Positions 1 to 64,000 of a stretch of 64,000 nucleotides of DNA are shown here, piece after piece. The position numbers were made by a program, and so were the translations under genes. The DNA comes from a virus. The stretch is taken from positions 27,070-91,069 of IMG/VR virus record IMGVR_UViG_3300020394_000267. One strand, 5' to 3'. Within the stretch, counting starts at the first letter, position 1. Each line of letters opens with the position of its first letter. The notes below the pieces were generated by a model. That model was not told the origin of the DNA, searched no databases, and saw nothing but the letters and a program-made list of their open reading frames with translations.

Positions 1-1935
1 GGTAGAGAGTATGACAAAATATCAAAACAGAAAAAAGAACTAGAAAAACTAGGGTATGAAACTGCCATGATAATGGTTAATACAGACCTAGATACTGCTG
101 TCAGTAGAGACAAACAAAGAACTAGAACATTGGGTGCAGATAAAATCAGTCCAATGTGGCAATCAGTACAAAAAAACATTGGTAGATTTTCAAACCTCTT
201 CAAACAGAATTTTTTCATTGTAGACAATTCAGATGGTGCCGACTATAAAAAAGGTTCGTTGTCTGTATATAGAAGTATTATGTCTTGGTCAAAGAGACCA
301 CCACAACATAGACTTGCCAAGGCGTGGATTAAAGACCAGAAACAACAACGCAATATCAAAGAAGCAGAATTACCACCACATCTCAAGAGACATTTTGACA
401 AGGACGGAAATGTTAAGAAGGGTTCTTGGAAATCTGGTGATTGGAAAGCAGATAAGAAACAACCAAAAGTCAAGTTTACAGTAAAAGATGTGACACCGAA
501 AGGATATGGCCCCAGAGAAGATATAGACAAAATGGACATGGGTGATGTCATTAAAGATTTTTACAAGAGTGATGCACCTCAGTTCAAAGGCAAATCCAAA
601 AAGAAACGCAGAGAGATGGCGATTGCCGCTAAACTTGCTACTGAGTGCAAGGACGAAAAAGATTTCAAACCACATATGATGTATGACCCTAAAACTGGTA
701 AAGGTGTTAAGGCGAATACTTACATGCAACATGTCGCTTTAGATAAGAAGGGGTATGTCCACGAGAAACCAGAAATAAAAGAAGATTTAAGAAAGTGGTT
801 TGGTAAAGGTAAGAAGGGGGATTGGATTCGCGTAGGCACAGATGGTGAAATCAAGGGAGATTGTGCAAGAGAGCCTGGCGAGGGTAAACCAAAGTGTATG
901 CCTAGAGACAAGGCACACAGCATGTCTAAAAAGGACAGGGCGACATCTGCCAGAAGGAAACGCAGAGAAGACCCAGTTGCAGATAGGAAGGGTAAAGGTG
1001 GAAAACCAATTATGGTTAAAACCGATGTGAAGGAAGATGTAAAAATTAGTAGATATGAATGGGGTAGACCAGACGGCACAGAATATATGAAAGCGCTGAC
1101 GCCTGGCGAGCCTGGTAAAACTACTAAAAAGAACAGGTCAAATGGAAATCTCAAACACTACAAGGCAGTATGTGAAGAAGGAGATAAAGAAGAATTAAAA
1201 TCAATAGCATCTGCAACCCACGACCAAATACACAAAGATGTAGATGGGACTCAAGATGACTTTGAGGGAATTATTACCCTTGATACTATTGATAACGATT
1301 GGACTGCGATATTCACAGAACCAGAAATAGAAGCACTTGAACACGAAGTTGATGAATTATCTTTTGAAGATATGATGGGTCTGGGAATGTATGACCAAGA
1401 CGAATTAGAAGATTTTGAGGCATTTGACCAAGATGTAGACTGGCACGATGAAGTACAAATAACTGAAGTTCTATCCATTCAAGGTAGAATGAAAAGACGA
1501 TTTGCTGCTAGAAGAAATAGACAAAAACTTAAAGTTGCTCGAATGAGAGCCGCGAGGAGGGCAGCTGACCCAACTAGGTTGAAGAGGCGTGCTACTCGTG
1601 GTGCGAGGAATATGCTCAAGAACAGGATTGCGAGAGGTAGGGATTTGGGTTCATTGCCACCCGCTGAGAAGGCTCGTATTGAAGGTATGGTTATGAGATT
1701 TTCTGGATTAGTATCTAGGATTGCTCAGAGAATGATACCTATTGTTCGTAAGAACGAAATGAAAAGATTGAAATCTGGTTCAAGACAGAAATCCCAGAAG
1801 GCGAAGAAGTATAATCCAAAGAAAGCATTGGCTTCTGCTTCAAAACAGAAGGGTAAAAAGTTTAAGGCAAGTAAGAAAACATTTGCTAAACCAAAATTAG
1901 CAAGTAAACCAAAGGCGGCGAAGAAAACGAAATGA
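1..1935 (+). CDS. Modular Lys/Glu-rich protein, probable internal head/virion protein (5' partial; N-terminal part resembles the end of a P-loop kinase-like domain)
   Basis: Frame 1 is open from base 1 (GREYDKISKQKKELEKLGYETAMIMVNT...); short modules separated by IKE/VKE/ITE motifs; very basic C-terminus. Confidence 0.6.
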   Translation, partial: GREYDKISKQKKELEKLGYETAMIMVNTDLDTAVSRDKQRTRTLGADKISPMWQSVQKNIGRFSNLFKQNFFIVDNSDGADYKKGSLSVYRSIMSWSKRPPQHRLAKAWIKDQKQQRNIKEAELPPHLKRHFDKDGNVKKGSWKSGDWKADKKQPKVKFTVKDVTPKGYGPREDIDKMDMGDVIKDFYKSDAPQFKGKSKKKRREMAIAAKLATECKDEKDFKPHMMYDPKTGKGVKANTYMQHVALDKKGYVHEKPEIKEDLRKWFGKGKKGDWIRVGTDGEIKGDCAREPGEGKPKCMPRDKAHSMSKKDRATSARRKRREDPVADRKGKGGKPIMVKTDVKEDVKISRYEWGRPDGTEYMKALTPGEPGKTTKKNRSNGNLKHYKAVCEEGDKEELKSIASATHDQIHKDVDGTQDDFEGIITLDTIDNDWTAIFTEPEIEALEHEVDELSFEDMMGLGMYDQDELEDFEAFDQDVDWHDEVQITEVLSIQGRMKRRFAARRNRQKLKVARMRAARRAADPTRLKRRATRGARNMLKNRIARGRDLGSLPPAEKARIEGMVMRFSGLVSRIAQRMIPIVRKNEMKRLKSGSRQKSQKAKKYNPKKALASASKQKGKKFKASKKTFAKPKLASKPKAAKKTK

Positions 1936-2408
1936 TTACATTCAAACAATTATTAGAAAAAAATGTACCGACCAATCCAAAGTTATGGTCTAAATTTAAA
2001 TCACAGGCAAAGGCGAAGTTCGATGTCTATCCTTCAGCATACGCGAATGGATGGGCTGCGAAACAGTACAAGAAAGCTGGTGGTGGATGGAAGACTGTAT
2101 CTGAATCTTTATCTGAAGAGACTGGCGAAGAAATCACTATCATTACAGAAGAGGGTGAAAAGAAGAAAGTCAAATTAGGTAAAGTCCAGAGAGGCGGCAG
2201 TAAGAAATTTTATGTACATGTCAAGAACGATAAAGGCAATGTTGTCAAAGTATCGTTTGGAGACCCGAATATGGAAATCAAACGAGATGACCCAGAACGC
2301 AGAAAGTCATTTCGTGCAAGGCACAATTGCGACAATCCAGGCCCTCGCTGGAAAGCAAGATACTGGAGTTGTAAGCAATGGAGGGCCGGTTCCAAAGTAG
2401 AGGATTAG
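1932..2408 (+). CDS. Two-module basic protein of T4-like phages, probable internal head protein
   Basis: N-terminus MITFKQLLE resembles the T4 capsid-targeting sequence MKTYQEFIAE; modules YPSAYANGW and SFRARHNC...ARYWSC. Confidence 0.6.
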   Translation: MITFKQLLEKNVPTNPKLWSKFKSQAKAKFDVYPSAYANGWAAKQYKKAGGGWKTVSESLSEETGEEITIITEEGEKKKVKLGKVQRGGSKKFYVHVKNDKGNVVKVSFGDPNMEIKRDDPERRKSFRARHNCDNPGPRWKARYWSCKQWRAGSKVED

Positions 2409-2409
2409 T

Positions 2410-2649
2410 ATGATTGAGTGGTTAAAGCGGTTACTTTACGAAGAGTGGGAGATAACAATTTTCTATCCCGCTGAGACAAGAGTATTAGCAGACGGAACCA
2501 GAGTCGAAAGTTTGAAACCAAAAACATATAGGGCAAAAGCTTTGAAGAAGATATCTGAAAAACATTTTAAGTTTGTTGATACAGAGGGTGTACTACATGA
2601 AATAAGAGTAGTAAATCCTGTAGGGTATGACATTAAAAAGGTATACTAA
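2410..2649 (+). CDS. Hypothetical protein
   Basis: 79-aa ORF, GAGG RBS, tightly packed with neighbours. Confidence 0.6.
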   Translation: MIEWLKRLLYEEWEITIFYPAETRVLADGTRVESLKPKTYRAKALKKISEKHFKFVDTEGVLHEIRVVNPVGYDIKKVY

Positions 2650-2858
2650 TGGAAGGTACAGTCTCACACATTACACCAACTATACCCACAGCGAGTTCTA
2701 CTCATTCGTGGAGTGATAAACAAGTTGTTACCAAGGTGTACAACGGTGGTGAGGGACAGGTCATGGTAAAACAAGATATATACAATACTACTATTTACGA
2801 TATGTATGGTAATAAACAGTCTGTGACTACTTCACATACTATAGATTACCTAATTTAA
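2649..2858 (+). CDS. Hypothetical protein
   Basis: 69-aa ORF with TAATG overlap with the upstream gene. Confidence 0.55.
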   Translation: MEGTVSHITPTIPTASSTHSWSDKQVVTKVYNGGEGQVMVKQDIYNTTIYDMYGNKQSVTTSHTIDYLI

Positions 2859-2899
2859 ATTATGTTCATGTGATTGTTGGGCCCCTAGCACTTGAACTT

Positions 2900-2907
2900 T
2901 ATAAATA
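2900..2907 (+). promoter_or_regulatory. T4-type late promoter TATAAATA
   Basis: Exact gp55 consensus in the intergenic space upstream of 2942. Confidence 0.8.
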
Positions 2908-2941
2908 ATACCAATAAACAAATTTATATTGGAGATACCAA

Positions 2942-5176
2942 ATGTCCAGCAGATTAGACAGAATAATTAGGGAAGTCCTTACAGAAGGGCAAAGTACCCT
3001 ATTAGAAGCGGACTTGACAAGGAGACTTGACATGCTCGTGAGACAGGGATTAATGCCTGCCTCTCAATTACCTATACTAAAACGCGGTTTAGAGAAATTC
3101 AACCAAGGTAAAGTGCCTGCACCGAATGAAAGAAACGCGGTTAATACACTACTAAACGGTATGATGTTCATCGTATTAGGTGACGATACTGTATTCAATA
3201 GAGCAAGAACTTCTGTACAAAAGAACAGATATCAGACAGAAGAATTTGATGACCTTGAAGAGAAGATGACTGTGGATATTGACCATAGTGGTGAGAAGGA
3301 CGATGCTGCTAAAAAACATGGTATCACATTAAAAAGAACTGGTTCTACTACAGTCAATGCTACAGGGTCACGCAAGAACCTCAAAAAATATCTAACGCAC
3401 CATCATGGCGGAGACAAGAAAGATGCCGCTGATGTACACAAGAGTGTATTCAAAGAAGAACAAGTCGCAATGAGGATGGCGATTGAAGAAGATAAAGATT
3501 GGCCTAGACCTTTTACAAAAGCTGAAAGGTCAGAATTTATGCGTCCCAAAGAAAAGTCTGCTGAAGAAACCAAAGCGATAAAAGACCGCATGAAGGCAAA
3601 GAATAAATCAAGACCTAAAGGTGTACAAGAAAGCGAAGAATTAGATGAAATATCTGATAAGATGAAACTCAATTACATTAAGAAAGCTAACAAAGAAATC
3701 ACAAAGTCGGAAAAAGAGAGAGATGAGATTCAGAAGAGCGATAAGCCAGGTCATGACCAGTCATATAAAAGCATTATGGATTTAAAACATAAATCTGATG
3801 CAGATAAAAGAAGAAAGGGTGTTAGACAAGCTAGAAGTACATTGCAAAAAGAAGAACAACTAGACGAGTATGGTGCAATGTCAAGTGATAAGGCATCACA
3901 CGATACTGGTGGATTCAGAATTTCAAATAAAGACGCCTCTGCTGCTAAAGAAAGAGCAAAGAAAAAGAGTGCAGAGAAACGCGACAAGTTATCAAATATA
4001 ATCAAAAAGAACACCATCCAGAAAGGGCCTATGAAAGGTTACATGACGGATGAAGTTAATCAAGGGGAAGAAAAAATGGATATTGATTGGACAAAAAATC
4101 CTTTCGCTCAAGCAAAAGCCATGGCTGAAGGAAAATTTAAAGACATGGCTACTAGGCAGTCCGAAGAGGAAAGACTCAAGGCAGAGAAAAAAGCTAAGAG
4201 ACTTTCTGATAAAAAGAGTAAAGAAGAAAAAGAGACTGACCCAGGCTTAGACGAGGGTGTTGCTAAAAATACTCTTGATATCTATCAGGCACACGCGGAT
4301 AAGAAAAAGAAAGATAGTCTCAAAGTGGGTCAGAAGGCACCCGATGGGGCGTCAAAAGCCAATGAACGCCAGTTGAGTTCAATCGCAAAACAAATGAACA
4401 AGGCAGTTGATAAAGCAAACGCTAAACTCAAGGAAGAACTAGAAGGACTACCAGAGTTAGATGCGATGGACTATGAGATGTGGGAAGCATATCAGTCCCC
4501 TACAAAGAACAACTACACCGACAAGGAACTTAGACAGGCGAAAGGTATCGCATTTGATAAGAGATACAAAGGTGGTAACATGACAGGTGCTGCTAAGGCA
4601 ATGGAGAAAATCAAGAAAGGTTTATCCGACCATCCTGTTGCTTCTAAAGCATTAAGAAAAGCAAACGAAGAGAACATGAAAGATGAGTGGTTAGACTTGT
4701 TTGATGGTGTAGAAGATTTCAATCAAATTATTGAGATGTCTTATAAAGAAAAGTTTAATTCTATGTTGAAGAAGACAGGTAAAACTCTTGCTGGTATGTC
4801 ACCAGAAGAGAAGAAGAAATTCTTTAACAAAGTAGATGGCGCTCACGATGCAGTAAACGAAAACAAAGCATTTAGAGATGCTGCTAGGGATTACGCGAAA
4901 GATGATAAGAAAGGACTTGCACCTACTAAGAAGGATGCACCTAAAGTATCAGACGCGAAGAACGCCAAAGAAATCGAACATATCGTACCTCAAATGAGGA
5001 AAGCTATTTCAGTAGGTAAGAAAGTGCAATTTAAAGATGGGAAACATCACACAGTTTCCAAGGCACACGCCGCTAAATTCTTGAATAAATACATGAGTGG
5101 CAAACCCGCTGATAAAGAAAAAATGCAATCGCATGCCCACGCAAGTCATAAGAACTTCATGGATCATGCAAAATAG
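2942..5176 (+). CDS. Large Lys/Glu-rich modular protein, probable internal head protein
   Basis: 744 aa; repeated LDE/LEE/VNE motifs; late promoter and GGAG RBS upstream. Confidence 0.6.
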   Translation: MSSRLDRIIREVLTEGQSTLLEADLTRRLDMLVRQGLMPASQLPILKRGLEKFNQGKVPAPNERNAVNTLLNGMMFIVLGDDTVFNRARTSVQKNRYQTEEFDDLEEKMTVDIDHSGEKDDAAKKHGITLKRTGSTTVNATGSRKNLKKYLTHHHGGDKKDAADVHKSVFKEEQVAMRMAIEEDKDWPRPFTKAERSEFMRPKEKSAEETKAIKDRMKAKNKSRPKGVQESEELDEISDKMKLNYIKKANKEITKSEKERDEIQKSDKPGHDQSYKSIMDLKHKSDADKRRKGVRQARSTLQKEEQLDEYGAMSSDKASHDTGGFRISNKDASAAKERAKKKSAEKRDKLSNIIKKNTIQKGPMKGYMTDEVNQGEEKMDIDWTKNPFAQAKAMAEGKFKDMATRQSEEERLKAEKKAKRLSDKKSKEEKETDPGLDEGVAKNTLDIYQAHADKKKKDSLKVGQKAPDGASKANERQLSSIAKQMNKAVDKANAKLKEELEGLPELDAMDYEMWEAYQSPTKNNYTDKELRQAKGIAFDKRYKGGNMTGAAKAMEKIKKGLSDHPVASKALRKANEENMKDEWLDLFDGVEDFNQIIEMSYKEKFNSMLKKTGKTLAGMSPEEKKKFFNKVDGAHDAVNENKAFRDAARDYAKDDKKGLAPTKKDAPKVSDAKNAKEIEHIVPQMRKAISVGKKVQFKDGKHHTVSKAHAAKFLNKYMSGKPADKEKMQSHAHASHKNFMDHAK

Positions 5177-5209
5177 TTTTAATAACCAAAAACACATAGG
5201 AGAGAAAAA

Positions 5210-5800
5210 ATGAGTGGATGGGGAGCAACTGATTCAGACGAATCAAAACCAAAGTGGTTAACAGCAGACCAAAAAGAAGATGTCTTTGCTAACTCTAGTG
5301 GTTGGGTTGTAAAAGCTGGGTCAACTATGACAGGAAATGGCAATACAAGTGCCACTCCAGAAGTTTTAGTTGCACTTGGTTCACTTGCGACTTCACTAGG
5401 ACAAGCAACTATTGATGCTGTAGATTGGGAAAGCACAGCTTTTGATGTATCCGATGGTGGAACACTTAAAATTAATGTTCACTATAATGAGGAAATCACA
5501 GTCGCTGGTGCTTCACCTCTAATGTATGTAGCGAACAACCAAGCAGGTGGCGGTTCAGCATCTAGTGTTACATTAACAATGGATGGAAGTTTACCGTTTA
5601 CTGGTGAAAAACTTACATTTAGTGCTACGATAGGTGCTGGTGGCTCAACAATTGTTGCAGACGATGTACTTTCATTCGCAGCTCAATCGATTGACCTCAA
5701 CGGTTCTACAATGGTAGACGCAATCGGTGGTGGAAATGCGGAGAGAGCAATCTCATCTGCACAAGCAACCGCTGGTGGAACACTAACCGCAACTGCATAA
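5210..5800 (+). CDS. Virion structural protein (Ala/Gly/Thr/Ser-rich, possibly Ig-like)
   Basis: MSGWG..D..KPKWL N-terminus typical of marine T4-like virion proteins; AGGAG RBS. Confidence 0.6.
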   Translation: MSGWGATDSDESKPKWLTADQKEDVFANSSGWVVKAGSTMTGNGNTSATPEVLVALGSLATSLGQATIDAVDWESTAFDVSDGGTLKINVHYNEEITVAGASPLMYVANNQAGGGSASSVTLTMDGSLPFTGEKLTFSATIGAGGSTIVADDVLSFAAQSIDLNGSTMVDAIGGGNAERAISSAQATAGGTLTATA

Positions 5801-5811
5801 GGAGATAAAGC

Positions 5812-5862
5812 ATGTGTAAATGTTGCAAGTGTTGTACATGTACATGCCCAGAGTGTAACTAA
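5812..5862 (+). CDS. Cys-rich 16-aa micropeptide MCKCCKCCTCTCPECN
   Basis: AAGGAG RBS at 5799-5804; fills the intergenic gap; its stop TAA overlaps the next ATG (TAATG); 8 of 16 residues are Cys. Confidence 0.7.
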   Translation: MCKCCKCCTCTCPECN

Positions 5863-6308
5863 TGGCTGATAGTAAACTTTCAGAATTAACGGCTGCTACA
5901 TCTGTAGCAGCCGCAGATACCTTTTATCTAGTACAAAGTTCTACTAGTAAAGGTGTGACAGCTGCAAATCTATTCGCTGATGTGGCGACACCTGTATCTT
6001 TTTCAGATAAGGTATCAATCGCAGACGCGGATACAGTAACAGGGCCAGGCGTAGTCTCAGTCGCAACGAATGTGACTAGACTTACCAATCCAGGCACAGG
6101 TGGTACACTAACCATTGGTGCTGGTACAGAAGGTCAATTGAAAATTATTGTTATGGATGGCAATTCTAGTGCGGTAACACTGACACTAGACGATTCAGAC
6201 TTAGGTCATGATACCATTACATTCAATAATGCTGGTGATACGGCAACCCTCATATATACTAATAGTAAATGGTGGATGATAGGGGGAACTGCTACAGTCG
6301 CCAATTAG
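5862..6308 (+). CDS. Virion structural / fibre-associated protein
   Basis: MADSKLSELTAAT N-terminus as in tail-fibre proteins; beta-rich C-terminus (..LIYTNSKWWMIG). Confidence 0.6.
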   Translation: MADSKLSELTAATSVAAADTFYLVQSSTSKGVTAANLFADVATPVSFSDKVSIADADTVTGPGVVSVATNVTRLTNPGTGGTLTIGAGTEGQLKIIVMDGNSSAVTLTLDDSDLGHDTITFNNAGDTATLIYTNSKWWMIGGTATVAN

Positions 6309-6328
6309 ATAATAAAAAGATTTTATGA

Positions 6329-6706
6329 ATGATTGAATTGAATGAAGAGAATTATTTAGTATACGCATTGAAAAATTATAATAGTCCAGAGTGTTCTGGA
6401 ATGGATGATTTTGAAGAGGATGTAAAACGGTTCAAGTACTTGAAGAGACTTTTCCGTAGGTATGAAAGAACAGAAGTCTTGAATGACCGACTCATCTTAA
6501 ATCATCTTATCGTATTATACAATGTTTTTGACAAGGCTGCAACGCCTTTGTTGTTCTATAAGATAGACAAAGAACATTGGTCTATACTAAAAACTTTTTT
6601 GGTATTCTTGAACAGGATGCCAATGGAACAAATAATCACTGGTGGTGTTAGGGGAGATGATATCCAACTAGACATGAAAGTGATTCAGATTTTAAGGAAA
6701 ATTTAA
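6329..6706 (+). CDS. Conserved T4-like hypothetical protein
   Basis: YALKNY..P.C....FEEDVKRFKYLKRL..RLILNHLIVLYNVF pattern; sits upstream of primase. Confidence 0.7.
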   Translation: MIELNEENYLVYALKNYNSPECSGMDDFEEDVKRFKYLKRLFRRYERTEVLNDRLILNHLIVLYNVFDKAATPLLFYKIDKEHWSILKTFLVFLNRMPMEQIITGGVRGDDIQLDMKVIQILRKI

Positions 6707-7258
6707 ATGTCCAGAGTTGTTGACAGTTTAATCGCATACAGGATACTGAGGATGTTCGCACAGCCTATTAAGAAACATCCAGCGTATCAGATGGGAATTG
6801 TCGATGCAGACGGTAACAAGATAAAAGAACCATCTGGTTCTCAAGAATTGGATGCCTACACATTACTGGACAAACTCGCTTTTAAAATTAAGCGAGCATT
6901 AATGAAGTCGCCTGACAGAACTGCGAAACGACTTCTCACATTTGCGGCCGCTATTGCACTTCTACGCGAATCGAAAGATAATGTAGAAGAGATGGAAGAT
7001 GGTGAATTTGAGGCATTGCTTGATTTATATTCAGAGGATGAAAATGTAATCAAAGAATCAAAAATGCTCGAAATGGGGAGAACTCCGTTCACCTATTTTG
7101 CTTTGGATGAGGAGATTGCAAATGTAGCAGGCCCGATGGGTGGTGGCGCAATTGCTGGAATAGGAACTGGGGCGCAAGGCGAGCCAGGCAGAAATCCTAG
7201 TCTCATGCCTCTTCAAAGAAGGAAGAAAAAGAGGCAAGTAAATGGCAAATCAAACTAA
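6707..7258 (+). CDS. Conserved T4-like hypothetical protein (gp61.1-like)
   Basis: VD.LIAYRILR...AYQMGIVDADG motif; near primase. Confidence 0.55.
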   Translation: MSRVVDSLIAYRILRMFAQPIKKHPAYQMGIVDADGNKIKEPSGSQELDAYTLLDKLAFKIKRALMKSPDRTAKRLLTFAAAIALLRESKDNVEEMEDGEFEALLDLYSEDENVIKESKMLEMGRTPFTYFALDEEIANVAGPMGGGAIAGIGTGAQGEPGRNPSLMPLQRRKKKRQVNGKSN

Positions 7259-7694
7259 TTTAGACACAAAAATAGCTCTTATGGAGAACGATATCAGACA
7301 GATGGGGGGACTGTTTGATAGACTTGATGTATCCATAGAAAAGATTACAGAGTTAAATACCTCGATTAAGGAGGTTCTTGCGGTGCATGAACAAAGAATT
7401 ACTGCCGCTGAGGTAGACTTAGAAAGAACATATGATACTTTTGAAGAGAAGTATGAACAATTACATTCGCGTATATCTACCACTAACAGGGAATTATCAA
7501 AAGAACTGAAAGATAATACCGCCGCTGTACAAGACACTTTAAAGGAACTAACTGCTCAAATAACTGAGCACGCGAATCACCATGACGATAGAATAAGGGC
7601 CCTCGAAAAAAGACAGTGGATGATGATGGGTGCTGCCGCTATTTTAGGATTCTTAATAGGAAATGCAGAAGCTTTATCGCTAATTTTCTCTTGA
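7242..7694 (+). CDS. Coiled-coil protein with C-terminal transmembrane helix
   Basis: Heptad pattern; RIRALEKRQW followed by a hydrophobic tail. Confidence 0.65.
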   Translation: MANQTNLDTKIALMENDIRQMGGLFDRLDVSIEKITELNTSIKEVLAVHEQRITAAEVDLERTYDTFEEKYEQLHSRISTTNRELSKELKDNTAAVQDTLKELTAQITEHANHHDDRIRALEKRQWMMMGAAAILGFLIGNAEALSLIFS

Positions 7695-7719
7695 CATTTG
7701 CTCTTAAATATGAGATCAT
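7691..7719 (+). promoter_or_regulatory. Sigma70-type early promoter TTGACA-N17-GATCAT with extended TG
   Basis: TTGACA 7691-7696, GATCAT 7714-7719; same design at 25948, 29928 and 31876. Confidence 0.75.
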
Positions 7720-7751
7720 GATCTCGTGAATAAGAGAATAAGGAGAATAAT

Positions 7752-7946
7752 ATGAGTCATTGGGTAAACGATAGAATAGCTGACGATGCGATAGATACTG
7801 TCGCTAATATGTCAGATAATGATGTCAAGAAAAATTTATTTAACAGAGGGAAGAGAGTTCTTCCTAAAGATATGGATGCTAAAAGAGACATCTTAATAGA
7901 CCTAGTTTTTGATGACCTAATGTCAAGACCAGGCCCCCACGGTTAA
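7752..7946 (+). CDS. Hypothetical early protein
   Basis: AAGGAG RBS, own promoter, 64 aa. Confidence 0.7.
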   Translation: MSHWVNDRIADDAIDTVANMSDNDVKKNLFNRGKRVLPKDMDAKRDILIDLVFDDLMSRPGPHG

Positions 7947-7965
7947 AAAAATTTAAAGAATTCGC

Positions 7966-7994
7966 TTGACTTTTAATGCACTTATGTGTATAAT
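7966..7994 (+). promoter_or_regulatory. Sigma70 promoter TTGACT-N17-TATAAT (probably a leaderless primase mRNA)
   Basis: -10 box ends 7 nt before the ATG at 8002; no RBS in between. Confidence 0.75.
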
Positions 7995-8001
7995 GTGACC
8001 T

Positions 8002-9045
8002 ATGCTTTATGTAGATGTGAAATATATCAACTTGATATCTCATCATTTTGAGAAATTCAAGAAGAAGAATGATTATCTTTGGAATGTAAGATGCCCGTTC
8101 TGTGGCGACTCGCGTAAAAATCTCAATAAAATGCGTGGGTACTTTTTCCGTAAAGACAATAACATGATATACAAATGCCACAACTGTGGTTTTGGTGCTA
8201 GCATGAATACAGTTCTCAAGGAACTCGCACCCACTACTCATAAAGAATATTGTCTTGAAAAGTTTGGTGAGAATGAGAACAAAAATTGGGAACCAAAGGG
8301 TGCAAACTGGACTCCAAACGGACATAAATTGTTCGATGATAAACCAGTAGAACCGCCTAAGTTCACACCAAAATTTAGTTTATTTGATAAACTTGTGGAT
8401 AGATTGGATACTCTTCCATACGACCACGAGGCAGTTCAATATGTGCAAAGTAGAAATATCCCAAATGATAAATGGGATCGACTTTACTATATTGACAACA
8501 TAAAAAATATAGTCCAACTCAATGACAAATACACGGAATCAATAGTTACTGAAGAACCCAGATTGGTTATCCCCTTCTTTGACCAAAATGGGCAATTGAT
8601 GTCGGTGTCTTTGAGGGCTATGAGGGGGGAAACACTAAGGTATATTCTTGTAAAAGTTAAAGAGGATGCACCTACAGTGTTCGGTTTAGACAAGGTTGAT
8701 ATGTCTAAACCTATATCTGTTGTTGAAGGCCCGATAGACAGTCTGTTTTTAGAAAACAGTATTGCCTGTTCTGGTACTGCCTTCAACAAGATTGAAGAAT
8801 TGGGTATAGACCGTGATAAGATTACAATCATATTCGACAATCAACCGCGTAACAAAGAAGTTGTAAAGCTGGTTGAGAAGTATGTCGAGATGGATTATAA
8901 TGTTGTCATATGGCCTAGTCCATTGACTCAGAAAGATATAAATGATATGGTGAACGATGGTATTGATGTGAGCGATGTTATTACTTGTAATACACATAGT
9001 GGACTGAGTGCCAAGTTTTTGTTAAATCAATGGAAAAAATGTTAG
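8002..9045 (+). CDS. gp61: DNA primase (T4 gp61-like)
   Basis: Zn ribbon RCPFCGDS...YKCHNCG; TOPRIM motifs VVEGPIDSLF, FDNQPRN, KDINDM. Confidence 0.95.
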   Translation: MLYVDVKYINLISHHFEKFKKKNDYLWNVRCPFCGDSRKNLNKMRGYFFRKDNNMIYKCHNCGFGASMNTVLKELAPTTHKEYCLEKFGENENKNWEPKGANWTPNGHKLFDDKPVEPPKFTPKFSLFDKLVDRLDTLPYDHEAVQYVQSRNIPNDKWDRLYYIDNIKNIVQLNDKYTESIVTEEPRLVIPFFDQNGQLMSVSLRAMRGETLRYILVKVKEDAPTVFGLDKVDMSKPISVVEGPIDSLFLENSIACSGTAFNKIEELGIDRDKITIIFDNQPRNKEVVKLVEKYVEMDYNVVIWPSPLTQKDINDMVNDGIDVSDVITCNTHSGLSAKFLLNQWKKC

Positions 9046-9054
9046 GAGCAAACT

Positions 9055-9399
9055 ATGGAAAATCAATTAAGTCAAACTGAAGGACTAATAGTTCTAGGTG
9101 TACTAGTTGTGCTTGCTATTGTTGCTGGTTTTTTCTCTAAGAAAAAAGATGTAGAAGAAAAATTTGATGTGAAGAAAATTGTCGAAGAAGATGCGAAATC
9201 TTTGAAAGGCGATGTTGAAACTTTGAATCAAAAAGGTATTTCTATAAATGTTGAGAATTTGCAAAAATTAACTAAGCAAAAACTCGATGAACTTGGAGAG
9301 TCTAAAGGTATTAAACTTGACCGCAGAAAAACCAAAGCAAACATGATTGCAGACCTCGTGTCAGCAGTCGAAGGCAAAGACCACAAACTAGGAAAATAA
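9055..9399 (+). CDS. Membrane-anchored hypothetical protein
   Basis: N-terminal TM helix; C-terminal LTKQKL...GIKLDRRKTKANMI small helical module. Confidence 0.65.
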   Translation: MENQLSQTEGLIVLGVLVVLAIVAGFFSKKKDVEEKFDVKKIVEEDAKSLKGDVETLNQKGISINVENLQKLTKQKLDELGESKGIKLDRRKTKANMIADLVSAVEGKDHKLGK

Positions 9400-9402
9400 T
9401 GT

Positions 9403-10080
9403 ATGGAAACACAAGTGAGTTTAGTTGGGTTGACCCAACCTTCAGCAGCAACTGGTTGTCATAGCGCAAATGAATTAATTGCATATGCAGCTAGGGTGAG
9501 TAACCCAGAGAATCAGGCGAATAGTAAAACCGCACCAAAGTTATTAGCTTATCTTATTAAGCATGAACATTGGTCACCATTTGAAATTGTATCTGTGACG
9601 ATGGAAATTAAAACGACACGCGATATTGGTAGACAAATACTAAGACATCGTAGTTTTGCTTTTCAAGAGTTTAGTCAGAGATATGCTGTCTCAGAAGATT
9701 TTGAAAATCGAGAAGCTAGATTACAGGACGAATCTAATCGACAAAACTCTTTGGAGATGGGTGCTAGTATAGAAGCTGCACAAATGCGTGAACGGTGGAA
9801 CATGGAACAGAGAAAGGTAATCAATCAAGCAAAAAAGGCTTACGAGTGGGCCCTAGATAATGGTATTGCAAAAGAGCAAGCAAGAGCGGTGTTACCAGAA
9901 GGTAATACTATGACCACCATATACATGGCTGGTACACTGCGCTCTTGGATTCACTATTGTCAGTTGCGGATGGCAAATGGGACGCAAAAAGAACATAGTT
10001 TGATTGCGAAAATGTGTTGGGATATTATTGAAACACATTTCCCAGATGTAACAAAGGCGGTAAACAATGCAATGGACTGA
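9403..10080 (+). CDS. thyX: FAD-dependent thymidylate synthase
   Basis: HWSPFE and RHRSFAFQEFSQRY ThyX motifs. Confidence 0.95.
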   Translation: METQVSLVGLTQPSAATGCHSANELIAYAARVSNPENQANSKTAPKLLAYLIKHEHWSPFEIVSVTMEIKTTRDIGRQILRHRSFAFQEFSQRYAVSEDFENREARLQDESNRQNSLEMGASIEAAQMRERWNMEQRKVINQAKKAYEWALDNGIAKEQARAVLPEGNTMTTIYMAGTLRSWIHYCQLRMANGTQKEHSLIAKMCWDIIETHFPDVTKAVNNAMD

Positions 10081-10903
10081 TAAGGTAACTTCAGAAGACC
10101 TTGCAATTACACTGGCAAAGGCAGAAGACGAGAGTTCCGAGATAGAAAAGGTAAGGGAGAGAATTCCCTATGCCTTTCCTTGGAATAGGAGACTTGATGA
10201 ACCATGTCGCGTGGAATGGAGTTCCACTGATAGTAAAGAGGCATTTGAATCAAACTCTATCAATCAAAAAGAACAGATTGAAAAGTATGGTTGGGATGAA
10301 CATAAAGTTTACTATGATTTGAACTCACATGGATACAGGTGTGATGAATTCTATGAAGATAGAAATTCTTATGTTGGTATTGGTGAGTGTTTTACATATG
10401 GTACAGGATTACCAGCAGAGATGTCATGGACAAACTTGCTGGAGAAAGACATTGGTGAGAAGGTATGGAATCTAGGATTATGTACTACTGGACTAGATAC
10501 CGCATTTAGAACTCTTTTAACTTGGTTACCAGTAATCAAACCTAAAGCAGTTCTTATGTTAGAGAATAGTACACTTGCTAGGGAAACTTGGTACATTGAT
10601 GAGAACAATGAGGAATGGAATACTTGCATTGGATTCTGGTCTGATTTGGAGTGGCAACAAGAGGTATGTCTTAGTAAGACAGAAAGGTATTTAAACAGAA
10701 GAAAGAATTTAATGGCCATCAAAGAATTGTGTAGGATGGAAGGTGTTGAGTTTAAATTAATAACTGCAAAAGAAAGAAACGAAATAGGTTTTCGTGATTG
10801 GGAAGCAAATAAAGATACAAAATATGCATTAGCAAGGGACTTAATGCACCCAGGCTTGTATTTTCATCAATCGATGGTGCATCGATGGAAAGAGGAACTA
10901 TAA
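10067..10903 (+). CDS. SGNH-hydrolase-like protein
   Basis: GECFTYG block-I-like motif, WNLG, C-terminal DLMHPG. Confidence 0.5.
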   Translation: MQWTDKVTSEDLAITLAKAEDESSEIEKVRERIPYAFPWNRRLDEPCRVEWSSTDSKEAFESNSINQKEQIEKYGWDEHKVYYDLNSHGYRCDEFYEDRNSYVGIGECFTYGTGLPAEMSWTNLLEKDIGEKVWNLGLCTTGLDTAFRTLLTWLPVIKPKAVLMLENSTLARETWYIDENNEEWNTCIGFWSDLEWQQEVCLSKTERYLNRRKNLMAIKELCRMEGVEFKLITAKERNEIGFRDWEANKDTKYALARDLMHPGLYFHQSMVHRWKEEL

Positions 10904-12702
10904 TGGCGACAGAGGATTATTTAGGAATTAAGATAGACAGGGACAGAGACCAACTATTTGATAAGTTGGGAATACAACGCCTGCAAGAAAGTTACATGAA
11001 AGAGGACGAAGAAAGTCCACAGGAGAGGTTTGCTTTTGTAAGTAAACAGTTTGCATCTAGCGATGAACATGCTCAACGGTTGTATGATTACGCTAGTAAA
11101 CACTGGTTGTCTTACTCTACACCTATTCTATCATTTGGTAGGTCTAAAAAGGGTCTGCCTATTTCATGTTTTTTAAATTACATAAACGATACAGCGGAGG
11201 GATTAGTTGAAAATTTATCGGAAACAAATTGGCTTAGTATGCTTGGGGGCGGTGTTGGTATTGGGTTTGGTATCCGAGCTAGCGATGATAAGTCTACTGG
11301 CGTCTTGCCACATCTCAAAACCTACGACTCAAGTAGTCTGGCATATAGACAGGGGCGTACCCGCCGAGGGTCATATGCTGCCTACCTCGACATTAGTCAC
11401 CCCGATATTACAATGTTTCTCGAAATGCGTAAACCAACAGGAGACCAAAACCTCAGATGTCTAAACTTACATCACGGTATTAATATCAGTGATAGGTTTA
11501 TGGAGATGATTGAAAGGTGCATGTCAGACCCAGATGCTGATGACAGGTGGAATCTAACAGACCCACATACAGGAGAAGTACGCGAGACTGTATCTGCTAA
11601 ACATCTATGGCAGAAGATACTTGAAATGCGTATGGAGACAGGGGAACCATATTTACATTTTGTTGACACTAGTAACAGAGAAATGCCAGAGTGGTTAAAA
11701 GATAAAGGATTAAAAATTAGTCAGTCTAATCTTTGTTCTGAAATTATCCTACCGACAAATGAAAAGAGGACTGCTGTATGTTGTCTTTCGTCTGTTAACC
11801 TAGAACACTATGATGCATGGTCAAAGAGTACCACATTCTTAAAAGATGTGGCAGAGATGTTAGACAATGTGTTACAGTATTTTATTGATAACGCACCAGA
11901 GACAGTATCGCGGGCAGTTTACTCAGCGAAACAGGAAAGAAGTATTGGTGTTGGTGCATTGGGATTCCATGCATATTTACAAAAGAACAACATACCATTT
12001 GAAGGATTCATGGCAAAATCCACTAATATAAGAATGTTCAAATTGATAAGGGGGAAATTAGATGAAGCAAACTTGGAACTTGGTAGGGAGAGAGGCGAAG
12101 CTATTGATGCGAGAGGCACAGGAAGAAGATTTAGTCATGTTATGGCTGTTGCTCCTAATGCTTCCAGTAGTATTATTATGGGAAACACTTCGCCGAGTAT
12201 TGAACCGTATCGCGCTAACGCTTACAGGCAAGACACATTATCTGGGGCTTATCTCAATAAGAATAAGCATCTGGATGTTGTCATTAAAGATAAATGCGAG
12301 AAGAATAAAAGGTTGGATTATGACAAAATTTGGTCATCGATAATTGCCAACGATGGGTCAGTACAACATGTATCATGTCTGGATGAGAAAGAGAAAGAAA
12401 TTTATAAGACTGCTATGGAGATTGACCAGAGATGGGTAGTCGAACATGCATCCACCAGACAAGAATGGATAGACCAAGGACAATCTGTTAATCTATTTTT
12501 TAGACCAGATGTCAACATAAAGTATTTACATGCAATACACTATCTCGCGTGGAAACAAGGTATGAAAACTTTGTACTATTGTAGGTCAGAGAAGTTAGGA
12601 AAGGCAGACAAGGTATCCAAACGCATTGAAAGAGAAGCGATAAAAGAAATTGATTTTCAGAGTATGATTGATGGTGAAAACTGTGTTGCATGTGAAGGAT
12701 AA
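10903..12702 (+). CDS. nrdA: Ribonucleotide reductase class I, alpha subunit
   Basis: PISCF, SNLCSEI, AVAPNASSS, KTLYYCR, C-terminal CVACEG. Confidence 0.97.
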   Translation: MATEDYLGIKIDRDRDQLFDKLGIQRLQESYMKEDEESPQERFAFVSKQFASSDEHAQRLYDYASKHWLSYSTPILSFGRSKKGLPISCFLNYINDTAEGLVENLSETNWLSMLGGGVGIGFGIRASDDKSTGVLPHLKTYDSSSLAYRQGRTRRGSYAAYLDISHPDITMFLEMRKPTGDQNLRCLNLHHGINISDRFMEMIERCMSDPDADDRWNLTDPHTGEVRETVSAKHLWQKILEMRMETGEPYLHFVDTSNREMPEWLKDKGLKISQSNLCSEIILPTNEKRTAVCCLSSVNLEHYDAWSKSTTFLKDVAEMLDNVLQYFIDNAPETVSRAVYSAKQERSIGVGALGFHAYLQKNNIPFEGFMAKSTNIRMFKLIRGKLDEANLELGRERGEAIDARGTGRRFSHVMAVAPNASSSIIMGNTSPSIEPYRANAYRQDTLSGAYLNKNKHLDVVIKDKCEKNKRLDYDKIWSSIIANDGSVQHVSCLDEKEKEIYKTAMEIDQRWVVEHASTRQEWIDQGQSVNLFFRPDVNIKYLHAIHYLAWKQGMKTLYYCRSEKLGKADKVSKRIEREAIKEIDFQSMIDGENCVACEG

Positions 12703-13312
12703 TGTAGAAAAAGAAATACCACTAAATAAAAAGATTGCGGTTTTAGTTAGTGGTGGATGGGATAGTGCCGTTCTATGGTATCTAGTGAAATCCGTATGTA
12801 TTGAACGCAATCAAGAATGTGAACCTTTTACTGTTCCAAAACTAGATGGTGCTGAGTATTACGCTAATCTAGTCTTAGAATGGTCTTCTGAGCGTCTAGG
12901 ACACGCTCTAATGAAAACAACCATCGTAGGTGATATATCATCCGATAATCCCTCTGATTATGTTTTAAGTGGTGGTTATGAGATATGGAATGAGGGATTG
13001 GCGGAACACTTGTTTAGTGCGGTAAACATGTATCCACCGAATCAAAGGTCTCTCATGCCTGAAGGGTATCCTCTACCCAATGATAGATTTGTCAAGACAG
13101 AGGAACATACTCATTTAAGTCAGCCATTCGCTGACTTGACAAAAGACAAGATTATACAATTAGGATTTGATTTAGGTATAGCGAATGAGATTGCGCCCAT
13201 TACGCATAGTTGTACCGAATTGGACAGGGGCAGATGTAATAACTGCTGGTGGTGTAAAGAAAGAGAATGGGCATTTAAAGAAATAGGACAGGTAGATATT
13301 GGAGAGAACTAA
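12668..13312 (+). CDS. QueC-like PP-loop ATPase (7-cyano-7-deazaguanine synthase family); start possibly GTG 12692
   Basis: SGGWDS PP-loop; C-terminal THSC....RCNNCWWCKER Zn site. Confidence 0.7.
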   Translation: MMVKTVLHVKDNVEKEIPLNKKIAVLVSGGWDSAVLWYLVKSVCIERNQECEPFTVPKLDGAEYYANLVLEWSSERLGHALMKTTIVGDISSDNPSDYVLSGGYEIWNEGLAEHLFSAVNMYPPNQRSLMPEGYPLPNDRFVKTEEHTHLSQPFADLTKDKIIQLGFDLGIANEIAPITHSCTELDRGRCNNCWWCKEREWAFKEIGQVDIGEN

Positions 13313-14301
13313 TGACCCCTAAACAAGATTTAACAAGTAAAAGAGAATATTTTAAACCATTTAACTATCCTTGGGCATACGAGGCGTGGTTGAAACACGA
13401 GCAATCTCATTGGTTGCATACTGAAGTACCGATGGCAGAAGATGTAAAAGATTGGAAGGAACGATTATCACAAGAAGAGAAAGCATTTCTTACTAATATA
13501 TTTCGATTCTTCACACAGGGTGACATAGATGTGGCAGATGGATATGTGACTAACTATCTGCCATATTTTCCGCAACCAGAAATACGAATGATGTTATCTG
13601 GTTTCGCTGCTAGAGAGGCACTTCATGTTGCCGCCTACTCACATCTTATTGAAACACTTGGGATGCCCGAGAGTACATACAGTGAGTTCTTGGAGTATCA
13701 GGCGATGGCAGACAAACACGAATACTTTATGGACTTATCAAAAGCAAATGGAACCGCAGAGAGTGTTGCCACTAACATCGCCGCTTTTAGTGCATTTACT
13801 GAGGGTATGCAGTTGTTTAGTTCTTTCATTATGTTGTTGAACTTTCCGCGTCATGGTAAGATGAAGGGGATGGGTCAGATTATTACATGGTCTATTGTAG
13901 ATGAGACTATGCACGCTGAGTCTATGATTAAGTTGTTTAGGACATACATAGAAGAAAACAGAACACTATGGAAAGATTCTCTCAAGAGAGAAATATACAC
14001 TATCGCTGAGAATATGGTAGAATTGGAAGAGAAATTTATTGACCTTGCATTTGCTATGGGCCCAATGGAAAATCTAAAACCAGAGGATGTTAAAACATAC
14101 ATTCGATACATTGCTGACAGGAGATTGATTAGTTTAGGTATGAAGGGTATATTCAAGGTAAAAAGAAATCCACTATTATGGGTAGAGGAAATGATTAACG
14201 CACCTACCCATACTAACTTTTTTGAAAATAGAGCAACAGACTATGCGAGGGGGGCGCTCCAAGGTAAATGGGATGATGTTTGGGGAACAGCTGTAGCATA
14301 A
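13312..14301 (+). CDS. nrdB: Ribonucleotide reductase class I, beta subunit
   Basis: FFTQGD, EALHVAAYS, EGMQLFSSF, DETMH, NFFENR motifs. Confidence 0.97.
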   Translation: MTPKQDLTSKREYFKPFNYPWAYEAWLKHEQSHWLHTEVPMAEDVKDWKERLSQEEKAFLTNIFRFFTQGDIDVADGYVTNYLPYFPQPEIRMMLSGFAAREALHVAAYSHLIETLGMPESTYSEFLEYQAMADKHEYFMDLSKANGTAESVATNIAAFSAFTEGMQLFSSFIMLLNFPRHGKMKGMGQIITWSIVDETMHAESMIKLFRTYIEENRTLWKDSLKREIYTIAENMVELEEKFIDLAFAMGPMENLKPEDVKTYIRYIADRRLISLGMKGIFKVKRNPLLWVEEMINAPTHTNFFENRATDYARGALQGKWDDVWGTAVA

Positions 14302-14483
14302 TGTCAGAACCTTCAAAGATAATAGAATGTGTCAAATGTGATGCAGTTTACAGAATAAAACATGATATGTCAGAGTCCCACTATCGCGTAGCATATTGTA
14401 CATTTTGTGGTGCAAGTTTAGAACTCGAAGAAGAATTAGAACAAGAGGATTGGGATAAAGAAGAAGTAATTGAGGATTGGTAA
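14301..14483 (+). CDS. Small zinc-ribbon protein
   Basis: CVKC...CTFCG with acidic tail. Confidence 0.7.
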   Translation: MSEPSKIIECVKCDAVYRIKHDMSESHYRVAYCTFCGASLELEEELEQEDWDKEEVIEDW

Positions 14484-14917
14484 TGGATAAGTTTGATAAA
14501 GCGCATATGCAAACAGCAAATGTATATGCTAGATTGTCACCAGCAAAACGATTAAAAGTTGGTGCAATTTTGGTGAAGGAAGGTAGAATAATCTCTATAG
14601 GATACAATGGTACGCCTTCTGGGTGGGATAATACTTGTGAATATCCAAGTAAACGAGGTGCATTGACAGGTAATGTCATAGAACTAAAAACTAAACCAGA
14701 GGTATTACACGCAGAGACAAACGCAATTGCTAAAGTGGCAAAGTCTTCAGAAAGTTCTGAGGGTGCTACATTGTATACCACACACGCGCCATGTTTAGAA
14801 TGTTCTAAGTTGATATACCAATCTGGTATCGTATCAGTTTTTTATGAGAACGAGTACAGAACCCAAGATGGGGTAAAATTCTTACAGAAATCTGGAGTTA
14901 GTATTAGGAAGATGTAG
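14483..14917 (+). CDS. cd: dCMP deaminase
   Basis: SIGYNGTPSG, HAETNAI, PCLECSK. Confidence 0.93.
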   Translation: MDKFDKAHMQTANVYARLSPAKRLKVGAILVKEGRIISIGYNGTPSGWDNTCEYPSKRGALTGNVIELKTKPEVLHAETNAIAKVAKSSESSEGATLYTTHAPCLECSKLIYQSGIVSVFYENEYRTQDGVKFLQKSGVSIRKM

Positions 14918-16033
14918 ATGTGGAACTATGATGATGTTAACTCTATAACCATAGAACTATCTAGTCTATGTAATGCCGCTTGTCCGTGGTGTCCTAGATA
15001 TGAAGATTTTTCTGAGGTAGTTAACAGACAACTAGAACCACAGTATATAACGATTGACCAGTTCAAAGAATGGTTTCCGCCAGACTTTATGTCGAGAATA
15101 AAATTATGGGCATTTACAGGTGATTACGGTGACGCTGGTACTAATCCAGATTTACCAGACATCATAAGGCACATATACAAACATAACCCAGATGCTCAAC
15201 TATCGATGAACACTAACGGTGGTATGAGAACACCAGATTTTTGGGGGTTACTTGGTCAGTTATTTTCTAGGAAGGAACATAACAACATGATATTCTCAAT
15301 AGATGGACTTGAGGATACTAACCACATATACAGGAGAAATGTTAGGTGGAATAAAGTCATGAAAAATGTTCTTGCTTTTCTGGATGCTGGTGGTAAGGCG
15401 ACATGGGAGTGTTTGGTATTCAGACACAACAAACACCAGATAGACGCGATACAAGATTTGGCAAATTACATGGGATTCTCAGAGGTGCATTTTAAAATGC
15501 CAAAGGGATTTGAAAAAGACAATATGAAAGTCAAGGACAAGAAAGGCAATCACACATATACAATATATCCCACCAGCAAAGACCAGATATCAACAGGATA
15601 TCCAGATTTACATGGTAAGAAGGCAGAAGACCTAGACTATGAAGAAATTAGAGATGACATGGAGTCATATTATTCTAATGAACAGGGAGAGATAAAATGT
15701 TTTTCCCAAAGAGATGACTTGACAGAGTTGAAGATTACATCGTGGGGTACAGTGTATCCATGTTGCCATTTTGGGCATATCGCTAAACATCCGCGAGAGA
15801 ATCAACAGTATTACAAAGCTCAACTCATAGATATATTTAAGGATAAAGATATATCTCTCAAGTCAAGAACATTAAAAGAGATATTGGATGATGACCCATT
15901 CAATTGGATTTATAACAGTTGGAAAGAAAAATCATGTCTGGCATGTTGGTCAAATTGTGGAGTGTCAGACAATAAACAACCAGTGATGCAACAGATATTT
16001 AATAAGGAGGGTAAGTTATATGGCACAACATAA
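14918..16033 (+). CDS. Radical SAM protein with C-terminal SPASM/twitch-like Cys
   Basis: CNAACPWC, TNGG, FSIDG, VYPCC, CLACWSNC. Confidence 0.88.
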   Translation: MWNYDDVNSITIELSSLCNAACPWCPRYEDFSEVVNRQLEPQYITIDQFKEWFPPDFMSRIKLWAFTGDYGDAGTNPDLPDIIRHIYKHNPDAQLSMNTNGGMRTPDFWGLLGQLFSRKEHNNMIFSIDGLEDTNHIYRRNVRWNKVMKNVLAFLDAGGKATWECLVFRHNKHQIDAIQDLANYMGFSEVHFKMPKGFEKDNMKVKDKKGNHTYTIYPTSKDQISTGYPDLHGKKAEDLDYEEIRDDMESYYSNEQGEIKCFSQRDDLTELKITSWGTVYPCCHFGHIAKHPRENQQYYKAQLIDIFKDKDISLKSRTLKEILDDDPFNWIYNSWKEKSCLACWSNCGVSDNKQPVMQQIFNKEGKLYGTT

Positions 16034-16640
16034 TAACATACGCGGATGGATGATGGACGGTGACTATAATGCCATAGAGAAGGTTTGTTCAAAGTTTCTT
16101 GATAAGGATTATGTCGATGTATTTGAAATAGGAACTCTATATGGCAAAAGTGCCATTGCTTTTGATGACGCATTGAAAAGTGTACCCCATCATATCACCA
16201 CAATGGATGTGTGTGAGGGTTGGATAGGGCCTTCAGATGAAATAATAGAGATGTTGGGACTAGATGACAATTTCAAGGCAATGCGTGATGCAAATAGAAG
16301 TACAGCAGAAGAACAGTTCGATGAAATACATAGAAATATTCTGGATAGGGATATAACCTTTATTGATGATAAATGGGAAGCGGGTTATGAATATCCAGTA
16401 GTTTGCCCAGACATTGTGTTCTATGATGGTTCACATAGTTACGAGGAAACTAGAGATGTTCTTCAACATTTCTGTATAACTATGGAGAATGGGGGAACAG
16501 TTGTGATTGATGACTACAACCATACACAATGGGAAGGACTCAAAAAAGCAGTAGATGAGTTCATAGAAAAAACAGGGTTCGATATAACTTCATACCCAGA
16601 CTCAAAAATGATTTCAATAAATTTTAAGGGTAAACAATGA
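16020..16640 (+). CDS. Class I SAM-dependent methyltransferase (Methyltransf_24-like)
   Basis: EIGTLYGKSA, FYDGSHSYE, VVIDDY. Confidence 0.85.
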   Translation: MAQHNNIRGWMMDGDYNAIEKVCSKFLDKDYVDVFEIGTLYGKSAIAFDDALKSVPHHITTMDVCEGWIGPSDEIIEMLGLDDNFKAMRDANRSTAEEQFDEIHRNILDRDITFIDDKWEAGYEYPVVCPDIVFYDGSHSYEETRDVLQHFCITMENGGTVVIDDYNHTQWEGLKKAVDEFIEKTGFDITSYPDSKMISINFKGKQ

Positions 16641-17356
16641 TAGTTGATTTTTATGGATACGAATTAGAGTGTGATGAGACAGTATTCAGACCGACTACTG
16701 TTAGTGAACTAACCGCACCGCGAGTACCAGTGGAAGGTAAAAAGGTTTTAGACCTTGGATGTGGTGTCGGCCCACTATCAGTATACTTTGCTAAACATGG
16801 TGCAAAGTCTGTAACTGCCACCGATGTGTACGATAAACACATAGAATACACAAAGAAAAATGCAGAAAGAAATAATGTAGACATAGAGGTATTTGAGAGT
16901 GATATCTTTGAGAATGTCACAGATAAATATGATGTGATTTGTTGTGATGTGTCTGGTGTAGACAGAAGAATTGCAGAGTTGACAGGTTGGTTCCCAGAAG
17001 GAGTGCCCACGGCAGATACTACAGGCGCAGACTTAATATGCAAGGCAATGAAATCAGCACCAGAGTATTTGAATGAGGGTGGGGAGTTGTACATATGCAC
17101 AACATCATGGTCAGATTTACAGAAGATACAATTGATGATGATTTTTACCACACTTATGACTCAAGGTGAAGTCATACATTCACAGGACATTCCTTTTTCG
17201 CGTAGGTTGTTATCTAATCTGGATAACCTAGACTCGAAAAGAGGAGCAGTACCCACAACAGAAAGTTATTTTTATACAAAGCAGGGGGATAGTTACACCA
17301 AGGATGGTGACAATTACACATGGAGATTCAACCTATGGCGTATGGCTATGATGTAA
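16637..17356 (+). CDS. Class I SAM-dependent methyltransferase (HemK/PrmC-like fold)
   Basis: VFRP, VLDLGCGVG, YLNEGGELY. Confidence 0.85.
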   Translation: MIVDFYGYELECDETVFRPTTVSELTAPRVPVEGKKVLDLGCGVGPLSVYFAKHGAKSVTATDVYDKHIEYTKKNAERNNVDIEVFESDIFENVTDKYDVICCDVSGVDRRIAELTGWFPEGVPTADTTGADLICKAMKSAPEYLNEGGELYICTTSWSDLQKIQLMMIFTTLMTQGEVIHSQDIPFSRRLLSNLDNLDSKRGAVPTTESYFYTKQGDSYTKDGDNYTWRFNLWRMAMM

Positions 17357-17655
17357 TGCAGAAGAGAATAGTTACAGCGTGGTTGATATTTTTGGGGATA
17401 GTCATGTTGCCTATTTTACCACTTATACCATACTCTAATTGCTGGTATTACTCATTCAAGCGATATATACTAGAAGGATTTAAAGGCAAAATTATTCCAG
17501 TTGCCAGTAGGAGGTGGAGAGGATACCATTGTGTTTATCAAGACGCGGAAGGACAGTTGTGGGAATATACAATGAAGAAAATGCCAAGACAAATGCCTTG
17601 GTGGAGAATGTTTATTTACAATGGAGTAGAAAGGAGATATCGTGGGAAGATATGA
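17356..17655 (+). CDS. Hypothetical membrane protein
   Basis: N-terminal TM helix; TAATG coupling. Confidence 0.55.
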   Translation: MQKRIVTAWLIFLGIVMLPILPLIPYSNCWYYSFKRYILEGFKGKIIPVASRRWRGYHCVYQDAEGQLWEYTMKKMPRQMPWWRMFIYNGVERRYRGKI

Positions 17656-18236
17656 ACTATTTAGATTGGTTAGAAAAGAAAGTTTTTGATGGTAGGGTAG
17701 AAAATCAATCTGTATTAGAACTTGGTGCTTTGAATGATAGGATAACTAATGTCATTCGTAGATGTAATCCAAAGTCAATATACACAGTAGACCCAGACCC
17801 TACTGGTAAACCAGATTTTATAGGGACTGCTAATGATTTTTATTCTGGTGCAACAGAACCATATGATGTTGTAGTGTGCATGGGATTATTATATCATTTG
17901 CATAGTCCTTGGCATTTAGTAGAATTAATTATTAATCATTCTCGACCAAAGATATTAATACTGGAAACTGCTAACGCTATCAATCATGTGAAGGGGTGGT
18001 CAATTAACCCAGAAGAGCATAATGCATTAGCTAATGCTTACGCGGATAGAGAAATAAAACACCCTATGCAGATAAACAGTAGTGTTACTAGAGATAATTG
18101 GATTGAGGGTATAGAAACAACACCGATGAAATTACAACAACATTGGATTTATCATCTGATTCCTTTTGAACAAGATGATTTTTTCGTAAAGGCAAAACAA
18201 AACATGTGGATGGGGGTATTTCAATGGGAAGGATAG
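17652..18236 (+). CDS. Class I SAM-dependent methyltransferase
   Basis: SVLELGA, YDVVVCMGLLYHLHSP, LILET. Confidence 0.8.
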   Translation: MNYLDWLEKKVFDGRVENQSVLELGALNDRITNVIRRCNPKSIYTVDPDPTGKPDFIGTANDFYSGATEPYDVVVCMGLLYHLHSPWHLVELIINHSRPKILILETANAINHVKGWSINPEEHNALANAYADREIKHPMQINSSVTRDNWIEGIETTPMKLQQHWIYHLIPFEQDDFFVKAKQNMWMGVFQWEG

Positions 18237-18406
18237 GTGCATGGTTATATGAGAAGATGGAACCTTACAGAGAATGGCAAGATACTTTGCCTTTCTGGAA
18301 ACGATTGCTGGTAGAAATTATCGGAATCATAATAATAACATCACCATTCATATTTTTGATATGGTGGATAACAGGAGAGGTATGGATATTCCTACCTAGT
18401 GCATAA
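18206..18406 (+). CDS. Small membrane protein
   Basis: Hydrophobic segment; packed ORF. Confidence 0.5.
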   Translation: MDGGISMGRIGAWLYEKMEPYREWQDTLPFWKRLLVEIIGIIIITSPFIFLIWWITGEVWIFLPSA

Positions 18407-18611
18407 AATGGCAAAGAAAACTAAAGTAACAAATTACAACGCGAAGAAACCCAAACTCAAAACTGTGCCCAAGGAAGAGGCATGGGAGAGATTATGGGGT
18501 GGTGAAAAGACCATAAATAGTAATTCCAAAATTGAGGAATTACCAGATGGTTATGAATGGAACGAAAAGAAAACGAAAATCATCCCGAAAGAAAGTACCG
18601 AAGACTCATAG
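18399..18611 (+). CDS. Hypothetical protein
   Basis: 70-aa packed ORF. Confidence 0.5.
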   Translation: MHKMAKKTKVTNYNAKKPKLKTVPKEEAWERLWGGEKTINSNSKIEELPDGYEWNEKKTKIIPKESTEDS

Positions 18612-18912
18612 AGTTTATTGTACATACTTTCCAGATGGGAGATATTACATAGGTTACTCATGCAAGCCTGAGAAGTTGTATGAAAAATATTATGGTAGTT
18701 CTAAGATAGTCAAAGAGTACGAAGGTGAACTGAGGAAAGAGACTATTGCGGAATTTGACCAAAGGGCTCCTGCCAAGATACAGGAATTTCTGTTACAATG
18801 GCAACAACGCAAAGACCCAAATTGTTTAAATGACATGATACATATAAGATTAAGAATGAGTTATTTGTCAGAGTTTGAGCCCGTAGAATGGAGGCCCACA
18901 TGGGACACTTAA
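18547..18912 (+). CDS. Small GIY-YIG-like nuclease-fold protein
   Basis: VYCTY..GRYYIG...YYGSS. Confidence 0.6.
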   Translation: MVMNGTKRKRKSSRKKVPKTHRVYCTYFPDGRYYIGYSCKPEKLYEKYYGSSKIVKEYEGELRKETIAEFDQRAPAKIQEFLLQWQQRKDPNCLNDMIHIRLRMSYLSEFEPVEWRPTWDT

Positions 18913-20243
18913 TAGGATTATTATTTTCAGCACTCGCAGTATCGGCAGTCGCCGCTTACTTCTCGATTGTTGGATTGATGGCAATTTTTAGTGGACTACC
19001 GCAGTCCATACTTGCCATGGGTGTGGTGTTGGAGATTGCTAAACTAGTAACTGCCTCTTGGGTGTATCAGTATTGGAAGAAAACCTCGTTGCTGATGCGA
19101 AGTTACATGGTGTCTGCCGTGATTATATTATCAGTCATTACATCCATAGGTATATTTGGATTCCTATCTAAGGCACACCTAGACCAATCCGCATCTACAG
19201 GTGACGCGGTAGCACAGGTGGAAAGAATACAAGACCTTATACAACGAGAGAACCTAAGAATCACCACAGCAGAAGACCAGATAACCAGAATAGAATCTGG
19301 TGGTAGTCTGGATGTGTCAGAGAGTATCAAACAACAGGAAGAGATACGAGATACAGCATGGGACAGAATACAAGATGATGTACAATATGCAGAAAACCAG
19401 ATTGAAAAGATACGAGAAGGATTAGAGTCAGATTTAAGTAAGAAACAGTCAGAGTTAGATGCCCTTGACGATATAGTAAAGTCATACACAGACCAAGGAA
19501 CCACAGGTGGTGTATTCAGTAGAGAAGATAATGTAGCGAAGGGTATAGAGATAAGAGAGTCACAGAAAACAGAGAGAGACAGGATTGCTCTGGAGATGGG
19601 TGAACTGAGAGGATACGCGGAGACCCAGATTGCTGGGTATCGTAACCAAATAGGTGAGTACAGGGCTTCTGTACAGGATACCATTGATGGTGCTAACAGA
19701 GAGATAAACAGATTACGAGAACAGGGTGCTGATGACCAAGCATCCAGAGATGAACAAATTGACACTATACAAGAAAGAATTGATAGTGCATATGCAAAGA
19801 TTGATGAGTACAATGTAGAATTGTTCGATAAACAATCTATTGTAAGGGACATAGAAAAAGAAGTTGGCCCGATTAAATATGTTGCCCAGTTGCTCTATGG
19901 TAACAGCGGTGCTGGTGCGGTAGATAATGCCGTCACACTTCTTATTTTATTACTGGTGTTTGTATTTGACCCATTGGCGATTGTGTTAGTACTTGCCGCC
20001 AACCTTAGTTGGAAGGAAAGGCAAGGAGAACTCATAACACCAATGACAGTTGATGAAACAGTAGTCGAAGAGCAAATTATACCAGATGAAGAACCAGCTG
20101 GAATGCCTACCGATGAATTACCAGAGATGGATGATTGGGTTAGGGATAAGTATGGTACTAGTTCTGGAATGGACAACCTTTCTGATAACGATAAAAAGAA
20201 GTTGGAATGGTTGATTGATAAGAAACGCAATAACACGGAGTAA
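18900..20243 (+). CDS. Membrane-anchored long coiled-coil protein
   Basis: Three N-terminal TM helices, ~230-aa coiled coil, EVGPIKYVA...VFDPLAIVL TM segment. Confidence 0.75.
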   Translation: MGHLIGLLFSALAVSAVAAYFSIVGLMAIFSGLPQSILAMGVVLEIAKLVTASWVYQYWKKTSLLMRSYMVSAVIILSVITSIGIFGFLSKAHLDQSASTGDAVAQVERIQDLIQRENLRITTAEDQITRIESGGSLDVSESIKQQEEIRDTAWDRIQDDVQYAENQIEKIREGLESDLSKKQSELDALDDIVKSYTDQGTTGGVFSREDNVAKGIEIRESQKTERDRIALEMGELRGYAETQIAGYRNQIGEYRASVQDTIDGANREINRLREQGADDQASRDEQIDTIQERIDSAYAKIDEYNVELFDKQSIVRDIEKEVGPIKYVAQLLYGNSGAGAVDNAVTLLILLLVFVFDPLAIVLVLAANLSWKERQGELITPMTVDETVVEEQIIPDEEPAGMPTDELPEMDDWVRDKYGTSSGMDNLSDNDKKKLEWLIDKKRNNTE

Positions 20244-20244
20244 A

Positions 20245-21837
20245 GTGAAAAATATAATGATGGTTGCATTGGCGATGTTAAGTCTCGGCGCCTATGCAGA
20301 AATAGAAGAGATTACAGTGGTAGGTGCCAAAATATATAATGGATACGCTGACCCAGTATACGACAATAACCTTTTAGAAAGTATAGATTACACAAAAAGA
20401 TATGTCGCTGGTGGACTAGGTGGATTTCATGGTTTACAATTAGGTGGCACTGATACAAAGCATACCGCAGTATACAAAAATGGTATGCCTGTCAATGACC
20501 CCAGTTCTGGGTGGTACGATTTTGGTACAGACTTAGTAGCACATCAAAACATAAAAGTTGTAACTGGCCCTAACAGTGTCAAATTTGGTAGTGGTTCTAT
20601 GGCTGGCGTAGTCTTAATTGAGGATAACTTTGAAAGAAATCTTACAGTTGAGGGTGCGAAAGACCAAAGGTCAATAGTTGCTAGTTATGAGTGGTATCCA
20701 TCAACTCAAGAAGTTGGAGTACAAGTTGCTCACTACAAGGGTTCTAATGGTTCAGTCATGACTGATAACACCGAAGAAGATTGGTATGAAAATACGACAG
20801 TCAAATTTGGATATGGAAATGAGGATGTAAGGGTAAACCTTGAACATGTAAACTATTGGTATGATTATGATGCATGTTGGATGATGATGCCACCTAGTGA
20901 GTGGGAAGAGTGGGATTATTGTAATACGCGAGGAGAGAAAAATACCGCTACTTTAAGAACACAATATCTTACACTAGGGTATACAGAGAATGAGGTGTAT
21001 CATAATACTGGATATGAAATACAATCCAATAGAACTTATGGTGATTTCACTGTATATAAAGATTATGGTCATGAGGTAGGAGTCACATGGGATAACGAAC
21101 AGTATGAGAATAAAATTAGGAATTCTTATTCTGCTTATTACCGATGGTCAAATGACTTCATTGGGATTGGATATAAGTTTCTTGAGGGAACTGGCGCATC
21201 TGCTGAACAACATATTGTTAGAATTGGTATGGAGTGGGAAGACGCGAGATTTTCAATCGCAAATAGTTACAGACTGCCCACTTTATATGAGCAGAGAGGT
21301 GATGGATGGGTGATAGCAAATCCATCTCTACAACCAGAAGAGGGTGTCGGCACAGAATTTGGATACAAGGATGTGTCCATTTACTACTATGAATTTGAGG
21401 AAGGTATCGATTTTGACTATAATAGGTATCAATATGTGAATTCTGGTGCATATTCATCACACGGAATTAGATATCAAGACCAATTTCTGCTTGACAATGG
21501 GTCTGTTTTCGTGTATACTGAGTACATAAAAACAGATAAGATTAGAGTACCTAAATACAAAACTAAAGTAAGTTACTGGACATCTGGTTCATTTGCTGGT
21601 ATCCAATGGGATACCGCTTTAGAGTATCTAGGTGAATTTGAGAAGGGGTTCGATTTTGATGGACGAGTTATTGATGATGTTAACACTGTCAATTTTAAGT
21701 TTGGTGTTTATCTTGAACCATCTCTTTATATTATGATATCCATAGATGATTTGATGGATAACCAATTTGAGGTGTTACCAGATTATGCTGCTGCCGGAAG
21801 AACAGTACGAATCAGTTTCGACAAAATACTATTTTGA
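20245..21837 (+). CDS. TonB-dependent outer-membrane receptor (BtuB-like, compact)
   Basis: Signal peptide (AYA), TonB box EEITVVG, plug VYKNGMPVND..GPNSVKFGSGSMAGVV, YRLPTLYE, NPSLQPEEG, GRTVRISF, C-terminal F. Confidence 0.88.
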   Translation: MKNIMMVALAMLSLGAYAEIEEITVVGAKIYNGYADPVYDNNLLESIDYTKRYVAGGLGGFHGLQLGGTDTKHTAVYKNGMPVNDPSSGWYDFGTDLVAHQNIKVVTGPNSVKFGSGSMAGVVLIEDNFERNLTVEGAKDQRSIVASYEWYPSTQEVGVQVAHYKGSNGSVMTDNTEEDWYENTTVKFGYGNEDVRVNLEHVNYWYDYDACWMMMPPSEWEEWDYCNTRGEKNTATLRTQYLTLGYTENEVYHNTGYEIQSNRTYGDFTVYKDYGHEVGVTWDNEQYENKIRNSYSAYYRWSNDFIGIGYKFLEGTGASAEQHIVRIGMEWEDARFSIANSYRLPTLYEQRGDGWVIANPSLQPEEGVGTEFGYKDVSIYYYEFEEGIDFDYNRYQYVNSGAYSSHGIRYQDQFLLDNGSVFVYTEYIKTDKIRVPKYKTKVSYWTSGSFAGIQWDTALEYLGEFEKGFDFDGRVIDDVNTVNFKFGVYLEPSLYIMISIDDLMDNQFEVLPDYAAAGRTVRISFDKILF

Positions 21838-21850
21838 GGAGAGTAAATCC

Positions 21851-22903
21851 ATGCCCAAATTGTTTGCTAATGGGTGTTCAATTACAATAGGTGCCGAGTT
21901 AGGCGAGTACACCCAGACATGGGATGATGGTAGAGAATATCAAGATGTTGATATAGAATACCGCACCGCTAACAGGTGGTCTACTAAACTAGCAGAAAAA
22001 CTAGATATGGAACCAGTGAACATAGCGAGGGGTGGAGGTTCAAATTGGAGAACATGGAGAACCACGCAAGATTTCGTTGTAGACAATCAAATACACTGTG
22101 CTGTTATACAAATGACAGAACCATCAAGATTTCAGATTCCTATCAGTTACGATTTTATATCTAAATGGCAAGAGACAGATAATGTAAACTTTTTCAATTG
22201 GGCATATGGTGGGATATATTCACCAGAAAAAGATTTAGGTGGTGGGTACGAAGAATTTTCGCATTGGAATACAGGCGAGATGAATAATCTGTTTAGTTTC
22301 CAGAATCATGTGGGCAATCAGACTACGGAGAGAACGCAGAAGGGAACTCACTATGAAAATATGAGAGATGAACTTGCTGGGTATTGGTTGTTCAATACGC
22401 AGATACAGAATTATTTTGATTATCTAAGACATGTGTTATACTTACACAATGTATTTCAATGTCATGGTGTACCGCATCTTATCATAGACGCATTAGAAGG
22501 TTGGACTATGTGTCAATTCTTAAAAAAGGAATTAGAGACAATTGCCCATACTCAAGAGGATAAGTTATTCCTAATGTTAGAAAGCAATCCAAAGATGTTT
22601 GGTATGGTAATTTCGGACTTTCACGAATTAGACAGGAAGGTTTTGAGTACATGGTTTGAGTATATTAGAAAGTCCCAGATGAGTAAAAGATTTAACAAAT
22701 TATTCAAGACAGTGGCAACATTAAATAATTTTGATGGTCACTCATATAGAAAGTATTTTAGTAAAATTACTATGGAATGCCCACGCGAAGGCATGAATGA
22801 TATGTACATAGGGTCAATGCCGAATGGTCACCCCGATGAGGCAGCTCATTTGCAATTCGCGGAAAGAATGTTCAGTGAAATCAAAAGGAGAAATATATTA
22901 TGA
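21851..22903 (+). CDS. SGNH-hydrolase-like protein
   Basis: ANGCSITIG, NIARGGGSN, GHPDEAAH. Confidence 0.6.
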   Translation: MPKLFANGCSITIGAELGEYTQTWDDGREYQDVDIEYRTANRWSTKLAEKLDMEPVNIARGGGSNWRTWRTTQDFVVDNQIHCAVIQMTEPSRFQIPISYDFISKWQETDNVNFFNWAYGGIYSPEKDLGGGYEEFSHWNTGEMNNLFSFQNHVGNQTTERTQKGTHYENMRDELAGYWLFNTQIQNYFDYLRHVLYLHNVFQCHGVPHLIIDALEGWTMCQFLKKELETIAHTQEDKLFLMLESNPKMFGMVISDFHELDRKVLSTWFEYIRKSQMSKRFNKLFKTVATLNNFDGHSYRKYFSKITMECPREGMNDMYIGSMPNGHPDEAAHLQFAERMFSEIKRRNIL

Positions 22904-23148
22904 ACGCAGTGAAATATAGTAGGTCACAAATCAGTGACATTTTGGTAGAACACCAAGCAACTATTGGTTATACCAAGAAGGATGGCACTTCAAGAGATGT
23001 ACACGCTACATTGATGCCTAGTATCATTCCAGAGGTAAAAAATCCTGCCCCAGTGAAGGAAACTCACTTGACAGTATTTGATACCGAAAAACAGCAGTGG
23101 AGAACTCTGCTCATGGATGGTATTACAAATATATCTTCAGTTAAGTAA
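22900..23148 (+). CDS. Small SH3/WYL-like beta-barrel protein
   Basis: YTKKDGTSR...ATL...VFDTEKQQWRT pattern. Confidence 0.65.
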   Translation: MNAVKYSRSQISDILVEHQATIGYTKKDGTSRDVHATLMPSIIPEVKNPAPVKETHLTVFDTEKQQWRTLLMDGITNISSVK

Positions 23149-23156
23149 AAAAACGC

Positions 23157-23186
23157 TTGACACTTGGACTAGACTTGTGTTATCAT
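23157..23186 (+). promoter_or_regulatory. Sigma70 promoter TTGACA-N18-TATCAT
   Basis: Intergenic, A-tract upstream. Confidence 0.6.
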
Positions 23187-23216
23187 ATATAGCTATGATA
23201 CACAAGGAGTCCAATA

Positions 23217-23729
23217 ATGGCAAAAAGAATAACTAAGGACGATTTTCGTCCAGACAAACCGAAGCGTAGGCGTAGAAAACCTATGACTGAGGAACAGAAA
23301 GCTGCCGCTGTCGAAAGATTAGCGAAAGCGCGTGAGGCGAGGTTGAAAAAGAACCCGCCTAAATTGAAGCATGTACATCCAGATGTATTAGCGAAACCCG
23401 ATGACGATTGGTTATCATATAACAAGGTCAAGGGTTGGATTAAATACAACAAAGAGATGATACCGTCCATCAAACAAGAGATAAGGGCGAATCAAAAGGG
23501 TGCGATTGCTAGACTTGAATCAGTTAAAGGTTACATTAGACAAATGGAAACTTATCTGAAACATAATGTATGGTTATCTAATTTCGCAGGCGAAGACCAA
23601 AATAAAAAGGTAGTCTGGGAATGTGTTGTTCCAGCATACGACAAAGAAGGCAATATCAAACGCCAGAAGGGGGTCTATTACAAAGACCTTGGGTTTGTAT
23701 GGGGGGAGCAAGACGATGATATTGATTGA
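23217..23729 (+). CDS. Conserved T4-like hypothetical protein
   Basis: RKPMTEEQKAAAVERLAKAREAR motif; upstream of rnh. Confidence 0.7.
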   Translation: MAKRITKDDFRPDKPKRRRRKPMTEEQKAAAVERLAKAREARLKKNPPKLKHVHPDVLAKPDDDWLSYNKVKGWIKYNKEMIPSIKQEIRANQKGAIARLESVKGYIRQMETYLKHNVWLSNFAGEDQNKKVVWECVVPAYDKEGNIKRQKGVYYKDLGFVWGEQDDDID

Positions 23730-24600
23730 TTATAATCAAATTAGTATCGGCAATCTAATGGCGGAACTCAATGGTTCTAAAGATGGCGATATTAATATAG
23801 ATTTGGTTCGCCATATGATACTCAATACTTTGCGAAGTTATAAAACAAAGTATGGTGAGGAGTATGGTGATTTGGTTATTGCTTGTGACAACAGACGATA
23901 TTGGAGAAGACAAGTATTTCCCCAATACAAGGCAAGTAGAAAGAAAACACGCGAAGATAGTGGATATGATTGGACATCTATCTTTGAGGGTCTTTCACTA
24001 GTCAGACAAGAATTACAACAGCACATGCCGTATCCAGTTATTGATGTGGATGGTGCTGAGGCAGATGATGTAATTGGTACACTGGCAGAGTGGAGTCAGT
24101 CAAATGATTTGGTACAGGATGGTTTATTTGAATCGCCTAGACCATTTCTTATTGTATCTGGTGACCACGATTTCCAACAGTTACAGAAATGGGATAATGT
24201 TGTTCAATTCTCACCAATGAAAAAACGGTTCATCAAGATTAAAGAACCCGCTGAACATATACTGAGGGAACATATTATTAGAGGTGATAAAGGCGATGGA
24301 GTGCCTAACATTCACAGTGATGACGATTCATTCGTTGAGGGTAGGAGACAAAGACCTATCAGAAAAACACTGGTTGCTGAGTGGAAAACACAGAAACCAG
24401 AGGAATGGGTAACAGGTGAAATGGCTGCTGGTTATATACGAAATAAAACTATGGTTGATTTATCGCAGACACCAGCAGAAATCAAGGAACAGATTGTTTT
24501 CCAGTACACTCAACAGCTCAATAAGTCGGCTGAGGACATGTATAAATACTTTACGAACTTTGGTCTTGACAGACTTATTGAAGTAATTGATGAATTTTAA
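23716..24600 (+). CDS. rnh: RNase H / 5'-3' exonuclease (T4 rnh-like)
   Basis: MILIDYNQ, YWRR..FPQYKASR, EADDVIG, SGDHDFQQL, GDKGDGVPNI. Confidence 0.95.
   Translation: MILIDYNQISIGNLMAELNGSKDGDINIDLVRHMILNTLRSYKTKYGEEYGDLVIACDNRRYWRRQVFPQYKASRKKTREDSGYDWTSIFEGLSLVRQELQQHMPYPVIDVDGAEADDVIGTLAEWSQSNDLVQDGLFESPRPFLIVSGDHDFQQLQKWDNVVQFSPMKKRFIKIKEPAEHILREHIIRGDKGDGVPNIHSDDDSFVEGRRQRPIRKTLVAEWKTQKPEEWVTGEMAAGYIRNKTMVDLSQTPAEIKEQIVFQYTQQLNKSAEDMYKYFTNFGLDRLIEVIDEF
24541..24548 (+). promoter_or_regulatory. T4-type late promoter TATAAATA within the 3' end of rnh
   Basis: Exact consensus ~65 nt upstream of the ATG at 24612. Confidence 0.5.
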
Positions 24601-24611
24601 TGAGGTAAAAT

Positions 24612-25103
24612 ATGAGAAAATTTAGACAAATGAATGAAGGTTTCGACTATGTATTTGAAGGCGAAACCGTAGACGAGCAAGTCACTCGTTTAAAAGAATG
24701 GGGACAAACCAACCAATGCCTAGTTCCGATAGTGCGAATTGGTGTAGGTGCGGAGAAACCAGAATGGGGATTACCAGAAGGCATGCCCGAAACCACTAAA
24801 ATTGAAGAGGATACGCCAGATGGATTAGGTGCAACATCTATCCAAATGGAATGGCGTAGAATCAAGCAATTTACAGACCCAAATTCTAATATGAAGAATC
24901 TACCAACTTGGAAACAAGAAATGAATTGGTTACAGATTCTTGAGGGCGTACATCCAGAAGAGGCAAAGATATTAACATCTGTAAAAGATGGTGCTCTACT
25001 TGGACTATACCCGAAGTTAGAAAAACTCATGGCACCCTTGGGAATTACCGAGTATAACAAACCCAAGAAAACTAGGAAAACCAGAAAGAAAAAGGAAGTA
25101 TAA
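24612..25103 (+). CDS. Conserved T4-like hypothetical protein
   Basis: W.LPEG.P and QILEGVHPEEA motifs; follows rnh. Confidence 0.7.
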   Translation: MRKFRQMNEGFDYVFEGETVDEQVTRLKEWGQTNQCLVPIVRIGVGAEKPEWGLPEGMPETTKIEEDTPDGLGATSIQMEWRRIKQFTDPNSNMKNLPTWKQEMNWLQILEGVHPEEAKILTSVKDGALLGLYPKLEKLMAPLGITEYNKPKKTRKTRKKKEV

Positions 25104-25360
25104 TGGCAGATTTGACCAAACAATTAACCCATACTTTGAAAATCTATTTCGATAGTCAGATAAACAAGCACAAAATAAATGTACAAGTTTTGATGCAAAA
25201 AGGCGTGGGAGTTGCAGAACATCCAGATATAATGCAAACGATTGAGGACGAACTTGGCAAGATTGCTGAATTCAAGGATAAACTAGAGGCACTAGATACA
25301 CTTGATATCGCAGATGAAAATCAGTTGAGTTTTTTAAGGGAAGATGGAACGAGCCAGTAG
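25103..25360 (+). CDS. Conserved hypothetical protein
   Basis: KHKINV...GVGVAEHPDIM..IEDEL motif. Confidence 0.7.
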   Translation: MADLTKQLTHTLKIYFDSQINKHKINVQVLMQKGVGVAEHPDIMQTIEDELGKIAEFKDKLEALDTLDIADENQLSFLREDGTSQ

Positions 25361-25874
25361 ATTCTTTTTGTTCAAATGTGGTGGTTGGAAGAATGAATTT
25401 TGGATTGTAGATGAACATAGTCTACAAGAGGTTCCAAAACCACGCGAGATGATAATCAAATTCTCTACCGTTGAAAAGGTCAGAGAATATGTTATTACAC
25501 AAAACCCCCAAGACCTACCAATAGTCGATAGGTGCAGAGACCGTACCGCTTGGCACACGCCAGAAGGTCGAGAACGCATAAAACAGGCTAAACTAGGTCA
25601 AAGTAACCCCAATTCTACAGGATTGTCAGAGGCGCATAAGGCGAAGATATCGCAGACTATGACAGGTACTAGACAGGGTGAATTCAATCCTATGTATGGG
25701 CGAACACACAAAGCGCATACCATAGAACTAATCAGACAGAAGGCATTTGCACGCCCTAAAATGAGGTGGTGTGTAGAACCGTCTGGCAAGTCCCATTTGA
25801 TACGCGCTGACGGTGAAATACCCGATGAGTGGCAATGGGGACGATATTACGACAAATATAGACCAAATGAGTGA
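25344..25874 (+). CDS. NUMOD3-repeat DNA-binding protein (homing-endonuclease derived)
   Basis: HTPEGRERIKQA, LSEAHKAKISQT, GEFNPMYGRTH repeats. Confidence 0.65.
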   Translation: MERASRFFLFKCGGWKNEFWIVDEHSLQEVPKPREMIIKFSTVEKVREYVITQNPQDLPIVDRCRDRTAWHTPEGRERIKQAKLGQSNPNSTGLSEAHKAKISQTMTGTRQGEFNPMYGRTHKAHTIELIRQKAFARPKMRWCVEPSGKSHLIRADGEIPDEWQWGRYYDKYRPNE

Positions 25875-25908
25875 ATTTTTTTATCAATTTTTTTGCTTTT
25901 CCCAGTTA

Positions 25909-25921
25909 AATCAATGACTTA
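25909..25921 (+). promoter_or_regulatory. IHF binding site AATCAATGACTTA
   Basis: Exact WATCAANNNNTTR match with upstream T-tract. Confidence 0.7.
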
Positions 25922-25947
25922 CAGAGGCGGATTTATCGCTATTTTCC

Positions 25948-25976
25948 TTGACTTTTGCCCTAAAATATGGGATCAT
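25948..25976 (+). promoter_or_regulatory. Early promoter TTGACT-N17-GATCAT
   Basis: Same design as 7691, 29928 and 31876. Confidence 0.75.
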
Positions 25977-26006
25977 ATACATGTAATTAGGAAAGTGAGA
26001 GAAAAT

Positions 26007-26255
26007 ATGACAAATAAGATAAATTTCGTTGGTGCAAATAATGGTGGTCTTGAGTTTGTTCTTGAGAATGACAGTTATGAGAATAAACTTGTGGGCAAAA
26101 ACCTTGAAGAGTGTGCTTTGATTATCGCAAAACACGGTCTTGCTGACAGAGTGATGGGAAGTTCTTCAATGGACTTTGCTAGTGAGGATGGATTTGAAAC
26201 CGATGATGGTGCGATGACTATGTACCAATATGCAATTAAATTAAGTGGAGTGTAA
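26007..26255 (+). CDS. Hypothetical early protein
   Basis: Starts after the promoter and GAGAG RBS; SSSMDFA.E.GF motif. Confidence 0.65.
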   Translation: MTNKINFVGANNGGLEFVLENDSYENKLVGKNLEECALIIAKHGLADRVMGSSSMDFASEDGFETDDGAMTMYQYAIKLSGV

Positions 26256-26256
26256 T

Positions 26257-26487
26257 ATGACAGGATTAGTTGAAACAGAATTAACTTTGACGCTCAATCA
26301 GATTATTGAGAAAATGGGTGCCCCCAAAGGCACTACCTATGACCAGTTAGATGAAGGTCAACAGGCACATGTGGATGCCTACTGTGAACAGTTTGACCCA
26401 GACCAACCCGATTTTGAAAACGGACAGTGCTACTGTGGTGAGTACAATTGCCCAGAAGCGTATGAACATGCAACGAGTGGGTGGTAA
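26257..26487 (+). CDS. Hypothetical protein with Cys/His motif
   Basis: CYCGEYNCPEAYEH. Confidence 0.6.
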   Translation: MTGLVETELTLTLNQIIEKMGAPKGTTYDQLDEGQQAHVDAYCEQFDPDQPDFENGQCYCGEYNCPEAYEHATSGW

Positions 26488-27093
26488 GTGAAGAATTTTA
26501 CAGAGAAAATAATTCTAACCGATTGTGATGGAGTCTGCCTAGATTGGGAGACTGCATTTTTCACATGGATGGCGCATAATGGGATGAACCCAGTAGGCGA
26601 AGATTGGAAACTCAAGTATAAAGTTTCCCAGAGATTTGGAGTAACGCAGGCAGAAGGTCAGAGATTGACTAATCAGTTCAACAGTTCTGCTGCTATTGGA
26701 TTCTTGCCCCCATTGAGGGACGCCCAGTATTACATGAAGAAACTTTCTGAAAAACATGGGTACAAGTTTGTCGCTGTCACTAGTTTACATAGTGACCCAT
26801 ACGCACAAGAGTTGAGAACTCAAAACCTTAAAAAGTTATTTGGAGAGGACACATTCATCGAGTATTATTACTTGGATTGTGGTGCTGACAAGGATGAGAT
26901 ATTAGAAGAGTTGAGTCATAAATACTATGGCGCGCCTTGGGTCGAGGACAAGTATGTCAATGTTGAAGTTGGCATGAAAGTCGGATTTCAAGGATTTCTA
27001 ATCGAACACGGGCATAACCTAAATTACAAAGGAAATGCCACCATTGTCAAGAATTGGGAGCAAATCTATGACACGCTTACTAAAGGAAGTTGA
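26488..27093 (+). CDS. HAD-family 5'(3')-deoxyribonucleotidase-like protein (T4 gp30.2-like)
   Basis: ILTDCDGVCLDW, VAVTS, WVEDK. Confidence 0.8.
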   Translation: MKNFTEKIILTDCDGVCLDWETAFFTWMAHNGMNPVGEDWKLKYKVSQRFGVTQAEGQRLTNQFNSSAAIGFLPPLRDAQYYMKKLSEKHGYKFVAVTSLHSDPYAQELRTQNLKKLFGEDTFIEYYYLDCGADKDEILEELSHKYYGAPWVEDKYVNVEVGMKVGFQGFLIEHGHNLNYKGNATIVKNWEQIYDTLTKGS

Positions 27094-27250
27094 CCACGAT
27101 TCGGGCAGAGAATTTGATTCTTTTTGCCACGAGTTATTTCACCAGAATTGTTCAGAGAGGGAAGCGTATAACGAACCGCTGCTCACCTATGATGAATATG
27201 TAGCAAAAAACATGGATTTTCTGGTGGAGACATTTAAAAAGAGGAGTTAA
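27068..27250 (+). CDS. Hypothetical protein
   Basis: F..FC.EL...NCSEREAY motif. Confidence 0.55.
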   Translation: MTRLLKEVDHDSGREFDSFCHELFHQNCSEREAYNEPLLTYDEYVAKNMDFLVETFKKRS

Positions 27251-27251
27251 C

Positions 27252-27479
27252 ATGGGTATGGAAGTACTCGCCGGCTTGTTCGGCATTTCAGTGTATGTGG
27301 CATATTCGCTAGGATTCAAAAAAGGAACATCTACATCAGCACAGGTAACTATGCTGATGATGAGAGAGTTTCTAAATGAAAGTCAAGGCAGTGATTGGAC
27401 AGACATCACATTAGGAAAAAACTTTAACAGGGTACATCGATGGATGCAACAGGTCGAAGATGCCACGGAAGAATCCTAG
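27252..27479 (+). CDS. Small membrane protein
   Basis: GAGGAG RBS; N-terminal TM helix. Confidence 0.6.
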   Translation: MGMEVLAGLFGISVYVAYSLGFKKGTSTSAQVTMLMMREFLNESQGSDWTDITLGKNFNRVHRWMQQVEDATEES

Positions 27480-27795
27480 TCTAGTACAATACCAGAAAAT
27501 GCTTTCCGAGTTCAATTGGAATTGGGAGGCGGAAACTGAGATAGCGATGTTGGATATATCTGCTGCTCAGAGAAGGAAACAGGAGAAGAGGGAAAACGAA
27601 TTAATTGATTACAGTCTGGTGTCGCCGATGCACACTGAGTTATACAATGCCCATTTCGTTTTTGCTACTGAGGATGGCCCGAAACCAAAACTGGAGAAAG
27701 CGGGAAAAGAAAACGGAAAAACTGTCTACAAAATCATACACGATGAGGATGACGGTTTAATTTTTGATTGGAGAAAACAACATGTACGAGTATAA
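27460..27795 (+). CDS. Hypothetical protein
   Basis: 111-aa packed ORF. Confidence 0.55.
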   Translation: MPRKNPSLVQYQKMLSEFNWNWEAETEIAMLDISAAQRRKQEKRENELIDYSLVSPMHTELYNAHFVFATEDGPKPKLEKAGKENGKTVYKIIHDEDDGLIFDWRKQHVRV

Positions 27796-28147
27796 CATAG
27801 TAATACAACGCTGGGTGGATGGCGATACAGTCGATGTCGATATAGACTTAGGCTTTGGAGTATGGTTAAATGACCAGCGAGTAAGACTGGCGGGTATCAA
27901 TGCCCCAGAGAGCAGAACGCGAGACTTAGAAGAGAAGAAACTAGGACTGGCGGCAAAAGACTTCTGTAAGAATTTCTGTAAGGAAGGCGAGTATGCTAAA
28001 TTGGTATGTAAGAAATACGATTCCAAGGGCAAATTCGGAAGGATTCTAGGAGAGATTTGGAGCATAACGAATTACGCAGATAAATCATTGAACGAATATT
28101 TACTTGATAAAGGACACGCTACAGAATATCATGGCGGCAAAAGGTAG
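27782..28147 (+). CDS. Thermonuclease (SNase-like) family protein
   Basis: VDGDTVDVDIDLGF, RVRLAGINAPESR, GKFGRILG. Confidence 0.9.
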   Translation: MYEYNIVIQRWVDGDTVDVDIDLGFGVWLNDQRVRLAGINAPESRTRDLEEKKLGLAAKDFCKNFCKEGEYAKLVCKKYDSKGKFGRILGEIWSITNYADKSLNEYLLDKGHATEYHGGKR

Positions 28148-29105
28148 TCTATCCAGAAATCTAATTACAGGTGGTTGCTCATTCACGGCACATAAGACGC
28201 GAGAAACCCTAGCATGGGCTGAACAACTATCTGAGAAATACGATAATGTAATTAACACCGCTGAGATGGCGAGTGGGAATCAGATTATCTGTGACAGGAT
28301 ATGCTACGAATTAAGCAAACCAGAAGTAACGAGTGAGAACACAATGGTCGCTGTCATGTGGAGTTCGCCCTTTAGAAAAGAATTCCTATTCACATATGAT
28401 GACCCAGACTATACAGACATATGGCAAAGATTCAAAGACAAAATAGGATTCAGCAACTATATTCTAACAGATAAACAACACGAGAAACATTCCACATCCA
28501 ACTGGCTTATAGTAGGGGGCGGATATGGCATCTGGAATTACGAAGTAACGCCGCTGGACGCTAGATTGAAAAACTATTTTAGTGATATATACAATCCCGA
28601 AGAGGCATATGTGAGCACTCTGAGGGCCATGATTACTGTACAAAGTTTATGTCAGGCGAAAAGAATCCCGCTGTTAAACATGACATGGCAGAGTATCTTT
28701 CATGATTTAAGTGCAAAAGATTTCGAGAGTGATGAAAGTTTTTGGAAAAAGGATATAGTCAGCACGACAGGATGGTTATATACGCGACTGAGAACAGCAT
28801 TTAGCAACAGATTACGCGATAAAGGATTACTGAATGAGCAGGAAATGAAATCCGATATGCATAACAAAAGAATTGATAGATTATATCCCAACACAAAACA
28901 CTGGTTTGAGCTAATCGATTGGGGTACATGGCACTTCTATGAAAACGATTTAATTCAGAAAGGTGGATTACAAGAGTTTTCGCATTATGAGTGTGGCACA
29001 AAAAGTGAAGAATTAAAGAATCATCCTAGCACAAAAGTACAAACAAAATGGATGAATAGAATAATGAAAGTGATAGAGGAAAAATATGGCATGGAAACGA
29101 GTTAA
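28131..29105 (+). CDS. SGNH-hydrolase-like protein
   Basis: ITGGCSFTA, SGNQII, NHPSTKVQ. Confidence 0.6.
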   Translation: MAAKGSLSRNLITGGCSFTAHKTRETLAWAEQLSEKYDNVINTAEMASGNQIICDRICYELSKPEVTSENTMVAVMWSSPFRKEFLFTYDDPDYTDIWQRFKDKIGFSNYILTDKQHEKHSTSNWLIVGGGYGIWNYEVTPLDARLKNYFSDIYNPEEAYVSTLRAMITVQSLCQAKRIPLLNMTWQSIFHDLSAKDFESDESFWKKDIVSTTGWLYTRLRTAFSNRLRDKGLLNEQEMKSDMHNKRIDRLYPNTKHWFELIDWGTWHFYENDLIQKGGLQEFSHYECGTKSEELKNHPSTKVQTKWMNRIMKVIEEKYGMETS

Positions 29106-29286
29106 AGAAACGCTATGGGGAAATCCTAATAAAGGCATTAGTGGAGAACCAGACCCAAACGATTTAACATTAGAGAACGCTTATAAGACGCGCTGGATAT
29201 GGTATCACACTATATTGGGAATCGAATTATTAATCGTTATTATAGTACAGGTTGCTATATTGACGCTTCTGGCAGTGAAACTATAG
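29086..29286 (+). CDS. Small membrane protein
   Basis: NAYKTRWIWYHTILGIEL followed by a TM helix. Confidence 0.65.
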   Translation: MAWKRVKETLWGNPNKGISGEPDPNDLTLENAYKTRWIWYHTILGIELLIVIIVQVAILTLLAVKL

Positions 29287-29296
29287 AGGAAAAGTT

Positions 29297-29416
29297 ATGT
29301 GGCAAACAGGTGGATTTCTTAATACATTAATGTGGTTTTTATTGGGGTATTGGGTAGGTATAGGAATGCCTCTACCCGCTATGCCATGGTGTTTATTTGG
29401 GTATTGTATATCATGA
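29297..29416 (+). CDS. 39-aa hydrophobic peptide
   Basis: GAGG RBS; MWQTGGFLNTLMWFLLGYWVGIGMPLPAMPWCLFGYCIS. Confidence 0.45.
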   Translation: MWQTGGFLNTLMWFLLGYWVGIGMPLPAMPWCLFGYCIS

Positions 29417-29728
29417 TTACCAGTTGCTTTATACAGATAATGTTCGCTTTTATTATAGGGTATATGATAGGAAAGTATAGTGCGCCCTATAGGTAAGAAA
29501 GGAACGGTGAGCAGTCTAAGTCGCAATGAAACGAAAAAGAACAAAAGACTTGCTAATAAAGGGATTCGCAGACAGGGTAAACGCCAGTCAGAGAGTTCTG
29601 TACTTGAACTGTGGAGGGAAAAAAGTGGGAAATAGTGGTAATCTAAATCCGCGTGAGGGCAGGAGTGAGCGCCGCCGCCCGACTAAAAAATCAGACGCCG
29701 CTGCCGCTCCCAGACGCGGTAAACAGAG

Positions 29729-29757
29729 ATCATACCACAGAGCGGCACTAATGTCAA
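29729..29757 (-). promoter_or_regulatory. Leftward sigma70 promoter TTGACA-N17-TATGAT (extended -10)
   Basis: Reverse complement of ATCATA 29729-29734 and TGTCAA 29752-29757. Confidence 0.7.
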
Positions 29758-29821
29758 GCACTTTCCGCCATGCGTGGTGGCAGTGGCTGTGAAAATAATT
29801 CGTCTTTTTTGAAGAAAACGC

Positions 29822-29850
29822 TTGACAACTGCTGATCTAATGTGTATAAT
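29822..29850 (+). promoter_or_regulatory. Consensus sigma70 promoter TTGACA-N17-TATAAT
   Basis: Exact consensus. Confidence 0.85.
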
Positions 29851-29885
29851 AGGGTGTCGCCTTTAAGAAGAGATATGGCTGCTGC

Positions 29886-29898
29886 TAAGTGATTGATA
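29886..29898 (-). promoter_or_regulatory. IHF binding site TATCAATCACTTA
   Basis: Exact WATCAANNNNTTR match on the minus strand between two promoters. Confidence 0.65.
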
Positions 29899-29927
29899 TA
29901 TAAGGGAAATAAAAGATAAAATAATAC

Positions 29928-29956
29928 TTGACAACTGGTCTCATATGTGAGATCAT
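29928..29956 (+). promoter_or_regulatory. Early promoter TTGACA-N17-GATCAT
   Basis: Same design as 7691, 25948 and 31876. Confidence 0.75.
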
Positions 29957-29962
29957 TATACC

Positions 29963-30400
29963 ATACTGAGAGATGAGGAGATTATATAGTGTTGTGACAA
30001 TAATTTAAACCCCAGTTAAACCGCACCATCTCACCGTGGTTGAGGTTCAAGGAAGAGTGCTATGGGGTCGGAAATGAATCACGGTGCCGAGTCGCAAAGG
30101 TGGCATGACCACGCTCCGATGAGGTAATGACAGGCAGGGCTGGCTGCCATGAACAAGGTGGAGAGACAACTACTAAAGGAGAGTCCCCAGTAGTGGCAAT
30201 GCACAAAGCAGTACCATGAAAAGGACAGGGCGGATGTCAAAGGGTGAGACCCGGCCGCTAACAGGGTTGTGCCTCAATACACACGCGCTCCCCCACGGTT
30301 AGGGGAGCATCACCCAGCAGCAGAGGGGTCAGGCGGGCCTATGCTTTGGGATCGAGGTGGTCGCCCTTACAAGTGCATCTGGCATCCCCCCATATGCATT
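29963..30400 (+). ncRNA. Putative large structured non-coding RNA (family unassigned; ends approximate)
   Basis: GC-rich, no credible ORF, downstream of tandem promoters; helices ACCCCA/TGGGGT, GGCAG/CTGCC, ACTACT/AGTAGT, GGGT/ACCC, GCTCCCC/GGGGAGC. Confidence 0.55.
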
Positions 30401-30462
30401 ACTAAAAAAAGTTTTTGCCCACCCACAGAAACCGCCACAGAATTTTTTTCGGGATATAAATT

Positions 30463-30900
30463 ATGGCAGATATAATTTTTGATGTAGACGGCACTCTTAT
30501 GGATATTACTCATAGGAGGCATTTCGTTGCACAGCGTCCCAAGGACTTTGATTCGTTTCGGAGTCATACTGAATTCGATACCAGAAAGGAAGATATCTTT
30601 GCCATTGCGGATGCGTTACAGTCACAGGGGCATCGTATTCTTATATCTACTGGTAGGAATAAGTCTCAAAGGGATATTACCATTCAACAGATAAGGGATG
30701 GCGGTATAGACTTTGAGCAGATATACATGCGTTCTGATAGTGACTATACACCAGATGATGAGTTAAAGTCACGATTCTTAGACCGTATGATAGATGATGG
30801 TTACAATCCTACTATGGCATTTGATGACCGTCAAAGGGTTGTGGACATGTTTCGTTCACGAGGTTTAACCGTCTTCCAAGTAGCGGAAGGCAATTTTTAA
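30463..30900 (+). CDS. HAD phosphatase (PseT/polynucleotide kinase 3'-phosphatase domain)
   Basis: FDVDGTL, STGR, IYMR, AFDDRQRVVDMFR. Confidence 0.88.
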   Translation: MADIIFDVDGTLMDITHRRHFVAQRPKDFDSFRSHTEFDTRKEDIFAIADALQSQGHRILISTGRNKSQRDITIQQIRDGGIDFEQIYMRSDSDYTPDDELKSRFLDRMIDDGYNPTMAFDDRQRVVDMFRSRGLTVFQVAEGNF

Positions 30901-30910
30901 AAAGGAAGTT

Positions 30911-31165
30911 ATGGGAGTCTACGGAATAAGAGATGAAAAATACCTTGAAAGAGAAGATACCGAGCTTAAATCAGAAGCAAGTAAACATATTGGTGCAAAG
31001 TTTGTTTTGGGGTCTCGTCCTAATAATGTTCGTATCAATGATGTATCCAACGCCAGCGCAATAGGTCTCTATATGTTACTAGGTTTTGGACTAGGTTATT
31101 TTTACAACGATATTAATATGGCATTACTGGAATTATGGTGTATGGCGTATGGACTTATCTACTGA
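30911..31165 (+). CDS. Hypothetical membrane protein
   Basis: 84 aa with a C-terminal hydrophobic segment. Confidence 0.55.
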   Translation: MGVYGIRDEKYLEREDTELKSEASKHIGAKFVLGSRPNNVRINDVSNASAIGLYMLLGFGLGYFYNDINMALLELWCMAYGLIY

Positions 31166-31811
31166 GTGGGAATTTAAAACTCTATGGGTATATGGTGATT
31201 CATTCGCCTGTGAACCTTCACAATGGGCAAAGATTCTTTCAGATAAACTAGGTTATTACAAGATAACTAATCATGGATGGCCTGGCAGTTCATTAGAAAG
31301 AACCAGTGTCCGACTGAGTGATACCTATTCACTATGGGAACCAGAAGATGTAGTGGTTGTTTGTTTGACTGAGATACACCGCGAATGGGCAACTACACTG
31401 ACTGTTAATGAGTCAAACAGACCAGTTCGTAAATTGAACACCGCGTTACGCAATCATATGATTTATTCCTTATCTTATTTAAAGGAGATATCCAATTTGC
31501 GTGCCTTGGTGGTACTGGACGGATTCAAGGATAGTTCCAAGGCGAATAGAACTGTGACCATGCCCGCGAATCTGATATACAGTAACAAGGGTTCGCTCAT
31601 GGAAGTAGCACAGGGAGAGATAAAAGACTCTGGCAATCAACCCGCCTTTCAAGCACAATCACCAGTGGGTGTAGACCCACGAGAGAACCATATGTCCCCA
31701 GTGAACCACGAAATTCTCGCTGATAAGGTGCTTTCTGCGATAGAATCGGGGTCTCGGTGGCAAACTATTGACTTAACAGAGGGATTTCAGCGTAAAATCT
31801 TCGATATTTGA
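31149..31811 (+). CDS. SGNH-hydrolase-like protein
   Basis: VYGDSFA, NHGWPGSS, NHMSPVNHEILA. Confidence 0.6.
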   Translation: MDLSTEWEFKTLWVYGDSFACEPSQWAKILSDKLGYYKITNHGWPGSSLERTSVRLSDTYSLWEPEDVVVVCLTEIHREWATTLTVNESNRPVRKLNTALRNHMIYSLSYLKEISNLRALVVLDGFKDSSKANRTVTMPANLIYSNKGSLMEVAQGEIKDSGNQPAFQAQSPVGVDPRENHMSPVNHEILADKVLSAIESGSRWQTIDLTEGFQRKIFDI

Positions 31812-31846
31812 GAAAAAAAATTCAACTTTTTTGCTTTCCTTTGGAA

Positions 31847-31859
31847 AATCAATGGCTTA
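31847..31859 (+). promoter_or_regulatory. IHF binding site AATCAATGGCTTA
   Basis: Exact consensus; flanks resemble the 25909 site. Confidence 0.7.
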
Positions 31860-31875
31860 CGGAGGCAGCTTTTTC

Positions 31876-31904
31876 TTGACATTTGCCCCGATATATGGGA
31901 TCAT
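31876..31904 (+). promoter_or_regulatory. Early promoter TTGACA-N17-GATCAT
   Basis: Same design as 7691, 25948 and 29928. Confidence 0.75.
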
Positions 31905-31937
31905 GATCCTGTAATCAATTGAGAGAGGTAAAAAATT

Positions 31938-32300
31938 ATGGCGTATGTATCCCAAGAAAAGAAAAAGGAACTTGCGGTTGGTATCAAAGCGGTACTTAAA
32001 AAGTACAAGATGAAAGGTACTATCGCGGTTAACAATCATTCTACTTTGGTTGTCAATCTAAAGTCTGGGCCTATCAACTTCAAGGCGCAAAACGAACATT
32101 ACCAAGTTAATCCTTACCATGTCGAGTCACAATGGACTGGCGTTGCTAAGGAGTTTCTGCTTGAGTTGTTGGAAGCGATGAAGGGTGAAGGTACTGGATG
32201 GTTTGACAAGTCCGATATCATGACCGACTACTTCCATACTGCTTGGTACAATGATATCAACATTGGAAAGTGGAACAAATCTTACGAACTAACTGCTTAA
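31938..32300 (+). CDS. Conserved phage early protein
   Basis: MAYVSQEKK..., SDIMTDYFHTAWY..INIGKW motifs; GAGG RBS. Confidence 0.75.
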   Translation: MAYVSQEKKKELAVGIKAVLKKYKMKGTIAVNNHSTLVVNLKSGPINFKAQNEHYQVNPYHVESQWTGVAKEFLLELLEAMKGEGTGWFDKSDIMTDYFHTAWYNDINIGKWNKSYELTA

Positions 32301-32310
32301 GGAGAGAGTT

Positions 32311-32574
32311 ATGACAGTTGAAACTATCAAAAAAGAAATGCTGACGATGAGTCAAGAAGAGTTGAGTATGATTATTCATTATGCTCAACGCATCAAATCG
32401 GTATCGGCGACTGCCACCTTTTCGGTGGGTCAAAAGGTTGTCGTTGTTCAGAAAACCAAACGCCGTGAAGGTACGATTCTCAAGATGAATACCAAGAAGG
32501 CTGTTGTCGAGATGCCTTGGCAAGGTCGAATCGCTTCGGTTTCTGTTCCATACTCTATGCTGGAGGCAGCGTAG
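32311..32574 (+). CDS. Small SH3-like hypothetical protein
   Basis: FSVGQKV...GTILKMN.KKAVV. Confidence 0.65.
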   Translation: MTVETIKKEMLTMSQEELSMIIHYAQRIKSVSATATFSVGQKVVVVQKTKRREGTILKMNTKKAVVEMPWQGRIASVSVPYSMLEAA

Positions 32575-32577
32575 GGT

Positions 32578-33072
32578 ATGACATTATGCCTTCGCGTGAC
32601 AGGTGGTAATAAATTCCAAAAACAGTTGGCGATGGGGACGGTTCAGTTTGCTATGAATCGTCTTTTACCCAGCGTAAGGAAGTTAGATATCAATCTTCAT
32701 ATTCGGAGTTTCCAAAAAGAGGGTAGCACTATTGGGTACTGTACAGATGATTCTTCAGACCCGATAGATTTTGTGGGTAAGTCGCCCAGACGATTTCAGA
32801 TTGAAATATCAAAAGACTTGAACTTGACAGATTTTATCAAGTGTGTATTACATGAATTTGTCCACCTCAAGCAATTTGTAAAACTTGAGATGGTAGAACA
32901 AGACTCTGGCAAAACACGATGGAAAGGTAAATCCGTTTCCAAAAAGACAAAGTATTCAGACCAGCCTTGGGAGAAAGAGGCGTATAGACTAGAACAGAAA
33001 TTACTTTGGGAGTGCCTAGAGCAACAAGAGTTTTTGACAGGAAACATAGACAGTAATGGAGTGAAAATATGA
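32578..33072 (+). CDS. Zn metallopeptidase-like protein
   Basis: HEFVH (HExxH) and PWEKEAY. Confidence 0.75.
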   Translation: MTLCLRVTGGNKFQKQLAMGTVQFAMNRLLPSVRKLDINLHIRSFQKEGSTIGYCTDDSSDPIDFVGKSPRRFQIEISKDLNLTDFIKCVLHEFVHLKQFVKLEMVEQDSGKTRWKGKSVSKKTKYSDQPWEKEAYRLEQKLLWECLEQQEFLTGNIDSNGVKI

Positions 33073-33233
33073 TAAGATGGTTTATAGGATTTTTCTTAGT
33101 CATAGGTGCCGCTGGTGGTTTAGAGCAGGACACTATGACTATTAATCAAACACTTGCATTTGCCTTTTTGGGATTTGCATTGATGGCTTGGGCAACCCCC
33201 AAGATTGTAGAACAATATGGAGATGATGTATGA
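33069..33233 (+). CDS. Small two-TM membrane protein
   Basis: 54-aa ORF with ATGA overlaps at both ends. Confidence 0.6.
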   Translation: MIRWFIGFFLVIGAAGGLEQDTMTINQTLAFAFLGFALMAWATPKIVEQYGDDV

Positions 33234-33490
33234 TTCGATATAAACAAACTCGCACTCAAAACATTATTGATTTGGATGGCCCAGATGGTAATGCTTTTAA
33301 CCTGTTGGCAATTGCAAGTAAACTGCTACGCCAACATGAGAACTTCAACCTTGACGATAGGTCACAGTCGTTGATTCTCGCGGAGATGAAGTCGGATGAC
33401 TACACTCATTTGGTAAAGACATTCAATCAGTACTTTGGTAGCATCTTTATTCTGGAAACTACCAACGAGGAATTGTTGGAGTCGTTATAA
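33230..33490 (+). CDS. Conserved hypothetical protein
   Basis: IDLDGPDGNAF.L...EMKSDDY.HL motif. Confidence 0.7.
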   Translation: MIRYKQTRTQNIIDLDGPDGNAFNLLAIASKLLRQHENFNLDDRSQSLILAEMKSDDYTHLVKTFNQYFGSIFILETTNEELLESL

Positions 33491-33816
33491 TGGGTATGCT
33501 GAATATGGGCGGTAGTCTGAGATATGACTACTCTGGTCGTAAGCGTAAGGCGTATAAGAAGAACAATCCGCCCAAGCGTAAGACTACATTTGAGTCTAAA
33601 CCCTTGCGAGTGCCTCATGACCGTCTTGAAGAGATGAATGAGCACAGGCGTAAGTATCCATCACTTAATTCTTTTGCCCCGACAAGTGGCACTAAGGATG
33701 ATAACTGGATACGCGAGAAGCAAGAAATTTCATCTGGTTACACGGTTGCACCCGCCTACAATAAAGGTGCATATCAAGTAATCGGTAAATCCAATATAAA
33801 AGATATTGGAAAATAA
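33490..33816 (+). CDS. Conserved T4-like hypothetical protein
   Basis: YTVAPAYNKGAYQVI motif. Confidence 0.7.
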   Translation: MGMLNMGGSLRYDYSGRKRKAYKKNNPPKRKTTFESKPLRVPHDRLEEMNEHRRKYPSLNSFAPTSGTKDDNWIREKQEISSGYTVAPAYNKGAYQVIGKSNIKDIGK

Positions 33817-33829
33817 TTGAAAAAAACGC

Positions 33830-33858
33830 TTGACATTTGCAAAAAAGATCAGTATAAT
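33830..33858 (+). promoter_or_regulatory. Consensus sigma70 promoter, followed by late promoter TATAAATA (33871-33878)
   Basis: TTGACA-N17-TATAAT. Confidence 0.85.
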
Positions 33859-33883
33859 GGTTGAAAGTTGTATAAATAAACAT

Positions 33884-33953
33884 GCGGTGGACGGTATTCG
33901 TACAATCCGTTTCCAACGGACAAGGTTAGGTGAAACTCCTAGACGCCGCTCCA
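33884..33953 (+). tRNA. Non-canonical tRNA-Gly (TCC)
   Basis: Acceptor GCGGTG/CGCCGC, discriminator T, encoded CCA; anticodon arm TCCG-TTTCCAA-CGGA; T arm TTAGG-TGAAACT-CCTAG; mini D arm GTA-TTCG-TAC. Confidence 0.75.
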
Positions 33954-33961
33954 ATTTTACA

Positions 33962-34206
33962 GTTGTAGTCCTAGGCAAAGACTCCATCCTGTCACAAGTT
34001 AAACTGCCTCGACTGAACATTGATAGCCATGTAATGATGCATCAAAACAGTAGGTCGTTAAACCATAAGGAGCCCTGAGCAGTGGCGCAAGGTAACACAC
34101 AGACCGAAAAAGGCTCAGTCCATCGACTACATGAGGGCAGTGATGGCCTCGCATAACACAGATGGACAAAGAGAGCTGGGCATCTCTCTTCATCCTAAAC
34201 TGCCCA
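33962..34206 (+). ncRNA. Putative structured ncRNA downstream of the tRNA (unassigned)
   Basis: Helices TGTAGTC/GACTACA, ACTG/CAGT, TTGAT/ATCAA, CTGAGC/GCTCAG, GTCCATC/GATGGAC, AAGAGAG/CTCTCTT, GGGCAGT/ACTGCCC. Confidence 0.6.
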
Positions 34207-34226
34207 CTACTAGAAGGACAACAACA

Positions 34227-34388
34227 ATGAAGTACTTGAGTATATTAGTTGTTTGTATTATGATTACTGCATGTAGCGGAAGAATAAATTTAATCGCTGA
34301 ATTACCAAAAGACCAAGACCTAGATGTAACAATTAAAACATCCAAGTCTGGTGGTGTGCATAAATCTAATACACCAACAGCAGAATGA
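34227..34388 (+). CDS. Small lipoprotein
   Basis: MKYLSILVVCIMITA-C lipobox; AAGGA RBS. Confidence 0.65.
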   Translation: MKYLSILVVCIMITACSGRINLIAELPKDQDLDVTIKTSKSGGVHKSNTPTAE

Positions 34389-34501
34389 AAAGACGATAAG
34401 ATTTGTCTTTCATACGCACCGAACTTTTGTTACGATGCGAATAAATGAATTGTGGGTGATTAACTTTTTGTTAATCTTAATTTGAAAAAACGGAGTATAG
34501 T

Positions 34502-34792
34502 ATGAAAAAGAAAACTTCACAAGCAACAAAGGTTATTTCAGCCTTGGAGAAGACAGACCAAGGTCTGACTGCTAACGAAATGAAAAATAGGTTTGGCGTA
34601 ACTAATGCGAGAGCATTGGTGACACACCTTCGTCAGAATGGTTTCGCCATTTATTTAAACAAAACACCTAAGTACACTGACAGAAATGGCAATGTACGAA
34701 AAGGTGTTTCACGATACCGTTTAGGTACACCATCTAGGGCAATTATTGCCGCTGGATACAAAGCCTTAGCAGCCTCAAGGGGTCTTGCTTAA
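34502..34792 (+). CDS. Winged-HTH DNA-binding protein (conserved in T4-like phages)
   Basis: LTANEMKNRFGVTNARALVTHLRQNGFAIYLN...YRLGTPSR. Confidence 0.75.
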   Translation: MKKKTSQATKVISALEKTDQGLTANEMKNRFGVTNARALVTHLRQNGFAIYLNKTPKYTDRNGNVRKGVSRYRLGTPSRAIIAAGYKALAASRGLA

Positions 34793-34829
34793 GCTTTAAC
34801 ATTCGTTAGTTAATTATTCACAATGGAAT

Positions 34830-34859
34830 AAAGGGCAACTCAAGGTTGCCCTTTTTTTT
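34830..34859. terminator. Rho-independent terminator, probably bidirectional
   Basis: AAAGGGCAAC-TCAAG-GTTGCCCTTTTTTTT between convergent genes. Confidence 0.85.
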
Positions 34860-34862
34860 AGC

Positions 34863-35033
34863 TTACACGCTCCACTTAGAACCGCGATAGATTCCAGATG
34901 TAGCAGGAACCCATTGCTCTCTTAGAGTGGGATTATGTTTGACGCCACGATATAACATCTCTTGAGACTCGATTGTCTTATGAGTTATAGTTCCGTTATA
35001 TTTAACGCCTCTGTAGTTTAGCTGTGTAGTCAT
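34863..35033 (-). CDS. DUF4278-type small protein ('downstream peptide')
   Basis: Three YRG(V/S)K repeats; AGGAGG RBS; ATG at 35033. Confidence 0.85.
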   Translation of the reverse strand: MTTQLNYRGVKYNGTITHKTIESQEMLYRGVKHNPTLREQWVPATSGIYRGSKWSV

Positions 35034-35057
35034 TTTGACACCTCCTGTATTAAGAGA

Positions 35058-35119
35058 TGCGTTCCTTCGGCGGAATTGCCTACTTCCGTCCACCGCTACA
35101 TTTAGGGTGGATGAACGAA
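35058..35119 (-). promoter_or_regulatory. Glutamine riboswitch (glnA / downstream-peptide class)
   Basis: Minus strand reads TTCGTTCA-TCCACC..GGTGGA-CGGAAGTAGGC..GCCGAAGGAACGCA, the glnA-motif core, directly 5' of a DUF4278 gene. Confidence 0.88.
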
Positions 35120-35174
35120 TGTAGTCTTTTCACCCATGACTTATGGAGTACCGATTGGTACAGTATTATTTATC

Positions 35175-36575
35175 TTAACTTATCTTTACAAAGTATGAAG
35201 ATTGGTCAACATCTGAACTCGCGTATCTAAACATCTTTGTTATAAGGTCGTGTTGTTTCTTCTTACTTGCACCAGTTGAAGCAAATGCTTCTAGGAACAT
35301 TAGACAGATAGACTTAGACATTCTAAAGTTGTCACCTTGTTCGTGGTTTGCCCACTCTTGTAGAAATACCTTTTCTGATACTATGTCAATTGATGGTTTA
35401 CTTTTAGAATTATGTTTCTTATAAAGTTGGTATGCCTTTGATGGCCATTTTGCATCGGTCTTGATTGACGCGAGAAATGCCTTTTCAGAACCTTTTCCAT
35501 TGTAAATATCATTACCGAATACTTGTTTGCAATAGAAGTCTACATTACCCCCACCTATTTTACCACCAGCGGCTGAACCACCTTTAATCTCACCCTGCCA
35601 TGAAGTGTCACCACCGAATGTTCTGAATTGTACCTCACCACCACTGGTGTCTATGTAGATGTCTTGAGAACTAAAGAAGTCCCCAGTTTTACCATATTTG
35701 AAACTGTTATAGGTAAATGTATCTTTGTTCGCCATTTGTTTCGGAGTATTGAACTCTTTCGCGGTTGCTGGAGTACTCTTACCTATTTTCTTGAGTGATA
35801 TACCAAGAAGTTTACCCGCCTTTGCAAGTTTCATAACTTCTGCATTTAATTCACCCCAACTAGATGTGCTTTCTGCTAAAGGTTTTTCTAAAACACCAAA
35901 TGTAGTTGCCCATATATCGCCGGGATTCCATTTGTCATGTGAGAATGAGCCTGGTGCTTGTGGGTCATCTGAATCCTTATCTATTTTGTGACATTCTGCT
36001 TTGGCATCATACAGACCTTTCATAAAAGGTGACCCTCGATGAAAATGTACAGCACCATTCCTAGTCATTTTCCTGCCATATTTTTCCCACAGTTTATTTG
36101 CGGTCTTTATATAAACATCCGTTTCAATCCAATCAGCAGGCCCTTTATTTAAACAGTCTGTAAGTGATTTGTCGGTATGGGCAAACTTAGATGCGGATTT
36201 GAGTTGTGTTGGGGATACAGATTTACATGCACCCTTCTTTACATTGAATACATATGCATTGTAGAAACATTGTAGTGATTCTGTCAGTGCGGTATCAGCT
36301 GCACCGCCACCAGAACCACCACCGCCACCGAAATCTTTATCCTTGAATATCTGTGACCGTCTTGCTTCTTTGGTTTGTCTGTTAGATTTGTAGGTTAGTA
36401 TTTCAGTTTTTCTATCATAAGATATACCGTCTACTTTTGTACCAGACGCAGATGAACCTATAACAAATTTCTTTTTGTCTTTTATTTTTAGGTCGAATAT
36501 GTCTAGCCTCGACTCACCAGCGTAATCGCCAGCGGAAGAACTCTTTCGCATATCATCTGCTGATAGTGTGGGCAT
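35175..36575 (-). CDS. Conserved phage protein, possible PD-(D/E)xK nuclease fold
   Basis: TALTESLQC, DKWNPGDIW...LLGISLKK motifs. Confidence 0.55.
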   Translation of the reverse strand: MPTLSADDMRKSSSAGDYAGESRLDIFDLKIKDKKKFVIGSSASGTKVDGISYDRKTEILTYKSNRQTKEARRSQIFKDKDFGGGGGSGGGAADTALTESLQCFYNAYVFNVKKGACKSVSPTQLKSASKFAHTDKSLTDCLNKGPADWIETDVYIKTANKLWEKYGRKMTRNGAVHFHRGSPFMKGLYDAKAECHKIDKDSDDPQAPGSFSHDKWNPGDIWATTFGVLEKPLAESTSSWGELNAEVMKLAKAGKLLGISLKKIGKSTPATAKEFNTPKQMANKDTFTYNSFKYGKTGDFFSSQDIYIDTSGGEVQFRTFGGDTSWQGEIKGGSAAGGKIGGGNVDFYCKQVFGNDIYNGKGSEKAFLASIKTDAKWPSKAYQLYKKHNSKSKPSIDIVSEKVFLQEWANHEQGDNFRMSKSICLMFLEAFASTGASKKKQHDLITKMFRYASSDVDQSSYFVKIS

Positions 36576-36576
36576 C

Positions 36577-36735
36577 TTATCTCCCCTGTCCCCTATATTT
36601 CTTGTAAGACCTTTTTTTGTTTTTGTTCATCGTGGAAGTACTAATCTTCACACTGCGACTTCGCCCACCTATACCTTGTGAGGTACTTTTTTTTGTCGGT
36701 TCATGTACATGTACCGCGTTCCATTTTCTAGCCAT
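36577..36735 (-). CDS. Small basic protein ending YRGQGR (T4 gp30.9-like)
   Basis: MARKW...KKSTSQG...TMNKNKKRSYKKYRGQGR; GGAGG RBS. Confidence 0.7.
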   Translation of the reverse strand: MARKWNAVHVHEPTKKSTSQGIGGRSRSVKISTSTMNKNKKRSYKKYRGQGR

Positions 36736-36749
36736 TCACTCCTCCATTA

Positions 36750-37169
36750 TTATTGTGTATTTGACAGTGGATTTTCAAGCGCTTCTTCAATCTGTGTTCG
36801 TATAGATTTTCTGATTTCAATAAGTTCCTTACTGGTATCTCTTTCAAGTTCATATAGTCTCTTATCAGACGCTCTTACATCCGAAAACAGAGATTGCATG
36901 TCTCCGTCTATTCTATTTATAGACTCTTTAGACATGTCTGTTACAAGGACTGTTGAACCCATTCTTTCCTCAAGAACTGATAATCTTTCTTCTATACCCG
37001 ACAAATCTGGTGCCTCGTAGGTAGAAATTGCCTCTTGCATGTCTTGATATGTCTTGTATACTTCAAATGCACCATATAGCGCACCAATTAGTGTACCAAG
37101 AGCACCCAAGACCATAAAAAGTCTTCCACCTTTGATTTTTATTCCACCAACATCTATTTCTGTACTCAT
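36750..37169 (-). CDS. Membrane-anchored coiled-coil protein
   Basis: GGIKIKGGRL, TM helix, APDLSG, C-terminal ALENPL. Confidence 0.7.
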   Translation of the reverse strand: MSTEIDVGGIKIKGGRLFMVLGALGTLIGALYGAFEVYKTYQDMQEAISTYEAPDLSGIEERLSVLEERMGSTVLVTDMSKESINRIDGDMQSLFSDVRASDKRLYELERDTSKELIEIRKSIRTQIEEALENPLSNTQ

Positions 37170-39346
37170 TCGTATTGACTCCTAATCATTTTTCGGATTG
37201 TTCCGTGATTACTTTTAGACAAATTGTATATTAATCTCGCGTTATCGTCAAGTTTATTTTCATAAACAATGTAATTGACATTATAAAAGTCTCCATCTGT
37301 TAAATTTGACTCGTAATATGAACCTAAATCTACCGAACTCTGAAGTGAAGCGATTGCTGCCGTTTGTCCAGAAGCAACTTTGTTGGAATTTTCCCTTTTT
37401 TGTTGTGCCACTTGTTCTGAAATAACCTCGGCAAGAGATTTTCGTGGCGCCTCTTGCTCTGGTTGTACCGTCATTGTCTCTACTGGAATGATTGTTACAC
37501 CCACAACTGGGTTCCCTGTAGAGAGTAAGTTGTTTTCTATCTCCATTTGCATTTGTTCTGACTGTGTTTCTACTGACATTTCATTCATTTCTGCATTTTG
37601 TTCTAGTGTTTCTACCGTGATTCCACTCATATTAGAGAAAAGTTGGGTGTCTGCACTAAAAAATTGTTGGTTCATCATGCTTACATTGTTTTGTGATGAT
37701 GAAGAAGCACTCTGTTGGTCATTTTGAGCAGTTTCGATAGTTTCTGAAATCGTGCCTGGCCCAGAATCGGCCGATTTTTCTGACCCACTTGATTGGTTTT
37801 GTCCATTTTCTTGTGATTGACTACCACTATCACCGCCTTTTGATGATTCTTGACTCATTGAAACAGCGCTTTGACTTACTTTTAGTGCATTTCGCGTCTG
37901 AGCCATTGCAATTCTAGTGGCTTTTGGTGAAGTACTTGGTTCAGTGATAGTTTCACTGGTCTCTTCAACTGGATCTTCTTCTAAAATGATTTCATCTAAC
38001 TCTTCTTCTATAATTTCTTCCTCCATAACCTCTTCAAACAGTTCTTCAAGCAATTCTTCCTCTAACACTTCGTCTATTGATGATTCAGTATCAAATAATT
38101 CGTCAAGATACTCATCAACCTCTTCTATATTTTCTTCAATTGCCTCCAACGCATCGGCACGAAACTCTTCCTCGATAACTTCTGGGAGTTCATTAAGGGG
38201 CATGGTGAAAATTCCTTCTTCTTCAAGTAGGACGAATTCAGTATCGGGTGGGGTTTCCAAGAAGACCGCGACTTGTTCATCAAAGAACTCCTCTGGAAGT
38301 CCTGTGAAGAACTCATCGTCTTCTGACATTCCATCAATTCCGCCATCGTCTTCACTGAATCCGTACATTGTTTCTTCGTCTTCATCTGTCATCCACTCCT
38401 CTTCTTCTTCTAAGTTAGCGAGTTGTTCTTCTACAAATGCTTCATAGTAACCGTCACAACCCTCATCATATAATGGGTCTATGTCACATTGTAAATCCGT
38501 GTACGCTTCGTCATATTCGTCACAATTTGTAGAATAAAAAGCATCATTATCACATTGTTGGTCGAAAAATGCATCCGCGTATCCTGTACACGATTCATCA
38601 TGTAGTGGATTTTGTGAACATTGTTGTGCTAAGTAAGCAGCCGCGTAACCATCGCATTGTTGACTTGATAATGGGTCATATGCACATGCTAATCCTTCAC
38701 TTTGATAAGATTTAGTCCCAGCATTTCCTGCCGCTGTACCATAGATGTAATTAGCTTGTTGATTTGCAAAGTATTCGTGTTGTACATACTCATCTTCTGA
38801 TAGGTCACCCATAACACCTATGAATAAACTGTGATTATTAATTTTTAAATCACCGTACTCCATCGCGTAATCTCCAGTTGGAAATATTTCCAGACTAAAT
38901 GTGTTCTCATGGTTCTTATTGTATTCTTCTATTCTCACCCACCAGTATTTTGTTCCATCGGAACTAGTCTTGGAATAGAATCCCCCATCACTATCTTTTT
39001 GTATTAGGTCTGTCCAGAGAGGTGCTATTGCAAAACTAAACTTGTCTTGTTTGTTTGCTGCTATGTTTGCAACTTCTAATCCGTTACAACACCATCCTTT
39101 GTCAGGCCAATTCTGGAAACCAAAGTTTGTTGGGTTTCTAAACATGACAACACCGTTTGCCATCATCCATGAATTAGTAAAGGTTTCTCCATAGAAAGGA
39201 AATGAATGCCCTAATGGTACATTCGCGTAACAATCATCACATATACTATGGACAGTCGCATCTGAAGGAGGCGCAGTATATTGTCCAGCAGCTGGAGCTG
39301 CCAGAAACAATAGTAATCCAAATAATAATGTTTTTATCTTACCCAT
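37166..39346 (-). CDS. Exported protein: nidogen-like N-terminal domain, Cys repeats, acidic and Ser/Gln-rich regions
   Basis: Signal peptide; LGHSFPFYG..NGVV..IAPLWTDL; four C..(D/N)PL....C.GY-type repeats. Confidence 0.7.
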   Translation of the reverse strand: MGKIKTLLFGLLLFLAAPAAGQYTAPPSDATVHSICDDCYANVPLGHSFPFYGETFTNSWMMANGVVMFRNPTNFGFQNWPDKGWCCNGLEVANIAANKQDKFSFAIAPLWTDLIQKDSDGGFYSKTSSDGTKYWWVRIEEYNKNHENTFSLEIFPTGDYAMEYGDLKINNHSLFIGVMGDLSEDEYVQHEYFANQQANYIYGTAAGNAGTKSYQSEGLACAYDPLSSQQCDGYAAAYLAQQCSQNPLHDESCTGYADAFFDQQCDNDAFYSTNCDEYDEAYTDLQCDIDPLYDEGCDGYYEAFVEEQLANLEEEEEWMTDEDEETMYGFSEDDGGIDGMSEDDEFFTGLPEEFFDEQVAVFLETPPDTEFVLLEEEGIFTMPLNELPEVIEEEFRADALEAIEENIEEVDEYLDELFDTESSIDEVLEEELLEELFEEVMEEEIIEEELDEIILEEDPVEETSETITEPSTSPKATRIAMAQTRNALKVSQSAVSMSQESSKGGDSGSQSQENGQNQSSGSEKSADSGPGTISETIETAQNDQQSASSSSQNNVSMMNQQFFSADTQLFSNMSGITVETLEQNAEMNEMSVETQSEQMQMEIENNLLSTGNPVVGVTIIPVETMTVQPEQEAPRKSLAEVISEQVAQQKRENSNKVASGQTAAIASLQSSVDLGSYYESNLTDGDFYNVNYIVYENKLDDNARLIYNLSKSNHGTIRKMIRSQYE

Positions 39347-39807
39347 ATTGTTAACAATGTAAAACAGATTAAGAAAACTGCAAGTACGCCTCCTCCAGCG
39401 ATACCTATAATTTGCATTGTTTCTACTAAATCTGCCTTTCTTTTCCTTTTCTCTCTTTGCAGTCGTTTATCTTCTTCTGCTTCTTCTCTTATCCTATCCG
39501 CTCTTAGTTTTAGTATTTCTTGCCAAGTTCCAAATCCAAATCTCATATCAATGAGGTTTTTCATCTCTTCAATTTGTTCGTTAGCCAACTTCGCATCAAT
39601 AACAGCGTGGGCGGCACTTTTATGAGAACCAATTAAGGTCTTGTTCCCCCATCTTTCTTTATTGATTTGTTGTTGACCATTTAACGCATTGTCAACCATA
39701 TCAAAAATTTGACTTATGTCTTGAGCGGTATTAATGTTCTTTTTAATAAACTCAACACTTTGTTGCACCAAAGCAATTCCCGCTAATGCGGTTGATACTG
39801 GTTCCAT
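39334..39807 (-). CDS. Conserved phage membrane protein
   Basis: MEPVSTALAGIALV, RFGFGTWQEI, C-terminal TM helix. Confidence 0.7.
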   Translation of the reverse strand: MEPVSTALAGIALVQQSVEFIKKNINTAQDISQIFDMVDNALNGQQQINKERWGNKTLIGSHKSAAHAVIDAKLANEQIEEMKNLIDMRFGFGTWQEILKLRADRIREEAEEDKRLQREKRKRKADLVETMQIIGIAGGGVLAVFLICFTLLTIWVR

Positions 39808-39818
39808 AGTGGATTTCC

Positions 39819-40940
39819 TTATTCGTCAATTGAACACACCTCTTCATCGGGATTTAACTGACAGAAGTCATCCTTCTTGTAGACATTATATTCTACCTTT
39901 CTTCCTTGTTTATCTCTATACCATCCAGCGACTTCTTCTTCCTCAATGAGAGAATCTTTAGGTGCTACAGCAGGATGCATCTTCCATGCATTTAATGCCT
40001 CATCACCTATCTTACCTCTATATGGGCAGGGCGTGCCGGCCATTAGCATCGCATTGAACACGCGAGCATCTTGGCACATCAAAGATACAGCAGCTACCTT
40101 CATCCCCATGTCGTATAAACCGCGGCTTAATTTAATCCTTTCGCAGTTTTCATCTCGTACTGTTTTACCAGCACTAATACCGAACACTTGAGTTTGTACC
40201 GCTCCACCGACACCTGTGGTACACAAGTCTTGTGAATAAGACCCACCTATTGCCGGCGCAATAGCGCTCGGGGGCGGTGACTTAATTTCTTGTTTTATCT
40301 TCTGGTCTGAGTGGTTCACATTAATGTTTTCATTCTTGTTGTTTGATGTAACATTTGAATCACTCGTACTTGTACTAGTATTGACATTATTGTTATTATT
40401 GGTGTTATTGTTGGTGTTACTAGTCGTAGTATTATTAGTAATATTACTCGTGTTATTGCTTGTGCTATTGGAAGTAACATTACTAGTATTATTATTCGTA
40501 TTCGTTTGATTCACCGTCTGGTTAACAGTACTATTATTTGTATTGGTATTGTTACTAGTGCTATTAATAGTATTGTTATTAGTATTGATATTGGTGTTGG
40601 TGCTAGTTCCAGTATAAGTCGTATTATTGTTATTGTTATTAGTATTAGTACTCGTACCAGTATAATTGGTTGTGTTCACATTAGTATTGCTATTGGTGTT
40701 CACATTGGTATTGCTACCAGTATATGTGGTAGTGTTAGTATTATTATTGGTGTTGCTATTGGTATTTGTACCAGTATAATTTGTCGTATTATTATTGGTG
40801 TTATTGTTGGTATTGGTGTTGTTCGTTGTGCTATTCACAGTGCTATTACTAGTGGTATTCACTGTGCTAGTATCCGCCATAGCTGGGCCCGCTATCAACA
40901 GCCCGCCAATCAATAGACAGACATGTTTCCTAAATTTCAT
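39819..40940 (-). CDS. Exported Asn/Thr-repeat protein with Cys-containing C-terminal domain
   Basis: Signal peptide AMA-D; ~190-aa N/T repeat; PPPSAIAP, DLC, DENCERIKLS, MKVAAVSLMCQD, GTPCP. Confidence 0.75.
   Translation of the reverse strand: MKFRKHVCLLIGGLLIAGPAMADTSTVNTTSNSTVNSTTNNTNTNNNTNNNTTNYTGTNTNSNTNNNTNTTTYTGSNTNVNTNSNTNVNTTNYTGTSTNTNNNNNNTTYTGTSTNTNINTNNNTINSTSNNTNTNNSTVNQTVNQTNTNNNTSNVTSNSTSNNTSNITNNTTTSNTNNNTNNNNNVNTSTSTSDSNVTSNNKNENINVNHSDQKIKQEIKSPPPSAIAPAIGGSYSQDLCTTGVGGAVQTQVFGISAGKTVRDENCERIKLSRGLYDMGMKVAAVSLMCQDARVFNAMLMAGTPCPYRGKIGDEALNAWKMHPAVAPKDSLIEEEEVAGWYRDKQGRKVEYNVYKKDDFCQLNPDEEVCSIDE
40320..40870. repeat. Low-complexity Asn/Thr coding repeat
   Basis: TTG/TTA/GTA triplet repeats encoding TNxNxN and TxYTG units. 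Confidence 0.8.
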
Positions 40941-40992
40941 TTTTCTCCTCGTTGGAATGTTAAATCAACCATCCCGAATTGAAGAAATCTGC

Positions 40993-41073
40993 TTGACTTC
41001 CTCTCTCACTTATGTTATAGTATACACTATTGTGACTATTTATAAAGTAGCGCTTCGTTCAGCGATATAAATA
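40993..41073. promoter_or_regulatory. Divergent promoter region: sigma70 TTGACT-N17-TATAGT (+); late TATAAATA at 41066-41073 (+) and 41037-41044 (-)
   Basis: Motifs read directly between divergent operons. Confidence 0.7.
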
Positions 41074-41079
41074 TGGCGT

Positions 41080-41811
41080 ATGAAGAAAATAATTGACAGA
41101 TTGTTAAGACCTACCCCTATCAGTCTACTGGTAGGGCAGACTATAGCCCAAATTTCAGTCATACCCATGTTCTTCATTGGTACACCTGTAACTTGGGCGA
41201 TTTGTGCATTTATGTACTTTGGAATCATGACTTTTGGTATCACAATGGGATATCATCGATACTGGAGTCACTATAGTTTCAAATGTTCTAAATGGTTAGA
41301 ATATGTTATGATGTTTTTTGCCCACATTATGATGGTTGGCCCAGCACTAGCATGGGTTGCTCAACACAGGGAACACCATGACCACGCGGATACAGATAAA
41401 GACCCACACTCACCAGAGTATCAAGGATTCATTCGTTGTTACTACTCACAAGTGATGTCTTTACCTAAAATGCAATATGTAAAGAAAGATTTATTGAGGG
41501 ATGAATTATGCAAAACACAGCATCGTTATTACTGGCATTTCTTGCTACTATGGCTATCTGTTCTTATTCTATTTGGTGGTATTGAAGCAATCATATATGC
41601 ATGGTTAGCTCCAGCAGGATTTGCCAAATTAATAGGGTCAATAGTTTTTGTTCACTCACATAGAGGGGGAAAACCTCGTAGTGATTACTGGTTGGGAATG
41701 GTTACATTCGGTGAAGGGTTTCACGCGAAACATCATGAAGAACCTTGGAGTTGGGACTTTCACCGTTGGGATATAGGTGGAAAAATTATTCGGTTATTAA
41801 AACATGCTTAG
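41080..41811 (+). CDS. Membrane fatty acid desaturase (delta-9/DesC-like)
   Basis: His boxes HRYWSH, HREHH, GEGFHAKHH; DPHSP. Confidence 0.9.
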   Translation: MKKIIDRLLRPTPISLLVGQTIAQISVIPMFFIGTPVTWAICAFMYFGIMTFGITMGYHRYWSHYSFKCSKWLEYVMMFFAHIMMVGPALAWVAQHREHHDHADTDKDPHSPEYQGFIRCYYSQVMSLPKMQYVKKDLLRDELCKTQHRYYWHFLLLWLSVLILFGGIEAIIYAWLAPAGFAKLIGSIVFVHSHRGGKPRSDYWLGMVTFGEGFHAKHHEEPWSWDFHRWDIGGKIIRLLKHA

Positions 41812-42514
41812 AAAAAGAGATTTACCTACAGTTGCAAAACTAGACATAGAATTTGATATTGATAAAATAAAACATTACATAGACTCATTAGACCAAGGTG
41901 GATGGGGTGATGTATATGAATCAAATGAGGGAATTACTAATTTTGCTAATGCAGACTTTATAAGAGGTCTGGAATATAATGATTTTAAAGAATACCCATG
42001 TCAATACCTTAGACCAGAATACTGGGAAGAAATGAAGAATCCTAGTTTAGACTTGGGCAAGAGTAAAACAGAAGTTTATAGAAACAAACATGAGAGAACC
42101 AATAAACTCTCTCCAGTTGGTAATGAACACATGTGGGATTATGACATGCCTCATTATAGAGGAAGTTATATTCAAAGACACATCACAGAAAACTTCAAGG
42201 CGGAGTCTTGTAGGACAAGAATTCACTGGTTACCAAAAGGTAAACAGATACAACCACATATTGATTATGATGCTTCTTATGCGGTTAGAATTGTCGTACC
42301 TATATCGGGTACAGACAATGTTATAAATGCCTTCTGGCCGAAAAACCAGAGGGAAGAATATAACTTGAAAGCAGATGGTTCAGCTTATTTTATAAACATC
42401 GGTTACAAACATGCCGTTGAACATAATGGAAGTGAAGATAGAATTGCTTTGTTATTTACATTGAAGAGCCAAGAAGATGTGGAAGATTACGCCATACAAA
42501 AAGAAGTACAGTAA
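41804..42514 (+). CDS. 2OG-Fe(II) oxygenase (Asp/Asn beta-hydroxylase-like)
   Basis: PHIDY...KHAVEHNGSEDRI. Confidence 0.75.
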   Translation: MLRKRDLPTVAKLDIEFDIDKIKHYIDSLDQGGWGDVYESNEGITNFANADFIRGLEYNDFKEYPCQYLRPEYWEEMKNPSLDLGKSKTEVYRNKHERTNKLSPVGNEHMWDYDMPHYRGSYIQRHITENFKAESCRTRIHWLPKGKQIQPHIDYDASYAVRIVVPISGTDNVINAFWPKNQREEYNLKADGSAYFINIGYKHAVEHNGSEDRIALLFTLKSQEDVEDYAIQKEVQ

Positions 42515-43055
42515 ACAATGGGAACAATTTAGAGAACAAGCTCTTAATGAAGGCAATGATTCTCTAATAAAAGAAAAGTTAGACCCAGAAAACCTAGATG
42601 GTATCCTTCATCTTCTATGGGAAGATGGGGAACTCGCCTCTTGTCAAGCTGCTGAGGTTGACCATTATACAGATAACCCCACTGCAATCAGAATGTGTAG
42701 ATTGCATACACTGAAACAATTCAGAAGAACAACATATGGGATGCCTCTCACCAAAGTTCAAATTGATTGGGCGAGAGACATGGGATATGAACATATTTGG
42801 GCGTCAGTCGATGTTAACCGTGTTGGTTATAACGCGATATGGCAGAACAAAAGAAAATCACCAAACTATCAAGATTGGAAAGAAGATTTTGATACTTGGT
42901 GGAAAGATATAATATGGAACAAGAAATATTTGTTTAAGGTTGACCCTGTAGCAGAGTATTATCAGTACATCTATGTTATTAATTTAGTGAACAAGGAATT
43001 CATTCCTAAAAAGAATGTTGTTCCTTTTAATTCGGAGATACGAAATGCACATTGA
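42477..43055 (+). CDS. GNAT-like acyltransferase
   Basis: RLHTLKQFRR...QIDWARDMGYEHIWASV. Confidence 0.55.
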   Translation: MWKITPYKKKYSKQWEQFREQALNEGNDSLIKEKLDPENLDGILHLLWEDGELASCQAAEVDHYTDNPTAIRMCRLHTLKQFRRTTYGMPLTKVQIDWARDMGYEHIWASVDVNRVGYNAIWQNKRKSPNYQDWKEDFDTWWKDIIWNKKYLFKVDPVAEYYQYIYVINLVNKEFIPKKNVVPFNSEIRNAH

Positions 43056-43638
43056 ACATGAAACAGTCGCAAGATGGTTTAATTATGTTAGAGAAAAATC
43101 GAACCCTCGATTTACAGAATGTTTCTGGGATACACAATTAAAATCCAAAGCAGAAATTATAGACAACATACCACAACACTTTCACGGTAACTATTACCTT
43201 TTTGGTGGATGGTTTGGGGTTCTTGCTCATTTACTTAATGACAATATAGTTGCAGATGAAATATACACGGTTGATATTGACCCAATGTGTAAAGAGGTCG
43301 GAGATGTATATTTTCTCAATGCAAACATAACATATGTCACAGATGATATGTGTAACTTTGAGTACCCAAAAAAACCAGATGTTGTTATAAACACCAGCAC
43401 CGAACATTTACACCAGTATGACTATCAAAAATGGTGGGACAACATTCCAGAAGGAACCTTTTATGCAGTACAGGGGAATGACCTTGATATACCAGAACAT
43501 GTTCGTTCATTTAAATCACTCGCGTACTTCTTGGAATGGAATAGATGCACAAACACATGTTACGAGTCAGCAATAGAATTGCCTGGCCCTAACAACTCAA
43601 CTTATACTAGATTTACAGCAATGGGGTACAAAGCATGA
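43045..43638 (+). CDS. Class I SAM-dependent methyltransferase-like protein
   Basis: FGGWFGVL, VDIDP, VINTSTEH. Confidence 0.7.
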   Translation: MHIEHETVARWFNYVREKSNPRFTECFWDTQLKSKAEIIDNIPQHFHGNYYLFGGWFGVLAHLLNDNIVADEIYTVDIDPMCKEVGDVYFLNANITYVTDDMCNFEYPKKPDVVINTSTEHLHQYDYQKWWDNIPEGTFYAVQGNDLDIPEHVRSFKSLAYFLEWNRCTNTCYESAIELPGPNNSTYTRFTAMGYKA

Positions 43639-44408
43639 ATGTAGCAATACTTGGTTATGGATTTTGTGGGAAGGCTACTGAGCGTATGCTTAGAACATGT
43701 AAAGAAATAAAACGAATTCAAATTCAAGACCCAAAATATGATAAAAAAATATCACCAGACGAATGGGACTTGATTGACTATGCTTTTGTTTGTGTTCCAA
43801 CACCACTAATACAAAACTACAGTGTAATGGATCATTTTTACAATGGAAATGAGTTTGATATGTCTATTGTCCATAAAGCAATAGAAGATGTACCAGACAG
43901 AACAAGAATAGTTATCCGTAGCACAGTTGGCCCAGATAATTTAGAAAAAGGTTGGATTCACTGGCCTGAATTCTTGCGAGAAAATAATTGGGAAGAGGAT
44001 GCAGATGATAAATCAATTCCTTTTATATTAGGTGTAGACCACGATGATAAAGATGCAATTAATGATTTAGTTTGGTTAATGAAAGACCGAGATGGGGTAC
44101 TTGTTAATCCAAAAGTGGCTGCAACTTATAAGTTGTCTAGGAACGCGATGTTAGCTGCCAAAGTAACCATGGCAAACTACATTCACAAAGTATGCGAAGA
44201 ACAAAATATATCATATGGGTCTGTAGCAGGGTTATTAAAAGACCATGCAAATTTAGGAACATCTCACTGGGATGTGCCAGGCCCCGATGGTCAATATGGT
44301 TTTGGTGGTTCTTGTTTTCCAAAAGACACCACACACTTTGCTTCAATGTTAGGTAATCAAAGTAACATCTTTACTCATGTCTTGAGGTGCAATGAACGAA
44401 GTCGCTAA
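43635..44408 (+). CDS. UDP-glucose/GDP-mannose dehydrogenase family protein (short form)
   Basis: GYGFCG, FVCVPTP, IRSTV, PEFLRE, GFGGSCFPKD. Confidence 0.88.
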   Translation: MNVAILGYGFCGKATERMLRTCKEIKRIQIQDPKYDKKISPDEWDLIDYAFVCVPTPLIQNYSVMDHFYNGNEFDMSIVHKAIEDVPDRTRIVIRSTVGPDNLEKGWIHWPEFLRENNWEEDADDKSIPFILGVDHDDKDAINDLVWLMKDRDGVLVNPKVAATYKLSRNAMLAAKVTMANYIHKVCEEQNISYGSVAGLLKDHANLGTSHWDVPGPDGQYGFGGSCFPKDTTHFASMLGNQSNIFTHVLRCNERSR

Positions 44409-45669
44409 ATACCTAGATGATATTACAAGAAGAAACAACGCAATCGGTAAGGGATTCTGTGTTCTAAAGTGGTGGCATTTAGAAATGCATTTGGGTACAG
44501 GTAATTATCATTCCTGTTTTCATTGTCCACAACAAAATCTTAAACTTGATGAAGATATGCATAATACTCTTCACAAGATGCAACAAAGAAAAACTATGTT
44601 GGAAGGTGGGAGACCAGATGAATGTTCTTATTGTTGGAAGGCAGAAGATGTTGGTGCGGTAAGTCCTAGAACAACCCTTACTCCAATATACACGCAGATG
44701 GAAGAGGATATCATTGAAACCACTGCTAACTTAAAGTGGGATGAATATGTGTATCCAAAGTATTTGGAGATGAGTTTTTCAAATACATGTCAAATGAAAT
44801 GTTCCTATTGCGCTCCGTCTTTGAGTTCTACCTTGTTACAAGAAATTAAAAAGGAAGGTGCGTATCCTCTCGCAGACCCAGAGAATCGTGGACAATATGA
44901 ATTAAATGGAACTGAGGAACTTTATAAGGATGATGATAACCCCTTGTTGGATAAGTTTTGGGATTGGTTTAGTGAGGCAAGAAAACATCTTGATACATTG
45001 AGAATAACAGGCGGAGAACCCTTGTTACATAAAAGTACATTTGATATGATGGATAGATTGCGTGGAGAGTCTATCAACTTTCATATAAACAGTAATTTAT
45101 CAGTATCGAATAGAAGAGTAACAGAAGCATGTAACTTGTTACCAGCGAAGTCTAAAGTGTATGCTAGTGTAGATACATTTGGAAAACAGGCAGAGTGGAT
45201 TAGACACGGACTTAACTGGGATTTATTTGACCAGAATGTTCTTACTGTTATCAATCACAAAATACCATTGAGTTTTATGACAACATTCTGTTTATTAAGT
45301 ATACCTAGATTCAAAGACTTTTTATATTATATCGTACAACTAAAAGATATAGGGGATGTATTGATTGATACACCGTTTATGACAAACCCGCCACATTTGT
45401 CATGTCTTATAATGGATGATGATATGAGAGAAACATTAGAAGATAGTTATCAGTTTATGTCATATAACAGTGAGTTTAACCACGCGGAAGTCGTAAAATT
45501 TGAAAGACTATTGAAATGGGTGGATGCAAATAGGTTCACTGGAGAACGCCTAAATAGTCACAGAAAGGATTTTAAAACATTTGTCGATGAACATGATAGA
45601 CGCAGAGGCACAAATTGGCATGATGCGTTCCCAGAGTTGACATATTTTTATGAGTTATGTGATGCCTGA
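44392..45669 (+). CDS. Radical SAM protein with N-terminal twitch domain (1 of 7)
   Basis: FCVLKW..SCFHC..ECSYCW; CQMKCSYC; TGGEP. Confidence 0.9.
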   Translation: MNEVAKYLDDITRRNNAIGKGFCVLKWWHLEMHLGTGNYHSCFHCPQQNLKLDEDMHNTLHKMQQRKTMLEGGRPDECSYCWKAEDVGAVSPRTTLTPIYTQMEEDIIETTANLKWDEYVYPKYLEMSFSNTCQMKCSYCAPSLSSTLLQEIKKEGAYPLADPENRGQYELNGTEELYKDDDNPLLDKFWDWFSEARKHLDTLRITGGEPLLHKSTFDMMDRLRGESINFHINSNLSVSNRRVTEACNLLPAKSKVYASVDTFGKQAEWIRHGLNWDLFDQNVLTVINHKIPLSFMTTFCLLSIPRFKDFLYYIVQLKDIGDVLIDTPFMTNPPHLSCLIMDDDMRETLEDSYQFMSYNSEFNHAEVVKFERLLKWVDANRFTGERLNSHRKDFKTFVDEHDRRRGTNWHDAFPELTYFYELCDA

Positions 45670-47050
45670 AAACAAACCCAATGAATACTGGATAGAACAG
45701 TTAAAAGAAAAACGAGAAAAGATTAATCAAATTAGTCCTTCTTTTTGTTCTGCTAAATGGTTACAGACTACTCTCTATTTGCAGAATGGGTATAATCACT
45801 CTTGTCACCATCCCTCGCCTCATAAAATACCAGTAAAAGAAGTATTAGAGAATCCAGCAGCTCTTCATAATAGTAATTATAAGAAGCAACAAAGAATCAA
45901 AATGATTAATGGTGAAAGACCCAAAGAGTGTGATTATTGCTGGAGAATAGAAGACCAAGGTAAGGGACACTTTTCTGACCGTCATTATAAAACTGCTGAT
46001 TGGTGGTCATGGGATAAGGTTGATGTTATTGCAACTGATAACCCCACAAAAGATGTCTACCCAACATACCTAGAGGTGTCGTTTTCAAACGCATGTAATT
46101 TCGCGTGTGCATATTGTTCACCAGAAATAAGTTCTGAGTGGATGAAAGATATAGAAAAAAATGGTGACTACCCTGTAGAGTTTGGTTCTGGTAATCTTGA
46201 CTATTTGAGACAAGTAGAAAAGTTTCCATATAAACACTCTGACCCCAATCCATATGTAGATGCATTTTGGAAATGGTTCCCAGAGGCGCTTCCTCATTTG
46301 AGAGTGTTTCGTATTACTGGTGGTGAACCCACTATGAGTAAAGATGTATGGAAGGTATTGGATTACATATATGAAAATGCTCAACCAGAATTGTCTATTG
46401 CAATCAATAGTAATCTTGGTACAACACCAAAATTGATACAGAGACTTGTTGACTCATGTAACAAATTAAGAGACAAAGTTAAACAAATTGAGATATATAC
46501 AAGTGCGGAGGCAATTGGAGAACAGGCAGAATATATAAGAGATGGAATGGATTATGATTATTGGCGTTCTAATGTAGAAAAGGTTTTAACAGAAACAGAC
46601 GCGAATGTAGCAATCATGACTACATTGAACATATTGAGTATGACTACATTTGAAAACTTCATTGAAGACATAATGCAGTTAAGAATCAAGTATAATAAAG
46701 ATTTAGCGAATAATAGAATACCGTTAAGTATAAACTATTTGAGATTCCCCCCTCATTTACAATGTACTCTATTGGATAGAAATACCAGAATATCCTATGC
46801 ATCTGATTATGAACTAATAGCAAAGGTTTGGTTGAAGTACAATTCACCAGACAAGTTCGCAAGAATTTATTTGGAAGAGTATGACCAGATACAAAGGTTC
46901 TGTGAATATCTTAGGCAAGAACACAAAGGTGCTGAAAAATATAGAGCAGACTTTGTAAATTATATAAAAGCCTACGATATCAGAAGGTCGAAAAACTTTA
47001 GCAAAACTTTTCCAGAATATAAACATTTATTGGAGTGGTGGGATGCCTAA
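45650..47050 (+). CDS. Radical SAM protein with N-terminal twitch domain (2 of 7)
   Basis: FCSAKW..SCHHP..ECDYCW; CNFACAYC; TGGEP. Confidence 0.9.
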   Translation: MSYVMPENKPNEYWIEQLKEKREKINQISPSFCSAKWLQTTLYLQNGYNHSCHHPSPHKIPVKEVLENPAALHNSNYKKQQRIKMINGERPKECDYCWRIEDQGKGHFSDRHYKTADWWSWDKVDVIATDNPTKDVYPTYLEVSFSNACNFACAYCSPEISSEWMKDIEKNGDYPVEFGSGNLDYLRQVEKFPYKHSDPNPYVDAFWKWFPEALPHLRVFRITGGEPTMSKDVWKVLDYIYENAQPELSIAINSNLGTTPKLIQRLVDSCNKLRDKVKQIEIYTSAEAIGEQAEYIRDGMDYDYWRSNVEKVLTETDANVAIMTTLNILSMTTFENFIEDIMQLRIKYNKDLANNRIPLSINYLRFPPHLQCTLLDRNTRISYASDYELIAKVWLKYNSPDKFARIYLEEYDQIQRFCEYLRQEHKGAEKYRADFVNYIKAYDIRRSKNFSKTFPEYKHLLEWWDA

Positions 47051-47270
47051 AAAATACATTCATGTAAACATGCACAAAATTCGTGCTAATAAAAAACATG
47101 GGACAAACGAACCTGTTCTTACAGTAAAAGAGGGAAGAAAAAATACTTATGGACATAGTGTAAAGATACATGGCCCGAGTGAAGTAATATATGGTGGCAA
47201 TGATAAACCATTGTTACCCTGTGGGGCAAGAGTTGTTATAATGACAGAAGCGGAGATTGAAATTGAATAA
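47043..47270 (+). CDS. Conserved small phage protein
   Basis: IHVN.HKIRAN.K...KPLLPCGARV motif. Confidence 0.7.
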   Translation: MPKKYIHVNMHKIRANKKHGTNEPVLTVKEGRKNTYGHSVKIHGPSEVIYGGNDKPLLPCGARVVIMTEAEIEIE

Positions 47271-48765
47271 AGAATATGATTTGATAAAGTATCGGAAAGA
47301 CATTCTTGATACTAAGTCGAAGAGTTTTTGTGGTGCGAAATGGTACAACGCTACCACATGGTTAGGTAGTGGTACTACTGCTAGTTGTCATCACCCCCCA
47401 GCACATAAGATTCCGTTACACGAGATTGCAGCTGACCCATCTGCTATTCACAATACGCAACATAAGAAAGCAATGCGTAAGATGATGCAACGCGGAGAAA
47501 GACCGCGTGAGTGTGAGTATTGTTGGAAAGTTGAAGACATGGGCAATGATGCAGTTAGTGACAGAGTTTTTAAATCAATCATATACACCAATGAAGATTT
47601 AAAGAAGGCACACGAAGCAGACTTCAATGATAACACACTATTAAAAACATTTGAGATTGCATTTGACCGAACATGTAACCTTGCTTGTTCTTATTGTAAC
47701 TCAAGTTTCTCTACTACATGGGCAAAGGATATAAAGAAACATGGCCCTTATCAAAACATGGTATCAGATGGTGCGGCCGCCTTCCAACATGACGGTGCGT
47801 GGGCAGACCCATATGGTAAGAAAGAAGAGAATCCATATGTAACTGCTTTCTGGGATTGGTGGGAAGATGGACTATCAGAAAGTCTTGAAGAGTTGAGAGT
47901 TACAGGTGGAGAACCTTTAATGTCTGACCAAGTATGGAAGTTGTTTGATTGGTTTGAGAATAATCCATCTGACATGCGATTTGCAGTAAACTCTAATCTC
48001 ATTGCGAAGGAAAGTATTGTTGATAGATTGATTGAAAAATCAAAAGGGGTTAAGAAGTTTCATCTTTATACTAGTTGCGAGGCAACAGGAAAACAAGCAG
48101 AGTATATAAGAGATGGACTTGATTACGAACTATGGACTAATAATATAACGCGATTTATCAAAGAAGGCAACTATGAGGGCATCAATATAATGATGACTAT
48201 TAATAGTTTGTGTCTGTTTAGTATCACAGACTTCTTAGATGATGTATTCAAACTAAAAGAATTGACAAAAAGTAAGACACCTGTATTTAGTGTTAACTTA
48301 TTGCGATTCCCTAGTTTCCAAAGTCCTCTTGCACTACCAGACCATATTAAAGATTATCTTAGAGAGAATCTATCTAATTGGTATGAAGAAAATAAAGACA
48401 GACAATACTGGCACGATTTTGAAAAAGCAAGTATTGAAAGATTGATAGACTATCTAGTAATTGTTGATGCACCACATAGACGAACCAGTGACAAGATGAC
48501 TTTGTGGAGAGATTTTAAAACCTTCTATGGTCAATATGATGAAAGAAGGGATAAAAGTATTTCTGTGTTTCCAGAAATTCTTACTGATTGGGTAGACACC
48601 CTTCCAGATACAGAAACAAAACCTATTACAGTTATGCCAAGTGGTGACAGTACAGAACAGTACGCGGATGACCCCGACTTGAAAAAGATTGCTGAAGAAG
48701 AAGGTTGGGTATTGAAACCAGACAATAAAAACATCGACAAACCATTAGGAGATTACGACAAATGA
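47257..48765 (+). CDS. Radical SAM protein with N-terminal twitch domain (3 of 7)
   Basis: FCGAKW..SCHHP..ECEYCW; CNLACSYC; TGGEP. Confidence 0.9.
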   Translation: MKLNKEYDLIKYRKDILDTKSKSFCGAKWYNATTWLGSGTTASCHHPPAHKIPLHEIAADPSAIHNTQHKKAMRKMMQRGERPRECEYCWKVEDMGNDAVSDRVFKSIIYTNEDLKKAHEADFNDNTLLKTFEIAFDRTCNLACSYCNSSFSTTWAKDIKKHGPYQNMVSDGAAAFQHDGAWADPYGKKEENPYVTAFWDWWEDGLSESLEELRVTGGEPLMSDQVWKLFDWFENNPSDMRFAVNSNLIAKESIVDRLIEKSKGVKKFHLYTSCEATGKQAEYIRDGLDYELWTNNITRFIKEGNYEGINIMMTINSLCLFSITDFLDDVFKLKELTKSKTPVFSVNLLRFPSFQSPLALPDHIKDYLRENLSNWYEENKDRQYWHDFEKASIERLIDYLVIVDAPHRRTSDKMTLWRDFKTFYGQYDERRDKSISVFPEILTDWVDTLPDTETKPITVMPSGDSTEQYADDPDLKKIAEEEGWVLKPDNKNIDKPLGDYDK

Positions 48766-49640
48766 AGATATTAATGACAGGTTCCTCTGGGTTCATAGGG
48801 TCTCACCTTACACCCTACCTAAGAGAACATGAAATTCATCACTTACAAAGTGATTTAAGACATCACGGATTGGTTAGAACAGAGGTTAGAGATTTTCAAC
48901 CAGACATGATTGTACACCTTGGAGCGAGAACAGAAGTTGAACAAAGTTTCTATGAACAAATAACATTCAGTGAAATTAACTATGTTGGTAGTGTAAACCT
49001 TATTGAAGTCTCAAGAGAGATTCCTAATTTTAAGAACTTTGTTTTTGCGAGTACAATGGAAGTATATGGCCCGCAACCAAAACATACAGTATGTGACCAT
49101 CTTACTACTCCATATCCAAATGCACCATATGCCGTTGCTAAATATGGTGTTGAAAAATATCTGGAGTATGCTGGTAGGTCTTATAGTCTTCCTTATACTA
49201 TTATTAGACAGACCAATTGTTATGGTAGAAAAGACAACGACTTCTTTGTTACTGAACAGATTATAACTCAGATGTTAGACAATCCAGATGAAATACATTT
49301 GGGATATGCTGACCCCTATCGTAACTTTATATACATTGATGATATGTTAGATGCGTGGACTGCCATTATTAATAATCCAGAAAAATGTAAGGAGAAGATA
49401 TTTACCCTAGGCCCAGACAACCCGATTCAAATAAGAGACTATGTTGATATCATTGCTCAAAAAATAGGTTGGGATGGAAAGGTATATTGGAATACAAAAC
49501 CAGAAAGGCCAGGCGAAATATATTGGTTGAATAGTAGTGGAAAGTTATTAGAAGATACACTTGGTTGGATACCAAAAGTGACTCTATCAGAAGGATTAGA
49601 TAGAACAATTTCTTGGTGGAGAAATGTCAGTAAAAGATAG
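48762..49640 (+). CDS. NAD-dependent nucleotide-sugar epimerase/dehydratase
   Basis: TGSSGFIG, ASTMEVYG, YAVAK (YxxxK). Confidence 0.9.
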   Translation: MKILMTGSSGFIGSHLTPYLREHEIHHLQSDLRHHGLVRTEVRDFQPDMIVHLGARTEVEQSFYEQITFSEINYVGSVNLIEVSREIPNFKNFVFASTMEVYGPQPKHTVCDHLTTPYPNAPYAVAKYGVEKYLEYAGRSYSLPYTIIRQTNCYGRKDNDFFVTEQIITQMLDNPDEIHLGYADPYRNFIYIDDMLDAWTAIINNPEKCKEKIFTLGPDNPIQIRDYVDIIAQKIGWDGKVYWNTKPERPGEIYWLNSSGKLLEDTLGWIPKVTLSEGLDRTISWWRNVSKR

Positions 49641-50931
49641 ACCCTACCTTTGCACCGCACCTTGGACACATACCTATGTTTCCCCACAAGGAGAACGAAG
49701 GTTGTGTTGTGCTAGCAGAGAAGAGGCATCTTTTCAAAAACAATACTTAGATAGTGGTACTGCGGAAGGTAAATTTAAACCACTATCATTAGAAGAACAC
49801 TGGAATAGTGATTATATGAAAGACATCCGCAAAAGGATGTTAGCAGGAGAAAAATTAAAACAATGTCAAGTATGCAATGACCAAGTTTTGAATCTACATA
49901 CTTATCGTCAATACTTTACAGAGACATTGTTCCCCCACAAAGTAGAAGACATTATAGCGACTACGCGAGAAGACGGACACTATGATAAATTGCCAGTCTC
50001 GTATGATTATCGTATTTCTAATCTATGTAACTTTAAATGTCGGATGTGTGGGGAACAATTGTCTTCTAGTTGGGAAGCAGAGAAGAAGAAACACAATCTT
50101 ATTGATGTGAAACAAGACCCTTGGATGGAACCCACCACCAGAAAGAAAATATCAAACTTTCAAGAAGAGGTCTTAGAAGAAGAATTACAAAAAGCAGTTG
50201 ATAATAAAACCATTGAAGAAATATACTGGGTTGGTGGCGAACCATTGATGTGGGAAAGACACTGGACTATTATGCAACAACTGGTAGACAATGGACACGC
50301 GAAAAATGTTACCATTCGTTATAACACAAATCTAAGTAGAGTAAAATATAAAGATTATAATTTATGGGAGATGTTACCACACTTTAAGAATGTTAATATA
50401 TGTGCTAGTATTGATGGTGCGTATGAGGTGGGCGAATATATCAGAGATGGACTAGTGTGGAGTGAGTGGATAGAAAACTTTAAGTCTGGTATGTTTCTTA
50501 TAGACCAGTTTGGTGATGATGCACTAGTATTCGATGTAACTCTAACAACGCCAGGCTTATTCCATCTTGATAAGTTGATTGATGTTGCCAGTTCTCTTGA
50601 TATAAAGTCATATTTTAAATTTACATACGCATTTGACCCAAGTGTTGTTATGTCACCATTTTGTCTTCCTAAAGATGTGCTTTTACCCCAAGTTGATTCA
50701 TTAATGCAACACATAGATGAACGACTAACATGGAAAACAAAAGTTTATAAAGATTCACTGGTTAATCTAATAAATAGAGAGTCATTTGATGAACAATGGC
50801 CTGACACATATAAAGATGGTTTGAAACGCGGAAAGCAGTTTCAAGAATATCTTGATAATTTAAGAAACTCCAAACTAAAGTTTGTTGATACACTTCACGG
50901 TAACGCCGTGGATTGGTGGAATAGAATATGA
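49624..50931 (+). CDS. Radical SAM protein with N-terminal twitch domain (4 of 7)
   Basis: CTAPW..LCC..QCQVC; CNFKCRMC; GGEP. Confidence 0.9.
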   Translation: MSVKDRPYLCTAPWTHTYVSPQGERRLCCASREEASFQKQYLDSGTAEGKFKPLSLEEHWNSDYMKDIRKRMLAGEKLKQCQVCNDQVLNLHTYRQYFTETLFPHKVEDIIATTREDGHYDKLPVSYDYRISNLCNFKCRMCGEQLSSSWEAEKKKHNLIDVKQDPWMEPTTRKKISNFQEEVLEEELQKAVDNKTIEEIYWVGGEPLMWERHWTIMQQLVDNGHAKNVTIRYNTNLSRVKYKDYNLWEMLPHFKNVNICASIDGAYEVGEYIRDGLVWSEWIENFKSGMFLIDQFGDDALVFDVTLTTPGLFHLDKLIDVASSLDIKSYFKFTYAFDPSVVMSPFCLPKDVLLPQVDSLMQHIDERLTWKTKVYKDSLVNLINRESFDEQWPDTYKDGLKRGKQFQEYLDNLRNSKLKFVDTLHGNAVDWWNRI

Positions 50932-52154
50932 GTGAAACATTTTGTCCTTTACCTTGGAATCATTTAGCAACTCATCCGCATGGGATATGTACTTTATGTT
51001 GTGAATCAAATCAAGAAGAAGGACAGTCACAAGCTTTTAATGAAACAAATAATAAAGCATTTAGAGAGTTTCTAACACTACAAAAAGTAGATGACTTTTC
51101 TGATATTACCAATTCAGACAGTTTTAGTAAAGTCAGACTGCAAATGTTGAACGGTGAAAAACCTATTGAATGTAGCAAGTGTTGGGAAGCAGAAAGTGTA
51201 GGAAATAAAAGTAAGCGATATTACGAAAGTCGCCGTCTTCCTATGACTTTGGAACAAGCGAAAGAAATAACAAATGACGATGGAACTCTAAAGGAGGTCA
51301 ACTATGAATTTGTGGAATTGCGTCTTGGCAACCATTGTAATGTTCAGTGCCGGACTTGCAATCCTTACTCATCTTCTAGGTGGTTAAAGGATTGGGATAA
51401 CATATATCCAGAAAGAAGAGCGCTTCCAGAGTTCACGCGAAAAAGTAGTTTCAACTGGCCATTGGAAGAAGAGTTCTGGGAAAAACTTATTGATAGATGC
51501 AACGAATTACGATTGTTGTATATCAATGGTGGTGAACCTTTTCTTATAGACAAACATTTTAATTTTCTACAGACTTTAGTTGATAGAGGAATATCAAAGA
51601 ATGTAGAAATAGTATACTCTACTAACTGTACCATTATTAATCACACATATGAGGATATATGGAAGGAATTTAAAAAGGTACAGTTTATGTTGTCTATTGA
51701 TTGTGTAGGTGAGAGAAATGAATATATCAGAACCTATACCGCGTGGTCTAAGGTATTAGAGTTTGTTGATTGGATGAAGGATATCACAAGCAAGAATGAT
51801 AACCTAGATTATAACATACTTCAAACTGTATCCACATATAACATTTTTTATATACCAGAATTCTATGAGTATTTTGATGGCGAACATATAAGTCATAACT
51901 TTGTAAAAGACCCCGCCCAGTATGACCCACTAATTTTACCACAACAAGTACAACAAAAGATTTTGGATAAGTTGTCTGGATGTGGGGGATATGATGTTGT
52001 TAAAAACTACTTTAATATAGAAGGTATATCATATACTGACTTAGAAGTAATGAAGTCGTTCTTTCAAAAAACTGGTGCCATGGATGTTACGAAAAAAACA
52101 TCTTTCAAAAAAACCTTCCCAGAATTTTATGAGTTAATTAAAGATTATGAGTGA
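50928..52154 (+). CDS. Radical SAM protein with N-terminal twitch domain (5 of 7)
   Basis: CPLPW..LCC..ECSKCW; CNVQCRTC; GGEP. Confidence 0.9.
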   Translation: MSETFCPLPWNHLATHPHGICTLCCESNQEEGQSQAFNETNNKAFREFLTLQKVDDFSDITNSDSFSKVRLQMLNGEKPIECSKCWEAESVGNKSKRYYESRRLPMTLEQAKEITNDDGTLKEVNYEFVELRLGNHCNVQCRTCNPYSSSRWLKDWDNIYPERRALPEFTRKSSFNWPLEEEFWEKLIDRCNELRLLYINGGEPFLIDKHFNFLQTLVDRGISKNVEIVYSTNCTIINHTYEDIWKEFKKVQFMLSIDCVGERNEYIRTYTAWSKVLEFVDWMKDITSKNDNLDYNILQTVSTYNIFYIPEFYEYFDGEHISHNFVKDPAQYDPLILPQQVQQKILDKLSGCGGYDVVKNYFNIEGISYTDLEVMKSFFQKTGAMDVTKKTSFKKTFPEFYELIKDYE

Positions 52155-53367
52155 TAAGAAAAATTTATGTATGTTACCGTGGGTGCATTTGCACACATGG
52201 CCTAATGGTAATGTATATCCTTGTTGCATCACTCCAATGCAATATATTGCTGGGAATTTGAACGATGATAGTTTAGAAGACATTTATAATAGTGACTTAA
52301 TGAAAGATATCCGCGTGAAAATGTTAAATGATGAAAGACATGAAGCGTGTGCTAGGTGTTATCACCAAGAAGATTCTGGTGGACATTCCATGAGACACAG
52401 AGCAAATAAGTCTTGGAAAAAACATGAGAACCTAATTGAAACTACACAGGATGATGGTACAGTAAAAGAAATGAAACTCCCATATTGGGACTTTAGGTTT
52501 TCTAATATATGCAACTTCAAATGTCGTAGTTGTGGCCCACAGTTAAGCACTGGTTGGTATCCAGATACAAAGAAGATTGCTGTCTTAGAAACAGGTAGGT
52601 CATTCTTACCAGATGATGTTCCAAAGGGAAATACATTTGATTTGTGGGAACAGATAGAACCCCACTTTGAATATGTAGAAGAAATTTATTTCGCTGGTGG
52701 TGAACCTCTTATAATGGAAGAACACTATCGCATATTAAAGAAACTAGATGAGATGGGTAAACACGATGTACTCATTCGATATAATACAAACTTTAGTGAA
52801 ATGCGATACAAGGATTTACATGTCTTGGAGTTCTGGCCAAAGTTTAAGAATATAGAAGTTGGTGCGAGTATAGATGGAATGAAGGAACAAGGTGAATTTA
52901 TTCGTAGTGGATTTAACTGGGAACAGTTCAAAGAAAATAGAAACCGAATGAAAGAAACATGTCCTCATGTAAACTTCTATGTTAGTTGTACAACCAGTAT
53001 ACAGAACTCTTATCATATAGTTCCATTTCATATGTCACTAGTAGAACATGGTTATATAGATGATTATGAAAGTTTCTTTGTTAACATTGTTACTGAACCC
53101 CCATGGCTTGATATGAGAATCTTACCAGAACAACACAAGAACATATTATCTGATTGTTACCAACAACACATAGATTTCTTAGATAAAAAACAAGCATGGA
53201 GCACCAAACAAGGATTTGTTAGTCTACGGAATCACCTTTTGCAGTCAGTAGAAAATGAGGATTTGTTAAAAACATTTGCCTATAGAATGAAGATGATTGA
53301 CGATATAAGGAACGAGAACTTCCAAGAAACATTCCCCGAACTAAAGGACTTATACGATGCCGTTTAA
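52147..53367 (+). CDS. Radical SAM protein with N-terminal twitch domain (6 of 7)
   Basis: CMLPW..PCC..ACARCY; CNFKCRSC; AGGEP. Confidence 0.9.
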   Translation: MSDKKNLCMLPWVHLHTWPNGNVYPCCITPMQYIAGNLNDDSLEDIYNSDLMKDIRVKMLNDERHEACARCYHQEDSGGHSMRHRANKSWKKHENLIETTQDDGTVKEMKLPYWDFRFSNICNFKCRSCGPQLSTGWYPDTKKIAVLETGRSFLPDDVPKGNTFDLWEQIEPHFEYVEEIYFAGGEPLIMEEHYRILKKLDEMGKHDVLIRYNTNFSEMRYKDLHVLEFWPKFKNIEVGASIDGMKEQGEFIRSGFNWEQFKENRNRMKETCPHVNFYVSCTTSIQNSYHIVPFHMSLVEHGYIDDYESFFVNIVTEPPWLDMRILPEQHKNILSDCYQQHIDFLDKKQAWSTKQGFVSLRNHLLQSVENEDLLKTFAYRMKMIDDIRNENFQETFPELKDLYDAV

Positions 53368-54481
53368 AGAAAAAGATAGACCCAGAGATGATGATTACTT
53401 CTTTTCAGAGGACTACGCTGGTGTCAACGAATGTAAGGATGCAATAATAACTTTAAGACTTAGGAATAGTAGAGACAAGAGTATCAAACCACTAGAAATT
53501 AAAATTGCATTGGATGACCATCACGCGGTAGATATTTGGTTCCAGAGATTTAAACACGAACTATATTCTGGAGCATTTCTAAGAAAAGAACATGTATTCA
53601 TGGGAGAGAGTACCCTTACTACGGAAGACATGATAGAAAAAGTAAATGGTACACTAGACCATATATCAAAGTTCGACTTTGTTGCTGAACAATGGACGCG
53701 ATGGCCAGACTTTGTAAAAGCAGACCAGAGAAATGTATTAGACCAACCCTTAACAGAGAATCCAGACATATCAGAGAGATTGACAATAGAAGATTTTAAG
53801 GATGGTAATGATAATAAAAAGATGAATGTAATTCACAATTATTTTCCATTGTTATCTGGGCCAGCGGAAAGAACTACGGCACATTTGTATGTTGCCTCTC
53901 CAGATGTACAGGCTAGTATTTGTAGGTTGAACTTAGAGGTTCACGAACTTCACACCACATTGCAGAATGATGAACAGGCAGAATTCAACATGCATGTAAA
54001 TGTATCTTGGCAAAGAGCGCCCAAGAAATTACCAGTATTGCCAGACTCATTTAATGAGTTGTTTACTAAGTACACGAAATTTGGAGATGTGTTATTAGGA
54101 TTTCCTCAAATTGGAAAGACCCACATAGAAGCATACGCGGAAGAAGATGAAGAGTTAGAAGATGAACATATAGAACCAATTAAGTTTTTGTCTGGTGATA
54201 TGTTGATTAAATTTTCAACAGACCAACATGAAAACTGGGTAAAGGGATTTGATGAATGGTTGATTGAACAGGGATTAGACCCAGAAGATAAAAAAGGCAG
54301 ATATGGTTTTGCAAAACTAGGTAGAGTTATTGATTGTGACTTAGATTTTGTAAAGGAAAATATCTCTGGTGTATATGATGACATATCCATGATATCCGTC
54401 AATGATGAACCATATCATTATCCTTATAGCAGATTTGATGATGATTATAAAGAAAGATTTTTGAGGTATTTACATGACTGA
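53357..54481 (+). CDS. Hypothetical protein
   Basis: 374-aa ORF within the operon; no motif recognised. Confidence 0.7.
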   Translation: MPFKEKDRPRDDDYFFSEDYAGVNECKDAIITLRLRNSRDKSIKPLEIKIALDDHHAVDIWFQRFKHELYSGAFLRKEHVFMGESTLTTEDMIEKVNGTLDHISKFDFVAEQWTRWPDFVKADQRNVLDQPLTENPDISERLTIEDFKDGNDNKKMNVIHNYFPLLSGPAERTTAHLYVASPDVQASICRLNLEVHELHTTLQNDEQAEFNMHVNVSWQRAPKKLPVLPDSFNELFTKYTKFGDVLLGFPQIGKTHIEAYAEEDEELEDEHIEPIKFLSGDMLIKFSTDQHENWVKGFDEWLIEQGLDPEDKKGRYGFAKLGRVIDCDLDFVKENISGVYDDISMISVNDEPYHYPYSRFDDDYKERFLRYLHD

Positions 54482-55655
54482 TAAGATTTGTGTATTGCCT
54501 TGGGTTCACACGGAGTTCACTACAGATGGAACCGCGAACCCATGTTGTTTATATAAAGGCAATCCTATGGGGAACCTAAAACAAGAAAACTTTCTTGATG
54601 TCTGGAATGGAGAACCATATAAGAACTTACGAAGAGAGTTTCTTGAAGGCAAACAACCATCTGGATGTGCCATGTGTTGGGAAGGAGAAGAGGCAGGATA
54701 TCAATCAAAGAGATTACAAGATAATAAAAGATTTGCTAAAGAACTTGAAGAGATAAAAGAAAGACAAAGTTTTATTGCTACTGATACTCCAAAATATCTT
54801 GACTTAAAGTTTGGTACATTATGTAATTTAAAGTGTAGAACTTGTGGTAGCATAAACAGTTCAAAGTGGCAAACAGACGAGAAAAAACTATACGGTAGAA
54901 TTCTAAACAAAAAAGACCCCTTGTGGATTGCAAAAAATCCAAGTGTGTGGGATGAACTTTTTGAGATTATGCACACAGTAGAACAAATGGACTTCACAGG
55001 CGGTGAACCATTTATGATAGAAGAACACTTTGAGTTATTGCGTAGAACAGTCGAGGCTGGACACGCGGAACACATATCTTTACATTATAACACAAATGGG
55101 ACTATTCGTCCACCACAAAAGATATTTGATTTGTGGAAAGAGTTCAAGTCTTGTGAAGTAATGTTCAGTATTGATGGGATATTCAAGAAATTTGAATATA
55201 TTAGACACCCAGCAAAATGGGATGAAACTTGGGACAACTATAACTACTTTAAATCACTTGATTGGATGTATGTTCAAGTATGTCATACAGTTAGTCTTTA
55301 TAACATATACTATTTGGATGAGTTTGTAGACATGTTTGGAAGAGAAAATATATATCTCAATCTTTTACACTTTCCTAGACAGTATTGTGTTAGGAATATG
55401 CCAGATGTATGTAAAAAACAGGTTGAGGATAAACTTATAAATATGACAGATATGAATGATATCATATCTTTCATGAACCAAGAACCAAATTTTGATAAAT
55501 TAGACCTTGGGTTTTTACCTGTTACAGAAAGATTAGATGGATTGAGAAATGAATGTTATAGTGAAGTATTTCCAGAATTTTATAGGATATTGATTGATGG
55601 CGGAATTGGAAAAGAACCTTGGAACCCTAAACAGTACTTTGGACAGATTAGTTGA
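54474..55655 (+). CDS. Radical SAM protein with N-terminal twitch domain (7 of 7)
   Basis: CVLPW..PCC..GCAMCW; CNLKCRTC; TGGEP. Confidence 0.9.
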   Translation: MTDKICVLPWVHTEFTTDGTANPCCLYKGNPMGNLKQENFLDVWNGEPYKNLRREFLEGKQPSGCAMCWEGEEAGYQSKRLQDNKRFAKELEEIKERQSFIATDTPKYLDLKFGTLCNLKCRTCGSINSSKWQTDEKKLYGRILNKKDPLWIAKNPSVWDELFEIMHTVEQMDFTGGEPFMIEEHFELLRRTVEAGHAEHISLHYNTNGTIRPPQKIFDLWKEFKSCEVMFSIDGIFKKFEYIRHPAKWDETWDNYNYFKSLDWMYVQVCHTVSLYNIYYLDEFVDMFGRENIYLNLLHFPRQYCVRNMPDVCKKQVEDKLINMTDMNDIISFMNQEPNFDKLDLGFLPVTERLDGLRNECYSEVFPEFYRILIDGGIGKEPWNPKQYFGQIS

Positions 55656-57339
55656 AGAAGTATCTGGTCTTAGAAGCGAACTCCAAGAATTAAAAAAAAT
55701 AAATGCGAATGTTTTACAAAAACATCTAGTTAGAAAAAGCACCCCAAAAGAAACCCACTATCTTTTTTGGGATAGAAAGAAAAACAAAGTAGACCACGAA
55801 GATGTATTTTCTTGGCCTGCTTCCAATTGTTCTTCCACGCCCAATGAAGTTTATCAAGGGCAAACTTCTGTGTTGGGTCATTACCAAAAAGTTGACTGGC
55901 CATATGAGTTAGTAGATATTGAAAACTTTGATGGTAATGGAGTTCACAAAAATACAAACAATCTTTATTTCTTAGAACCGCAATATGTGTTTTGTGATTC
56001 ATGGGCTAACTCTATAGAATGGATTCCACAAGAAGTACAGTGTTGGTTACGAGAACGAAAAATGGCACTGGTGTTATGGTTTCCACACGAGGGATTTAAT
56101 TTTAATCAAGGGTTTGAAAATAAAGGTTGGTTATTACAGTTTCATTTGCAGATGAGAAAACACCAACTAGAAAATGCTATAACATATTTTGTTTTTGGTG
56201 ATTTACAAGCAGAACCCAATTATCAAAACTGGTTAAGAACTAGAATGGGTAATGAAAAAACCGCATTTGAGTTTACTAAAACAATTTCATATGACTTTTT
56301 CCACGGTGGTTATTGGCACGAATATGCTGATAGAACTGGTGTTTATGTACACAGACACCAGAACCCAAAACACATGCATCAAGAACACTATGGTGCTTCA
56401 GAACTTACTGGTGGATTTACTGACCATGTTATTATACCATATGAAAAGTTTGACGCGGAAATACTAAACTCCACTCCTAATCAAGTTGTACAGGACTCGT
56501 ATGATAGATGTAAACCAGAGGAGATTCTTGTTGGAATACCTACTGCTGGAGACAAACAAAAAGATTTGATATGTTTGAACGCAAGACCACGGTCACATAG
56601 ACCAGTACTTGTTTCTGAATTAGATAGGTTGGGATATAACAATAGTAACTCTTATATAAGTTTTCTTGGTAGAGAAGATATGCCAGACCAGTATGGAAGT
56701 TTAGTTTCTGACAACGGTGGTCAACCCATATGGAAAGAACAAATGTTTAGGGGATTGGATATTACTGCCTTTACCGCGAGAAAGGATAACAATTACATAT
56801 CATTTTTAAATCACGATGTACAGATAGAATATGCATATAGATTCTGGAAAGACAGACTTCAAGTTGTTGCAGATAAACCTTTACACGATGTTAACATTGA
56901 TGATAGGTTGATAACCTCTAACATGTATAAAGATGCTTTCTTTAGTCTGGTATCAGAAACCTTGTTTGGTGATGATAAAGATTCTTTATTCTTAACAGAG
57001 AAGATTTTCAAACCTATTGCTTATAGAAACCCATTTATGGTTGTTGGTACGATGGGGACACTAAGACATCTTCATTATTTGGGATATGAGACATTCCCAG
57101 AAATGTTTGATGAAAGTTATGACCAAGAATATCACCCACAACGAAGATGGGAAATGATTCTTAGGAATCTTGAATCTTGGCGCCAGTTGAGTCACGATGA
57201 AAAAATGCAAAAATACGATAGTGTTAGAGATAAACTAAAACACAACTTTGAAGTGTTTAAAAACGCGAGAGGTAGACATGAGAAAGATATCGTTGGCGTA
57301 CTAAGTCAACTATCATCCCATAGTGTTGAGATTCACTAA
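55594..57339 (+). CDS. Glycosyltransferase-like protein (GT-B / GT10-like motif)
   Basis: CLNARPRSHR; FSLVSET...LTEKIFKPI..PF..G...LGYETF. Confidence 0.55.
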   Translation: MMAELEKNLGTLNSTLDRLVEEVSGLRSELQELKKINANVLQKHLVRKSTPKETHYLFWDRKKNKVDHEDVFSWPASNCSSTPNEVYQGQTSVLGHYQKVDWPYELVDIENFDGNGVHKNTNNLYFLEPQYVFCDSWANSIEWIPQEVQCWLRERKMALVLWFPHEGFNFNQGFENKGWLLQFHLQMRKHQLENAITYFVFGDLQAEPNYQNWLRTRMGNEKTAFEFTKTISYDFFHGGYWHEYADRTGVYVHRHQNPKHMHQEHYGASELTGGFTDHVIIPYEKFDAEILNSTPNQVVQDSYDRCKPEEILVGIPTAGDKQKDLICLNARPRSHRPVLVSELDRLGYNNSNSYISFLGREDMPDQYGSLVSDNGGQPIWKEQMFRGLDITAFTARKDNNYISFLNHDVQIEYAYRFWKDRLQVVADKPLHDVNIDDRLITSNMYKDAFFSLVSETLFGDDKDSLFLTEKIFKPIAYRNPFMVVGTMGTLRHLHYLGYETFPEMFDESYDQEYHPQRRWEMILRNLESWRQLSHDEKMQKYDSVRDKLKHNFEVFKNARGRHEKDIVGVLSQLSSHSVEIH

Positions 57340-58394
57340 TGTACTGGTCACAGGGAGCAGATAAGAAAAGTGGCAGTGTCCATATAACAGAATTTGAAAG
57401 GATATTTGTTAGAGAGTTAAAACTACAAAAACCAGATGATTGTATTCTCGTCAATTCTACATGGTTTTCAAAACCAGAGAATGTTGAAGACTTGAAACAA
57501 TGGTTTGGTGCTAGTCAATTCATCACCACCCCTAGAGTCTTGTTGTATTCTGGTATGGATTGGGAAAACTCCACATGTACAGAGTCTACGCGAGAAGCAC
57601 ATAAGTTCCTTAATGATAATTATGAAGTCATTAATATAGGTAATACAGGCACTGGGCATTATTTTAATTTTTGGTTATCTTTTATTCATAAACATATTGA
57701 CACTTTCTTTGATTCGTGTTATACTGAAAAACCAAATATAAAGAAACATTTTATGTGTTTGAATCATCAACCACATGAACATAGGATAGAACTTTTAAAC
57801 ATTCTTTATAATGTTGGTTTGTTTAAGCATGGTATAGTTTCCGCTGTTATTCCGCATGAAAAATATGAGTTTGAAACTCCCATAGTTTTAAATGAAAATA
57901 GACCACCTAAAATAATGGAAAAGGCGAATGAATGGGAGAAATTAAACGAAACGCATTTATCAAATGATATTATTTCTTTGGGAGACCCAGTATACTGGAA
58001 TAAACATTTCTGTACCGTAGTCACCGAAAGTGTTATGCATAGTGATGTTTTTTTAAGTGAAAAAACTTTTAAACCAATGATAGGATTAAGACCCTTTATT
58101 ATTTTGGGTGACATTGGTTTATATGACAAACTAAGAGAATGGAAGTTTGATACATTTGAGGACTTGTTTCCACTTTCAAATAAAGTGGGTACAAACGCCC
58201 TTGGGGAACCAGATAAATACATGAGAATAGATGCTGTAAATCAAGATTTAACAAACCTTCAAAGGAACTATAAACTTGATGAATTAAATATTCTTTACAA
58301 TGACCTAGAAGACAGATTGATGTATAACAGGAAAAGAGTCTTAGAGGTAATTAATGAAAACTACAACGATATTATGGAGATTAATAAGTTATGA
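57339..58394 (+). CDS. Glycosyltransferase-like protein (paralog of the previous gene)
   Basis: CLNHQPHEHR; VVTES...LSEKTFKPM.GLRPF. Confidence 0.55.
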   Translation: MYWSQGADKKSGSVHITEFERIFVRELKLQKPDDCILVNSTWFSKPENVEDLKQWFGASQFITTPRVLLYSGMDWENSTCTESTREAHKFLNDNYEVINIGNTGTGHYFNFWLSFIHKHIDTFFDSCYTEKPNIKKHFMCLNHQPHEHRIELLNILYNVGLFKHGIVSAVIPHEKYEFETPIVLNENRPPKIMEKANEWEKLNETHLSNDIISLGDPVYWNKHFCTVVTESVMHSDVFLSEKTFKPMIGLRPFIILGDIGLYDKLREWKFDTFEDLFPLSNKVGTNALGEPDKYMRIDAVNQDLTNLQRNYKLDELNILYNDLEDRLMYNRKRVLEVINENYNDIMEINKL

Positions 58395-59629
58395 CCAACA
58401 TTGCATTTATTGGATTTGGTAAATTAGGTAAACCTTGTGCTGAGGTGATTGCACAAAAAGGACACGATGTAAGTGTCTATGATACACGCGAAGTAGAAAG
58501 TGAATATTGTAACATTAAAGATACAATAGAAGAGGTTGTTAAAGATAGGTTATTTGTATTTGTCGCAGTACCAACACCACATGACCCATTGTACGATGGT
58601 TCAGAACCCACTTACCACTTACCACCGAAAGATTTCAATTACGATACTGTTAAAGAGGTAATCACAGAAGCAAATAAACATATGAATGAGAATCAGATAT
58701 TGGTTCTTATTAGTACTGTATTGCCTGGCACTGTAAGGAAAGAGTTTGTTCCTTTGATTACAAACACGAAGTTTGTTTACAATCCTTACTTGATTGCTAT
58801 GGGTACAGTCGCGTGGGATATGGTAAACCCAGAGATGGTAATGATAGGTACGGAGAACGGAGAAGAATCAGTAGAGGCACATAGTCTCATTCACTTTTAT
58901 AATGAGATAATGGAAAACTACCCTCGTTATGAAATTGGAACTTGGGATGAGTGCGAATGTATTAAAGTATTCTATAATACATTTATCAGCGCTAAGATTG
59001 GTCTTGTAAACATGATACAGGATGTCGCAGAGAGACAAGGTAATATCGATGTTGATGTAGTTGCTAATGCCTTGCGAGATAGTACGCAAAGAATCATGGG
59101 CCCAACCTATATGAAGCCTGGAATGGGAGATGGTGGTGCATGTCATCCAAGAGACAATATCGCACTTAGATATATGGCGCAAGAATTAAATTTAGGATAT
59201 GACTTGTTTGCTGAAATAATGAAGGCACGAGACATACAAGCAGAAAATATGGCAGTTGCCATTTTAAAACACGGAAACAAAATTGGATTTACATCCGACT
59301 CATATAAACCAGATGTTCCATATACAAACGGCAGTTACAGTCTACTAGTTCAACATTATGTAAAAGAACACGGTGGATTCATTACACCCCTTTCTTCACA
59401 CCCACATGTGATTGTAAAGGTACATGAGTCTGATTTAATAGCAACCGACTTTGAGGGGGTCGTATTTGACCCTTGGAGAAGTCATGTGGGAATAAATGTT
59501 GTACACTACGGAGATACGAGGAATGAAACAACGAACAAAAAAGAAACTGCACAAATTCATGAAAGCTGGGAGACTAACAAAAGTGATCAGGAAGGTGTTG
59601 TTGGAGGTCTCGGAGAAGACCGACTCTAA
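58391..59629 (+). CDS. ugd: UDP-glucose 6-dehydrogenase family protein
   Basis: IGFGKLG, VAVPTP, ISTVLPGT, KVFYNT, GDGGACHPRD. Confidence 0.88.
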   Translation: MTNIAFIGFGKLGKPCAEVIAQKGHDVSVYDTREVESEYCNIKDTIEEVVKDRLFVFVAVPTPHDPLYDGSEPTYHLPPKDFNYDTVKEVITEANKHMNENQILVLISTVLPGTVRKEFVPLITNTKFVYNPYLIAMGTVAWDMVNPEMVMIGTENGEESVEAHSLIHFYNEIMENYPRYEIGTWDECECIKVFYNTFISAKIGLVNMIQDVAERQGNIDVDVVANALRDSTQRIMGPTYMKPGMGDGGACHPRDNIALRYMAQELNLGYDLFAEIMKARDIQAENMAVAILKHGNKIGFTSDSYKPDVPYTNGSYSLLVQHYVKEHGGFITPLSSHPHVIVKVHESDLIATDFEGVVFDPWRSHVGINVVHYGDTRNETTNKKETAQIHESWETNKSDQEGVVGGLGEDRL

Positions 59630-59726
59630 ACTTGATGAGATAGAGCAAAAAGAAAAAGAAAAACAAGAAGCTCTTGAAAAGAAACTCAAAAAGATGAGAG
59701 AACGAGACCCATTTATATATGACTAG
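59523..59726 (+). CDS. Small basic protein ending RDPFIYD
   Basis: GGAG/GAGG RBS; KKMRERDPFIY motif; overlaps the 3' end of ugd. Confidence 0.6.
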   Translation: MKQRTKKKLHKFMKAGRLTKVIRKVLLEVSEKTDSKLDEIEQKEKEKQEALEKKLKKMRERDPFIYD

Positions 59727-60588
59727 ATTAGTTGGATACGGTTGTTCTTTTACTGCTGGTGCGGAATTAGCAGACCATGATATGTTGGGATGTGACATAG
59801 AGACAGTCGATAACTTAAAAAGACAAGGATTGGTTTGGGATGAAATATGGAAAAAGTTGGGTCACGATGTTGACCCCTTTGCCGATTTTCACGATTTATT
59901 TAGAACCGTCAAACTTGAAGAGATTCCCAATTTAAAAGAAGGGGAAGATATTTGTAGGTCAAGAAGTTGGGTTAGATACCTCGCGGAACTTAGGGGACAT
60001 GATAGATACAAAAATCATGCACAGGGAGGCACCAGTTTAACAACAGTAATATATTTCTTAGAAACTGATATTATTAATGGATGGGTTAATCCAGAGGAAG
60101 ATGAAATTATTGTACAGGTTCCACACATATACAGATGGATGACATTTGATATAGATGGTAATTTTAGTCCAATCAGACCAGAAAATATATTTGAATCTAT
60201 GATAAAATTTAAACAGGAACATGACAATAACTTCATGGCAAGTGAAAGTGCTTATCTTGTTAATGAAATGAATTATTGGAATTTAACTTGGAGATACTAC
60301 CAACAATTAAAACATTTACATAACATAGGTGTTAAATTCTTTTTTATAGAGTCACCGCCACTAAGAATGAGAGACCAAGTAGTAAGTGATGTTGATATAT
60401 CACAGAAGGCACATGAATATGTAAGAGAAGATTTTGAAAAGTATTGGAATTGGATTGATAGTAATGCAATAGATACGAAACCAGTTTGGCAAAATTGGAC
60501 TCGTTCTAAAAGACATGGAAACAATCATTACTTTGAAAGAACACAAATTGATATTGCGAGATATTTAAATGATAAGTTGGGGAATTAG
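59719..60588 (+). CDS. SGNH-hydrolase-like protein
   Basis: GYGCSFTAG, NHAQGGTS, C-terminal NNHY. Confidence 0.6.
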   Translation: MTRLVGYGCSFTAGAELADHDMLGCDIETVDNLKRQGLVWDEIWKKLGHDVDPFADFHDLFRTVKLEEIPNLKEGEDICRSRSWVRYLAELRGHDRYKNHAQGGTSLTTVIYFLETDIINGWVNPEEDEIIVQVPHIYRWMTFDIDGNFSPIRPENIFESMIKFKQEHDNNFMASESAYLVNEMNYWNLTWRYYQQLKHLHNIGVKFFFIESPPLRMRDQVVSDVDISQKAHEYVREDFEKYWNWIDSNAIDTKPVWQNWTRSKRHGNNHYFERTQIDIARYLNDKLGN

Positions 60589-61984
60589 TGCTTGTACACA
60601 TGACGCTTCTTTAGCGGTTGTTAGAGATGATGAGATATTGTTTGCCTCTCATAGTGAGAGATTTAGCGGTATAAAAAATGACGCATTTCTCAATCCAGAA
60701 ATTATCATGGAAGCGAAAAAATATGGTGAACCAGATTTTGTTTATTGGTACGAAAATCCTTGGTTAAAATGGACAAGGAAAAAATACGCGAAACAACAAA
60801 GACCTTGGTTAAGTCCTAAGAAATACTTAAAACACTTTGGAGTCAAGGCGCCTTATTATACCACGCACCACAAATCACATGCGGCTGCTGGGTACTACAC
60901 TTCACCATTTAAAAGTTCTGCTATATTAGTTATTGATGCTATTGGAGAGTGGACTACTACATCTATATGGAAGGACATGAAGTGTATTTGGACTTCTAGG
61001 TATCCTAATTCATTGGGATTGTTCTATTCCGCGATGACAGATAGAATTGGACTGAAGGCAAATGAAGATGAGTATATTCTTATGGGTATGGCTGCATATG
61101 GTGACCCAAATAGATTTCATCGTGATATTAAACGATTACTAAAAGAAAACTTGCATAGAGGGTGTAGATGGTGGAACCCAGATTTAAAAGAAGAGGATTA
61201 TTTTGATGTCGCAGCTGCTACACAAAAAATTTATGAATGGGAGTTTAGAAAATTATTGTTTACAACTGCAAGATTAACAGATGAAACTAATTTAGTTTTC
61301 ATGGGTGGATGTGCCTTAAATTGTTTGGCGAATAGATTTATTCCAGAATATTTTTCTAATCATTGGATTATGCCCAATCCAGGCGATGCTGGTTCTTCTA
61401 TTGGTGCGATTGCAGCTAGGGAACACAAAAAGTTGAAATGGAAAACACCTTACCTTGGATATAACATAGAGGGTACATATCCAACCAATGACCTATTATC
61501 AAATCTAAATGCACTTAAAATAGTTGGTGTTGCAAATGGTAGGGCAGAGTTTGGGCCAAGAGCATTGGGGAATAGAAGTTTACTCGCAGACCCAAAAGGT
61601 TCAGAGATGAAAGATGTTGTTAATAAGATTAAAAAGAGACAGGAGTTTAGACCCTTTGCACCAGTTATACTAGAGTCAGAAGTACACAAGTATTTTGATG
61701 TACCAGAAGGATTCCAATCACCGTACATGCAACATGTCGTTAAATGTAAAGAACCAGAACTGTTTCCCGCCATAGTACACAAAGATGGAACCAGTAGAGT
61801 CCAGACTGTTAATGACGAACAACACAGCGGATTATCTCAGTTATTAAGGAGATGGAAAACACATAGTGGACATCCTATCCTTCTAAATACTAGTTTGAAC
61901 ATCAAGGGCGAACCAATCGTCAATGATGAAAAAGATGCAGCTAGGTTTGAAAAGAAGTATGGAGTTAAAGTGTGCGTGAGATAA
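60569..61984 (+). CDS. O-carbamoyltransferase (NodU/CmcH family)
   Basis: HDAS, ERFSGIKND, HHKSHAAAG, GGCALNC, EFGPRALGNRS, FRPFAP, LNTSLN. Confidence 0.93.
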   Translation: MISWGISACTHDASLAVVRDDEILFASHSERFSGIKNDAFLNPEIIMEAKKYGEPDFVYWYENPWLKWTRKKYAKQQRPWLSPKKYLKHFGVKAPYYTTHHKSHAAAGYYTSPFKSSAILVIDAIGEWTTTSIWKDMKCIWTSRYPNSLGLFYSAMTDRIGLKANEDEYILMGMAAYGDPNRFHRDIKRLLKENLHRGCRWWNPDLKEEDYFDVAAATQKIYEWEFRKLLFTTARLTDETNLVFMGGCALNCLANRFIPEYFSNHWIMPNPGDAGSSIGAIAAREHKKLKWKTPYLGYNIEGTYPTNDLLSNLNALKIVGVANGRAEFGPRALGNRSLLADPKGSEMKDVVNKIKKRQEFRPFAPVILESEVHKYFDVPEGFQSPYMQHVVKCKEPELFPAIVHKDGTSRVQTVNDEQHSGLSQLLRRWKTHSGHPILLNTSLNIKGEPIVNDEKDAARFEKKYGVKVCVR

Positions 61985-62838
61985 AGTATCATAATGATGA
62001 AACCATAAAAGTTGATGGACTACATTTCTATGGATGTTCTTTTGTTGCTGGACAAGAATTATTAGATGAAGAAATGGGTAGTCCTATGTCTATACCAGTA
62101 GAACAGATGGCTAGACAGAAAAATGAACCTATTGAACAGTATTATAAAAGAAAATTATCCAGAGAACTTTTATTTAAAAAGAAGATAAAACTCGAAAGTC
62201 AATTAGCATGGCCTCAATACATGTGTAATACATTAAAGGTTAGATGTTTTAACCACGCGACACATGGTGCATCTATGACCGAAATAAAAGGCAGACTTTT
62301 TAATGATGTCATAGAAGGAAATATATCATCTTCTGAAGCGGTGGTTGTAGGACTTACTGGATTTGCTAGAGAAATGGTATTTAGTGAAAATACAAGTGGA
62401 CAGGAAATGTGGAAGACGAGAGAAGGTGGAGTTAGGAGTATGGTTGTTGCTACTGACTATGAACGAAGGGGTGATAATGACTTTGCTAGGAAGTATATGG
62501 ACTTGAAAGGAACTTTCACTTTATTTTATTATTTTCTTCATGAAATATACAGTATTATCAATTTATGCAAAATAAATGACATAAAATTTTACTTAATACC
62601 CATGTTAGACCGTTTTGAGTCAGAATTTTACGAAAAACAGTTTGACTTTGATATAAAATCTCAAGAATTTAGTTCTCACATAGATTTCCTAGAATCAGAA
62701 ATAGATAAGTATATAATAATAGGAACAAAGGTTGACCCTTTAGGGGGCAACATCATTAAGAGACTACCAAGGGGCCATCCTTGTATTGAGAGTCACGAAA
62801 AATATGGTATCAAGGTTGGTAAGAAGTTATTAACATGA
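61972..62838 (+). CDS. SGNH-hydrolase-like protein
   Basis: FYGCSFVAG, NHATHGAS, GHPCIESH. Confidence 0.6.
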   Translation: MREIKYHNDETIKVDGLHFYGCSFVAGQELLDEEMGSPMSIPVEQMARQKNEPIEQYYKRKLSRELLFKKKIKLESQLAWPQYMCNTLKVRCFNHATHGASMTEIKGRLFNDVIEGNISSSEAVVVGLTGFAREMVFSENTSGQEMWKTREGGVRSMVVATDYERRGDNDFARKYMDLKGTFTLFYYFLHEIYSIINLCKINDIKFYLIPMLDRFESEFYEKQFDFDIKSQEFSSHIDFLESEIDKYIIIGTKVDPLGGNIIKRLPRGHPCIESHEKYGIKVGKKLLT

Positions 62839-63140
62839 GTAATATACTGAAGTTCCCTAAAAAACACAGATGGGAACCTACTGGATACAGAATAAATTTA
62901 TATACAGAAGAGGACATTTATATCGTTCTTTTATGTCTTAACATATCCGATGATCTTGATGACCCAAAAAAATGGGTCAGGCAAGACCTACGCACCCTAG
63001 AACCAGAATTTGTCATCGATAAAATGTCTGACTGCCTAGACAATCAAATAATATCAGATCCATGTAAAAAACAAATACGCAGAATTATTCAGTCTGCTGA
63101 AGTTCTGCCATTATCAGCACTAAGAGGAGAGACTATGTAA
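62835..63140 (+). CDS. Hypothetical protein
   Basis: 101 aa; MSNILKFP N-terminus. Confidence 0.6.
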   Translation: MSNILKFPKKHRWEPTGYRINLYTEEDIYIVLLCLNISDDLDDPKKWVRQDLRTLEPEFVIDKMSDCLDNQIISDPCKKQIRRIIQSAEVLPLSALRGETM

Positions 63141-63197
63141 TAGAAATCTTTATGATGGAACTCAAATTTATCAATCAACCATCTGGAGAGATACCAA

Positions 63198-63959
63198 ATG
63201 CCAAGACGCAAAACCAACCTTCAAGTAATCGAAAATTTAAATTCCGATGTGAGAAAAGTGAAGGAAAAATCAACTTTAAAAATGCGTATAGAGGATTTAA
63301 TTACAGTCGATGCAATCACAGAAACCCAAGGACACTTTTTCTCAGAATATAACAAAGATGCTAAAGCAATGTTACTGCATGGGTGTGCTGGTACAGGAAA
63401 AACATACATCGCTCTGTACAAAGCATTAGAGGAGGTTTTACAAAGAGGAAACCCATATAAAAAAGTTGTTATCATTAGGTCTGCTGTGCCATCAAGAGAG
63501 ATAGGACATTTGCCGGGCGATGAAACCGAAAAGACCGCTGTTTACATGCAACCATATATTGACATGTGTTCAGATTTATTCCCCAAAAAACAACAATCAT
63601 TTCAAAGATTAATGGAACAAAAATATGTAGAGTGGATGATTACATCTTTTGTTAGGGGTATTACACTAGACAATTCAATTATTATAGTAGATGAATGCCA
63701 AAATATGAATGATATGGAGATAAATTCAATCATAACTCGCGTGGGACATAGTAGTAAAATACTGTTTTGCGGAGACTTTAGACAAACAGACCTATATAAG
63801 AGAGGTGATTTAAGTGGATTGCAGAAATTCATGGTAATTGCTGAAAATATGCCTTCATTTAGGACTTTAGAGTTCGATACAGACGATATTGTTAGGTCAG
63901 ACCTAGTAAAAGAGTACTTAATGGCGAGAATGTCATATGAAGAGGAATATGGTACTTGA
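63198..63959 (+). CDS. phoH: PhoH-family ATPase
   Basis: GCAGTGKT, IGHLPGD, SFVRG.TL, DECQN, GDFRQTDL, DIVRS. Confidence 0.95.
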   Translation: MPRRKTNLQVIENLNSDVRKVKEKSTLKMRIEDLITVDAITETQGHFFSEYNKDAKAMLLHGCAGTGKTYIALYKALEEVLQRGNPYKKVVIIRSAVPSREIGHLPGDETEKTAVYMQPYIDMCSDLFPKKQQSFQRLMEQKYVEWMITSFVRGITLDNSIIIVDECQNMNDMEINSIITRVGHSSKILFCGDFRQTDLYKRGDLSGLQKFMVIAENMPSFRTLEFDTDDIVRSDLVKEYLMARMSYEEEYGT

Positions 63960-63984
63960 CATTTGCTTCAAAGGCTAGTATAAT
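63956..63984 (+). promoter_or_regulatory. Consensus sigma70 promoter TTGACA-N17-TATAAT
   Basis: Exact consensus at the phoH stop. Confidence 0.8.
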
Positions 63985-64000
63985 GGTCACATAATTATAG

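Follow-up and report, generated by a model that had tools for sequence, protein, structure and literature searches.

A trinucleotide flank rule that spares otherwise purged palindromes in an ocean T4-like phage is best read as a modification footprint

Introduction

Restriction-site avoidance in virulent dsDNA phages shows itself as a marked loss of many palindromes of 4 to 6 bp, which is also found in the phage studied here; the difference is that in this phage a subset of sites is strictly spared by one flanking base, and that selection extends to the protein, with fewer Pro-Gly pairs, and has made doubly flanked sites more frequent than expected. A restriction site can also be blocked when, together with its flank, it contains the full target of another enzyme that modifies DNA, as in Dam/Dcm overlap. 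Immunity would likewise be set by the flank here, and a single flank would likewise give a hemi-modified site, whereas the inferred motif has three bases (RGC/GCY) and is known from an evolutionary footprint and not from a digest. The chlorella virus enzymes M.CviJI and R.CviJI recognise RGCY, and relaxed CviJI* cuts RGCN and YGCY, not YGCR. This half-site logic around a central GC, which covers all but YGCR, is comparable to the absence of YGCGCR reported below; however, M.CviJI is a C5 methylase, a family (PF00145) without a match in our phage clade, and the CviJI site AGCT is not spared.

In coliphage CAjan, DpdA writes dPreQ0 at GA and GGC (PMC7544227), so that, as here, short non-palindromic motifs including GGC shield overlapping restriction sites. 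In contrast, we found no DpdA/preQ0 pathway, AGC protects like GGC, and GA is unprotected (GATC is purged about 14-fold), which speaks against the CAjan parallel drawn in an earlier sequence-only reading of this DNA. Mom of phage Mu depends on Gly-tRNA to carbamoylmethylate the N6 of adenine in SAS (PMC13219725; PDB 8bv8). Our contig encodes a member of this family, which has short, loose motifs and broad anti-restriction, as well as a tRNA-Gly-like RNA; the differences are that the footprint calls for modification of a G:C pair within RGC/GCY instead of SAS adenine, and that the gene belongs to a T4-type replication operon instead of a com-containing late Mu operon. Overall, the flank rule described below is best read as a modification footprint.

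Results

Genomes and null models

The window, that is, the whole stretch of 64,000 nt that was analysed, lies inside a 91,069-bp contig (47% complete) of an ocean T4-like phage. We compared it with two close relatives, G001 (83% complete) and G002 (91% complete), with sizes of 137 and 161 kb; contig, G001 and G002 share 83-94% identity. The fourth genome of the pooled counts was the complete genome of the cultured OM43 phage Melnitz, whose PolB is only about 46% identical to that of the contig clade, and the related pelagiphage HTVC008M, in which CCWGG is not avoided, was used as a comparison genome. In the codon-shuffle null, synonymous codons were permuted per gene in 150 replicates, keeping every protein and each gene's codon usage; pooled observed/null figures refer to contig, G001, G002 and Melnitz under a protein-preserving null. 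Feature coordinates are collected in Table 1.

Palindromes survive only with a protective flank

We found that CCWGG occurs 21 times in the window, 11 times as GCCWGGC, four times with the 5' G only, six times with the 3' C only and never with neither, and that a 5' G or 3' C accompanies every CCGG (9/9), CCATGG (6/6), CCTAGG (2/2) and CCGCGG (1/1). The same is observed across the contig (CCWGG 27/27, CCGG 12/12, CCATGG 9/9, CCTAGG 3/3, CCGCGG 1/1). GGWCC is absent from the window, which has 61 GGCC. Under the codon-shuffle null, the contig should contain 44.1 +/- 5.9 H-CCWGG-D (minimum 30), 45.7 +/- 6.1 H-CCGG-D and 10.8 H-CCATGG-D, and about 57 GGWCC would be expected, with zero observed in each case, whereas the doubly flanked GCCWGGC occurs 14 times in the contig against 1.7 expected (maximum 6). 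First- to third-order Markov nulls agree. Upon an unbiased scan of every 4-, 5- and 6-mer palindrome with the four flank bases in the contig, CCWGG with G..C (p-value 4e-14) and CCGG with G..C (p-value 4e-6) were among the top five conditional patterns, and CCATGG with G..C ranked ninth (p-value 1e-4).

These counts bear out what the sequence-only reading had noticed by eye, namely that these five palindromes always overlap GGC/GCC, without exception in window or contig, and that GGWCC is missing. The sites that it listed are flanked, with several coordinates off by one; missing from the list were two CCGG (at 30251 and 40253) and 11 CCWGG out of 21. It had also regarded GAATTC and AAGCTT as not avoided, which is correct for GAATTC (26 vs about 33 expected) and incorrect for AAGCTT (5 vs about 23).

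The window is purged of GATC, ACGT, GGWCC, CTGCAG, TCTAGA, TTCGAA, GGTACC, GTGCAC and TGCGCA, and palindrome depletion exceeds what protein sequence and codon usage predict in codon-shuffle nulls. With the protein-preserving null, GATC is seen 24 times against about 268 and ACGT 0 against about 167, with many 6-mers at zero. AGCT, AAGCTT, TAGCTA and AGGCCT are depleted despite the RGC inside them, with no flank dependence. The sets of sites avoided by the contig clade and by Melnitz are largely shared.

Codon choice around Pro-Gly and Gly-Pro

Every coding CCWGG in the contig is a Pro-Gly codon pair (26/26), and since Pro-Gly always reads CCNGG, the target cannot be removed synonymously there. 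Following proline, 24 of 28 glycine codons are GGC, a codon that makes up 12% of glycine codons overall, and the remaining four pairs are preceded by a codon ending in G. Pairs with neither flank number 0/28, 0/70, 0/74 and 0/64 in the four genomes. Gly-Pro had been described in the earlier reading as only GGC-CCN or GGG-CCN, and this is the case in 36/36. At the protein level Pro-Gly dipeptides are rare, with an observed/expected ratio of 0.45-0.64, compared with 1.12 in HTVC008M. GCCWGGC reaches 7 to 13 times the codon-shuffle null across the genomes tested, an excess expected if one flank marks one strand. At the Pro-Gly site GCCTGGT (Table 1), the orthologous sequence is ACCTGGC in G002 and CCCTGGC in G001, both flanked on the 3' side (C) alone; the protective flank has thus changed side between relatives.

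The motif is RGC/GCY

The contig, G001, G002 and Melnitz all obey an RGC/GCY rule. Upon pooling, the unflanked observed/null counts are 0/329 for CCNGG, 0/246 for CCGG, 0/23 for CCTAGG, 2/54 for CCATGG, 0/89 for CTGCAG, 0/80 for CTTAAG and 0/24 for CTCGAG. With a flank, CCNGG (246/140), CCATGG (35/33) and CCTAGG (13/9) come close to the null or exceed it, and CCGG (63/125) and the CT..AG sites (26/68, 14/33 and 4/13) are still two- to threefold depleted. CTGCAG, CTTAAG and CTCGAG are kept only behind a 5' G, which creates GCT/AGC. The R/Y degeneracy was first read from half-site flank counts, and GCGC was then used as a test: its survival requires a 5' purine or a 3' pyrimidine, YGCGCR being 0/80 and GCGC with R.. 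or ..Y being at null level. The flank needs of CT..AG and GCGC sites therefore define the motif as RGC/GCY, wider than GGC/GCC. A 5' G gives no rescue before CG or CA (flanked CGWCG 0/80; CASTG 2/47 in G001; CGCG 1/17 in Melnitz), and the non-palindromic controls CCAAGG and CCTTGG show neither avoidance nor flank effect. The rule is strand-symmetric, holding in minus-strand genes and at one intergenic site.

Table 1. Coordinates of surviving sites and candidate genes, in window positions unless stated otherwise
Feature	Position	Strand	Remarks
Footprint, window-wide	1..64000		Among purged sites, CC..GG, CT..AG and GCGC kept only when overlapping RGC/GCY
GCCTGGC, doubly flanked survivor	873..879		Pro-Gly pair CCT GGC after a codon ending in G
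GCCATGGC, surviving CCATGG	4118..4125		Window count
Small PP-loop ATPase, 'QueC-like' in the earlier reading	12668..13312	+	SGGWDS motif, C-terminal Cys cluster
Radical SAM/SPASM enzyme	14918..16033	+	Heads a cluster with three class-I methyltransferases
Class-I methyltransferase, resembles Mad2 and HemK/RsmC-type enzymes	16637..17356	+	PADLOC mad2 E 3e-23; NCBIfam, Pfam
GCCGGC, surviving CCGG	27270..27275		Window count
tRNA-Gly(UCC)-like RNA, encoded CCA	33884..33953	+	Behind sigma-70-like and late promoters
GCCTGGT, Pro-Gly site, 5' G flank only	35949..35955		Orthologous sites compared
Mom-family GNAT gene	contig 7663-8484 (about 18.6 kb upstream of window base 1)		PF25680

Candidate modification genes

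The DpdA/TGT family (PF01702) had no match in the contig, G001, G002, complete Melnitz or HTVC008M, with 14/14 control genomes positive, and the C5 methylase family (PF00145) had none in the contig, G001, G002 or HTVC008M, while Melnitz carries one such enzyme (gene 5). N6/N4 and D12 methylases (PF01555, PF02086) gave no match in any of these five genomes, and neither FolE nor QueD was found among roughly 60 ORFs scanned with Pfam. The PP-loop ORF stands alone between nrdA and nrdB and has no relative in the PDB; it scores 38 bits against Pfam QueC over residues 143-206 only, and we rejected it as a true QueC because it reaches 28 bits on NCBIfam TIGR00364, where the cut-off is 150, with an alignment confined to the C-terminal 55 to 64 residues. 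In the class-I methyltransferase, which resembles Mad2, the enzyme that methylates DNA adenine at N6 in the MADS defence system, CDVS occupies the expected NPPY position, and Melnitz has no match to its G002 orthologue; this enzyme is a secondary candidate for the writer of the mark. The radical SAM/SPASM enzyme could conceivably take part in DNA modification.

The gene of the Mom homologue forms an insertion with the clamp gene (gp45) on one side and the clamp-loader gene (gp44) on the other. The protein matches PF25680 with 202 bits (E 1e-59, profile positions 2-197 of 202) and Mu Mom (PDB 8bv8_A) with a phmmer E of 5e-24 over residues 18-218, at 34% identity; conserved blocks are HYS, NSE..IS and VYQASNF. 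Among the genes common to the clade and Melnitz and absent from HTVC008M, it is the sole recognisable DNA modifier; the apparent association of Mom with the GCY rule comes from two independent lineages only. The SAS-adenine sites GGACC, CTGCAG, GTGCAC and GTCGAC are fully purged here and flanked CCGG has no adenine, so an SAS mark does not explain the rule, and as the footprint is not SAS, the homologue as writer would have to act on another base in another motif. The tRNA-Gly-like RNA folds as a cloverleaf and is called by neither ARAGORN nor Rfam. Its G001 copy is identical; in G002 the D, anticodon and T stems differ by four compensatory base-pair changes, and the anticodon is still UCC.

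Discussion

We consider it probable that a GCY-specific modification in virion DNA protects the spared sites, with other copies purged by host nucleases; the rule, with its statistics, its workings at the codon level and its presence in the relatives, is observed, and from it both the chemical modification and its phage-encoded writer are inferred. The modification would sit on the central G:C pair of 5'-RGC-3'/5'-GCY-3' in virion DNA of the clade and be deposited one strand at a time. Host restriction-type nucleases would select against nearly all short palindromic targets, copies overlapping the mark would be immune and never purged, and at targets that cannot be removed, most clearly Pro-Gly, synonymous changes would introduce the mark, with a preference for marking both strands. 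The zero-exception rule, the forced GGC after proline, the doubly flanked excess and the switch of flank side all favour a context-dependent mark. The flank-independent depletion of AGCT, AAGCTT, TAGCTA and AGGCCT, which contain RGC, speaks against it. The sequence-only reading had likewise proposed a protective modification, which is still the best explanation, although its GGC/GCC motif was too narrow.

The mark could be written by the host, through an orphan or restriction-modification methylase of RGC/GCY-like specificity common in the host lineage, which the phage would merely exploit; we regard this as unlikely. The clade is without a canonical DNA methylase, the avoided sites that it largely shares with Melnitz could reflect similar hosts, HTVC008M, in a different host, follows a different flank rule, and a type II methylase has been reported among the genes of the Melnitz host (PMC9004378). 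However, PolB has diverged widely between the clade and Melnitz, there is no sign that the two share a host, and reliable protection in every host met sits badly with the zero-exception rule. We also know of no methylase with GCY specificity. That no modification is involved, the selecting nucleases themselves failing at G..C or R..Y flanks through extended or flank-sensitive recognition, is similarly improbable. Flank-conditional survival at various sites and bases is common in T4-like marine contigs (GTAC with G..C, CGCG with C..G, CCGG with A..T), and in HTVC008M GATC is present only as GGATC/GATCC, with GANTC analogous, while neither Mom nor a canonical methylase was found in that genome, so Mom is not required for flank-dependent survival. 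Yet at least eight unrelated specificities (CCWGG, CCGG, CCATGG, CCTAGG, CTGCAG, CTTAAG, CTCGAG, GCGC) would have to share one exclusion, whereas a single trinucleotide rule covers all eight as well as the failure of the G flank before CG/CA. Selection for the double flank would be needless if one flank abolished recognition, and other T4-like marine contigs that purge CCGG have no G-flanked CCGG either (0 vs about 46 expected), so a G flank is no general escape from CCGG-cutting enzymes.

The writers suggested by the sequence-only reading, a phage C5-cytosine methylase at GCC or a DpdA that is supplied by the QueC-like gene and places 7-deazaguanine at GGC, have the precedent of CAjan, the weak QueC similarity of the PP-loop ORF and the Melnitz C5 methylase on their side, but they are very unlikely given the searches above, which covered the clade up to the 91% complete G002, the score of that ORF far below its cut-off, the protection by AGC/GCT contexts and the purging of GA-containing GATC. 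A by-product of translation, through Pro-Gly codon-pair preference, or of mutational bias, with no selection at the DNA level, is already contradicted and has hardly any probability left. Pro-Gly is a slow-translating context and accounts for every coding CCWGG; nevertheless, the rule is symmetric between strands, including minus-strand genes and the intergenic site, the third base of the preceding codon satisfies it where glycine is not GGC, CCGG, CCATGG, CTGCAG and GCGC are ruled likewise in all reading frames, and in the first 50 kb of HTVC008M 21/27 Pro-Gly pairs have neither flank.

Returning to a phage-written GCY mark, we tentatively take the Mom-family GNAT, whose specificity would then differ from that of Mu Mom, as the most likely writer, an unrecognised phage enzyme being nearly as likely. 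More doubtful is the specific proposal that the Mom of the clade and Melnitz puts a glycyl-derived group on the exocyclic amine of cytosine (or guanine) in the middle pair of GCY/RGC, and not N6-carbamoylmethyl-adenine in SAS, with the mark written in the replication operon; the phage tRNA-Gly-like RNA could act as glycyl donor. If true, the Mom reading would introduce a novel DNA base modification and give the family a base specificity that is new to it.

Palindromes survive only with a protective flank

We found that every CCWGG (21/21), CCGG (9/9), CCATGG (6/6), CCTAGG (2/2) and CCGCGG (1/1) in the window carries a 5' G or a 3' C, and the same holds across the whole contig (27/27, 12/12, 9/9, 3/3 and 1/1, respectively), which confirms and extends the observation of the sequence-only reading that such palindromes are kept only beside GGC/GCC. 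We compared these counts with a null in which synonymous codons were permuted within each of the 130 called genes (150 shuffles), preserving all proteins and the codon usage of each gene. Copies with neither flank (hereafter unflanked) were expected in the contig 44.1 ± 5.9 times for CCWGG, 45.7 times for CCGG and 10.8 times for CCATGG, whereas none was observed, and doubly flanked GCCWGGC occurred 14 times against 1.7 expected; Markov expectations were concordant. As had also been stated, GGWCC is absent from the window, which holds 61 GGCC, and from the contig (0 vs ~57 expected), and Gly-Pro is encoded as GGC-CCN or GGG-CCN in 36 of 36 cases; AAGCTT, said not to be avoided, is in fact depleted (5 vs ~23 expected). 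When all 4-, 5- and 6-bp palindromes were scanned with all flank bases, CCWGG and CCGG with G..C both placed in the top five conditional patterns, and CCATGG with the same flank came ninth. ACAGG looked over-represented only because the absence of CCAGG distorts the Markov expectation.

The contig (91,069 bp, 38% G+C, 47% complete by CheckV), whose bases 27070-91069 form the window, derives from a T4-like marine myovirus, encoding a gp45 clamp, gp44 clamp loader, family-B polymerase, UvsX, gp41-like helicase and NrdA/NrdB. Its polymerase shares ~47% identity with T4-like cyanophage polymerases, and a megablast search of GenBank phages with 12 kb of window sequence returned no match. Through its Mom-family gene (PF25680) we reached two IMG/VR relatives, G001 (137 kb, 83% complete) and G002 (161 kb, 91% complete), with 83-94% nucleotide identity to the contig, and the complete genome of the cultured OM43 phage Melnitz. 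The flank rule is kept by all four genomes. In pooled counts (observed/expected under the codon shuffle), in which Melnitz is independent (PolB 46% identical) and the contig, G001 and G002 are not mutually so, unflanked sites number 0/329 for CCNGG, 0/246 for CCGG, 2/54 for CCATGG and 0/23 for CCTAGG, and flanked sites 246/140, 63/125, 35/33 and 13/9.

The protective motif is RGC/GCY

Upon examining further palindromes, we observed that unflanked CTGCAG (0/89), CTTAAG (0/80) and CTCGAG (0/24) are likewise missing and that their survivors (flanked counts of 26/68, 14/33 and 4/13) occur only behind G, where the overlap forms GCT/AGC. For GCGC, half-site counts pointed to tolerance after a purine, and a direct test found the rule to be absolute, with YGCGCR at 0/80 in the four genomes and GCGC with R.. 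or ..Y at null level. The motif is RGC/GCY, of which the GGC/GCC first proposed is only a part. Sites beginning with CG or CA are not rescued by G (flanked CGWCG 0/80; CASTG 2/47 in G001; CGCG 1/17 in Melnitz), and CCAAGG and CCTTGG, which are not palindromic, are neither avoided nor affected by the flank. An Ala-Ala codon artefact (G-CTGCAG, G-CAGCTG) was rejected because the CTGCAG effect stays at 0/89 under the codon-aware null; that of CAGCTG is only partial. Most of the GATC sites that remain belong to a recurrent element between genes, ATATG(G/A)GATCATGATC, located 20-40 nt before gene starts; this element, resistant to the GATC purge, probably acts as a promoter or operator.

Proline-glycine codons and dipeptides

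Since Pro-Gly is written CCN-GGN, CCNGG is always present in it and cannot be removed by recoding; all 26 coding CCWGG sites of the contig are in frame as CCW GGN. Overall, 12% of Gly codons are GGC, compared with 24 of the 28 that follow Pro; for the other four, the preceding codon ends in G. No Pro-Gly pair lacks both flanks in any of the four genomes (0/28, 0/70, 0/74 and 0/64). The dipeptide itself is depleted (O/E 0.45), compared with an O/E of 1.12 in the related pelagiphage HTVC008M, which has no CCWGG avoidance. At window position 35950, GCCTGGT corresponds to ACCTGGC in G002 and CCCTGGC in G001, and at this orthologous site the protective flank has thus switched sides. On the A strand, 26 of 27 CCWGG sites read CCAGGC; because the 3' flank falls at a third codon position that is free to vary, coding accounts for this asymmetry, not the chemistry of a mark. 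An adenine reading of it (Mom SAS or SASNY) was rejected because CCA GGC is Pro-Gly and CCGG contains no adenine. In Edwardsiella phage vB_EtaM_ET-ABTNL-9, 38 kb around a Mom homologue contain no CCNGG, and the 75 called genes there no Pro-Gly dipeptide; in this stretch CCNGG is purged at the protein level.

Candidate writers

Deazaguanine insertion by a DpdA, or a C5 methyltransferase, had been proposed as the source of the mark, with a QueC-like gene in support. The DpdA/TGT family was not found in the contig, G001, G002, Melnitz or HTVC008M and was found in 14/14 control genomes, no C5 methylase was found in the contig's clade (Melnitz encodes one), and the QueC-like ORF, a PP-loop protein standing alone between nrdA and nrdB, scores 28 bits against a QueC cut-off of 150. 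Coliphage CAjan modifies GA and GGC (PMC7544227), whereas here GATC is purged and AGC is protective. Given these absences, the QueC score, the GATC purge and AGC protection, both proposals fail. Searches for N6/N4 and D12 methylases in the same five genomes found none.

The Mom-family gene lies in the order gp45, peroxiredoxin, Mom, nucleotidyltransferase-cupin, gp44, and is the sole recognisable DNA modifier among the 12 G002 ORFs common to Melnitz and absent from HTVC008M; scanned with Pfam, the clade-specific ORFs in G002 yielded just one 2OG-Fe(II) oxygenase. Mu Mom transfers glycine from Gly-tRNA onto N6 of the adenine in SAS (PMC13219725). Unlike that activity, the footprint here falls on G:C pairs, and the SAS-containing GGACC, CTGCAG and GTGCAC are purged, both of which count against Mom as a candidate writer. 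The window also encodes a tRNA-Gly(UCC)-like RNA, undetected by ARAGORN and Rfam, preceded by TTGACA/TATAAT and TATAAATA promoters; it is identical in G001, and its cloverleaf is backed by four compensatory base-pair changes in G002. A second candidate, a Mad2-like methyltransferase, lacks NPPY, and no counterpart was found in Melnitz. It is one of three class-I methyltransferases that follow a radical SAM/SPASM gene. Downstream of Mom in G002, past the nucleotidyltransferase-cupin gene, lies a radical SAM-SDR fusion. A large island of the window carries six or more radical SAM enzymes (an N-terminal SPASM domain is present in four), sugar-nucleotide genes (UDP-glucose dehydrogenase-like pieces, an NAD-dependent epimerase), and fatty-acid desaturase-like and Asp/Asn hydroxylase-like genes.

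Among other Mom-bearing genomes, a Psychrobacter phage and Lactococcus PMBT69 had too few sites for an association test, the Edwardsiella phage was uninformative for lack of CCNGG and Pro-Gly, and contigs with a "64% Mom" showed no CCNGG avoidance. Synechococcus phage S-SCSM2R (PQ898602.1) has a gene published as "methylcarbamoylase mom" (PMC12801897); its whole 244-kb record gave no Pfam Mom match at E 0.01, and we rejected it as a PF25680 member.

Coordinates of the features discussed
Feature	Position	Evidence
Mom-family gene	contig 7663-8484 (outside window)	PF25680 202 bits; Mu Mom structure 8bv8 E 5e-24
QueC-like ORF	window 12668-13312	
Radical SAM/SPASM gene and three methyltransferases	window 14918-18236	
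Mad2-like methyltransferase	window 16637-17356	MADS DNA methylase Mad2, E 3e-23
tRNA-Gly(UCC)-like RNA with encoded CCA	window 33884-33953	cloverleaf
Radical SAM island	window 41080-62838	
GATC-bearing repeat motif	contig 4082, 19282, 34783 (window 7714), 58968 (window 31899)	
Radical SAM-SDR fusion	G002 91951-93681	

Modification and its alternatives

The earlier interpretation is partly supported: the general idea of a context-specific modification footprint stands, but the motif is RGC/GCY and the putative writer neither DpdA nor a C5 methylase. We place the putative mark on the middle pair of RGC/GCY because in all three site classes that pair falls within the restriction site, and the over-representation of GCCWGGC (7- to 13-fold relative to the null) would fit a strand-by-strand mark selected on both strands. 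The mark would thus sit on the middle G:C pair, on the strand carrying the motif, with none at YGCR, and the predicted protected and unprotected members are GCCAGGC versus ACCAGGT, GCTGCAG versus ACTGCAGT and AGCGCT versus TGCGCA. Pure GpC methylation was rejected, as the internal GC gives CTGCAG, GTGCAC and TGCGCA no protection. AGCT, AAGCTT, TAGCTA and AGGCCT are depleted although they contain RGC, which lowers our confidence in a modification.

Alternatively, the flank itself may spare sites through an intrinsic property of the nucleases, with no modification involved. This is argued against by T4-like contigs that purge CCGG, in which G-flanked copies are purged too (0 vs ~46 expected). 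A general biophysical rule of "any site plus C" was rejected on the same behaviour of other phages and on two further grounds: GATC-C and ACGT-C are lost here as well, and a G flank fails to save sites that start with CG or CA. HTVC008M (complete genome; loci L008, L045 and L046), in which neither Mom nor a canonical DNA methylase was found, has GATC solely as GGATC/GATCC (unflanked 0 vs 64 expected in the first 50 kb) and GANTC solely as GGANTC/GANTCC; GTATAC and CAGCTG there also prefer a C flank. Other T4-like marine contigs (IMG/VR loci L055, L057 and L120) carry absolute flank rules of their own, with GTAC solely as GGTAC/GTACC (0/35 vs 29/19), CGCG solely as CCGCG/CGCGG and CTWAG solely with G..C. 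These rules indicate that flank-dependent survival is family-wide and involves several motifs, and Mom cannot explain all of them.

Overall, the computed footprint alone yields the motif, the likely position and the strand-wise character of the putative modification in an abundant marine group of T4-like phages, in which a Mom homologue is the only canonical DNA-modifying enzyme found, and because Melnitz follows the rule and is cultured, the prediction is directly testable. If the Mom homologue is the writer, the chemistry of the family reaches beyond adenine; if it is not, another writer awaits discovery. Modification motifs can be deduced for uncultured phages from the flank contexts in which restriction sites survive in their genomes, and the pressure on these sites extends to the dipeptide content of phage proteins.

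Follow-up and report, generated by a model that had tools for sequence, protein, structure and literature searches.

The region described here lies in a 64,000-nt stretch of DNA, hereafter the window, which belongs to a 91-kb virus fragment of the IMG/VR collection. Two early promoters on its plus strand point into a GC-rich interval of about 440 nt, followed by a conserved spacer and a phosphatase-domain gene. The features outside the RNA fold are:

29822..29850, plus strand: upstream early promoter, TTGACA-17-TATAAT, matching the consensus at 12 of 12 positions
29875-29892, plus strand: remnant 5-codon cistron ATG GCT GCT GCT AAG TGA behind the first promoter
29928..29956, plus strand: proximal early promoter, TTGACA-17-GATCAT with TG extension, matching at 10 of 12 positions
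29975-29980, plus strand: Shine–Dalgarno sequence GAGGAG, with the mini-ORF 8 nt later
29989-29997, plus strand: mini-ORF GTG TTG TGA with a C after the stop, ending 11 nt before helix P1 and with a start-to-P1 distance of 20 nt
30401..30462, plus strand: conserved spacer with A-run and U-run, GCCCA...CAGAA...TTTTT, before the next gene
30463..30900, plus strand: gene for the HAD phosphatase domain of polynucleotide kinase-phosphatase, the downstream neighbour

Both promoters had been named in the original prediction and both stand. The one at 29822 is conserved in four relatives (L002, L003, L004 and L022); it drives the remnant cistron and then reads on into the RNA. Since L003 and L004 carry a 19-codon ORF at the site of this remnant, the first promoter cassette appears almost empty in the window. 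TTGACA and a TG-extended −10 element at an equal distance are present in nearly all members of the RNA family that have upstream sequence, and a sigma70-type early promoter directly 5′ of the RNA, a trait by which the family is recognized, is found in the window as well. The spacer at 30401-30462 is kept in groups A and C of the family and partly in group B, ahead of differing genes, and the 3′ end of the RNA is predicted to lie close to it; in the window, the interval from the RNA to the following gene yielded no canonical terminator. The phosphatase gene is not a constant partner, and other groups carry different, unrelated downstream genes. Further upstream, a block at 29594-29800 is GC-rich (up to 53%) and contains a conserved leftward promoter (TTGACA-17-TG-TATGAT, 29757-29729); its 88-aa plus-strand frame has no family match. 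As this block is nearly invariant among relatives and shows no covariation, we give no verdict on its structure.

The GC content is 0.52-0.59 over 30000-30400 and 0.35-0.43 in the flanks, i.e. around 40%, in line with the enrichment that had been predicted. Neither strand of 29963-30460 contains an ORF of more than 68 aa, and the 68-aa frame in the RNA region matches neither Pfam nor PHROG, which bears out the earlier view that no credible ORF is present. The homologues of the RNA differ by 1-nt indels, and this counts against coding. It had also been stated that the sequence resembles no recognized family, and indeed the RNA region has no match in Rfam 15, riboswitches and ribozymes included, at the gathering score or at E<=10; searches with 13 homologous loci gave no match either. 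The comparison took in GOLLD, ROOL, tmRNA, RNase P, group I and II introns, riboswitches and ribozymes, and the best chance matches reached 9-18 bits. ARAGORN found no tRNA or tmRNA gene in the window. A divergent RNase P RNA (GGAGAGUCC, AAAGGGUGAGACCC) was considered and dropped, with no P4-type pairing and no model match, and HDV-like, twister and pistol topologies did not fit when compared by eye. The present family may be among the 10,006 candidate viral structured RNAs reported previously (PMC10690425). The folding energy of the single sequence is no better than that of shuffled sequences (z = +0.26 for the plus strand and −0.24 for the minus strand), so the evidence for structure is comparative and not thermodynamic.

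Simple pattern scans brought together about 60 distinct homologous versions from viral and marine metagenome contigs. With the downstream protein as query, three contigs with the same RNA were retrieved, together with the closest relative (L002), which has its last ~135 nt only. A pattern of invariant words of the 5′ domain (TAAACCCCA..ACCG..GGGGTCGGA) gave 40 metagenome contigs, many from Tara Oceans and all true homologues, and a second pattern, taken from the inner conserved block, gave 39 more distinct 5′ domains in viral contigs. A viral scan for the second pseudoknot domain returned four true matches only, all of which already had the 5′ unit. Two exact patterns had no match in 185,579 cellular genomes, and the RNAs of groups A, F and D, searched at blastn sensitivity, had none among the 50,697 phage records of the INPHARED cultured phages. 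A covariance model of the 5′ domain (R1) run on 69 loci found, besides the window (75.7 bits), only chance-word loci at 13-24 bits that look coding-like by eye. The RNA belongs to a large family absent from Rfam 15; covarying homologues, which the original prediction had proposed to look for, do exist in viral and marine metagenome contigs, and their covariation is heavy.

The family comprises at least seven groups (A-G). Because the window RNA is a member of group A but shows 88% identity to group B over the first ~170 nt, we consider it a recombinant. Groups E and F have their own promoter, end in intrinsic terminators and lie about 1.2 kb upstream of uvsX, and in groups D-F a late-promoter-like TATAAAT is found 3′ of the RNA. 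The fold that defines the family, namely P1, P2 and P3 with the P3 loop pairing 10-16 nt 3′ of P1, occupies 30009-30084 in the window. The elements of the complete RNA are:

30009..30084, plus strand: 5′ pseudoknot domain, about 80 nt, H-type
30009-13/30064-68, plus strand: P1, covarying in the wider family (4 pairs)
30023-26/30057-60, plus strand: P2
30029-33/30041-45, plus strand: P3
30034-40 with 30078-84, plus strand: PK-I, formed by the P3 loop; 8 of 8 pairs covary in the wider family
30091..30163, plus strand: second pseudoknot domain
30091-94/30117-20, plus strand: H4′, covarying and enclosing H5
30100-03/30109-12, plus strand: H5
30114-16/30161-63, plus strand: H6, crossing H4′ to give PK-II; U-A is changed to C-G in group C
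30133-37/30144-48, plus strand: H7 hairpin between the H6 strands, covarying
30183..30308, plus strand: hairpin series H8-H11, each with one or more pairs changed on both sides
30183-86/30223-26, plus strand: H8, around a variable insert
30229-33/30255-59, plus strand: H9
30268-71/30280-83, plus strand: H10
30287-93/30302-08, plus strand: H11, two pairs changed in L002
30266..30400, plus strand: 3′ domain, closed by GCC-U-AUGC 30337-44/GCAU-CU-GGC 30375-83, then AUCCCCCC

In group A (8 sequences) 99.6% of the cells of the 68-pair model are paired, and 13 pairs are changed on both sides; shuffles gave 6.8±1.3 (0/500) and slid controls gave 0-3. The helices shared by groups A-C (14 sequences) contain 12 pairs changed on both sides, with a covariation score of 0.310 versus 0.135, and in the wider family (39 sequences) 134 cells are changed on both sides versus 50±7 (0/500). 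P1 alone occurs in this 39-sequence set as ACCCC/GGGGU, AUCCC/GGGAU, GGAC/GUCC, CGUC/GACG, CACC/GGUG and others. Group D has five covarying versions of H4′, and in place of the CUC/GAG of the window's H6 it has the complementary segments UUCCCC, in the enclosed loop, and GGGGAA, downstream. The closing pairing of the 3′ domain shows G-C to G-U changes only, which are compatible with it and do not prove it by covariation; a tertiary pairing between 30273-77 and 30346-50 is possible. A three-way junction was seen, by eye, in group F only. About 25 nucleotides of the 5′ unit are invariant, and they cluster in the junctions of the pseudoknotted fold; the family junctions read UAA before P1, an A-rich J1/2 and CUA before the 3′ strand of P1. 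Selection acts on RNA pairing, the two pseudoknots included. Five of the six helices originally proposed are conserved and covarying: ACCCC/GGGGT (30009/30064), GCAC/GTGC, GGCAG/CTGCC (30133/30144), GCGG/CCGC (30230/30255) and GCTCCCC/GGGGAGC (30287/30302). The sixth, ACTACT/AGTAGT (30169/30189), can be drawn in the window, but it falls partly inside the variable insert and partly next to it, and the relatives have not retained it.

A further trait of the family is found in front of P1. A canonical Shine–Dalgarno sequence 4-10 nt before a start codon, then zero to three sense codons and a stop before P1, is present in 40 of the 58 unique upstream regions compared with 2% of random sites from the same loci. 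The remaining regions mostly have a mini-ORF too, with a looser purine tract instead of the Shine–Dalgarno sequence, as judged by eye. Counted from the start, P1 lies at 20 nt in 24 cases and at 17 nt in 8, the window start falling within the 17-20 nt typical of the family, and 11 nt separate the stop from P1 in 30 of the 40. Most of the stops are UGA with C as the next base; UGA-C is a slow-terminating context in E. coli. In contrast to this fixed geometry the sense codon varies freely (AGU, UUG, GCA, GAU, ACG, AAU-UUG or none). The mini-ORF is a conserved and positioned part of the 5′ unit that defines the family. It had been noticed earlier that AGGAG is followed only by GTG-TTG-TGA, and this description of the sequence is correct, but its dismissal does not survive the comparison across the family. 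Judging from known ribosome footprints, at such a spacing the leading edge of the ribosome would reach P1 with no need to melt it.

The closest relative shows how the locus is assembled. L002 has the promoter and leader and the 3′ domain as in the window, and in place of 29940-30265, the slot of the 5′ and central domains of the RNA, it carries a 142-aa ORF (L002:2315-2743) that has no PHROG match and does not evidently resemble the RNA region. Between this ORF and the shared 3′ domain stands a long hairpin (ACUACUCGACUC...GAGUCGAGUAG), and no copy of the 5′ domain was found anywhere in the 161 kb of this relative. As L002 is 91% complete and lacks both the 5′ and the central domains, the RNA is an optional cassette with an accessory function. 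In five other members (L223, L176, L204, L216 and L239) the 5′ unit and a short second domain are followed by protein genes with their own Shine–Dalgarno sequence and with no terminator between the 5′ unit and the protein gene. Different RNA modules follow the 5′ unit across groups A-F, and 36 viral contigs contain the 3′ module of groups D and E, in most cases with no 5′ unit.

The RNA is assembled, mosaic-like, from portable modules that recombine between phages: Shine–Dalgarno sequence and mini-ORF, 5′ pseudoknot domain, second pseudoknot domain, hairpins H8-H11 and 3′ domain. The unit of mini-ORF and PK-I defines the family and is itself portable. The original prediction of a large phage ncRNA is borne out in so far as the region is promoter-driven, non-coding and structured, but it is not one indivisible RNA. 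The two pseudoknots, the modular mosaic, the mini-ORF trait, the position of the 5′ unit before protein genes and the optional nature of the element all go beyond that first reading.

The group D/E 3′ module (GAGAGGG-YCAUUAAGGUUGGUUGGCCCACAGUGAAAGUUC...GUGUGGGG...CCCUCUC) was seen at L065:560-660 on the minus strand, in L147, L158, L135 and L137 and at some 30 further viral loci; it can also follow a promoter by itself, or come after a 5′ RNA of another type. Rfam had no match on four loci containing it. At L135:~230-330, and in L137, L128 and L129, the same D/E-type 3′ module is joined to a further structured 5′ RNA (GAGAGACUUCUGGAGAUGGAUACGCCAUCUAGGUCAUGUGACACUGUUAGUCUCUUAGGAG), which is driven by a promoter and bears no relation to the 5′ domain of the window.

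Contigs from the RNA libraries of two marine studies contain the RNA, in one run at a word depth of 65-115. One of these contigs spans 30302-30577, and another runs uncut from the leader into the 5′ domain (29861-30172). Such contigs show neither ends nor levels, and we regard them as a weak hint of expression. The end of the latter at 29861 is close to the start expected from the 29822 promoter, but as contigs cannot show ends this was not counted; for the same kind of reason the missing contig cover over the 3′ domain and flanks in run X15 was not taken as evidence, as contigs cannot show absence.

The closest relative encodes a T4 gp23 capsid protein (E 3e-142), and these phages are therefore T4-like myoviruses. 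A glutamine riboswitch (RF01739; 35056-35119, minus strand; 60 bits against a gathering score of 35) lies upstream of small ORFs elsewhere in the window and suggests a cyanobacterial host; the host is probably a cyanobacterium or other marine bacterium. The window also contains ribonucleotide reductase, thymidylate synthase and primase genes. The large subunit of the reductase is closest to that of an Alcaligenes phage (61.5%), followed by pelagiphages (~55%), and not to cyanophages. Several proteins with radical-SAM domains are encoded at 14918-16033 and 44392-48765, and a Nol-like carbamoyltransferase gene is found at 60569-61984.

Among known systems, GOLLD (RF01998), ROOL (RF03087), OLE and raiA are also several hundred nucleotides long with many covarying helices and pseudoknots, and are likewise phage-borne, of unknown function and variable in their peripheral domains, those RNAs being highly expressed (PMC12286853, PMC12968392). 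The phage RNA described here has neither sequence nor covariance-model similarity to them, is smaller, and differs in the conserved Shine–Dalgarno sequence and mini-ORF in front and in its mosaic of portable modules. A strong Shine–Dalgarno sequence near the 5′ end from which no real protein is made is shared with the cryIIIA STAB-SD, hbs and the ermC leader (PMC3997798, PMC5737220). An element of this kind, near the 5′ end and serving no real gene, is present in the window; the STAB-SD type blocks 5′-end-dependent decay downstream, and by analogy the same effect is proposed here. Compared with the STAB-SD type, a start and a stop codon are added here, a pseudoknot follows the stop at 11 nt, the cargo in many cases codes for no protein, and the host is probably a cyanobacterium or other marine bacterium instead of a Gram-positive one. 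The mobile promoter cassettes of T4-type phages known as PeSL end in a Shine–Dalgarno sequence and start codon (PMC4122927), and their sigma70-type early promoter, Shine–Dalgarno sequence and start bound swappable cassettes in hyperplastic regions, much as here (PMC2839356, PMC4122927). By the published definition (PMC4122927) the window has the early promoter and, at the 3′ edge of the cassette, the Shine–Dalgarno sequence and start, and comparison with L002 shows content replaced between close relatives with breakpoints in conserved flanks. No terminator-like stem-loop was found before 29822 or 29928 on the plus strand; there are A-run/U-run motifs only, 3′ of the RNA. PeSL cassettes are described as flanking small protein genes, whereas the cassette here contains a structured RNA and a stop follows the start almost immediately. 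The Shine–Dalgarno sequence and start could be retained through PeSL recombination alone, and the early stop could do no more than block translation into the RNA.

Two more distant parallels concern the 5′ unit. The flavivirus xrRNA is a domain closed by P1 in which a hairpin loop base-pairs immediately 3′ of P1; the present 5′ domain has the same loop-to-3′-tail pseudoknot topology and lies at the 5′ side of the RNA that it is proposed to shield. The likeness is one of topology only, the window version having no three-way junction and no sequence similarity. Phage lambda bar minigenes and bacterial start-stop mini-ORFs consist of two or three codons behind a good Shine–Dalgarno sequence, and the bar effect needs a specific tRNA. 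A two- or three-codon ORF with a good Shine–Dalgarno sequence on a phage transcript is common to both cases; here, by contrast, the choice of sense codon is free and the ORF comes coupled to a pseudoknot.

We conclude that the stretch encodes an untranslated early transcript of about 440 nt of an uncultured marine T4-like phage. We tentatively favor a model in which the 5′ unit is a cis-acting guard of the 5′ end that works through a parked ribosome, so that the cargo accumulates as a trans-acting part. A ribosome would load at the Shine–Dalgarno sequence, meet the stop after one or two codons and come to rest where its leading edge abuts P1. A ribosome parked there, together with the knot, might then shield the 5′ end from 5′-end-dependent RNases (RNase J or RNase E), and the untranslated cargo would survive and build up early in infection. 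Ribosomes that initiate where the Shine–Dalgarno sequence is strong are known to block RNase J1 (PMC5737220; reviewed in PMC3997798), and ribosomes at such sites protect the hbs and cryIIIA mRNAs (PMC5737220, PMC3997798). The role in trans would fall to the cargo (30091-30400), which would most likely bind protein as a scaffold or decoy in host takeover. Against this guard model stand the chance, noted above, that cassette recombination accounts for the Shine–Dalgarno sequence and start, the ~25 invariant nucleotides, which are not obviously needed by a simple 5′ guard, and the absence of the 5′ and central domains from the closest relative. That the Shine–Dalgarno sequence, start-stop mini-ORF and pseudoknot constitute a new phage 5′ leader device and the 300-nt cargo a new trans-acting takeover RNA is a more speculative proposition, which we hold to be rather doubtful as a whole.

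Other phages have protein genes behind the 5′ unit, so a leader function in cis has the same likelihood as an exclusively trans-acting one. In its full form this explanation is a cis-regulatory early leader, with the downstream genes controlled by the 5′ pseudoknot unit, either by itself or together with the other domains; we think it unlikely. The 440 nt would be the 5′ UTR of the phosphatase gene, acting as a riboswitch, by translational control or as a processive antiterminator modifying RNA polymerase; the put RNA of phage HK022 is a processive antiterminator that acts on RNA polymerase. The 5′ unit always lies just 3′ of an early promoter, several phages have it directly before a protein gene with no terminator between, the window has no canonical terminator after the RNA, an RNA-library contig bridges 30302-30577, and a conserved machine or a ligand could well bind at the invariant nucleotides of the junctions. 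Against such a leader stand the intrinsic terminators that end the group E and F RNAs, the TATAAAT motif after those of groups D-F and the unrelated downstream genes; moreover, Rfam gave no riboswitch or leader match, and a Shine–Dalgarno sequence and mini-ORF before an aptamer corresponds to no known riboswitch layout. The same position before ordinary protein genes fits a cis role better than the idea, quite unlikely in our opinion, of a trans-acting RNA with the 5′ domain as its business end, which would dock on a universally conserved machine, most plausibly a ribosome recruited by its own Shine–Dalgarno sequence and mini-ORF, and sequester or reprogram it in takeover, the variable domains being lineage-specific add-ons. 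Even very divergent phages keep the 5′ core and exchange the remaining parts, the spacing from start to P1 is fixed at 17 or 20 nt, and the strong early promoter and the high word depth in RNA-library contigs are consistent with this idea; the phage itself, however, needs ribosomes.

The gathering of invariant nucleotides in the junctions of a pseudoknotted fold could also be that of a catalytic core at P1, for example of a ribozyme that removes the leader with the Shine–Dalgarno sequence and mini-ORF by self-cleavage and leaves a 5′-OH. DNA of phages and of marine metagenomes commonly encodes self-cleaving ribozymes, which would favor this explanation, but no Rfam 15 ribozyme model matches even at E<=10, an RNA-library contig passes uncut from the leader into the domain (29861-30172), and in our reading the topology is unlike HDV-like, twister, pistol and hatchet ribozymes; we consider it improbable. 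The T4 origins oriF and oriG are used through promoter-driven transcripts that form an R-loop, and a replication origin or primer RNA of this type, of which the primer was named in the original prediction, could account for the divergent promoters nearby (the leftward one at 29757-29729), the locally GC-rich composition and the location of groups E and F ~1.2 kb upstream of uvsX. A T4-type R-loop origin keeps a stable position and needs no conserved fold, whereas here selection is on intramolecular RNA pairing with two pseudoknots, and the element is absent from the 91%-complete closest relative and moves between unrelated genomic contexts, so that this role is very improbable. The 142-aa ORF at the same place in L002, behind the same promoter, might finally suggest that the window RNA is a decayed protein gene or non-functional spacer. 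With no evident similarity between that ORF and the RNA region, about 68 base pairs preserved by compensatory changes and more than 60 distinct family members, covariation refutes this reading and we give it hardly any credence.

The RNA family described here is new, and so is the kind of 5′ unit that it carries. The T4-like phages that infect marine bacteria rank with the ocean's most abundant viruses, and this family is widespread in sequence and strongly constrained (two pseudoknots, ~68 conserved pairs) while absent from Rfam and from the searched records of cultured phages. If the guard model is true, these phages would use a leader device that parks a ribosome against a knot in order to protect, time or deliver the RNA or mRNA that follows. 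A tiny ORF and a pseudoknot at fixed spacing provide a concrete hypothesis which may explain how the untranslated RNAs of phages are kept stable. The mosaic build of the family indicates that structured RNA modules are shuffled between phages as protein genes are.

Follow-up and report, generated by a model that had tools for sequence, protein, structure and literature searches.

A tRNA-Gly(UCC)-like RNA gene of marine T4-like viruses and its possible use as a private glycyl carrier

The locus and its promoters

The DNA analyzed here (the window, 64 kb) comprises positions 27070-91069 of a 91-kb IMG/VR virus record (G000) with a completeness of ~47%. Its genes include markers of marine T4-like myoviruses, namely NrdA/NrdB, ThyX, a T4-type RNase H and PhoH. 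At the DNA level the window shows a weak match to the Pelagibacter myophage HTVC008M, and a glutamine riboswitch detected with Rfam is also present in it. A 410-nt gap without a credible open reading frame lies between the gene for a 108-aa protein (33490-33816) and a small lipoprotein gene. Located in this gap is a 70-nt tRNA-Gly(UCC)-like RNA with an encoded CCA end, termed the element in the following (Table 1). The gene order is common to all copies: early promoter, TATAAATA box, tRNA-like RNA, AU-rich linker and a domain of ~250 nt.

Table 1. Features of the locus, given in window positions
Feature	Position	Strand	Details and evidence
Early sigma70-type promoter	33827..33858	+	extended consensus CGCTTGACA-N17-TATAAT; 12/12 hexamer positions (33830-33858)
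T4-type late-promoter box TATAAATA	33871..33878	+	5 nt upstream of G1
tRNA-Gly(UCC)-like RNA, 70 nt, encoded CCA	33884..33953	+	covariation; RNAalifold; R1 102.9 bits
Acceptor stem, 5' strand GCGGUGG	33884..33890	+	pairs with 33943-33949; G7·A66 mismatch
Reduced D arm	33891..33901	+	3-bp stem ACG/CGU, loop GUAUU; no G18G19, no 8-9 connector
Anticodon arm	33905..33921	+	7-nt loop UUUCCAA; anticodon UCC at 33912-33914
T arm	33926..33942	+	stem UUAGG/CCUAG; loop UGAAACU (33931-33937)
AU-rich linker after CCA, probable processing site	33954..33962	+	variable sequence
Co-transcribed conserved structured RNA domain, ~250 nt	33963..34210	+	compensatory helices
Small lipoprotein gene, 53 aa	34227..34388	+	ORF, signal peptide; lipobox ITAC; SD AAGGA at 34214-34218

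A previous inspection of this DNA from its letters (the sequence-only reading) had placed both a sigma70 and a late promoter in front of the element, and both were found to be conserved. The extended sigma70 form occurs twice in the 64 kb, compared to 0 expected occurrences, and is conserved in all copies. Each of the 13 full-length variants has the TATAAATA box at a constant distance of 5 nt from the element; in a distant relative (L165) this spacer is 4 nt long. The sequence between the -10 box and the TATAAATA box drifts among the variants. Across the window the TATAAATA box is not enriched (7 found versus 5.65 expected). Early transcription would start from the sigma70 promoter and result in a leader of ~19 nt that RNase P would have to trim, and according to the geometry of T4 promoters a late transcript from the TATAAATA box would have G1 of the element as its first nucleotide.

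The linker is the most variable part of the transcript (AUUUUACAG, GACUUUACGG, AAUUAACAG and others). It resembles the RNase E-type spacer of tRNA operons and is probably the place where the transcript is cleaved. The element would then be the first module of a two-RNA transcript, freed by a cut at the AU-rich linker past the encoded CCA.

Fold, conservation and covariation of the element

The acceptor strands GCGGUGG and ACGCCGC form six pairs plus the G7·A66 mismatch and are followed by U73 and CCA (33951-33953). The D stem is best drawn as A8-U18/C9-G17/G10-C16, which corresponds to the minimum free energy fold of all variants, and A8 thus sits within the 3-bp D stem. Pair 10-16 covaries, changing from G-C to U-A in the L102 type, and the D loop is GUAUU or GAAU. 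The sequence-only reading had drawn this arm as a 3-bp stem with a UUCG loop (GUA-UUCG-UAC); the stem of three pairs holds, and the UUCG loop does not, since that drawing shrinks to two pairs and a bulge in the L102 type. In the anticodon arm, pairs 24-36 and 26-34 are changed on both sides, and a mismatch at 22-38 is mended in the L102 type. The anticodon loop is invariant except for A or G at position 38, and U33 and A37 are kept. The T loop has the consensus UGARACU, with A or G at position 57; G55 and A56 replace Psi55 and C56. The motif UGARA agrees with the general T-loop pattern, and the retained G53-C61, U54 and A58 make a T-loop fold possible. That the RNA is encoded on the plus strand follows from U·G pairs at 5:68 and 49:65.

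With canonical tRNAs (RF00005) the element shares the four-arm cloverleaf, the T stem of five pairs, the 7/5 acceptor-T stack and the 7-nt anticodon loop, and its inner arms are supported by covariation. The features that are gone are G18G19, Psi55-C56, the 8-9 (U8) connector and the 4-bp D stem. The UGAAACU T loop, the A at position 8, the mismatch at 7:66 and the missing GG, all of which had been noticed before, were confirmed both by reading and in the alignment, and these deviations are fixed.

Standard detectors do not recognize this RNA. In its bacterial mode ARAGORN reported no tRNA and no tmRNA in the window; the element stayed uncalled at thresholds from 100% down to 60%, where 297 other calls were made. 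The metazoan-mitochondrial mode calls a mtRNA-Gly(tcc) at exactly 33884-33953, but this mode makes 12 calls per 64 kb, and because 11 further calls fall into the same window we do not take this call as evidence. The Rfam tRNA family RF00005, with a family threshold of 29 bits, gave no match to the element at E<=10, even in a search space of 86 nt. A canonical tRNA-Arg(UCU), encoded 84 nt upstream of the element in L102-type genomes, reaches 71 bits on RF00005, where the element scores nothing, showing that the odd features are specific to the element. Searches with blastn against annotated phage tRNAs revealed no similarity. A decayed protein gene was rejected, since all six frames contain stops and tblastn found no relatives. 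A mimic of a CRISPR repeat was likewise dismissed: Rfam echoes of pemK, FMN and CRISPR-DR57 (E 4-8) reflect only a GGUGAAAnUCC hairpin of the T-loop type. Each variant alone folds into the same cloverleaf, with a folding energy that is unremarkable compared to shuffled sequences (z -0.3 to -1.0). Taken by itself, a single sequence of the element is thus indistinguishable from chance.

Relatives of the element were identified with several scans. A loop-anchored pattern scan of IMG/VR together with a scan of the 3' flank yielded copies in four other viral contigs, and a metagenome scan anchored directly 3' of the CCA yielded 17 marine contigs. The covariance model R1 recovers a strongly diverged copy in the distant relative L165 (85 bits). 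Together with the window copy there are 23 copies with six distinct variants, and R1 scans revealed one copy of the element per carrier genome. The pattern-scan matches L084-L094, L096-L099, L101, L103-L106 and L124-L144 were discarded as chance matches, and L166-L168 are canonical tRNA-Arg(ACG) and not copies of the element.

In an alignment of five variants, 95.8% of the cells on the cloverleaf are paired, compared to 35-44% when the partners are slid by 1-3 columns. Changes on both sides were found at five pairs (10-16, 24-36, 26-34, 44-58 and 45-57), which was matched by 0/500 shuffles. L165 contributes a third pair type (G-C) at 50-64 as well as a change from U·G to U-A at 5:68. Across the variants no stem substitution breaks a pair, and RNAalifold on 13 full transcripts gives the same arms. 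None of the 18 acceptor and NCCA positions changes in the five variants, whereas 11 of the 26 positions of the other stems vary, which argues for selection on the acceptor sequence itself. The 5' strand of the acceptor is unchanged in these five variants and differs in the sixth (L165) only at 5:68. Compared to the nearest relative, L002, identity amounts to 87-89% in the flanking genes and rises to 96% in the non-coding stretch and to 100% in the element.

The covariation and the conservation relative to the flanks point to a real RNA gene under purifying selection and not to a pseudogene, and we consider it very probable that the element is a genuine RNA gene derived from tRNA-Gly(UCC). A tRNA pseudogene in decay, or a cloverleaf formed by chance, would fit the folding energies, which are no better than those of shuffled sequences, and the 12 calls made by ARAGORN in mitochondrial mode. 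However, the stem substitutions are all compensatory, so that covariation effectively refutes this explanation. The perfect identity to L002 next to diverging genes and the conservation of element and promoters in 23 contigs, the distant relative included, likewise argue against it, leaving it a negligible probability. The sequence-only reading had named canonical copies in relatives together with random deviations as the mark of pseudogene decay; the most complete carrier (91%) contains no canonical tRNA-Gly. A phage RNA of this kind was not described in the literature that we searched.

Glycine identity and predicted interaction with EF-Tu

The glycine identity elements (G1-C72, C2-G71, U73, the anticodon UCC and the encoded CCA) had been reported as retained, and all of them can be read directly in the DNA. 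Glycylation depends on the identity set G1-C72, C2-G71, (G3-C70), U73, C35 and C36 (PMC7826273). In the six variants G1-C72, C2-G71, G3-C70, U73, C35, C36 and CCA are invariant. Since every nucleotide that the glycyl-tRNA synthetase (GlyRS) reads is kept, the host enzyme probably charges the element with glycine.

The affinity of EF-Tu for the tRNA body is set by the T-stem pairs 49-65, 50-64 and 51-63. Glycine requires a tight tRNA body, and the T stem of proteogenic tRNA-Gly consists of G-U, C-G or U-A, and G-C at these positions; the corresponding pairs of the staphylococcal non-proteogenic tRNA-Gly are A-U, U-A and A-U. The element carries U·G at the first pair, U-A, A-U or G-C at the second and A-U or U-A at the third, and G51-C63 is found in no variant. 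From these pairs we infer that EF-Tu would bind the element weakly. Covariation, an acceptor end that does not vary and T-stem pairs typical of weak EF-Tu binding together suggest that the element is a derivative of tRNA-Gly that probably works outside the ribosome.

A close parallel is found in Staphylococcus aureus, where the non-proteogenic NP1-3 tRNA-Gly (PMC7826273) combine the full glycine identity set with deviating D and T arms and with T-stem pairs that make for weak EF-Tu binding; of these pairs, U-A at 50-64 and A-U at 51-63 are identical to the element. The logic would be shared as well, a donor reserved for a GNAT-fold transferase. In contrast to the element, the staphylococcal RNAs have a normal-sized cloverleaf, are chromosomally encoded, feed FmhB/FemA/FemB for peptidoglycan synthesis and belong to a lineage found only in staphylococci (PMC7826273). 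The element has a truncated D arm and is a viral gene, and neither FemAB (PF02388) nor a CCA-adding enzyme is encoded in G000 and G001.

Searching the T4 tRNA region with R1 identified tRNA-Gly(UCC) as the best of the eight T4 tRNAs (20.5 bits, E 9e-5), which fits a descent of the element from a phage tRNA-Gly. T4 tRNA-Gly (NC_000866 72291-72364) resembles the element in its acceptor end (GCGG...CCGCUCCA), its anticodon loop UUCCAA and its location in a T4-like genome. It differs in that its D arm is normal, G18G19 and the TPsiC loop are present, and the T stem carries the tight set G-U/U-A/G-C. The tRNA-like part of tmRNA is also different: tmRNA is tRNA-Ala-like with G3·U70, lacks an anticodon arm and contains a tag ORF, whereas in the element position 3 pairs as G3-C70, U73 is present and the anticodon arm is complete.

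The T4 comparison raises the question whether the element is an odd-shaped but working elongator tRNA-Gly(UCC) that aids the decoding of GGA and GGG, as in T4, which encodes tRNA-Gly(UCC) and tRNA-Arg(UCU). The 7-nt anticodon loop with U33, A37 and the anticodon UCC agrees with a decoder, the canonical tRNA-Arg(UCU) adjoins the element in some genomes as in the T4 tRNA set, and in the window GGA makes up 30% of the Gly codons and AGA 54% of the Arg codons. The retained U54, A58 and G53-C61 would allow the T loop to fold, and a D-loop U pairing with A56 could stand in for the G19-C56 contact. This explanation would nevertheless have to accommodate the simultaneous loss of G18G19, Psi55-C56, the U8 connector and the 4-bp D stem, and T-stem pairs of the weak EF-Tu type in a tRNA for glycine, the amino acid for which they are most critical. 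In addition, tRNA detectors are silent on the element and assign 71 bits to its neighbor, and our literature search found no bacterial precedent for such a decoder. We regard a function in decoding as improbable.

A Mom-family enzyme and the 3' RNA domain as candidate partners

The sequence-only reading had suggested that the element donates glycine to a tRNA-dependent transferase, for example the GNAT encoded in the window. This GNAT (42477-43055), the only one in the window, is not supported as the partner: it reaches 17 bits on Acetyltransf_1, is located in a sugar-modification cluster 8.5 kb from the element and has an ordinary fold like that of the acetyl-CoA N-acetyltransferases PaiA, ArsN, EctA and RimI, and is neither Mom nor Fem. 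The more general idea of a transferase gained a different candidate, since a Mom-family gene is present in the same genomes. A protein of the Mom family (PF25680) is encoded in G000 at 7708-8319 (202 bits), a position that lies 53 kb upstream of the element and is not covered by the window, and further members were found in G004 (201 bits) and G001 (198 bits).

Mom of phage Mu is a GNAT that transfers the glycine of Gly-tRNAGly to N6 of adenine in double-stranded DNA, yielding 6-NcmdA (PMC13219725). The enzyme can use any of the three tRNA-Gly isoacceptors of E. coli, does not take glycine from Gly-tRNAAla, and probably recognizes the tRNA by its acceptor end (PMC13219725). The phage protein matches the solved Mu Mom structure 8BV8 with an E-value of 5e-24, and the catalytic Mom residues H58, Y59, S124, D149 and Y159 are conserved in it (the crystal numbering is offset by nine residues). 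Two further catalytic positions differ: Mu R111 corresponds to K88 and R151 to I128, with a Lys three residues further on. Both K88 and I128 occur without exception in 14 members of a mostly marine subfamily that comprises 1,729 Mom proteins of ~270 aa. In Mu Mom, the R111K exchange drastically impairs the enzyme and R151A is dead (PMC13219725). Because of the Lys in place of R111 and the Ile in place of R151, the chemistry or the donor of this Lys111-type subfamily may differ from that of Mu.

Mom and the RNA occur together in 3/3 carriers whose contigs reach the syntenic spot (G000, G001 and G004); two carriers without a Mom match are fragments that stop short of this position. Among 50 relatives without the element at the syntenic site, including genomes estimated to be 99% and 86% complete, Mom was found in 0/50 and the RNA in none except the fragment G038. 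Since the carriers all belong to one syntenic clade, this co-occurrence represents a single evolutionary event and not a statistical association. The distance of 53 kb between the two genes, which are not adjacent, also counts against a link. A Mom-anchored scan of IMG/VR returned near-identical short contigs only. Four complete cultured phages that encode Mom (Melnitz, an Edwardsiella phage, a Psychrobacter phage and Pantoea phage Phynn) contain no R1-type RNA, nor a mini-cloverleaf with glycine identity within 4 kb of Mom. A private tRNA is thus not a general requirement of Mom enzymes, and the reliance of Mu on the tRNA-Gly of its host likewise shows that Mom does not need one. Mu itself encodes no tRNA-Gly; for the marine phages we propose a non-canonical carrier of their own, and their enzyme belongs to a different subfamily. 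What connects the two systems is that Mu Mom needs glycine borne by tRNA-Gly and probably reads the acceptor end, the very part that the phage RNA keeps invariant, which supports the pairing. A partnership of Mom and the RNA, deduced from sequence, is a tentative assignment with slightly less than an even chance of being correct.

Our main reading, to which we assign a probability of roughly 45%, is that the element is a private glycyl carrier that evades EF-Tu and serves the Mom-type enzyme of the phage. Host GlyRS would load the element with glycine, and the weak EF-Tu T stem and the altered elbow would keep the charged RNA out of bulk translation. The charged RNA would then most likely act as a glycine donor reserved for the Mom-family enzyme of the phage, whose Mu prototype modifies adenine and thereby protects the DNA from restriction. 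Competition with translation has been raised as a cost of the use of Gly-tRNA by Mom (Silva et al. 2026; PMC13219725), and a private donor would spare the phage this competition for Gly-tRNA.

Very few systems are known in which tRNAs serve purposes outside translation, the foremost example being the tRNA-Gly for the cell wall of staphylococci, and the use of Gly-tRNA by Mom for DNA modification was published only in 2026. If the main reading is true, the locus would show a phage avoiding competition with translation for an activated amino acid, and would represent the first viral 'private tRNA' for DNA hypermodification as well as a two-RNA module. The element would also be a natural minimal substrate for GlyRS and Mom, and would mark a class of genes missed by every standard tRNA finder. 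Should the link to Mom fail, the element would still be a rare elbow-altered tRNA in a bacterial virus, supported by covariation and fused to a structured RNA.

The kept anticodon loop and acceptor end, combined with the loss of translation features, would also suit a decoy or sponge for a host weapon directed against tRNA-Gly, or an RNA that misleads a defence system sensing tRNAs. The weapon might be an anticodon nuclease, or a TacT/AtaT2-like GNAT toxin that acetylates Gly-tRNA. The early promoter, predicted from its sequence to be very strong, would fit this role. The phage furthermore encodes a PNKP-type phosphatase domain (30463-30900), and in T4 a PNKP-type phosphatase is part of the tRNA-repair answer to an anticodon nuclease. 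On the other hand, no Gly-specific nuclease or defence partner was identified, and a search for a T4-type RNA ligase (Rnl1) found none, although the control of that search was silent as well. Known phage counter-measures use canonical tRNAs that replace the cleaved ones (PMC10264068). A decoy function is therefore quite improbable in our view.

The carrier-for-Mom reading leaves one component unaccounted for, the obligatory co-transcribed 250-nt RNA. The 3' domain contains no ORF, has no protein relatives and gave no Rfam match at E<=10. Compensatory changes support the helices CUGAGC/GCUCAG, GUCCAUC/GAUGGAC, GAGG/CCUC and GCC/GGC, and L165 holds a diverged form of the domain. A contact with the tRNA-like module of the T-box kind was considered and rejected, as no covariation links the two parts. 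The lipoprotein gene follows in 22/23 copies and is missing in L165, where a wHTH gene comes directly after the 3' domain; a scan anchored in the lipoprotein gene revealed no additional cassettes. Since L165 lacks this gene, we exclude it from the unit, and the conserved unit consists of the two RNAs.

The tRNA-like module and the 3' domain were found together in 23/23 copies, L165 included, and neither was seen alone in the scans. This inseparability, the single promoter pair in front of both RNAs and the structural selection on the 3' domain itself would be expected if the tRNA-like fold served as a module for the structure or the processing of one composite non-coding RNA, with charging incidental or absent. 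Modules of this kind occur in tmRNA, in bacterial Y RNAs and in the MALAT1-mascRNA pair. Here the module could attract RNase P, RNase E or RNase Z, which would set the ends of the 3' domain, or it could form one ribonucleoprotein with that domain. Processing enzymes need only the acceptor/T-arm shape, yet the anticodon stem has been kept by three compensatory events, and the acceptor is invariant in sequence, beyond mere pairing. Moreover, no covariation joins the domains, and conservation is lowest in the linker that separates them. A composite RNA of this type is unlikely, in our estimate.

Within the main reading, the 250-nt RNA might control the release, charging or delivery of the glycyl carrier. 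The full version of this proposal is that, in a marine T4-like clade, a mini tRNA-Gly charged by GlyRS and ignored by EF-Tu feeds a Lys111-type Mom that glycylates adenine in phage DNA, with the 250-nt RNA as a dedicated partner; as a whole, we consider it rather doubtful.

T4 offers a parallel for the arrangement of the locus in rnaD and rnaC (species 2 and 1). Their tRNA-like parts are located at the 3' ends and have canonical T loops, their sequences show no similarity to the element, and R1 with filters off gives no match to them. Both are unexplained stable RNAs; they are transcribed directly after tRNA-Arg(UCU) in a T4-type tRNA region, and the order in L102-type genomes, tRNA-Arg followed by the tRNA-like RNA and the 3' domain, parallels this arrangement.

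Predicted non-coding transcription, and a tRNA-Arg next to the tRNA-like RNA

The extended early promoter occurs a second time in the window; this copy and a further promoter-like site (region 29819-30400) both point into a GC-rich stretch of about 440 nt, in which neither an ORF nor a tRNA-like module was found and which gave no match in an Rfam search (best E 0.73). Both of the window's two strongest early promoters are predicted to drive non-coding RNAs. In one sub-lineage only, a canonical tRNA-Arg(UCU) is located at an indel hot spot flanked by the 108-aa anchor gene on one side and by the cassette promoter on the other, and it is the sole canonical tRNA of the 91%-complete genome G004. 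The resulting order of tRNA-Arg, odd RNA and structured RNA recalls the T4 order tRNA-Arg, rnaD, rnaC.

Features described in this part (window coordinates unless stated)
Feature	Position	Strand	Details
QueC-like protein	12668-13312		near 540-aa ORF
Several methyltransferases	16020-18236		near 540-aa ORF
TonB-dependent-receptor plug domain	20215-21837		540-aa ORF
Extended early promoter, second copy	29819-29850		CGCTTGACA-N17-TATAAT
PNKP-type phosphatase (HAD) domain protein	30463-30900		stand-alone, 145 aa, 102 bits
Small ORF	34863-35093	-	downstream of riboswitch
Glutamine riboswitch	35056-35119	-	RF01739, 60 bits
Tailoring cluster	43635-62838		long gene run
Canonical tRNA-Arg(UCU)	contig L102, 4903-4979		71 bits; also in contigs L112, L120
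Mom-family gene	contig L162, 1456-2274 (G000:7663-8481)		outside window

Mom-family gene and phosphatase

The Mom-family gene overlaps the 3' end of the preceding 204-aa ORF and lacks a promoter of its own. The encoded protein is 93-96% identical between carriers of the tRNA-like RNA, while the genes alongside have diverged far more; in comparison to Mu Mom it has an extra C-terminal extension of about 60 aa. In T4 polynucleotide kinase, the counterpart of the phosphatase domain protein is the phosphatase half; neither a kinase domain nor a T4-type RNA ligase was detected in the vicinity of the phage protein.

Riboswitch block and modification genes

Some carriers lack the block of glutamine riboswitch and small ORF, which otherwise separates the wHTH gene from the 466-aa gene. 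The tailoring cluster, which is unusually large among phages, encodes at least six radical-SAM enzymes (four with SPASM domains), two UDP-glucose/GDP-mannose dehydrogenase-like genes, an NAD epimerase/dehydratase and a carbamoyltransferase. Immediately upstream (41080-43055) are a fatty-acid desaturase-like gene, a hydroxylase-like gene and a weak GNAT match. Elsewhere, this phage genome encodes a TonB-dependent-receptor plug domain.

Follow-up and report, generated by a model that had tools for sequence, protein, structure and literature searches.

The locus lies in the window, the 64,000-nucleotide stretch of viral DNA that was analysed, and its 22-kb operon is carried by an uncultured marine T4-like phage. 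According to the ORF list, the region from 41080 to 63140 holds 22 co-oriented genes, all on the + strand, and nearly every stop overlaps the next start, as the first-pass annotation had described. A small ORF occupies the sole gap in this run (59630-59718). A sigma70-like site (40993-41021) and TATAAATA (41066-41073) lie upstream of the first gene, which encodes a membrane fatty-acid desaturase homolog. The last coupled gene before PhoH (62835..63140) encodes a conserved 101-aa protein for which family searches returned no match; its counterpart in L001 shares 95% identity and that in L005 70%, and in L005 too the gene comes after that of the carbamoyltransferase.

The center of the region is occupied by seven radical SAM genes. 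Pfam Radical_SAM matched all seven, and each aligns over its full length with NCBIfam model NF033640 (N_Twi_rSAM), scoring 292-407 bits where the cut-off is 170 bits. Three of them, at 44392..45669 (292 bits), 45650..47050 (332 bits) and 47257..48765 (301 bits), form subfamily A, which is marked by FCxxKW and SCxH; the other four, at 49624..50931 (334 bits), 50928..52154 (342 bits), 52147..53367 (407 bits) and 54474..55655 (363 bits), form subfamily B, marked by CxxPW and CC. The division into two subfamilies, as first suggested, is borne out by identities of 32-35% and 28-32% within the two groups, as compared with 22-28% between them. Alignment of the seven proteins revealed invariant cysteines at positions 23, 42, 78 and 81 in a twitch domain of four or five Cys, followed by the CxxxCxxC core (C133/C137/C140) and a GGEP motif that is intact in every paralog. 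The auxiliary cysteines thus precede the core, and Pfam places SPASM N-terminal to it in four of the seven genes (in the 49624 product, SPASM at residues 10-85, then Radical_SAM at 130-286). This domain order had been regarded as unusual; it is already catalogued as NF033640, and the architecture itself is not new. Our literature and structure search found no paper, solved structure or characterised member for NF033640. No PDB chain matched these enzymes by sequence at E<=0.01, including the 52147 product, a protein whose homologs number at least 6968 at E<=1e-10. The NCBIfam search also gave weak matches to many peptide maturase models.

The seven genes represent seven different, ancient orthologous groups, each paralog falling into its own clade with bacterial orthologs. 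The most conserved orthogroup is that of 47257 (dN/dS 0.02), whose product is 59% identical to gp202 of Ralstonia phage RsoM2USA and about 50% identical to proteins of Bdellovibrionota. The 49624 enzyme has orthologs in 29 bacterial loci (44-56% identity), and in bacteria a 50928-type gene usually adjoins the 49624-type gene. The paralogs are intact rather than degenerate, and strong purifying selection is evident throughout (dN/dS 0.02-0.13 for all seven; 0.03-0.04 for 44392, 0.05-0.07 for 45650 and 0.05-0.10 for 54474). A 75-aa basic protein encoded among them (47043..47270; phrog_8676, E 5.7e-19) is unchanged in L001 and L003 (100% identity; dN 0, dS 0.09-0.32); it was not found in L005.

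The genes around the radical SAM set include several with sugar-handling signatures. Two dehydrogenase homologs exceed the curated Pfam cut-off for UDPG_MGDP_dh: a short NDP-sugar dehydrogenase homolog of 257 aa that lacks the C-terminal domain (43635..44408; PF00984, 48.9 bits; dN/dS 0.15-0.25) and an NDP-sugar 6-dehydrogenase family enzyme (58391..59629; PF00984, 64 bits; PF03721, 56 bits) that is 56% identical to a gene product of L027. Their TIGR03026 scores (82 and 135 bits, respectively) are under the cut-off. An NAD-dependent SDR epimerase/dehydratase is encoded at 48762..49640 (PF01370, 140 bits; PF16363, 131 bits); its closest NCBIfam models, dTDP-glucose 4,6-dehydratase and LegB, are also under cut-off, and the gene is absent or substituted in L002 and L003. 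None of these NDP-sugar enzymes reaches an NCBIfam cut-off that would define its substrate. A NodU/CmcH-type carbamoyltransferase (60569..61984) exceeds the curated cut-offs in both its N-terminal and C-terminal domains (PF16861, 178 bits; PF02543, 121 bits), has dN/dS of 0.05-0.07, and is 47% identical to RsoM2USA gp199 and 48-51% identical to counterparts in L012, L063, L064, L066, L068 and L018. It is flanked by two DUF6071/SGNH-like genes, 59719..60588 and 61972..62838, which are paralogs (BLASTP E 1.2e-6). The 59719 profile, which took in 61972 as well, matched DUF6071 proteins from both RsoM2USA and bacterial cassettes (hhalign 96.8%, E 2e-10), in agreement with the initial SGNH-like call, and the 59719 product is only 43-46% identical in close relatives.

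Two proteins had been labelled glycosyltransferase-like, and modelling of one of them favors that view. The 57339..58394 product is predicted with confidence to be a GT-B fold glycosyltransferase (AF2 pLDDT 90.4, pTM 0.89). The top rows of a Foldseek search of the PDB with this model were almost all GT-B enzymes, at E>=2e-3; by VIA the best match was T4 beta-glucosyltransferase (Z 11.5, 267 aa aligned, rmsd 5.0), followed by many GT-B chains, fucosyltransferases included, at Z 9-10.5. The nearest named ESM Atlas cluster, GT10 (0.79), is merely a lead. The adjacent gene, 55594..57339, encodes a 581-aa protein whose N-terminus resembles a coiled coil and whose C-terminal part is paralogous to 57339 and hence GT-B-like; it clusters with 57339 and with genes in L063 and L027, and its alignment contains an invariant E..EK..KP. 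It is 67-75% identical in close relatives and has therefore evolved faster than the radical SAM enzymes.

At the front of the operon, the desaturase homolog (41080..41811; PF00487, 47 bits versus a cut-off of 29.7) has His boxes HRYWSH, HREHH and HAKHH together with hydrophobic segments, and is 89% identical in relative G001; a gene of the FA_desaturase family also adjoins the radical SAM genes of L018. The next three genes had been assigned to a 2OG oxygenase, a GNAT and a methyltransferase. Unlike the desaturase, dehydrogenases, epimerase and carbamoyltransferase, these did not reach Pfam thresholds and are considered only possible members of their families: an AspH-like oxygenase (41804..42514; PF05118, E 8.5e-4, 19.6 bits versus a cut-off of 22.6), syntenic in L001, L003 and L005; a GNAT-fold protein (42477..43055; PF00583, E 0.006, under cut-off) with dN/dS of 0.11-0.13; and a class I methyltransferase-like protein (43015..43638; Methyltransf_25, E 0.039 only) with homologs near radical SAM genes in L027 and L041. 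In relatives, tblastn revealed a stop codon within the first codons of the 43015 frame, and the true start is probably 43045.

Two further products may work with particular enzymes of the set. The 53357..54481 product, which matched nothing in Pfam, NCBIfam or PHROG, has 269 representative homologs, and in P0204, from another organism, a 53357-like domain is fused to a 52147-type N_Twi enzyme; in L012, L063 and L068, genes of the 53357 type also lie next to those for radical SAM enzymes and carbamoyltransferases. Its AF2 model (pLDDT 89.9) resembles, at a borderline level, cyclophilin-fold chains (VIA Z 7-8.7), which suggests a barrel of that type into which a helical bundle is inserted; Foldseek returned no match for the model. 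The second product is a 67-aa micropeptide ending in RDPFIYD (59523..59726), missing from the ORF list and without a Pfam match; it overlaps 58391 at that gene's 3' end, and its stop overlaps the ATG of 59719. Counterparts whose C-terminus reads RDPFIY(K/D), SDPFIYR or QDPFIYK, 33-40 aa in length except in L018, where the peptide is longer, are present in L005, L006, L012, L063, L064, L066, L068 and L018, and unannotated in RsoM2USA. They sit upstream of a carbamoyltransferase of at least 47% identity, directly so in L005, L012, L063, L064 and L018. The micropeptide tracks this carbamoyltransferase subfamily across phages and bacteria, and was not found in radical SAM cassettes that do not have it (L052, L047 and L058 among them).

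Seven IMG/VR contigs retain the gene order of the module, with radical SAM identity as low as 61-81%; the epimerase, 53357, 55594, 59719 and 61972 are absent or substituted in some relatives. Multi-copy N_Twi cassettes also reside in Bdellovibrionota chromosomes, where a genome may carry as many as 11 or 12 copies, and two deposited phages, Ralstonia RsoM2USA and Vibrio K566, have smaller versions. The paralog set is ancient and common to bacteria, neither specific to phages nor invented by them. In L012, L063, L068, L018, L027 and L058, the same radical SAM types cluster with recurring accessory families, namely the carbamoyltransferase, 53357-like and 55594/57339-like proteins, epimerases and DUF6071, and in unrelated bacteria N_Twi genes adjoin carbamoyltransferase, GT2, epimerase and DUF6071 genes. 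A count of the 150 nearest neighbours over 47 bacterial loci put carbamoyltransferase (4) and GT2 (4) first after other radical SAM enzymes, followed by epimerase/dehydratase (2), desaturase (2) and DUF6071 (2); the majority of neighbours had no family, and the sugar enrichment is therefore modest. Some cassettes, those of L052 and L047 among them, are almost exclusively radical SAM genes; the L052 cassette, which has eight copies, has an NTP-transferase at a distance of about 4 kb.

The best interpretation of these results, to which we assign a probability of roughly 0.5, is that 41080-63140 is a single translationally coupled operon for a nucleotide-sugar or glycan tailoring pathway. The dehydrogenases and SDR enzyme would supply activated uronic, keto or deoxy sugars, which the GT-B enzymes would transfer. 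Each radical SAM enzyme, using its SAM cluster and single auxiliary twitch cluster, might abstract hydrogen from a different sugar C-H bond, and epimerisation, alcohol oxidation, dehydration/deoxygenation or C-branching could result; the 53357 protein may assist the 52147-type enzyme. The carbamoyltransferase, with the RDPFIY micropeptide, would O-carbamoylate a hydroxyl, and the DUF6071/SGNH-like proteins might act in acylation or deacylation. A virion protein or the host envelope would be the most likely destination of the finished glycan. The family assignments, the GT-B fold, the conserved gene order, the P0204 fusion, the recurring company of sugar genes, the NTP-transferase near the L052 cassette, purifying selection and the separate bacterial clade of each paralog argue for this pathway. 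Against it, no NF033640 member has a known substrate, a sequence search gave no PDB relative, most neighbours in bacterial cassettes have no family, some cassettes hold little besides radical SAM genes, the NDP-sugar enzymes score under the NCBIfam cut-offs, the island has neither a priming transferase nor a flippase or polymerase, and peptide maturation is the best-known role of SPASM/twitch enzymes.

One could envision instead that the substrates of the radical SAM enzymes are proteins or peptides, as in RiPP maturation or in crosslinks or epimerisations of virion proteins, while the sugar enzymes decorate the product or act separately. We think that this is unlikely. The twitch domain and the weak maturase matches are what one would expect of such enzymes, and in L008, L010 and L027 a gene resembling those for tail fibres, with a Peptidase_G2 chaperone domain, precedes the cassette. 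The operon does encode a conserved micropeptide, but this follows the carbamoyltransferase subfamily rather than the radical SAM genes, and no other conserved small ORF was seen beside the cassettes composed of radical SAM genes only. The fused 53357 protein could serve as a peptide-binding helper, but its cyclophilin match is borderline, and the auxiliary domain has only four or five Cys as opposed to the seven of SPASM. Another, rather unlikely, scenario is that infected cells use the operon to produce a diffusible small molecule, derived from an aminoglycoside, nucleoside or sugar, and not a surface glycan. Characterised sugar-acting twitch enzymes and NodU/CmcH/TobZ carbamoyltransferases come mostly from secondary metabolism, and genes for export or polymerisation are lacking from the island. 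The saxitoxin cluster likewise pairs its carbamoyltransferase with SxtJ, SxtK and the GDSL protein SxtL (PMC2679770), but the micropeptide gives no Pfam match. Scaffold-forming enzymes (PKS, NRPS, cyclase, aminotransferase) were not detected in Pfam/NCBIfam searches, and the two GT-B proteins evolve fast, in the manner of acceptor-specific surface enzymes.

The first-pass annotation had listed DNA as a third possible target of its multi-step glycan pathway; the sugar enzymes, synteny and selection fit such a pathway, whereas DNA appears the least likely target because neither this record nor the relatives with 83% and 91% completeness yielded a thymidylate-synthase-family hydroxymethylase. Hypermodification of phage DNA, for example by base glycosylation and carbamoylation, is accordingly improbable, even though the phage is T4-like, some thymidine hypermodifications involve radical SAM enzymes, and the best structural matches of 57339 include T4 DNA beta-glucosyltransferase (Z 11.5) and alpha-glucosyltransferase (10.4). 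Those scores are tied with generic GT-B enzymes, and the same cassettes occur in bacterial chromosomes beside housekeeping genes. Tet/JBP searches gave no match in this record, and likewise none in the control genomes. Least probable of all is a mosaic of unrelated auxiliary genes. Marine T4-like phages do have variable regions, five genes of the module vary among relatives, and the desaturase alone could act on host lipids; but 22 overlapping co-oriented genes, the clustering of the same families in distant phages and bacteria, the 53357-like/radical SAM fusion and the strictly kept pairing of micropeptide and carbamoyltransferase all speak against it.

The proposed tailoring pathway can be compared with several known systems. 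The likeness to NF033640 extends to the N-terminal Cys set, CxxxCxxC and GGEP in all seven genes, but NF033640 is a sequence model only, and nothing in its description refers to seven orthogroups occurring as a fixed set within a single phage operon. The 57339 model shares fold and size with T4 DNA beta-glucosyltransferase, at 10% identity, and with other small GT-B enzymes. The saxitoxin set (SxtI with SxtJ, SxtK and SxtL; PMC2679770) resembles the phage operon in combining a carbamoyltransferase, a very small protein and an SGNH/GDSL-type protein; the phage micropeptide lies upstream of the transferase, and the operon has nothing else of the sxt pathway. Pelagibacter phage HTVC008M exemplifies the sugar/LPS clusters of marine T4-like phages, with carbamoyltransferase, methyltransferase and UDP-glucose/GDP-mannose dehydrogenase; its annotated dehydrogenase is 48% identical to 58391 and lies beside a carbamoyltransferase 30% identical to 60569, but neither an N_Twi match nor the RDPFIY micropeptide was found there. 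Finally, BtrN (2-deoxy-scyllo-inosamine dehydrogenase) and NeoN are twitch radical SAM enzymes that act on sugars. Their twitch domain is C-terminal, whereas that of the phage enzymes, whose sugar chemistry is putative, is N-terminal; both have one auxiliary four-Cys cluster in addition to the SAM cluster, and both are found in the company of sugar enzymes.

The island comprises 22 co-oriented genes, from 41080 to 63140, in which a stop codon overlaps the following start nearly throughout. Seven of these genes had been proposed in the first-pass annotation to encode radical SAM paralogs of permuted domain order that fall into two subfamilies, and this proposal was borne out by alignment, by Pfam and by matches to an NCBIfam model, NF033640. 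When the seven paralogs were aligned, four cysteines (C23, C42, C78 and C81 in the numbering of the first paralog) were found to be invariant and to lie ahead of the CxxxCxxC motif (C133/C137/C140), which, together with GGEP, is invariant in 7/7 copies. Pfam placed SPASM ahead of Radical_SAM in 4/7 of the proteins; the spacing of the four cysteines is that of a single auxiliary cluster, and hence of a twitch domain. One subfamily (A) is made up of three genes, named here by start coordinate (44392, 45650 and 47257), and the other (B) of four (49624, 50928, 52147 and 54474). The seven products scored 292, 332, 301, 334, 342, 407 and 363 bits against NF033640, for which the curated cut-off is 170 bits, the matches extending from model positions 1-3 to 388-398; the match was repeated at the DNA level. 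The reversed domain order is thus catalogued already, as the "twitch domain-containing radical SAM protein" (N_Twi) of NCBIfam, and the enzymes belong to a known, uncharacterised family. Searched with one paralog as the query at E ≤ 1e-10, this family yields no fewer than 6968 proteins. We found no characterised reaction for any of its members, and a literature search on the family, on N-terminal SPASM domains and on phage radical SAM enzymes with carbamoyltransferases returned no relevant paper.

The radical SAM copies are old and are predicted to be functional. Comparison with two IMG/VR contigs gave dN/dS values of 0.02-0.13 for these genes, and the synteny of the island is preserved in seven IMG/VR contigs, these two among them. 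Within the same contigs, most of the radical SAM proteins are 92-97% identical to those of the window, whereas the glycosyltransferase-like and DUF6071-like genes, at 43-75%, diverge much faster. When the paralogs of the window were placed in a tree alongside 71 homologs drawn from other loci, each fell into a separate clade with bacterial orthologs; therefore, the paralog set predates this phage. A 75-amino-acid protein encoded between two of the radical SAM genes (47043-47270, plus strand; phrog_8676) shows no amino acid change relative to two relatives, with dS of up to 0.32.

The accompanying genes had been described as encoding a set of sugar-modifying and other enzymes, and this description held in part. 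The desaturase (41080), both UDPG_MGDP_dh proteins (58391 and 43635), the SDR epimerase/dehydratase (48762) and the carbamoyltransferase (60569) scored above the Pfam curated cut-offs, but the 2OG-oxygenase, GNAT and methyltransferase calls remained below threshold. None of the enzymes in the former group reached an NCBIfam equivalog or subfamily cut-off, and the scores fix no substrate. For TIGR03026 (cut-off 189.8 bits), 58391 and 43635 scored 135 and 82 bits; because their Pfam domains are above their own cut-offs and these scores fall short, we regard the two as divergent relatives of NDP-sugar dehydrogenases. The carbamoyltransferase matched Carbam_trans_N at 121 bits (cut-off 24) and Carbam_trans_C at 178 bits (cut-off 27), and scored 130 bits against the NodU equivalog, below the 1000 required.

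Two glycosyltransferase-like proteins had also been noted, an assignment that the structural model of 57339 and the paralogy of 55594 to it now substantiate. The model of 57339, built from an alignment of 30 sequences, has a pLDDT of 90.4, and its top structural matches are nearly all GT-B proteins (Z 8-11.5 over residues 1-351). We therefore describe 57339 as a predicted GT-B glycosyltransferase. T4 beta-glucosyltransferase is the best match at Z 11.5, with many others within about 1 Z unit. An ESM Atlas lead pointed to GT10 at 0.79, but FUT9 and a bacterial FucT, at Z 9.4, are level with other GT-B chains, and 57339 matched nothing in Pfam, PF00852 (GT10) included, at E ≤ 0.01. The SGNH-like call was upheld through DUF6071: 59719 and 61972 are paralogous, and hhalign related them at 96.8% (E 2.2e-10) to a set composed of gp200/201/203 of the Ralstonia jumbo phage RsoM2USA and bacterial members matching PF19547. 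Searched alone, neither protein gave a Pfam match.

The protein encoded at 53357-54481, downstream of the 52147 radical SAM gene, has 269 representative homologs and no family assignment. In one homolog (P0204), a 53357-like domain is fused to an N_Twi radical SAM protein of the 52147 type. The 53357 model (pLDDT 89.9) gave no match with Foldseek and borderline Z values of 7-8.7 to cyclophilin-fold barrels, with a helical bundle inserted. A reading as a 2H phosphoesterase, which stems only from ESM Atlas leads at 0.82, was distrusted and set aside. PDB sequence searches with 52147, 55594, 57339 and 53357 returned nothing usable.

The cassette is not specific to phages. The seven paralogs together diverge too far for their alignment to serve as the seed of a locus search, and a second alignment (A2) took its place. 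With each species represented by a single genome, the scan identified 72 loci, of which many lie in Bdellovibrionota. From four to eight paralogs of the window's orthogroups are present in several of the loci, and such loci often also carry a 47-51%-identical carbamoyltransferase and 53357-like, 55594/57339-like, epimerase and DUF6071 genes. Some of the cassettes are flanked by Obg, TsaD, Na/Ca exchanger and GldG-type ABC genes and are thus chromosomal. Five source genomes have 8-12 N_Twi copies apiece, and the family is present in 19/101 sampled genomes of Bdellovibrionota, with a maximum of 11 copies. Three loci (L008, L010 and L027) resemble phage DNA that was binned into MAGs: the cassette there lies 3′ of a tail-fibre-like gene that encodes a Peptidase_G2 chaperone domain. 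Among ten recurrent neighbour families in bacterial cassettes, Pfam recognised only Peptidase_G2 and DUF6071.

No match to the island was found among cultured phages by megablast; at the protein level, RsoM2USA has a small version of the cassette, annotated throughout as hypothetical, in which gp199 is a carbamoyltransferase 47% identical to that of the window, gp202 is a 47257-type radical SAM protein (59% identical), and gp200, gp201 and gp203 are DUF6071 proteins. Vibrio phage K566 (L082) has four distant N_Twi-like copies clustered at 8965-15701 (VPHK566_0303, 0305, 0306 and 0308), and KVP40-like phages have one copy. A gene annotated as a lipid A acylation protein, PagP, is found about 3 kb from the K566 cluster. 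The cassette of a Legionellales MAG (L068; 3212-4723 and 14436-15158) also encodes a radical SAM protein of the B12-binding kind, and an FNR-like FAD/NAD oxidoreductase that could donate electrons.

A micropeptide ending in RDPFIYD, which like the 53357 protein is absent from the first-pass list, is encoded at 59523-59726 (plus strand). Its small ORF, in a frame other than that of 58391, overlaps the 3′ end of that gene and terminates at the ATG of 59719. The overlap with the 3′ extension of 58391 (59496-59629, plus strand) is about 100 nt; both frames are seemingly conserved in close relatives, and in a distant relative (L005) the dehydrogenase ends right where the micropeptide begins. Peptides of the RDPFIY type occur in L005, L006, L012, L063, L064, L066, L068, L018 and RsoM2USA, upstream of a closely related carbamoyltransferase, and directly so in L005, L012, L063, L064 and L018; in L068, the FNR-like gene lies directly 3′ of the micropeptide. 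The peptides have 33-40 residues (longer in L018), and their C-termini in relatives read RDPFIY(K/D), SDPFIYR or QDPFIYK. The RsoM2USA homolog, unannotated, has 36 residues, ends in QDPFIYK and is encoded between gp201 and gp200 (L080 13892-14014, minus strand). A database search with the micropeptide retrieved just close 40-residue relatives, none with a meaningful name. HTVC008M and phage C48C1, with carbamoyltransferases 30-34% identical to that of the window, are without it. Because the micropeptide is absent wherever the transferase subfamily is absent, including cassettes rich in radical SAM genes, we assign it as a putative partner of this carbamoyltransferase subfamily and not of the radical SAM enzymes.

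The source record, of which the window covers bases 27070-91069, is a linear IMG/VR virus of 91 kb, estimated to be 47% complete. The window encodes a ribonucleotide reductase and a primase of the T4 type, whose identity to cyanomyovirus primases is about 40%; PhoH lies directly 3′ of the island, which has a GC content of 34-37%. At 35056-35119, on the minus strand, a glutamine riboswitch (RF01739) reached 60 bits where the gathering score is 35. This element suggests that the host is a cyanobacterium, and points to picocyanobacteria. Rfam detected no RNA family within the island. An eighth radical SAM gene (14918-16033, plus strand) sits among replication and nucleotide genes; it has the usual order, with Radical_SAM at residues 13-179 and a weak SPASM at 269-344, and scored only 52 bits on NF033640. 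Immediately upstream of the island, the minus-strand genes at 37166-40940 encode what look like hypervariable surface-type proteins: in relative G001, the match to the 373-residue protein (39819-40940) covers 164 residues only, at 99%, and that to the 726-residue protein (37166-39346) consists of two blocks around a variable middle. A divergent pair of TATAAATA motifs, on the minus strand at 41037 and on the plus strand at 41066, hints at late expression of the island, but the motif count is at chance level; we treat late expression as only a lead because scans for sigma70 promoters, terminators and TATAAATA gave counts not above chance.

What, then, do the seven enzymes act on? The most economical interpretation is a pathway that tailors sugars or glycans, each of the seven different radical enzymes catalysing a single step. 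Its product may decorate virions or the host envelope, or may be a free metabolite. A multi-step glycan pathway had been suggested at the outset, and the suggestion is partly sustained: the assigned enzymes handle sugars, and sugar enzymes again adjoin the family elsewhere, but the tally among nearest neighbours of cassettes (n=150) is modest, with 4 carbamoyltransferases, 4 GT2 proteins and 2 epimerases. One could instead envision a peptide substrate. Conserved cysteines, however, number just 4 in the radical SAM proteins of subfamily A and 5 in those of subfamily B, and the micropeptide, the sole conserved small ORF, tracks the transferase; no precursor peptide gene that co-occurs with the radical SAM genes was found. 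Another scenario is that the enzymes modify DNA. Against this, the bacterial copies are chromosomal, and no hydroxymethylase of the thymidylate synthase family (PF00303) was found in this record or in relatives that are 83% and 91% complete. No Tet/JBP match (PF12851) was found in this record either, but that search was empty in every control genome too.

Within the sugar or glycan interpretation, a more specific proposal can be made tentatively, to which we would give roughly three chances in ten. Radical enzymes of the seven orthogroups would act as an invariable relay on a single sugar or glycan, editing it at more than one carbon; this would be a glycan chemistry so far undescribed and common to predatory bacteria and to phages, both jumbo phages and abundant marine ones, and the RDPFIY micropeptide would be an unrecognised obligatory subunit of the carbamoyltransferase subfamily. 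As far as our literature search went, the pathway itself is undescribed. Some predatory bacteria hold up to a dozen N_Twi copies, and marine T4-like phages devote about 11 kb to seven. If radical chemistry on sugars is indeed involved, the enzymes would constitute a novel set of tailoring tools and would define a novel type of decoration on the surface of phage or host, with possible effects on adsorption, defence evasion or superinfection exclusion. Handles are offered by carriers whose genomes are deposited and whose hosts or sources are named (RsoM2USA gp199-204, Vibrio K566 and the KVP40-like phages), by the 53357/52147-type gene fusion, and by the unannotated micropeptide tied to the carbamoyltransferase.

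These enzymes can be set beside two known groups. With respect to BtrN-like twitch enzymes, a phmmer search with 52147 against PDB sequences retrieved no related solved structure at E ≤ 0.01. The SPASM peptide maturases of the RiPP type have seven cysteines and two auxiliary clusters in a C-terminal domain, whereas the proteins of the island have four or five cysteines in an N-terminal one.
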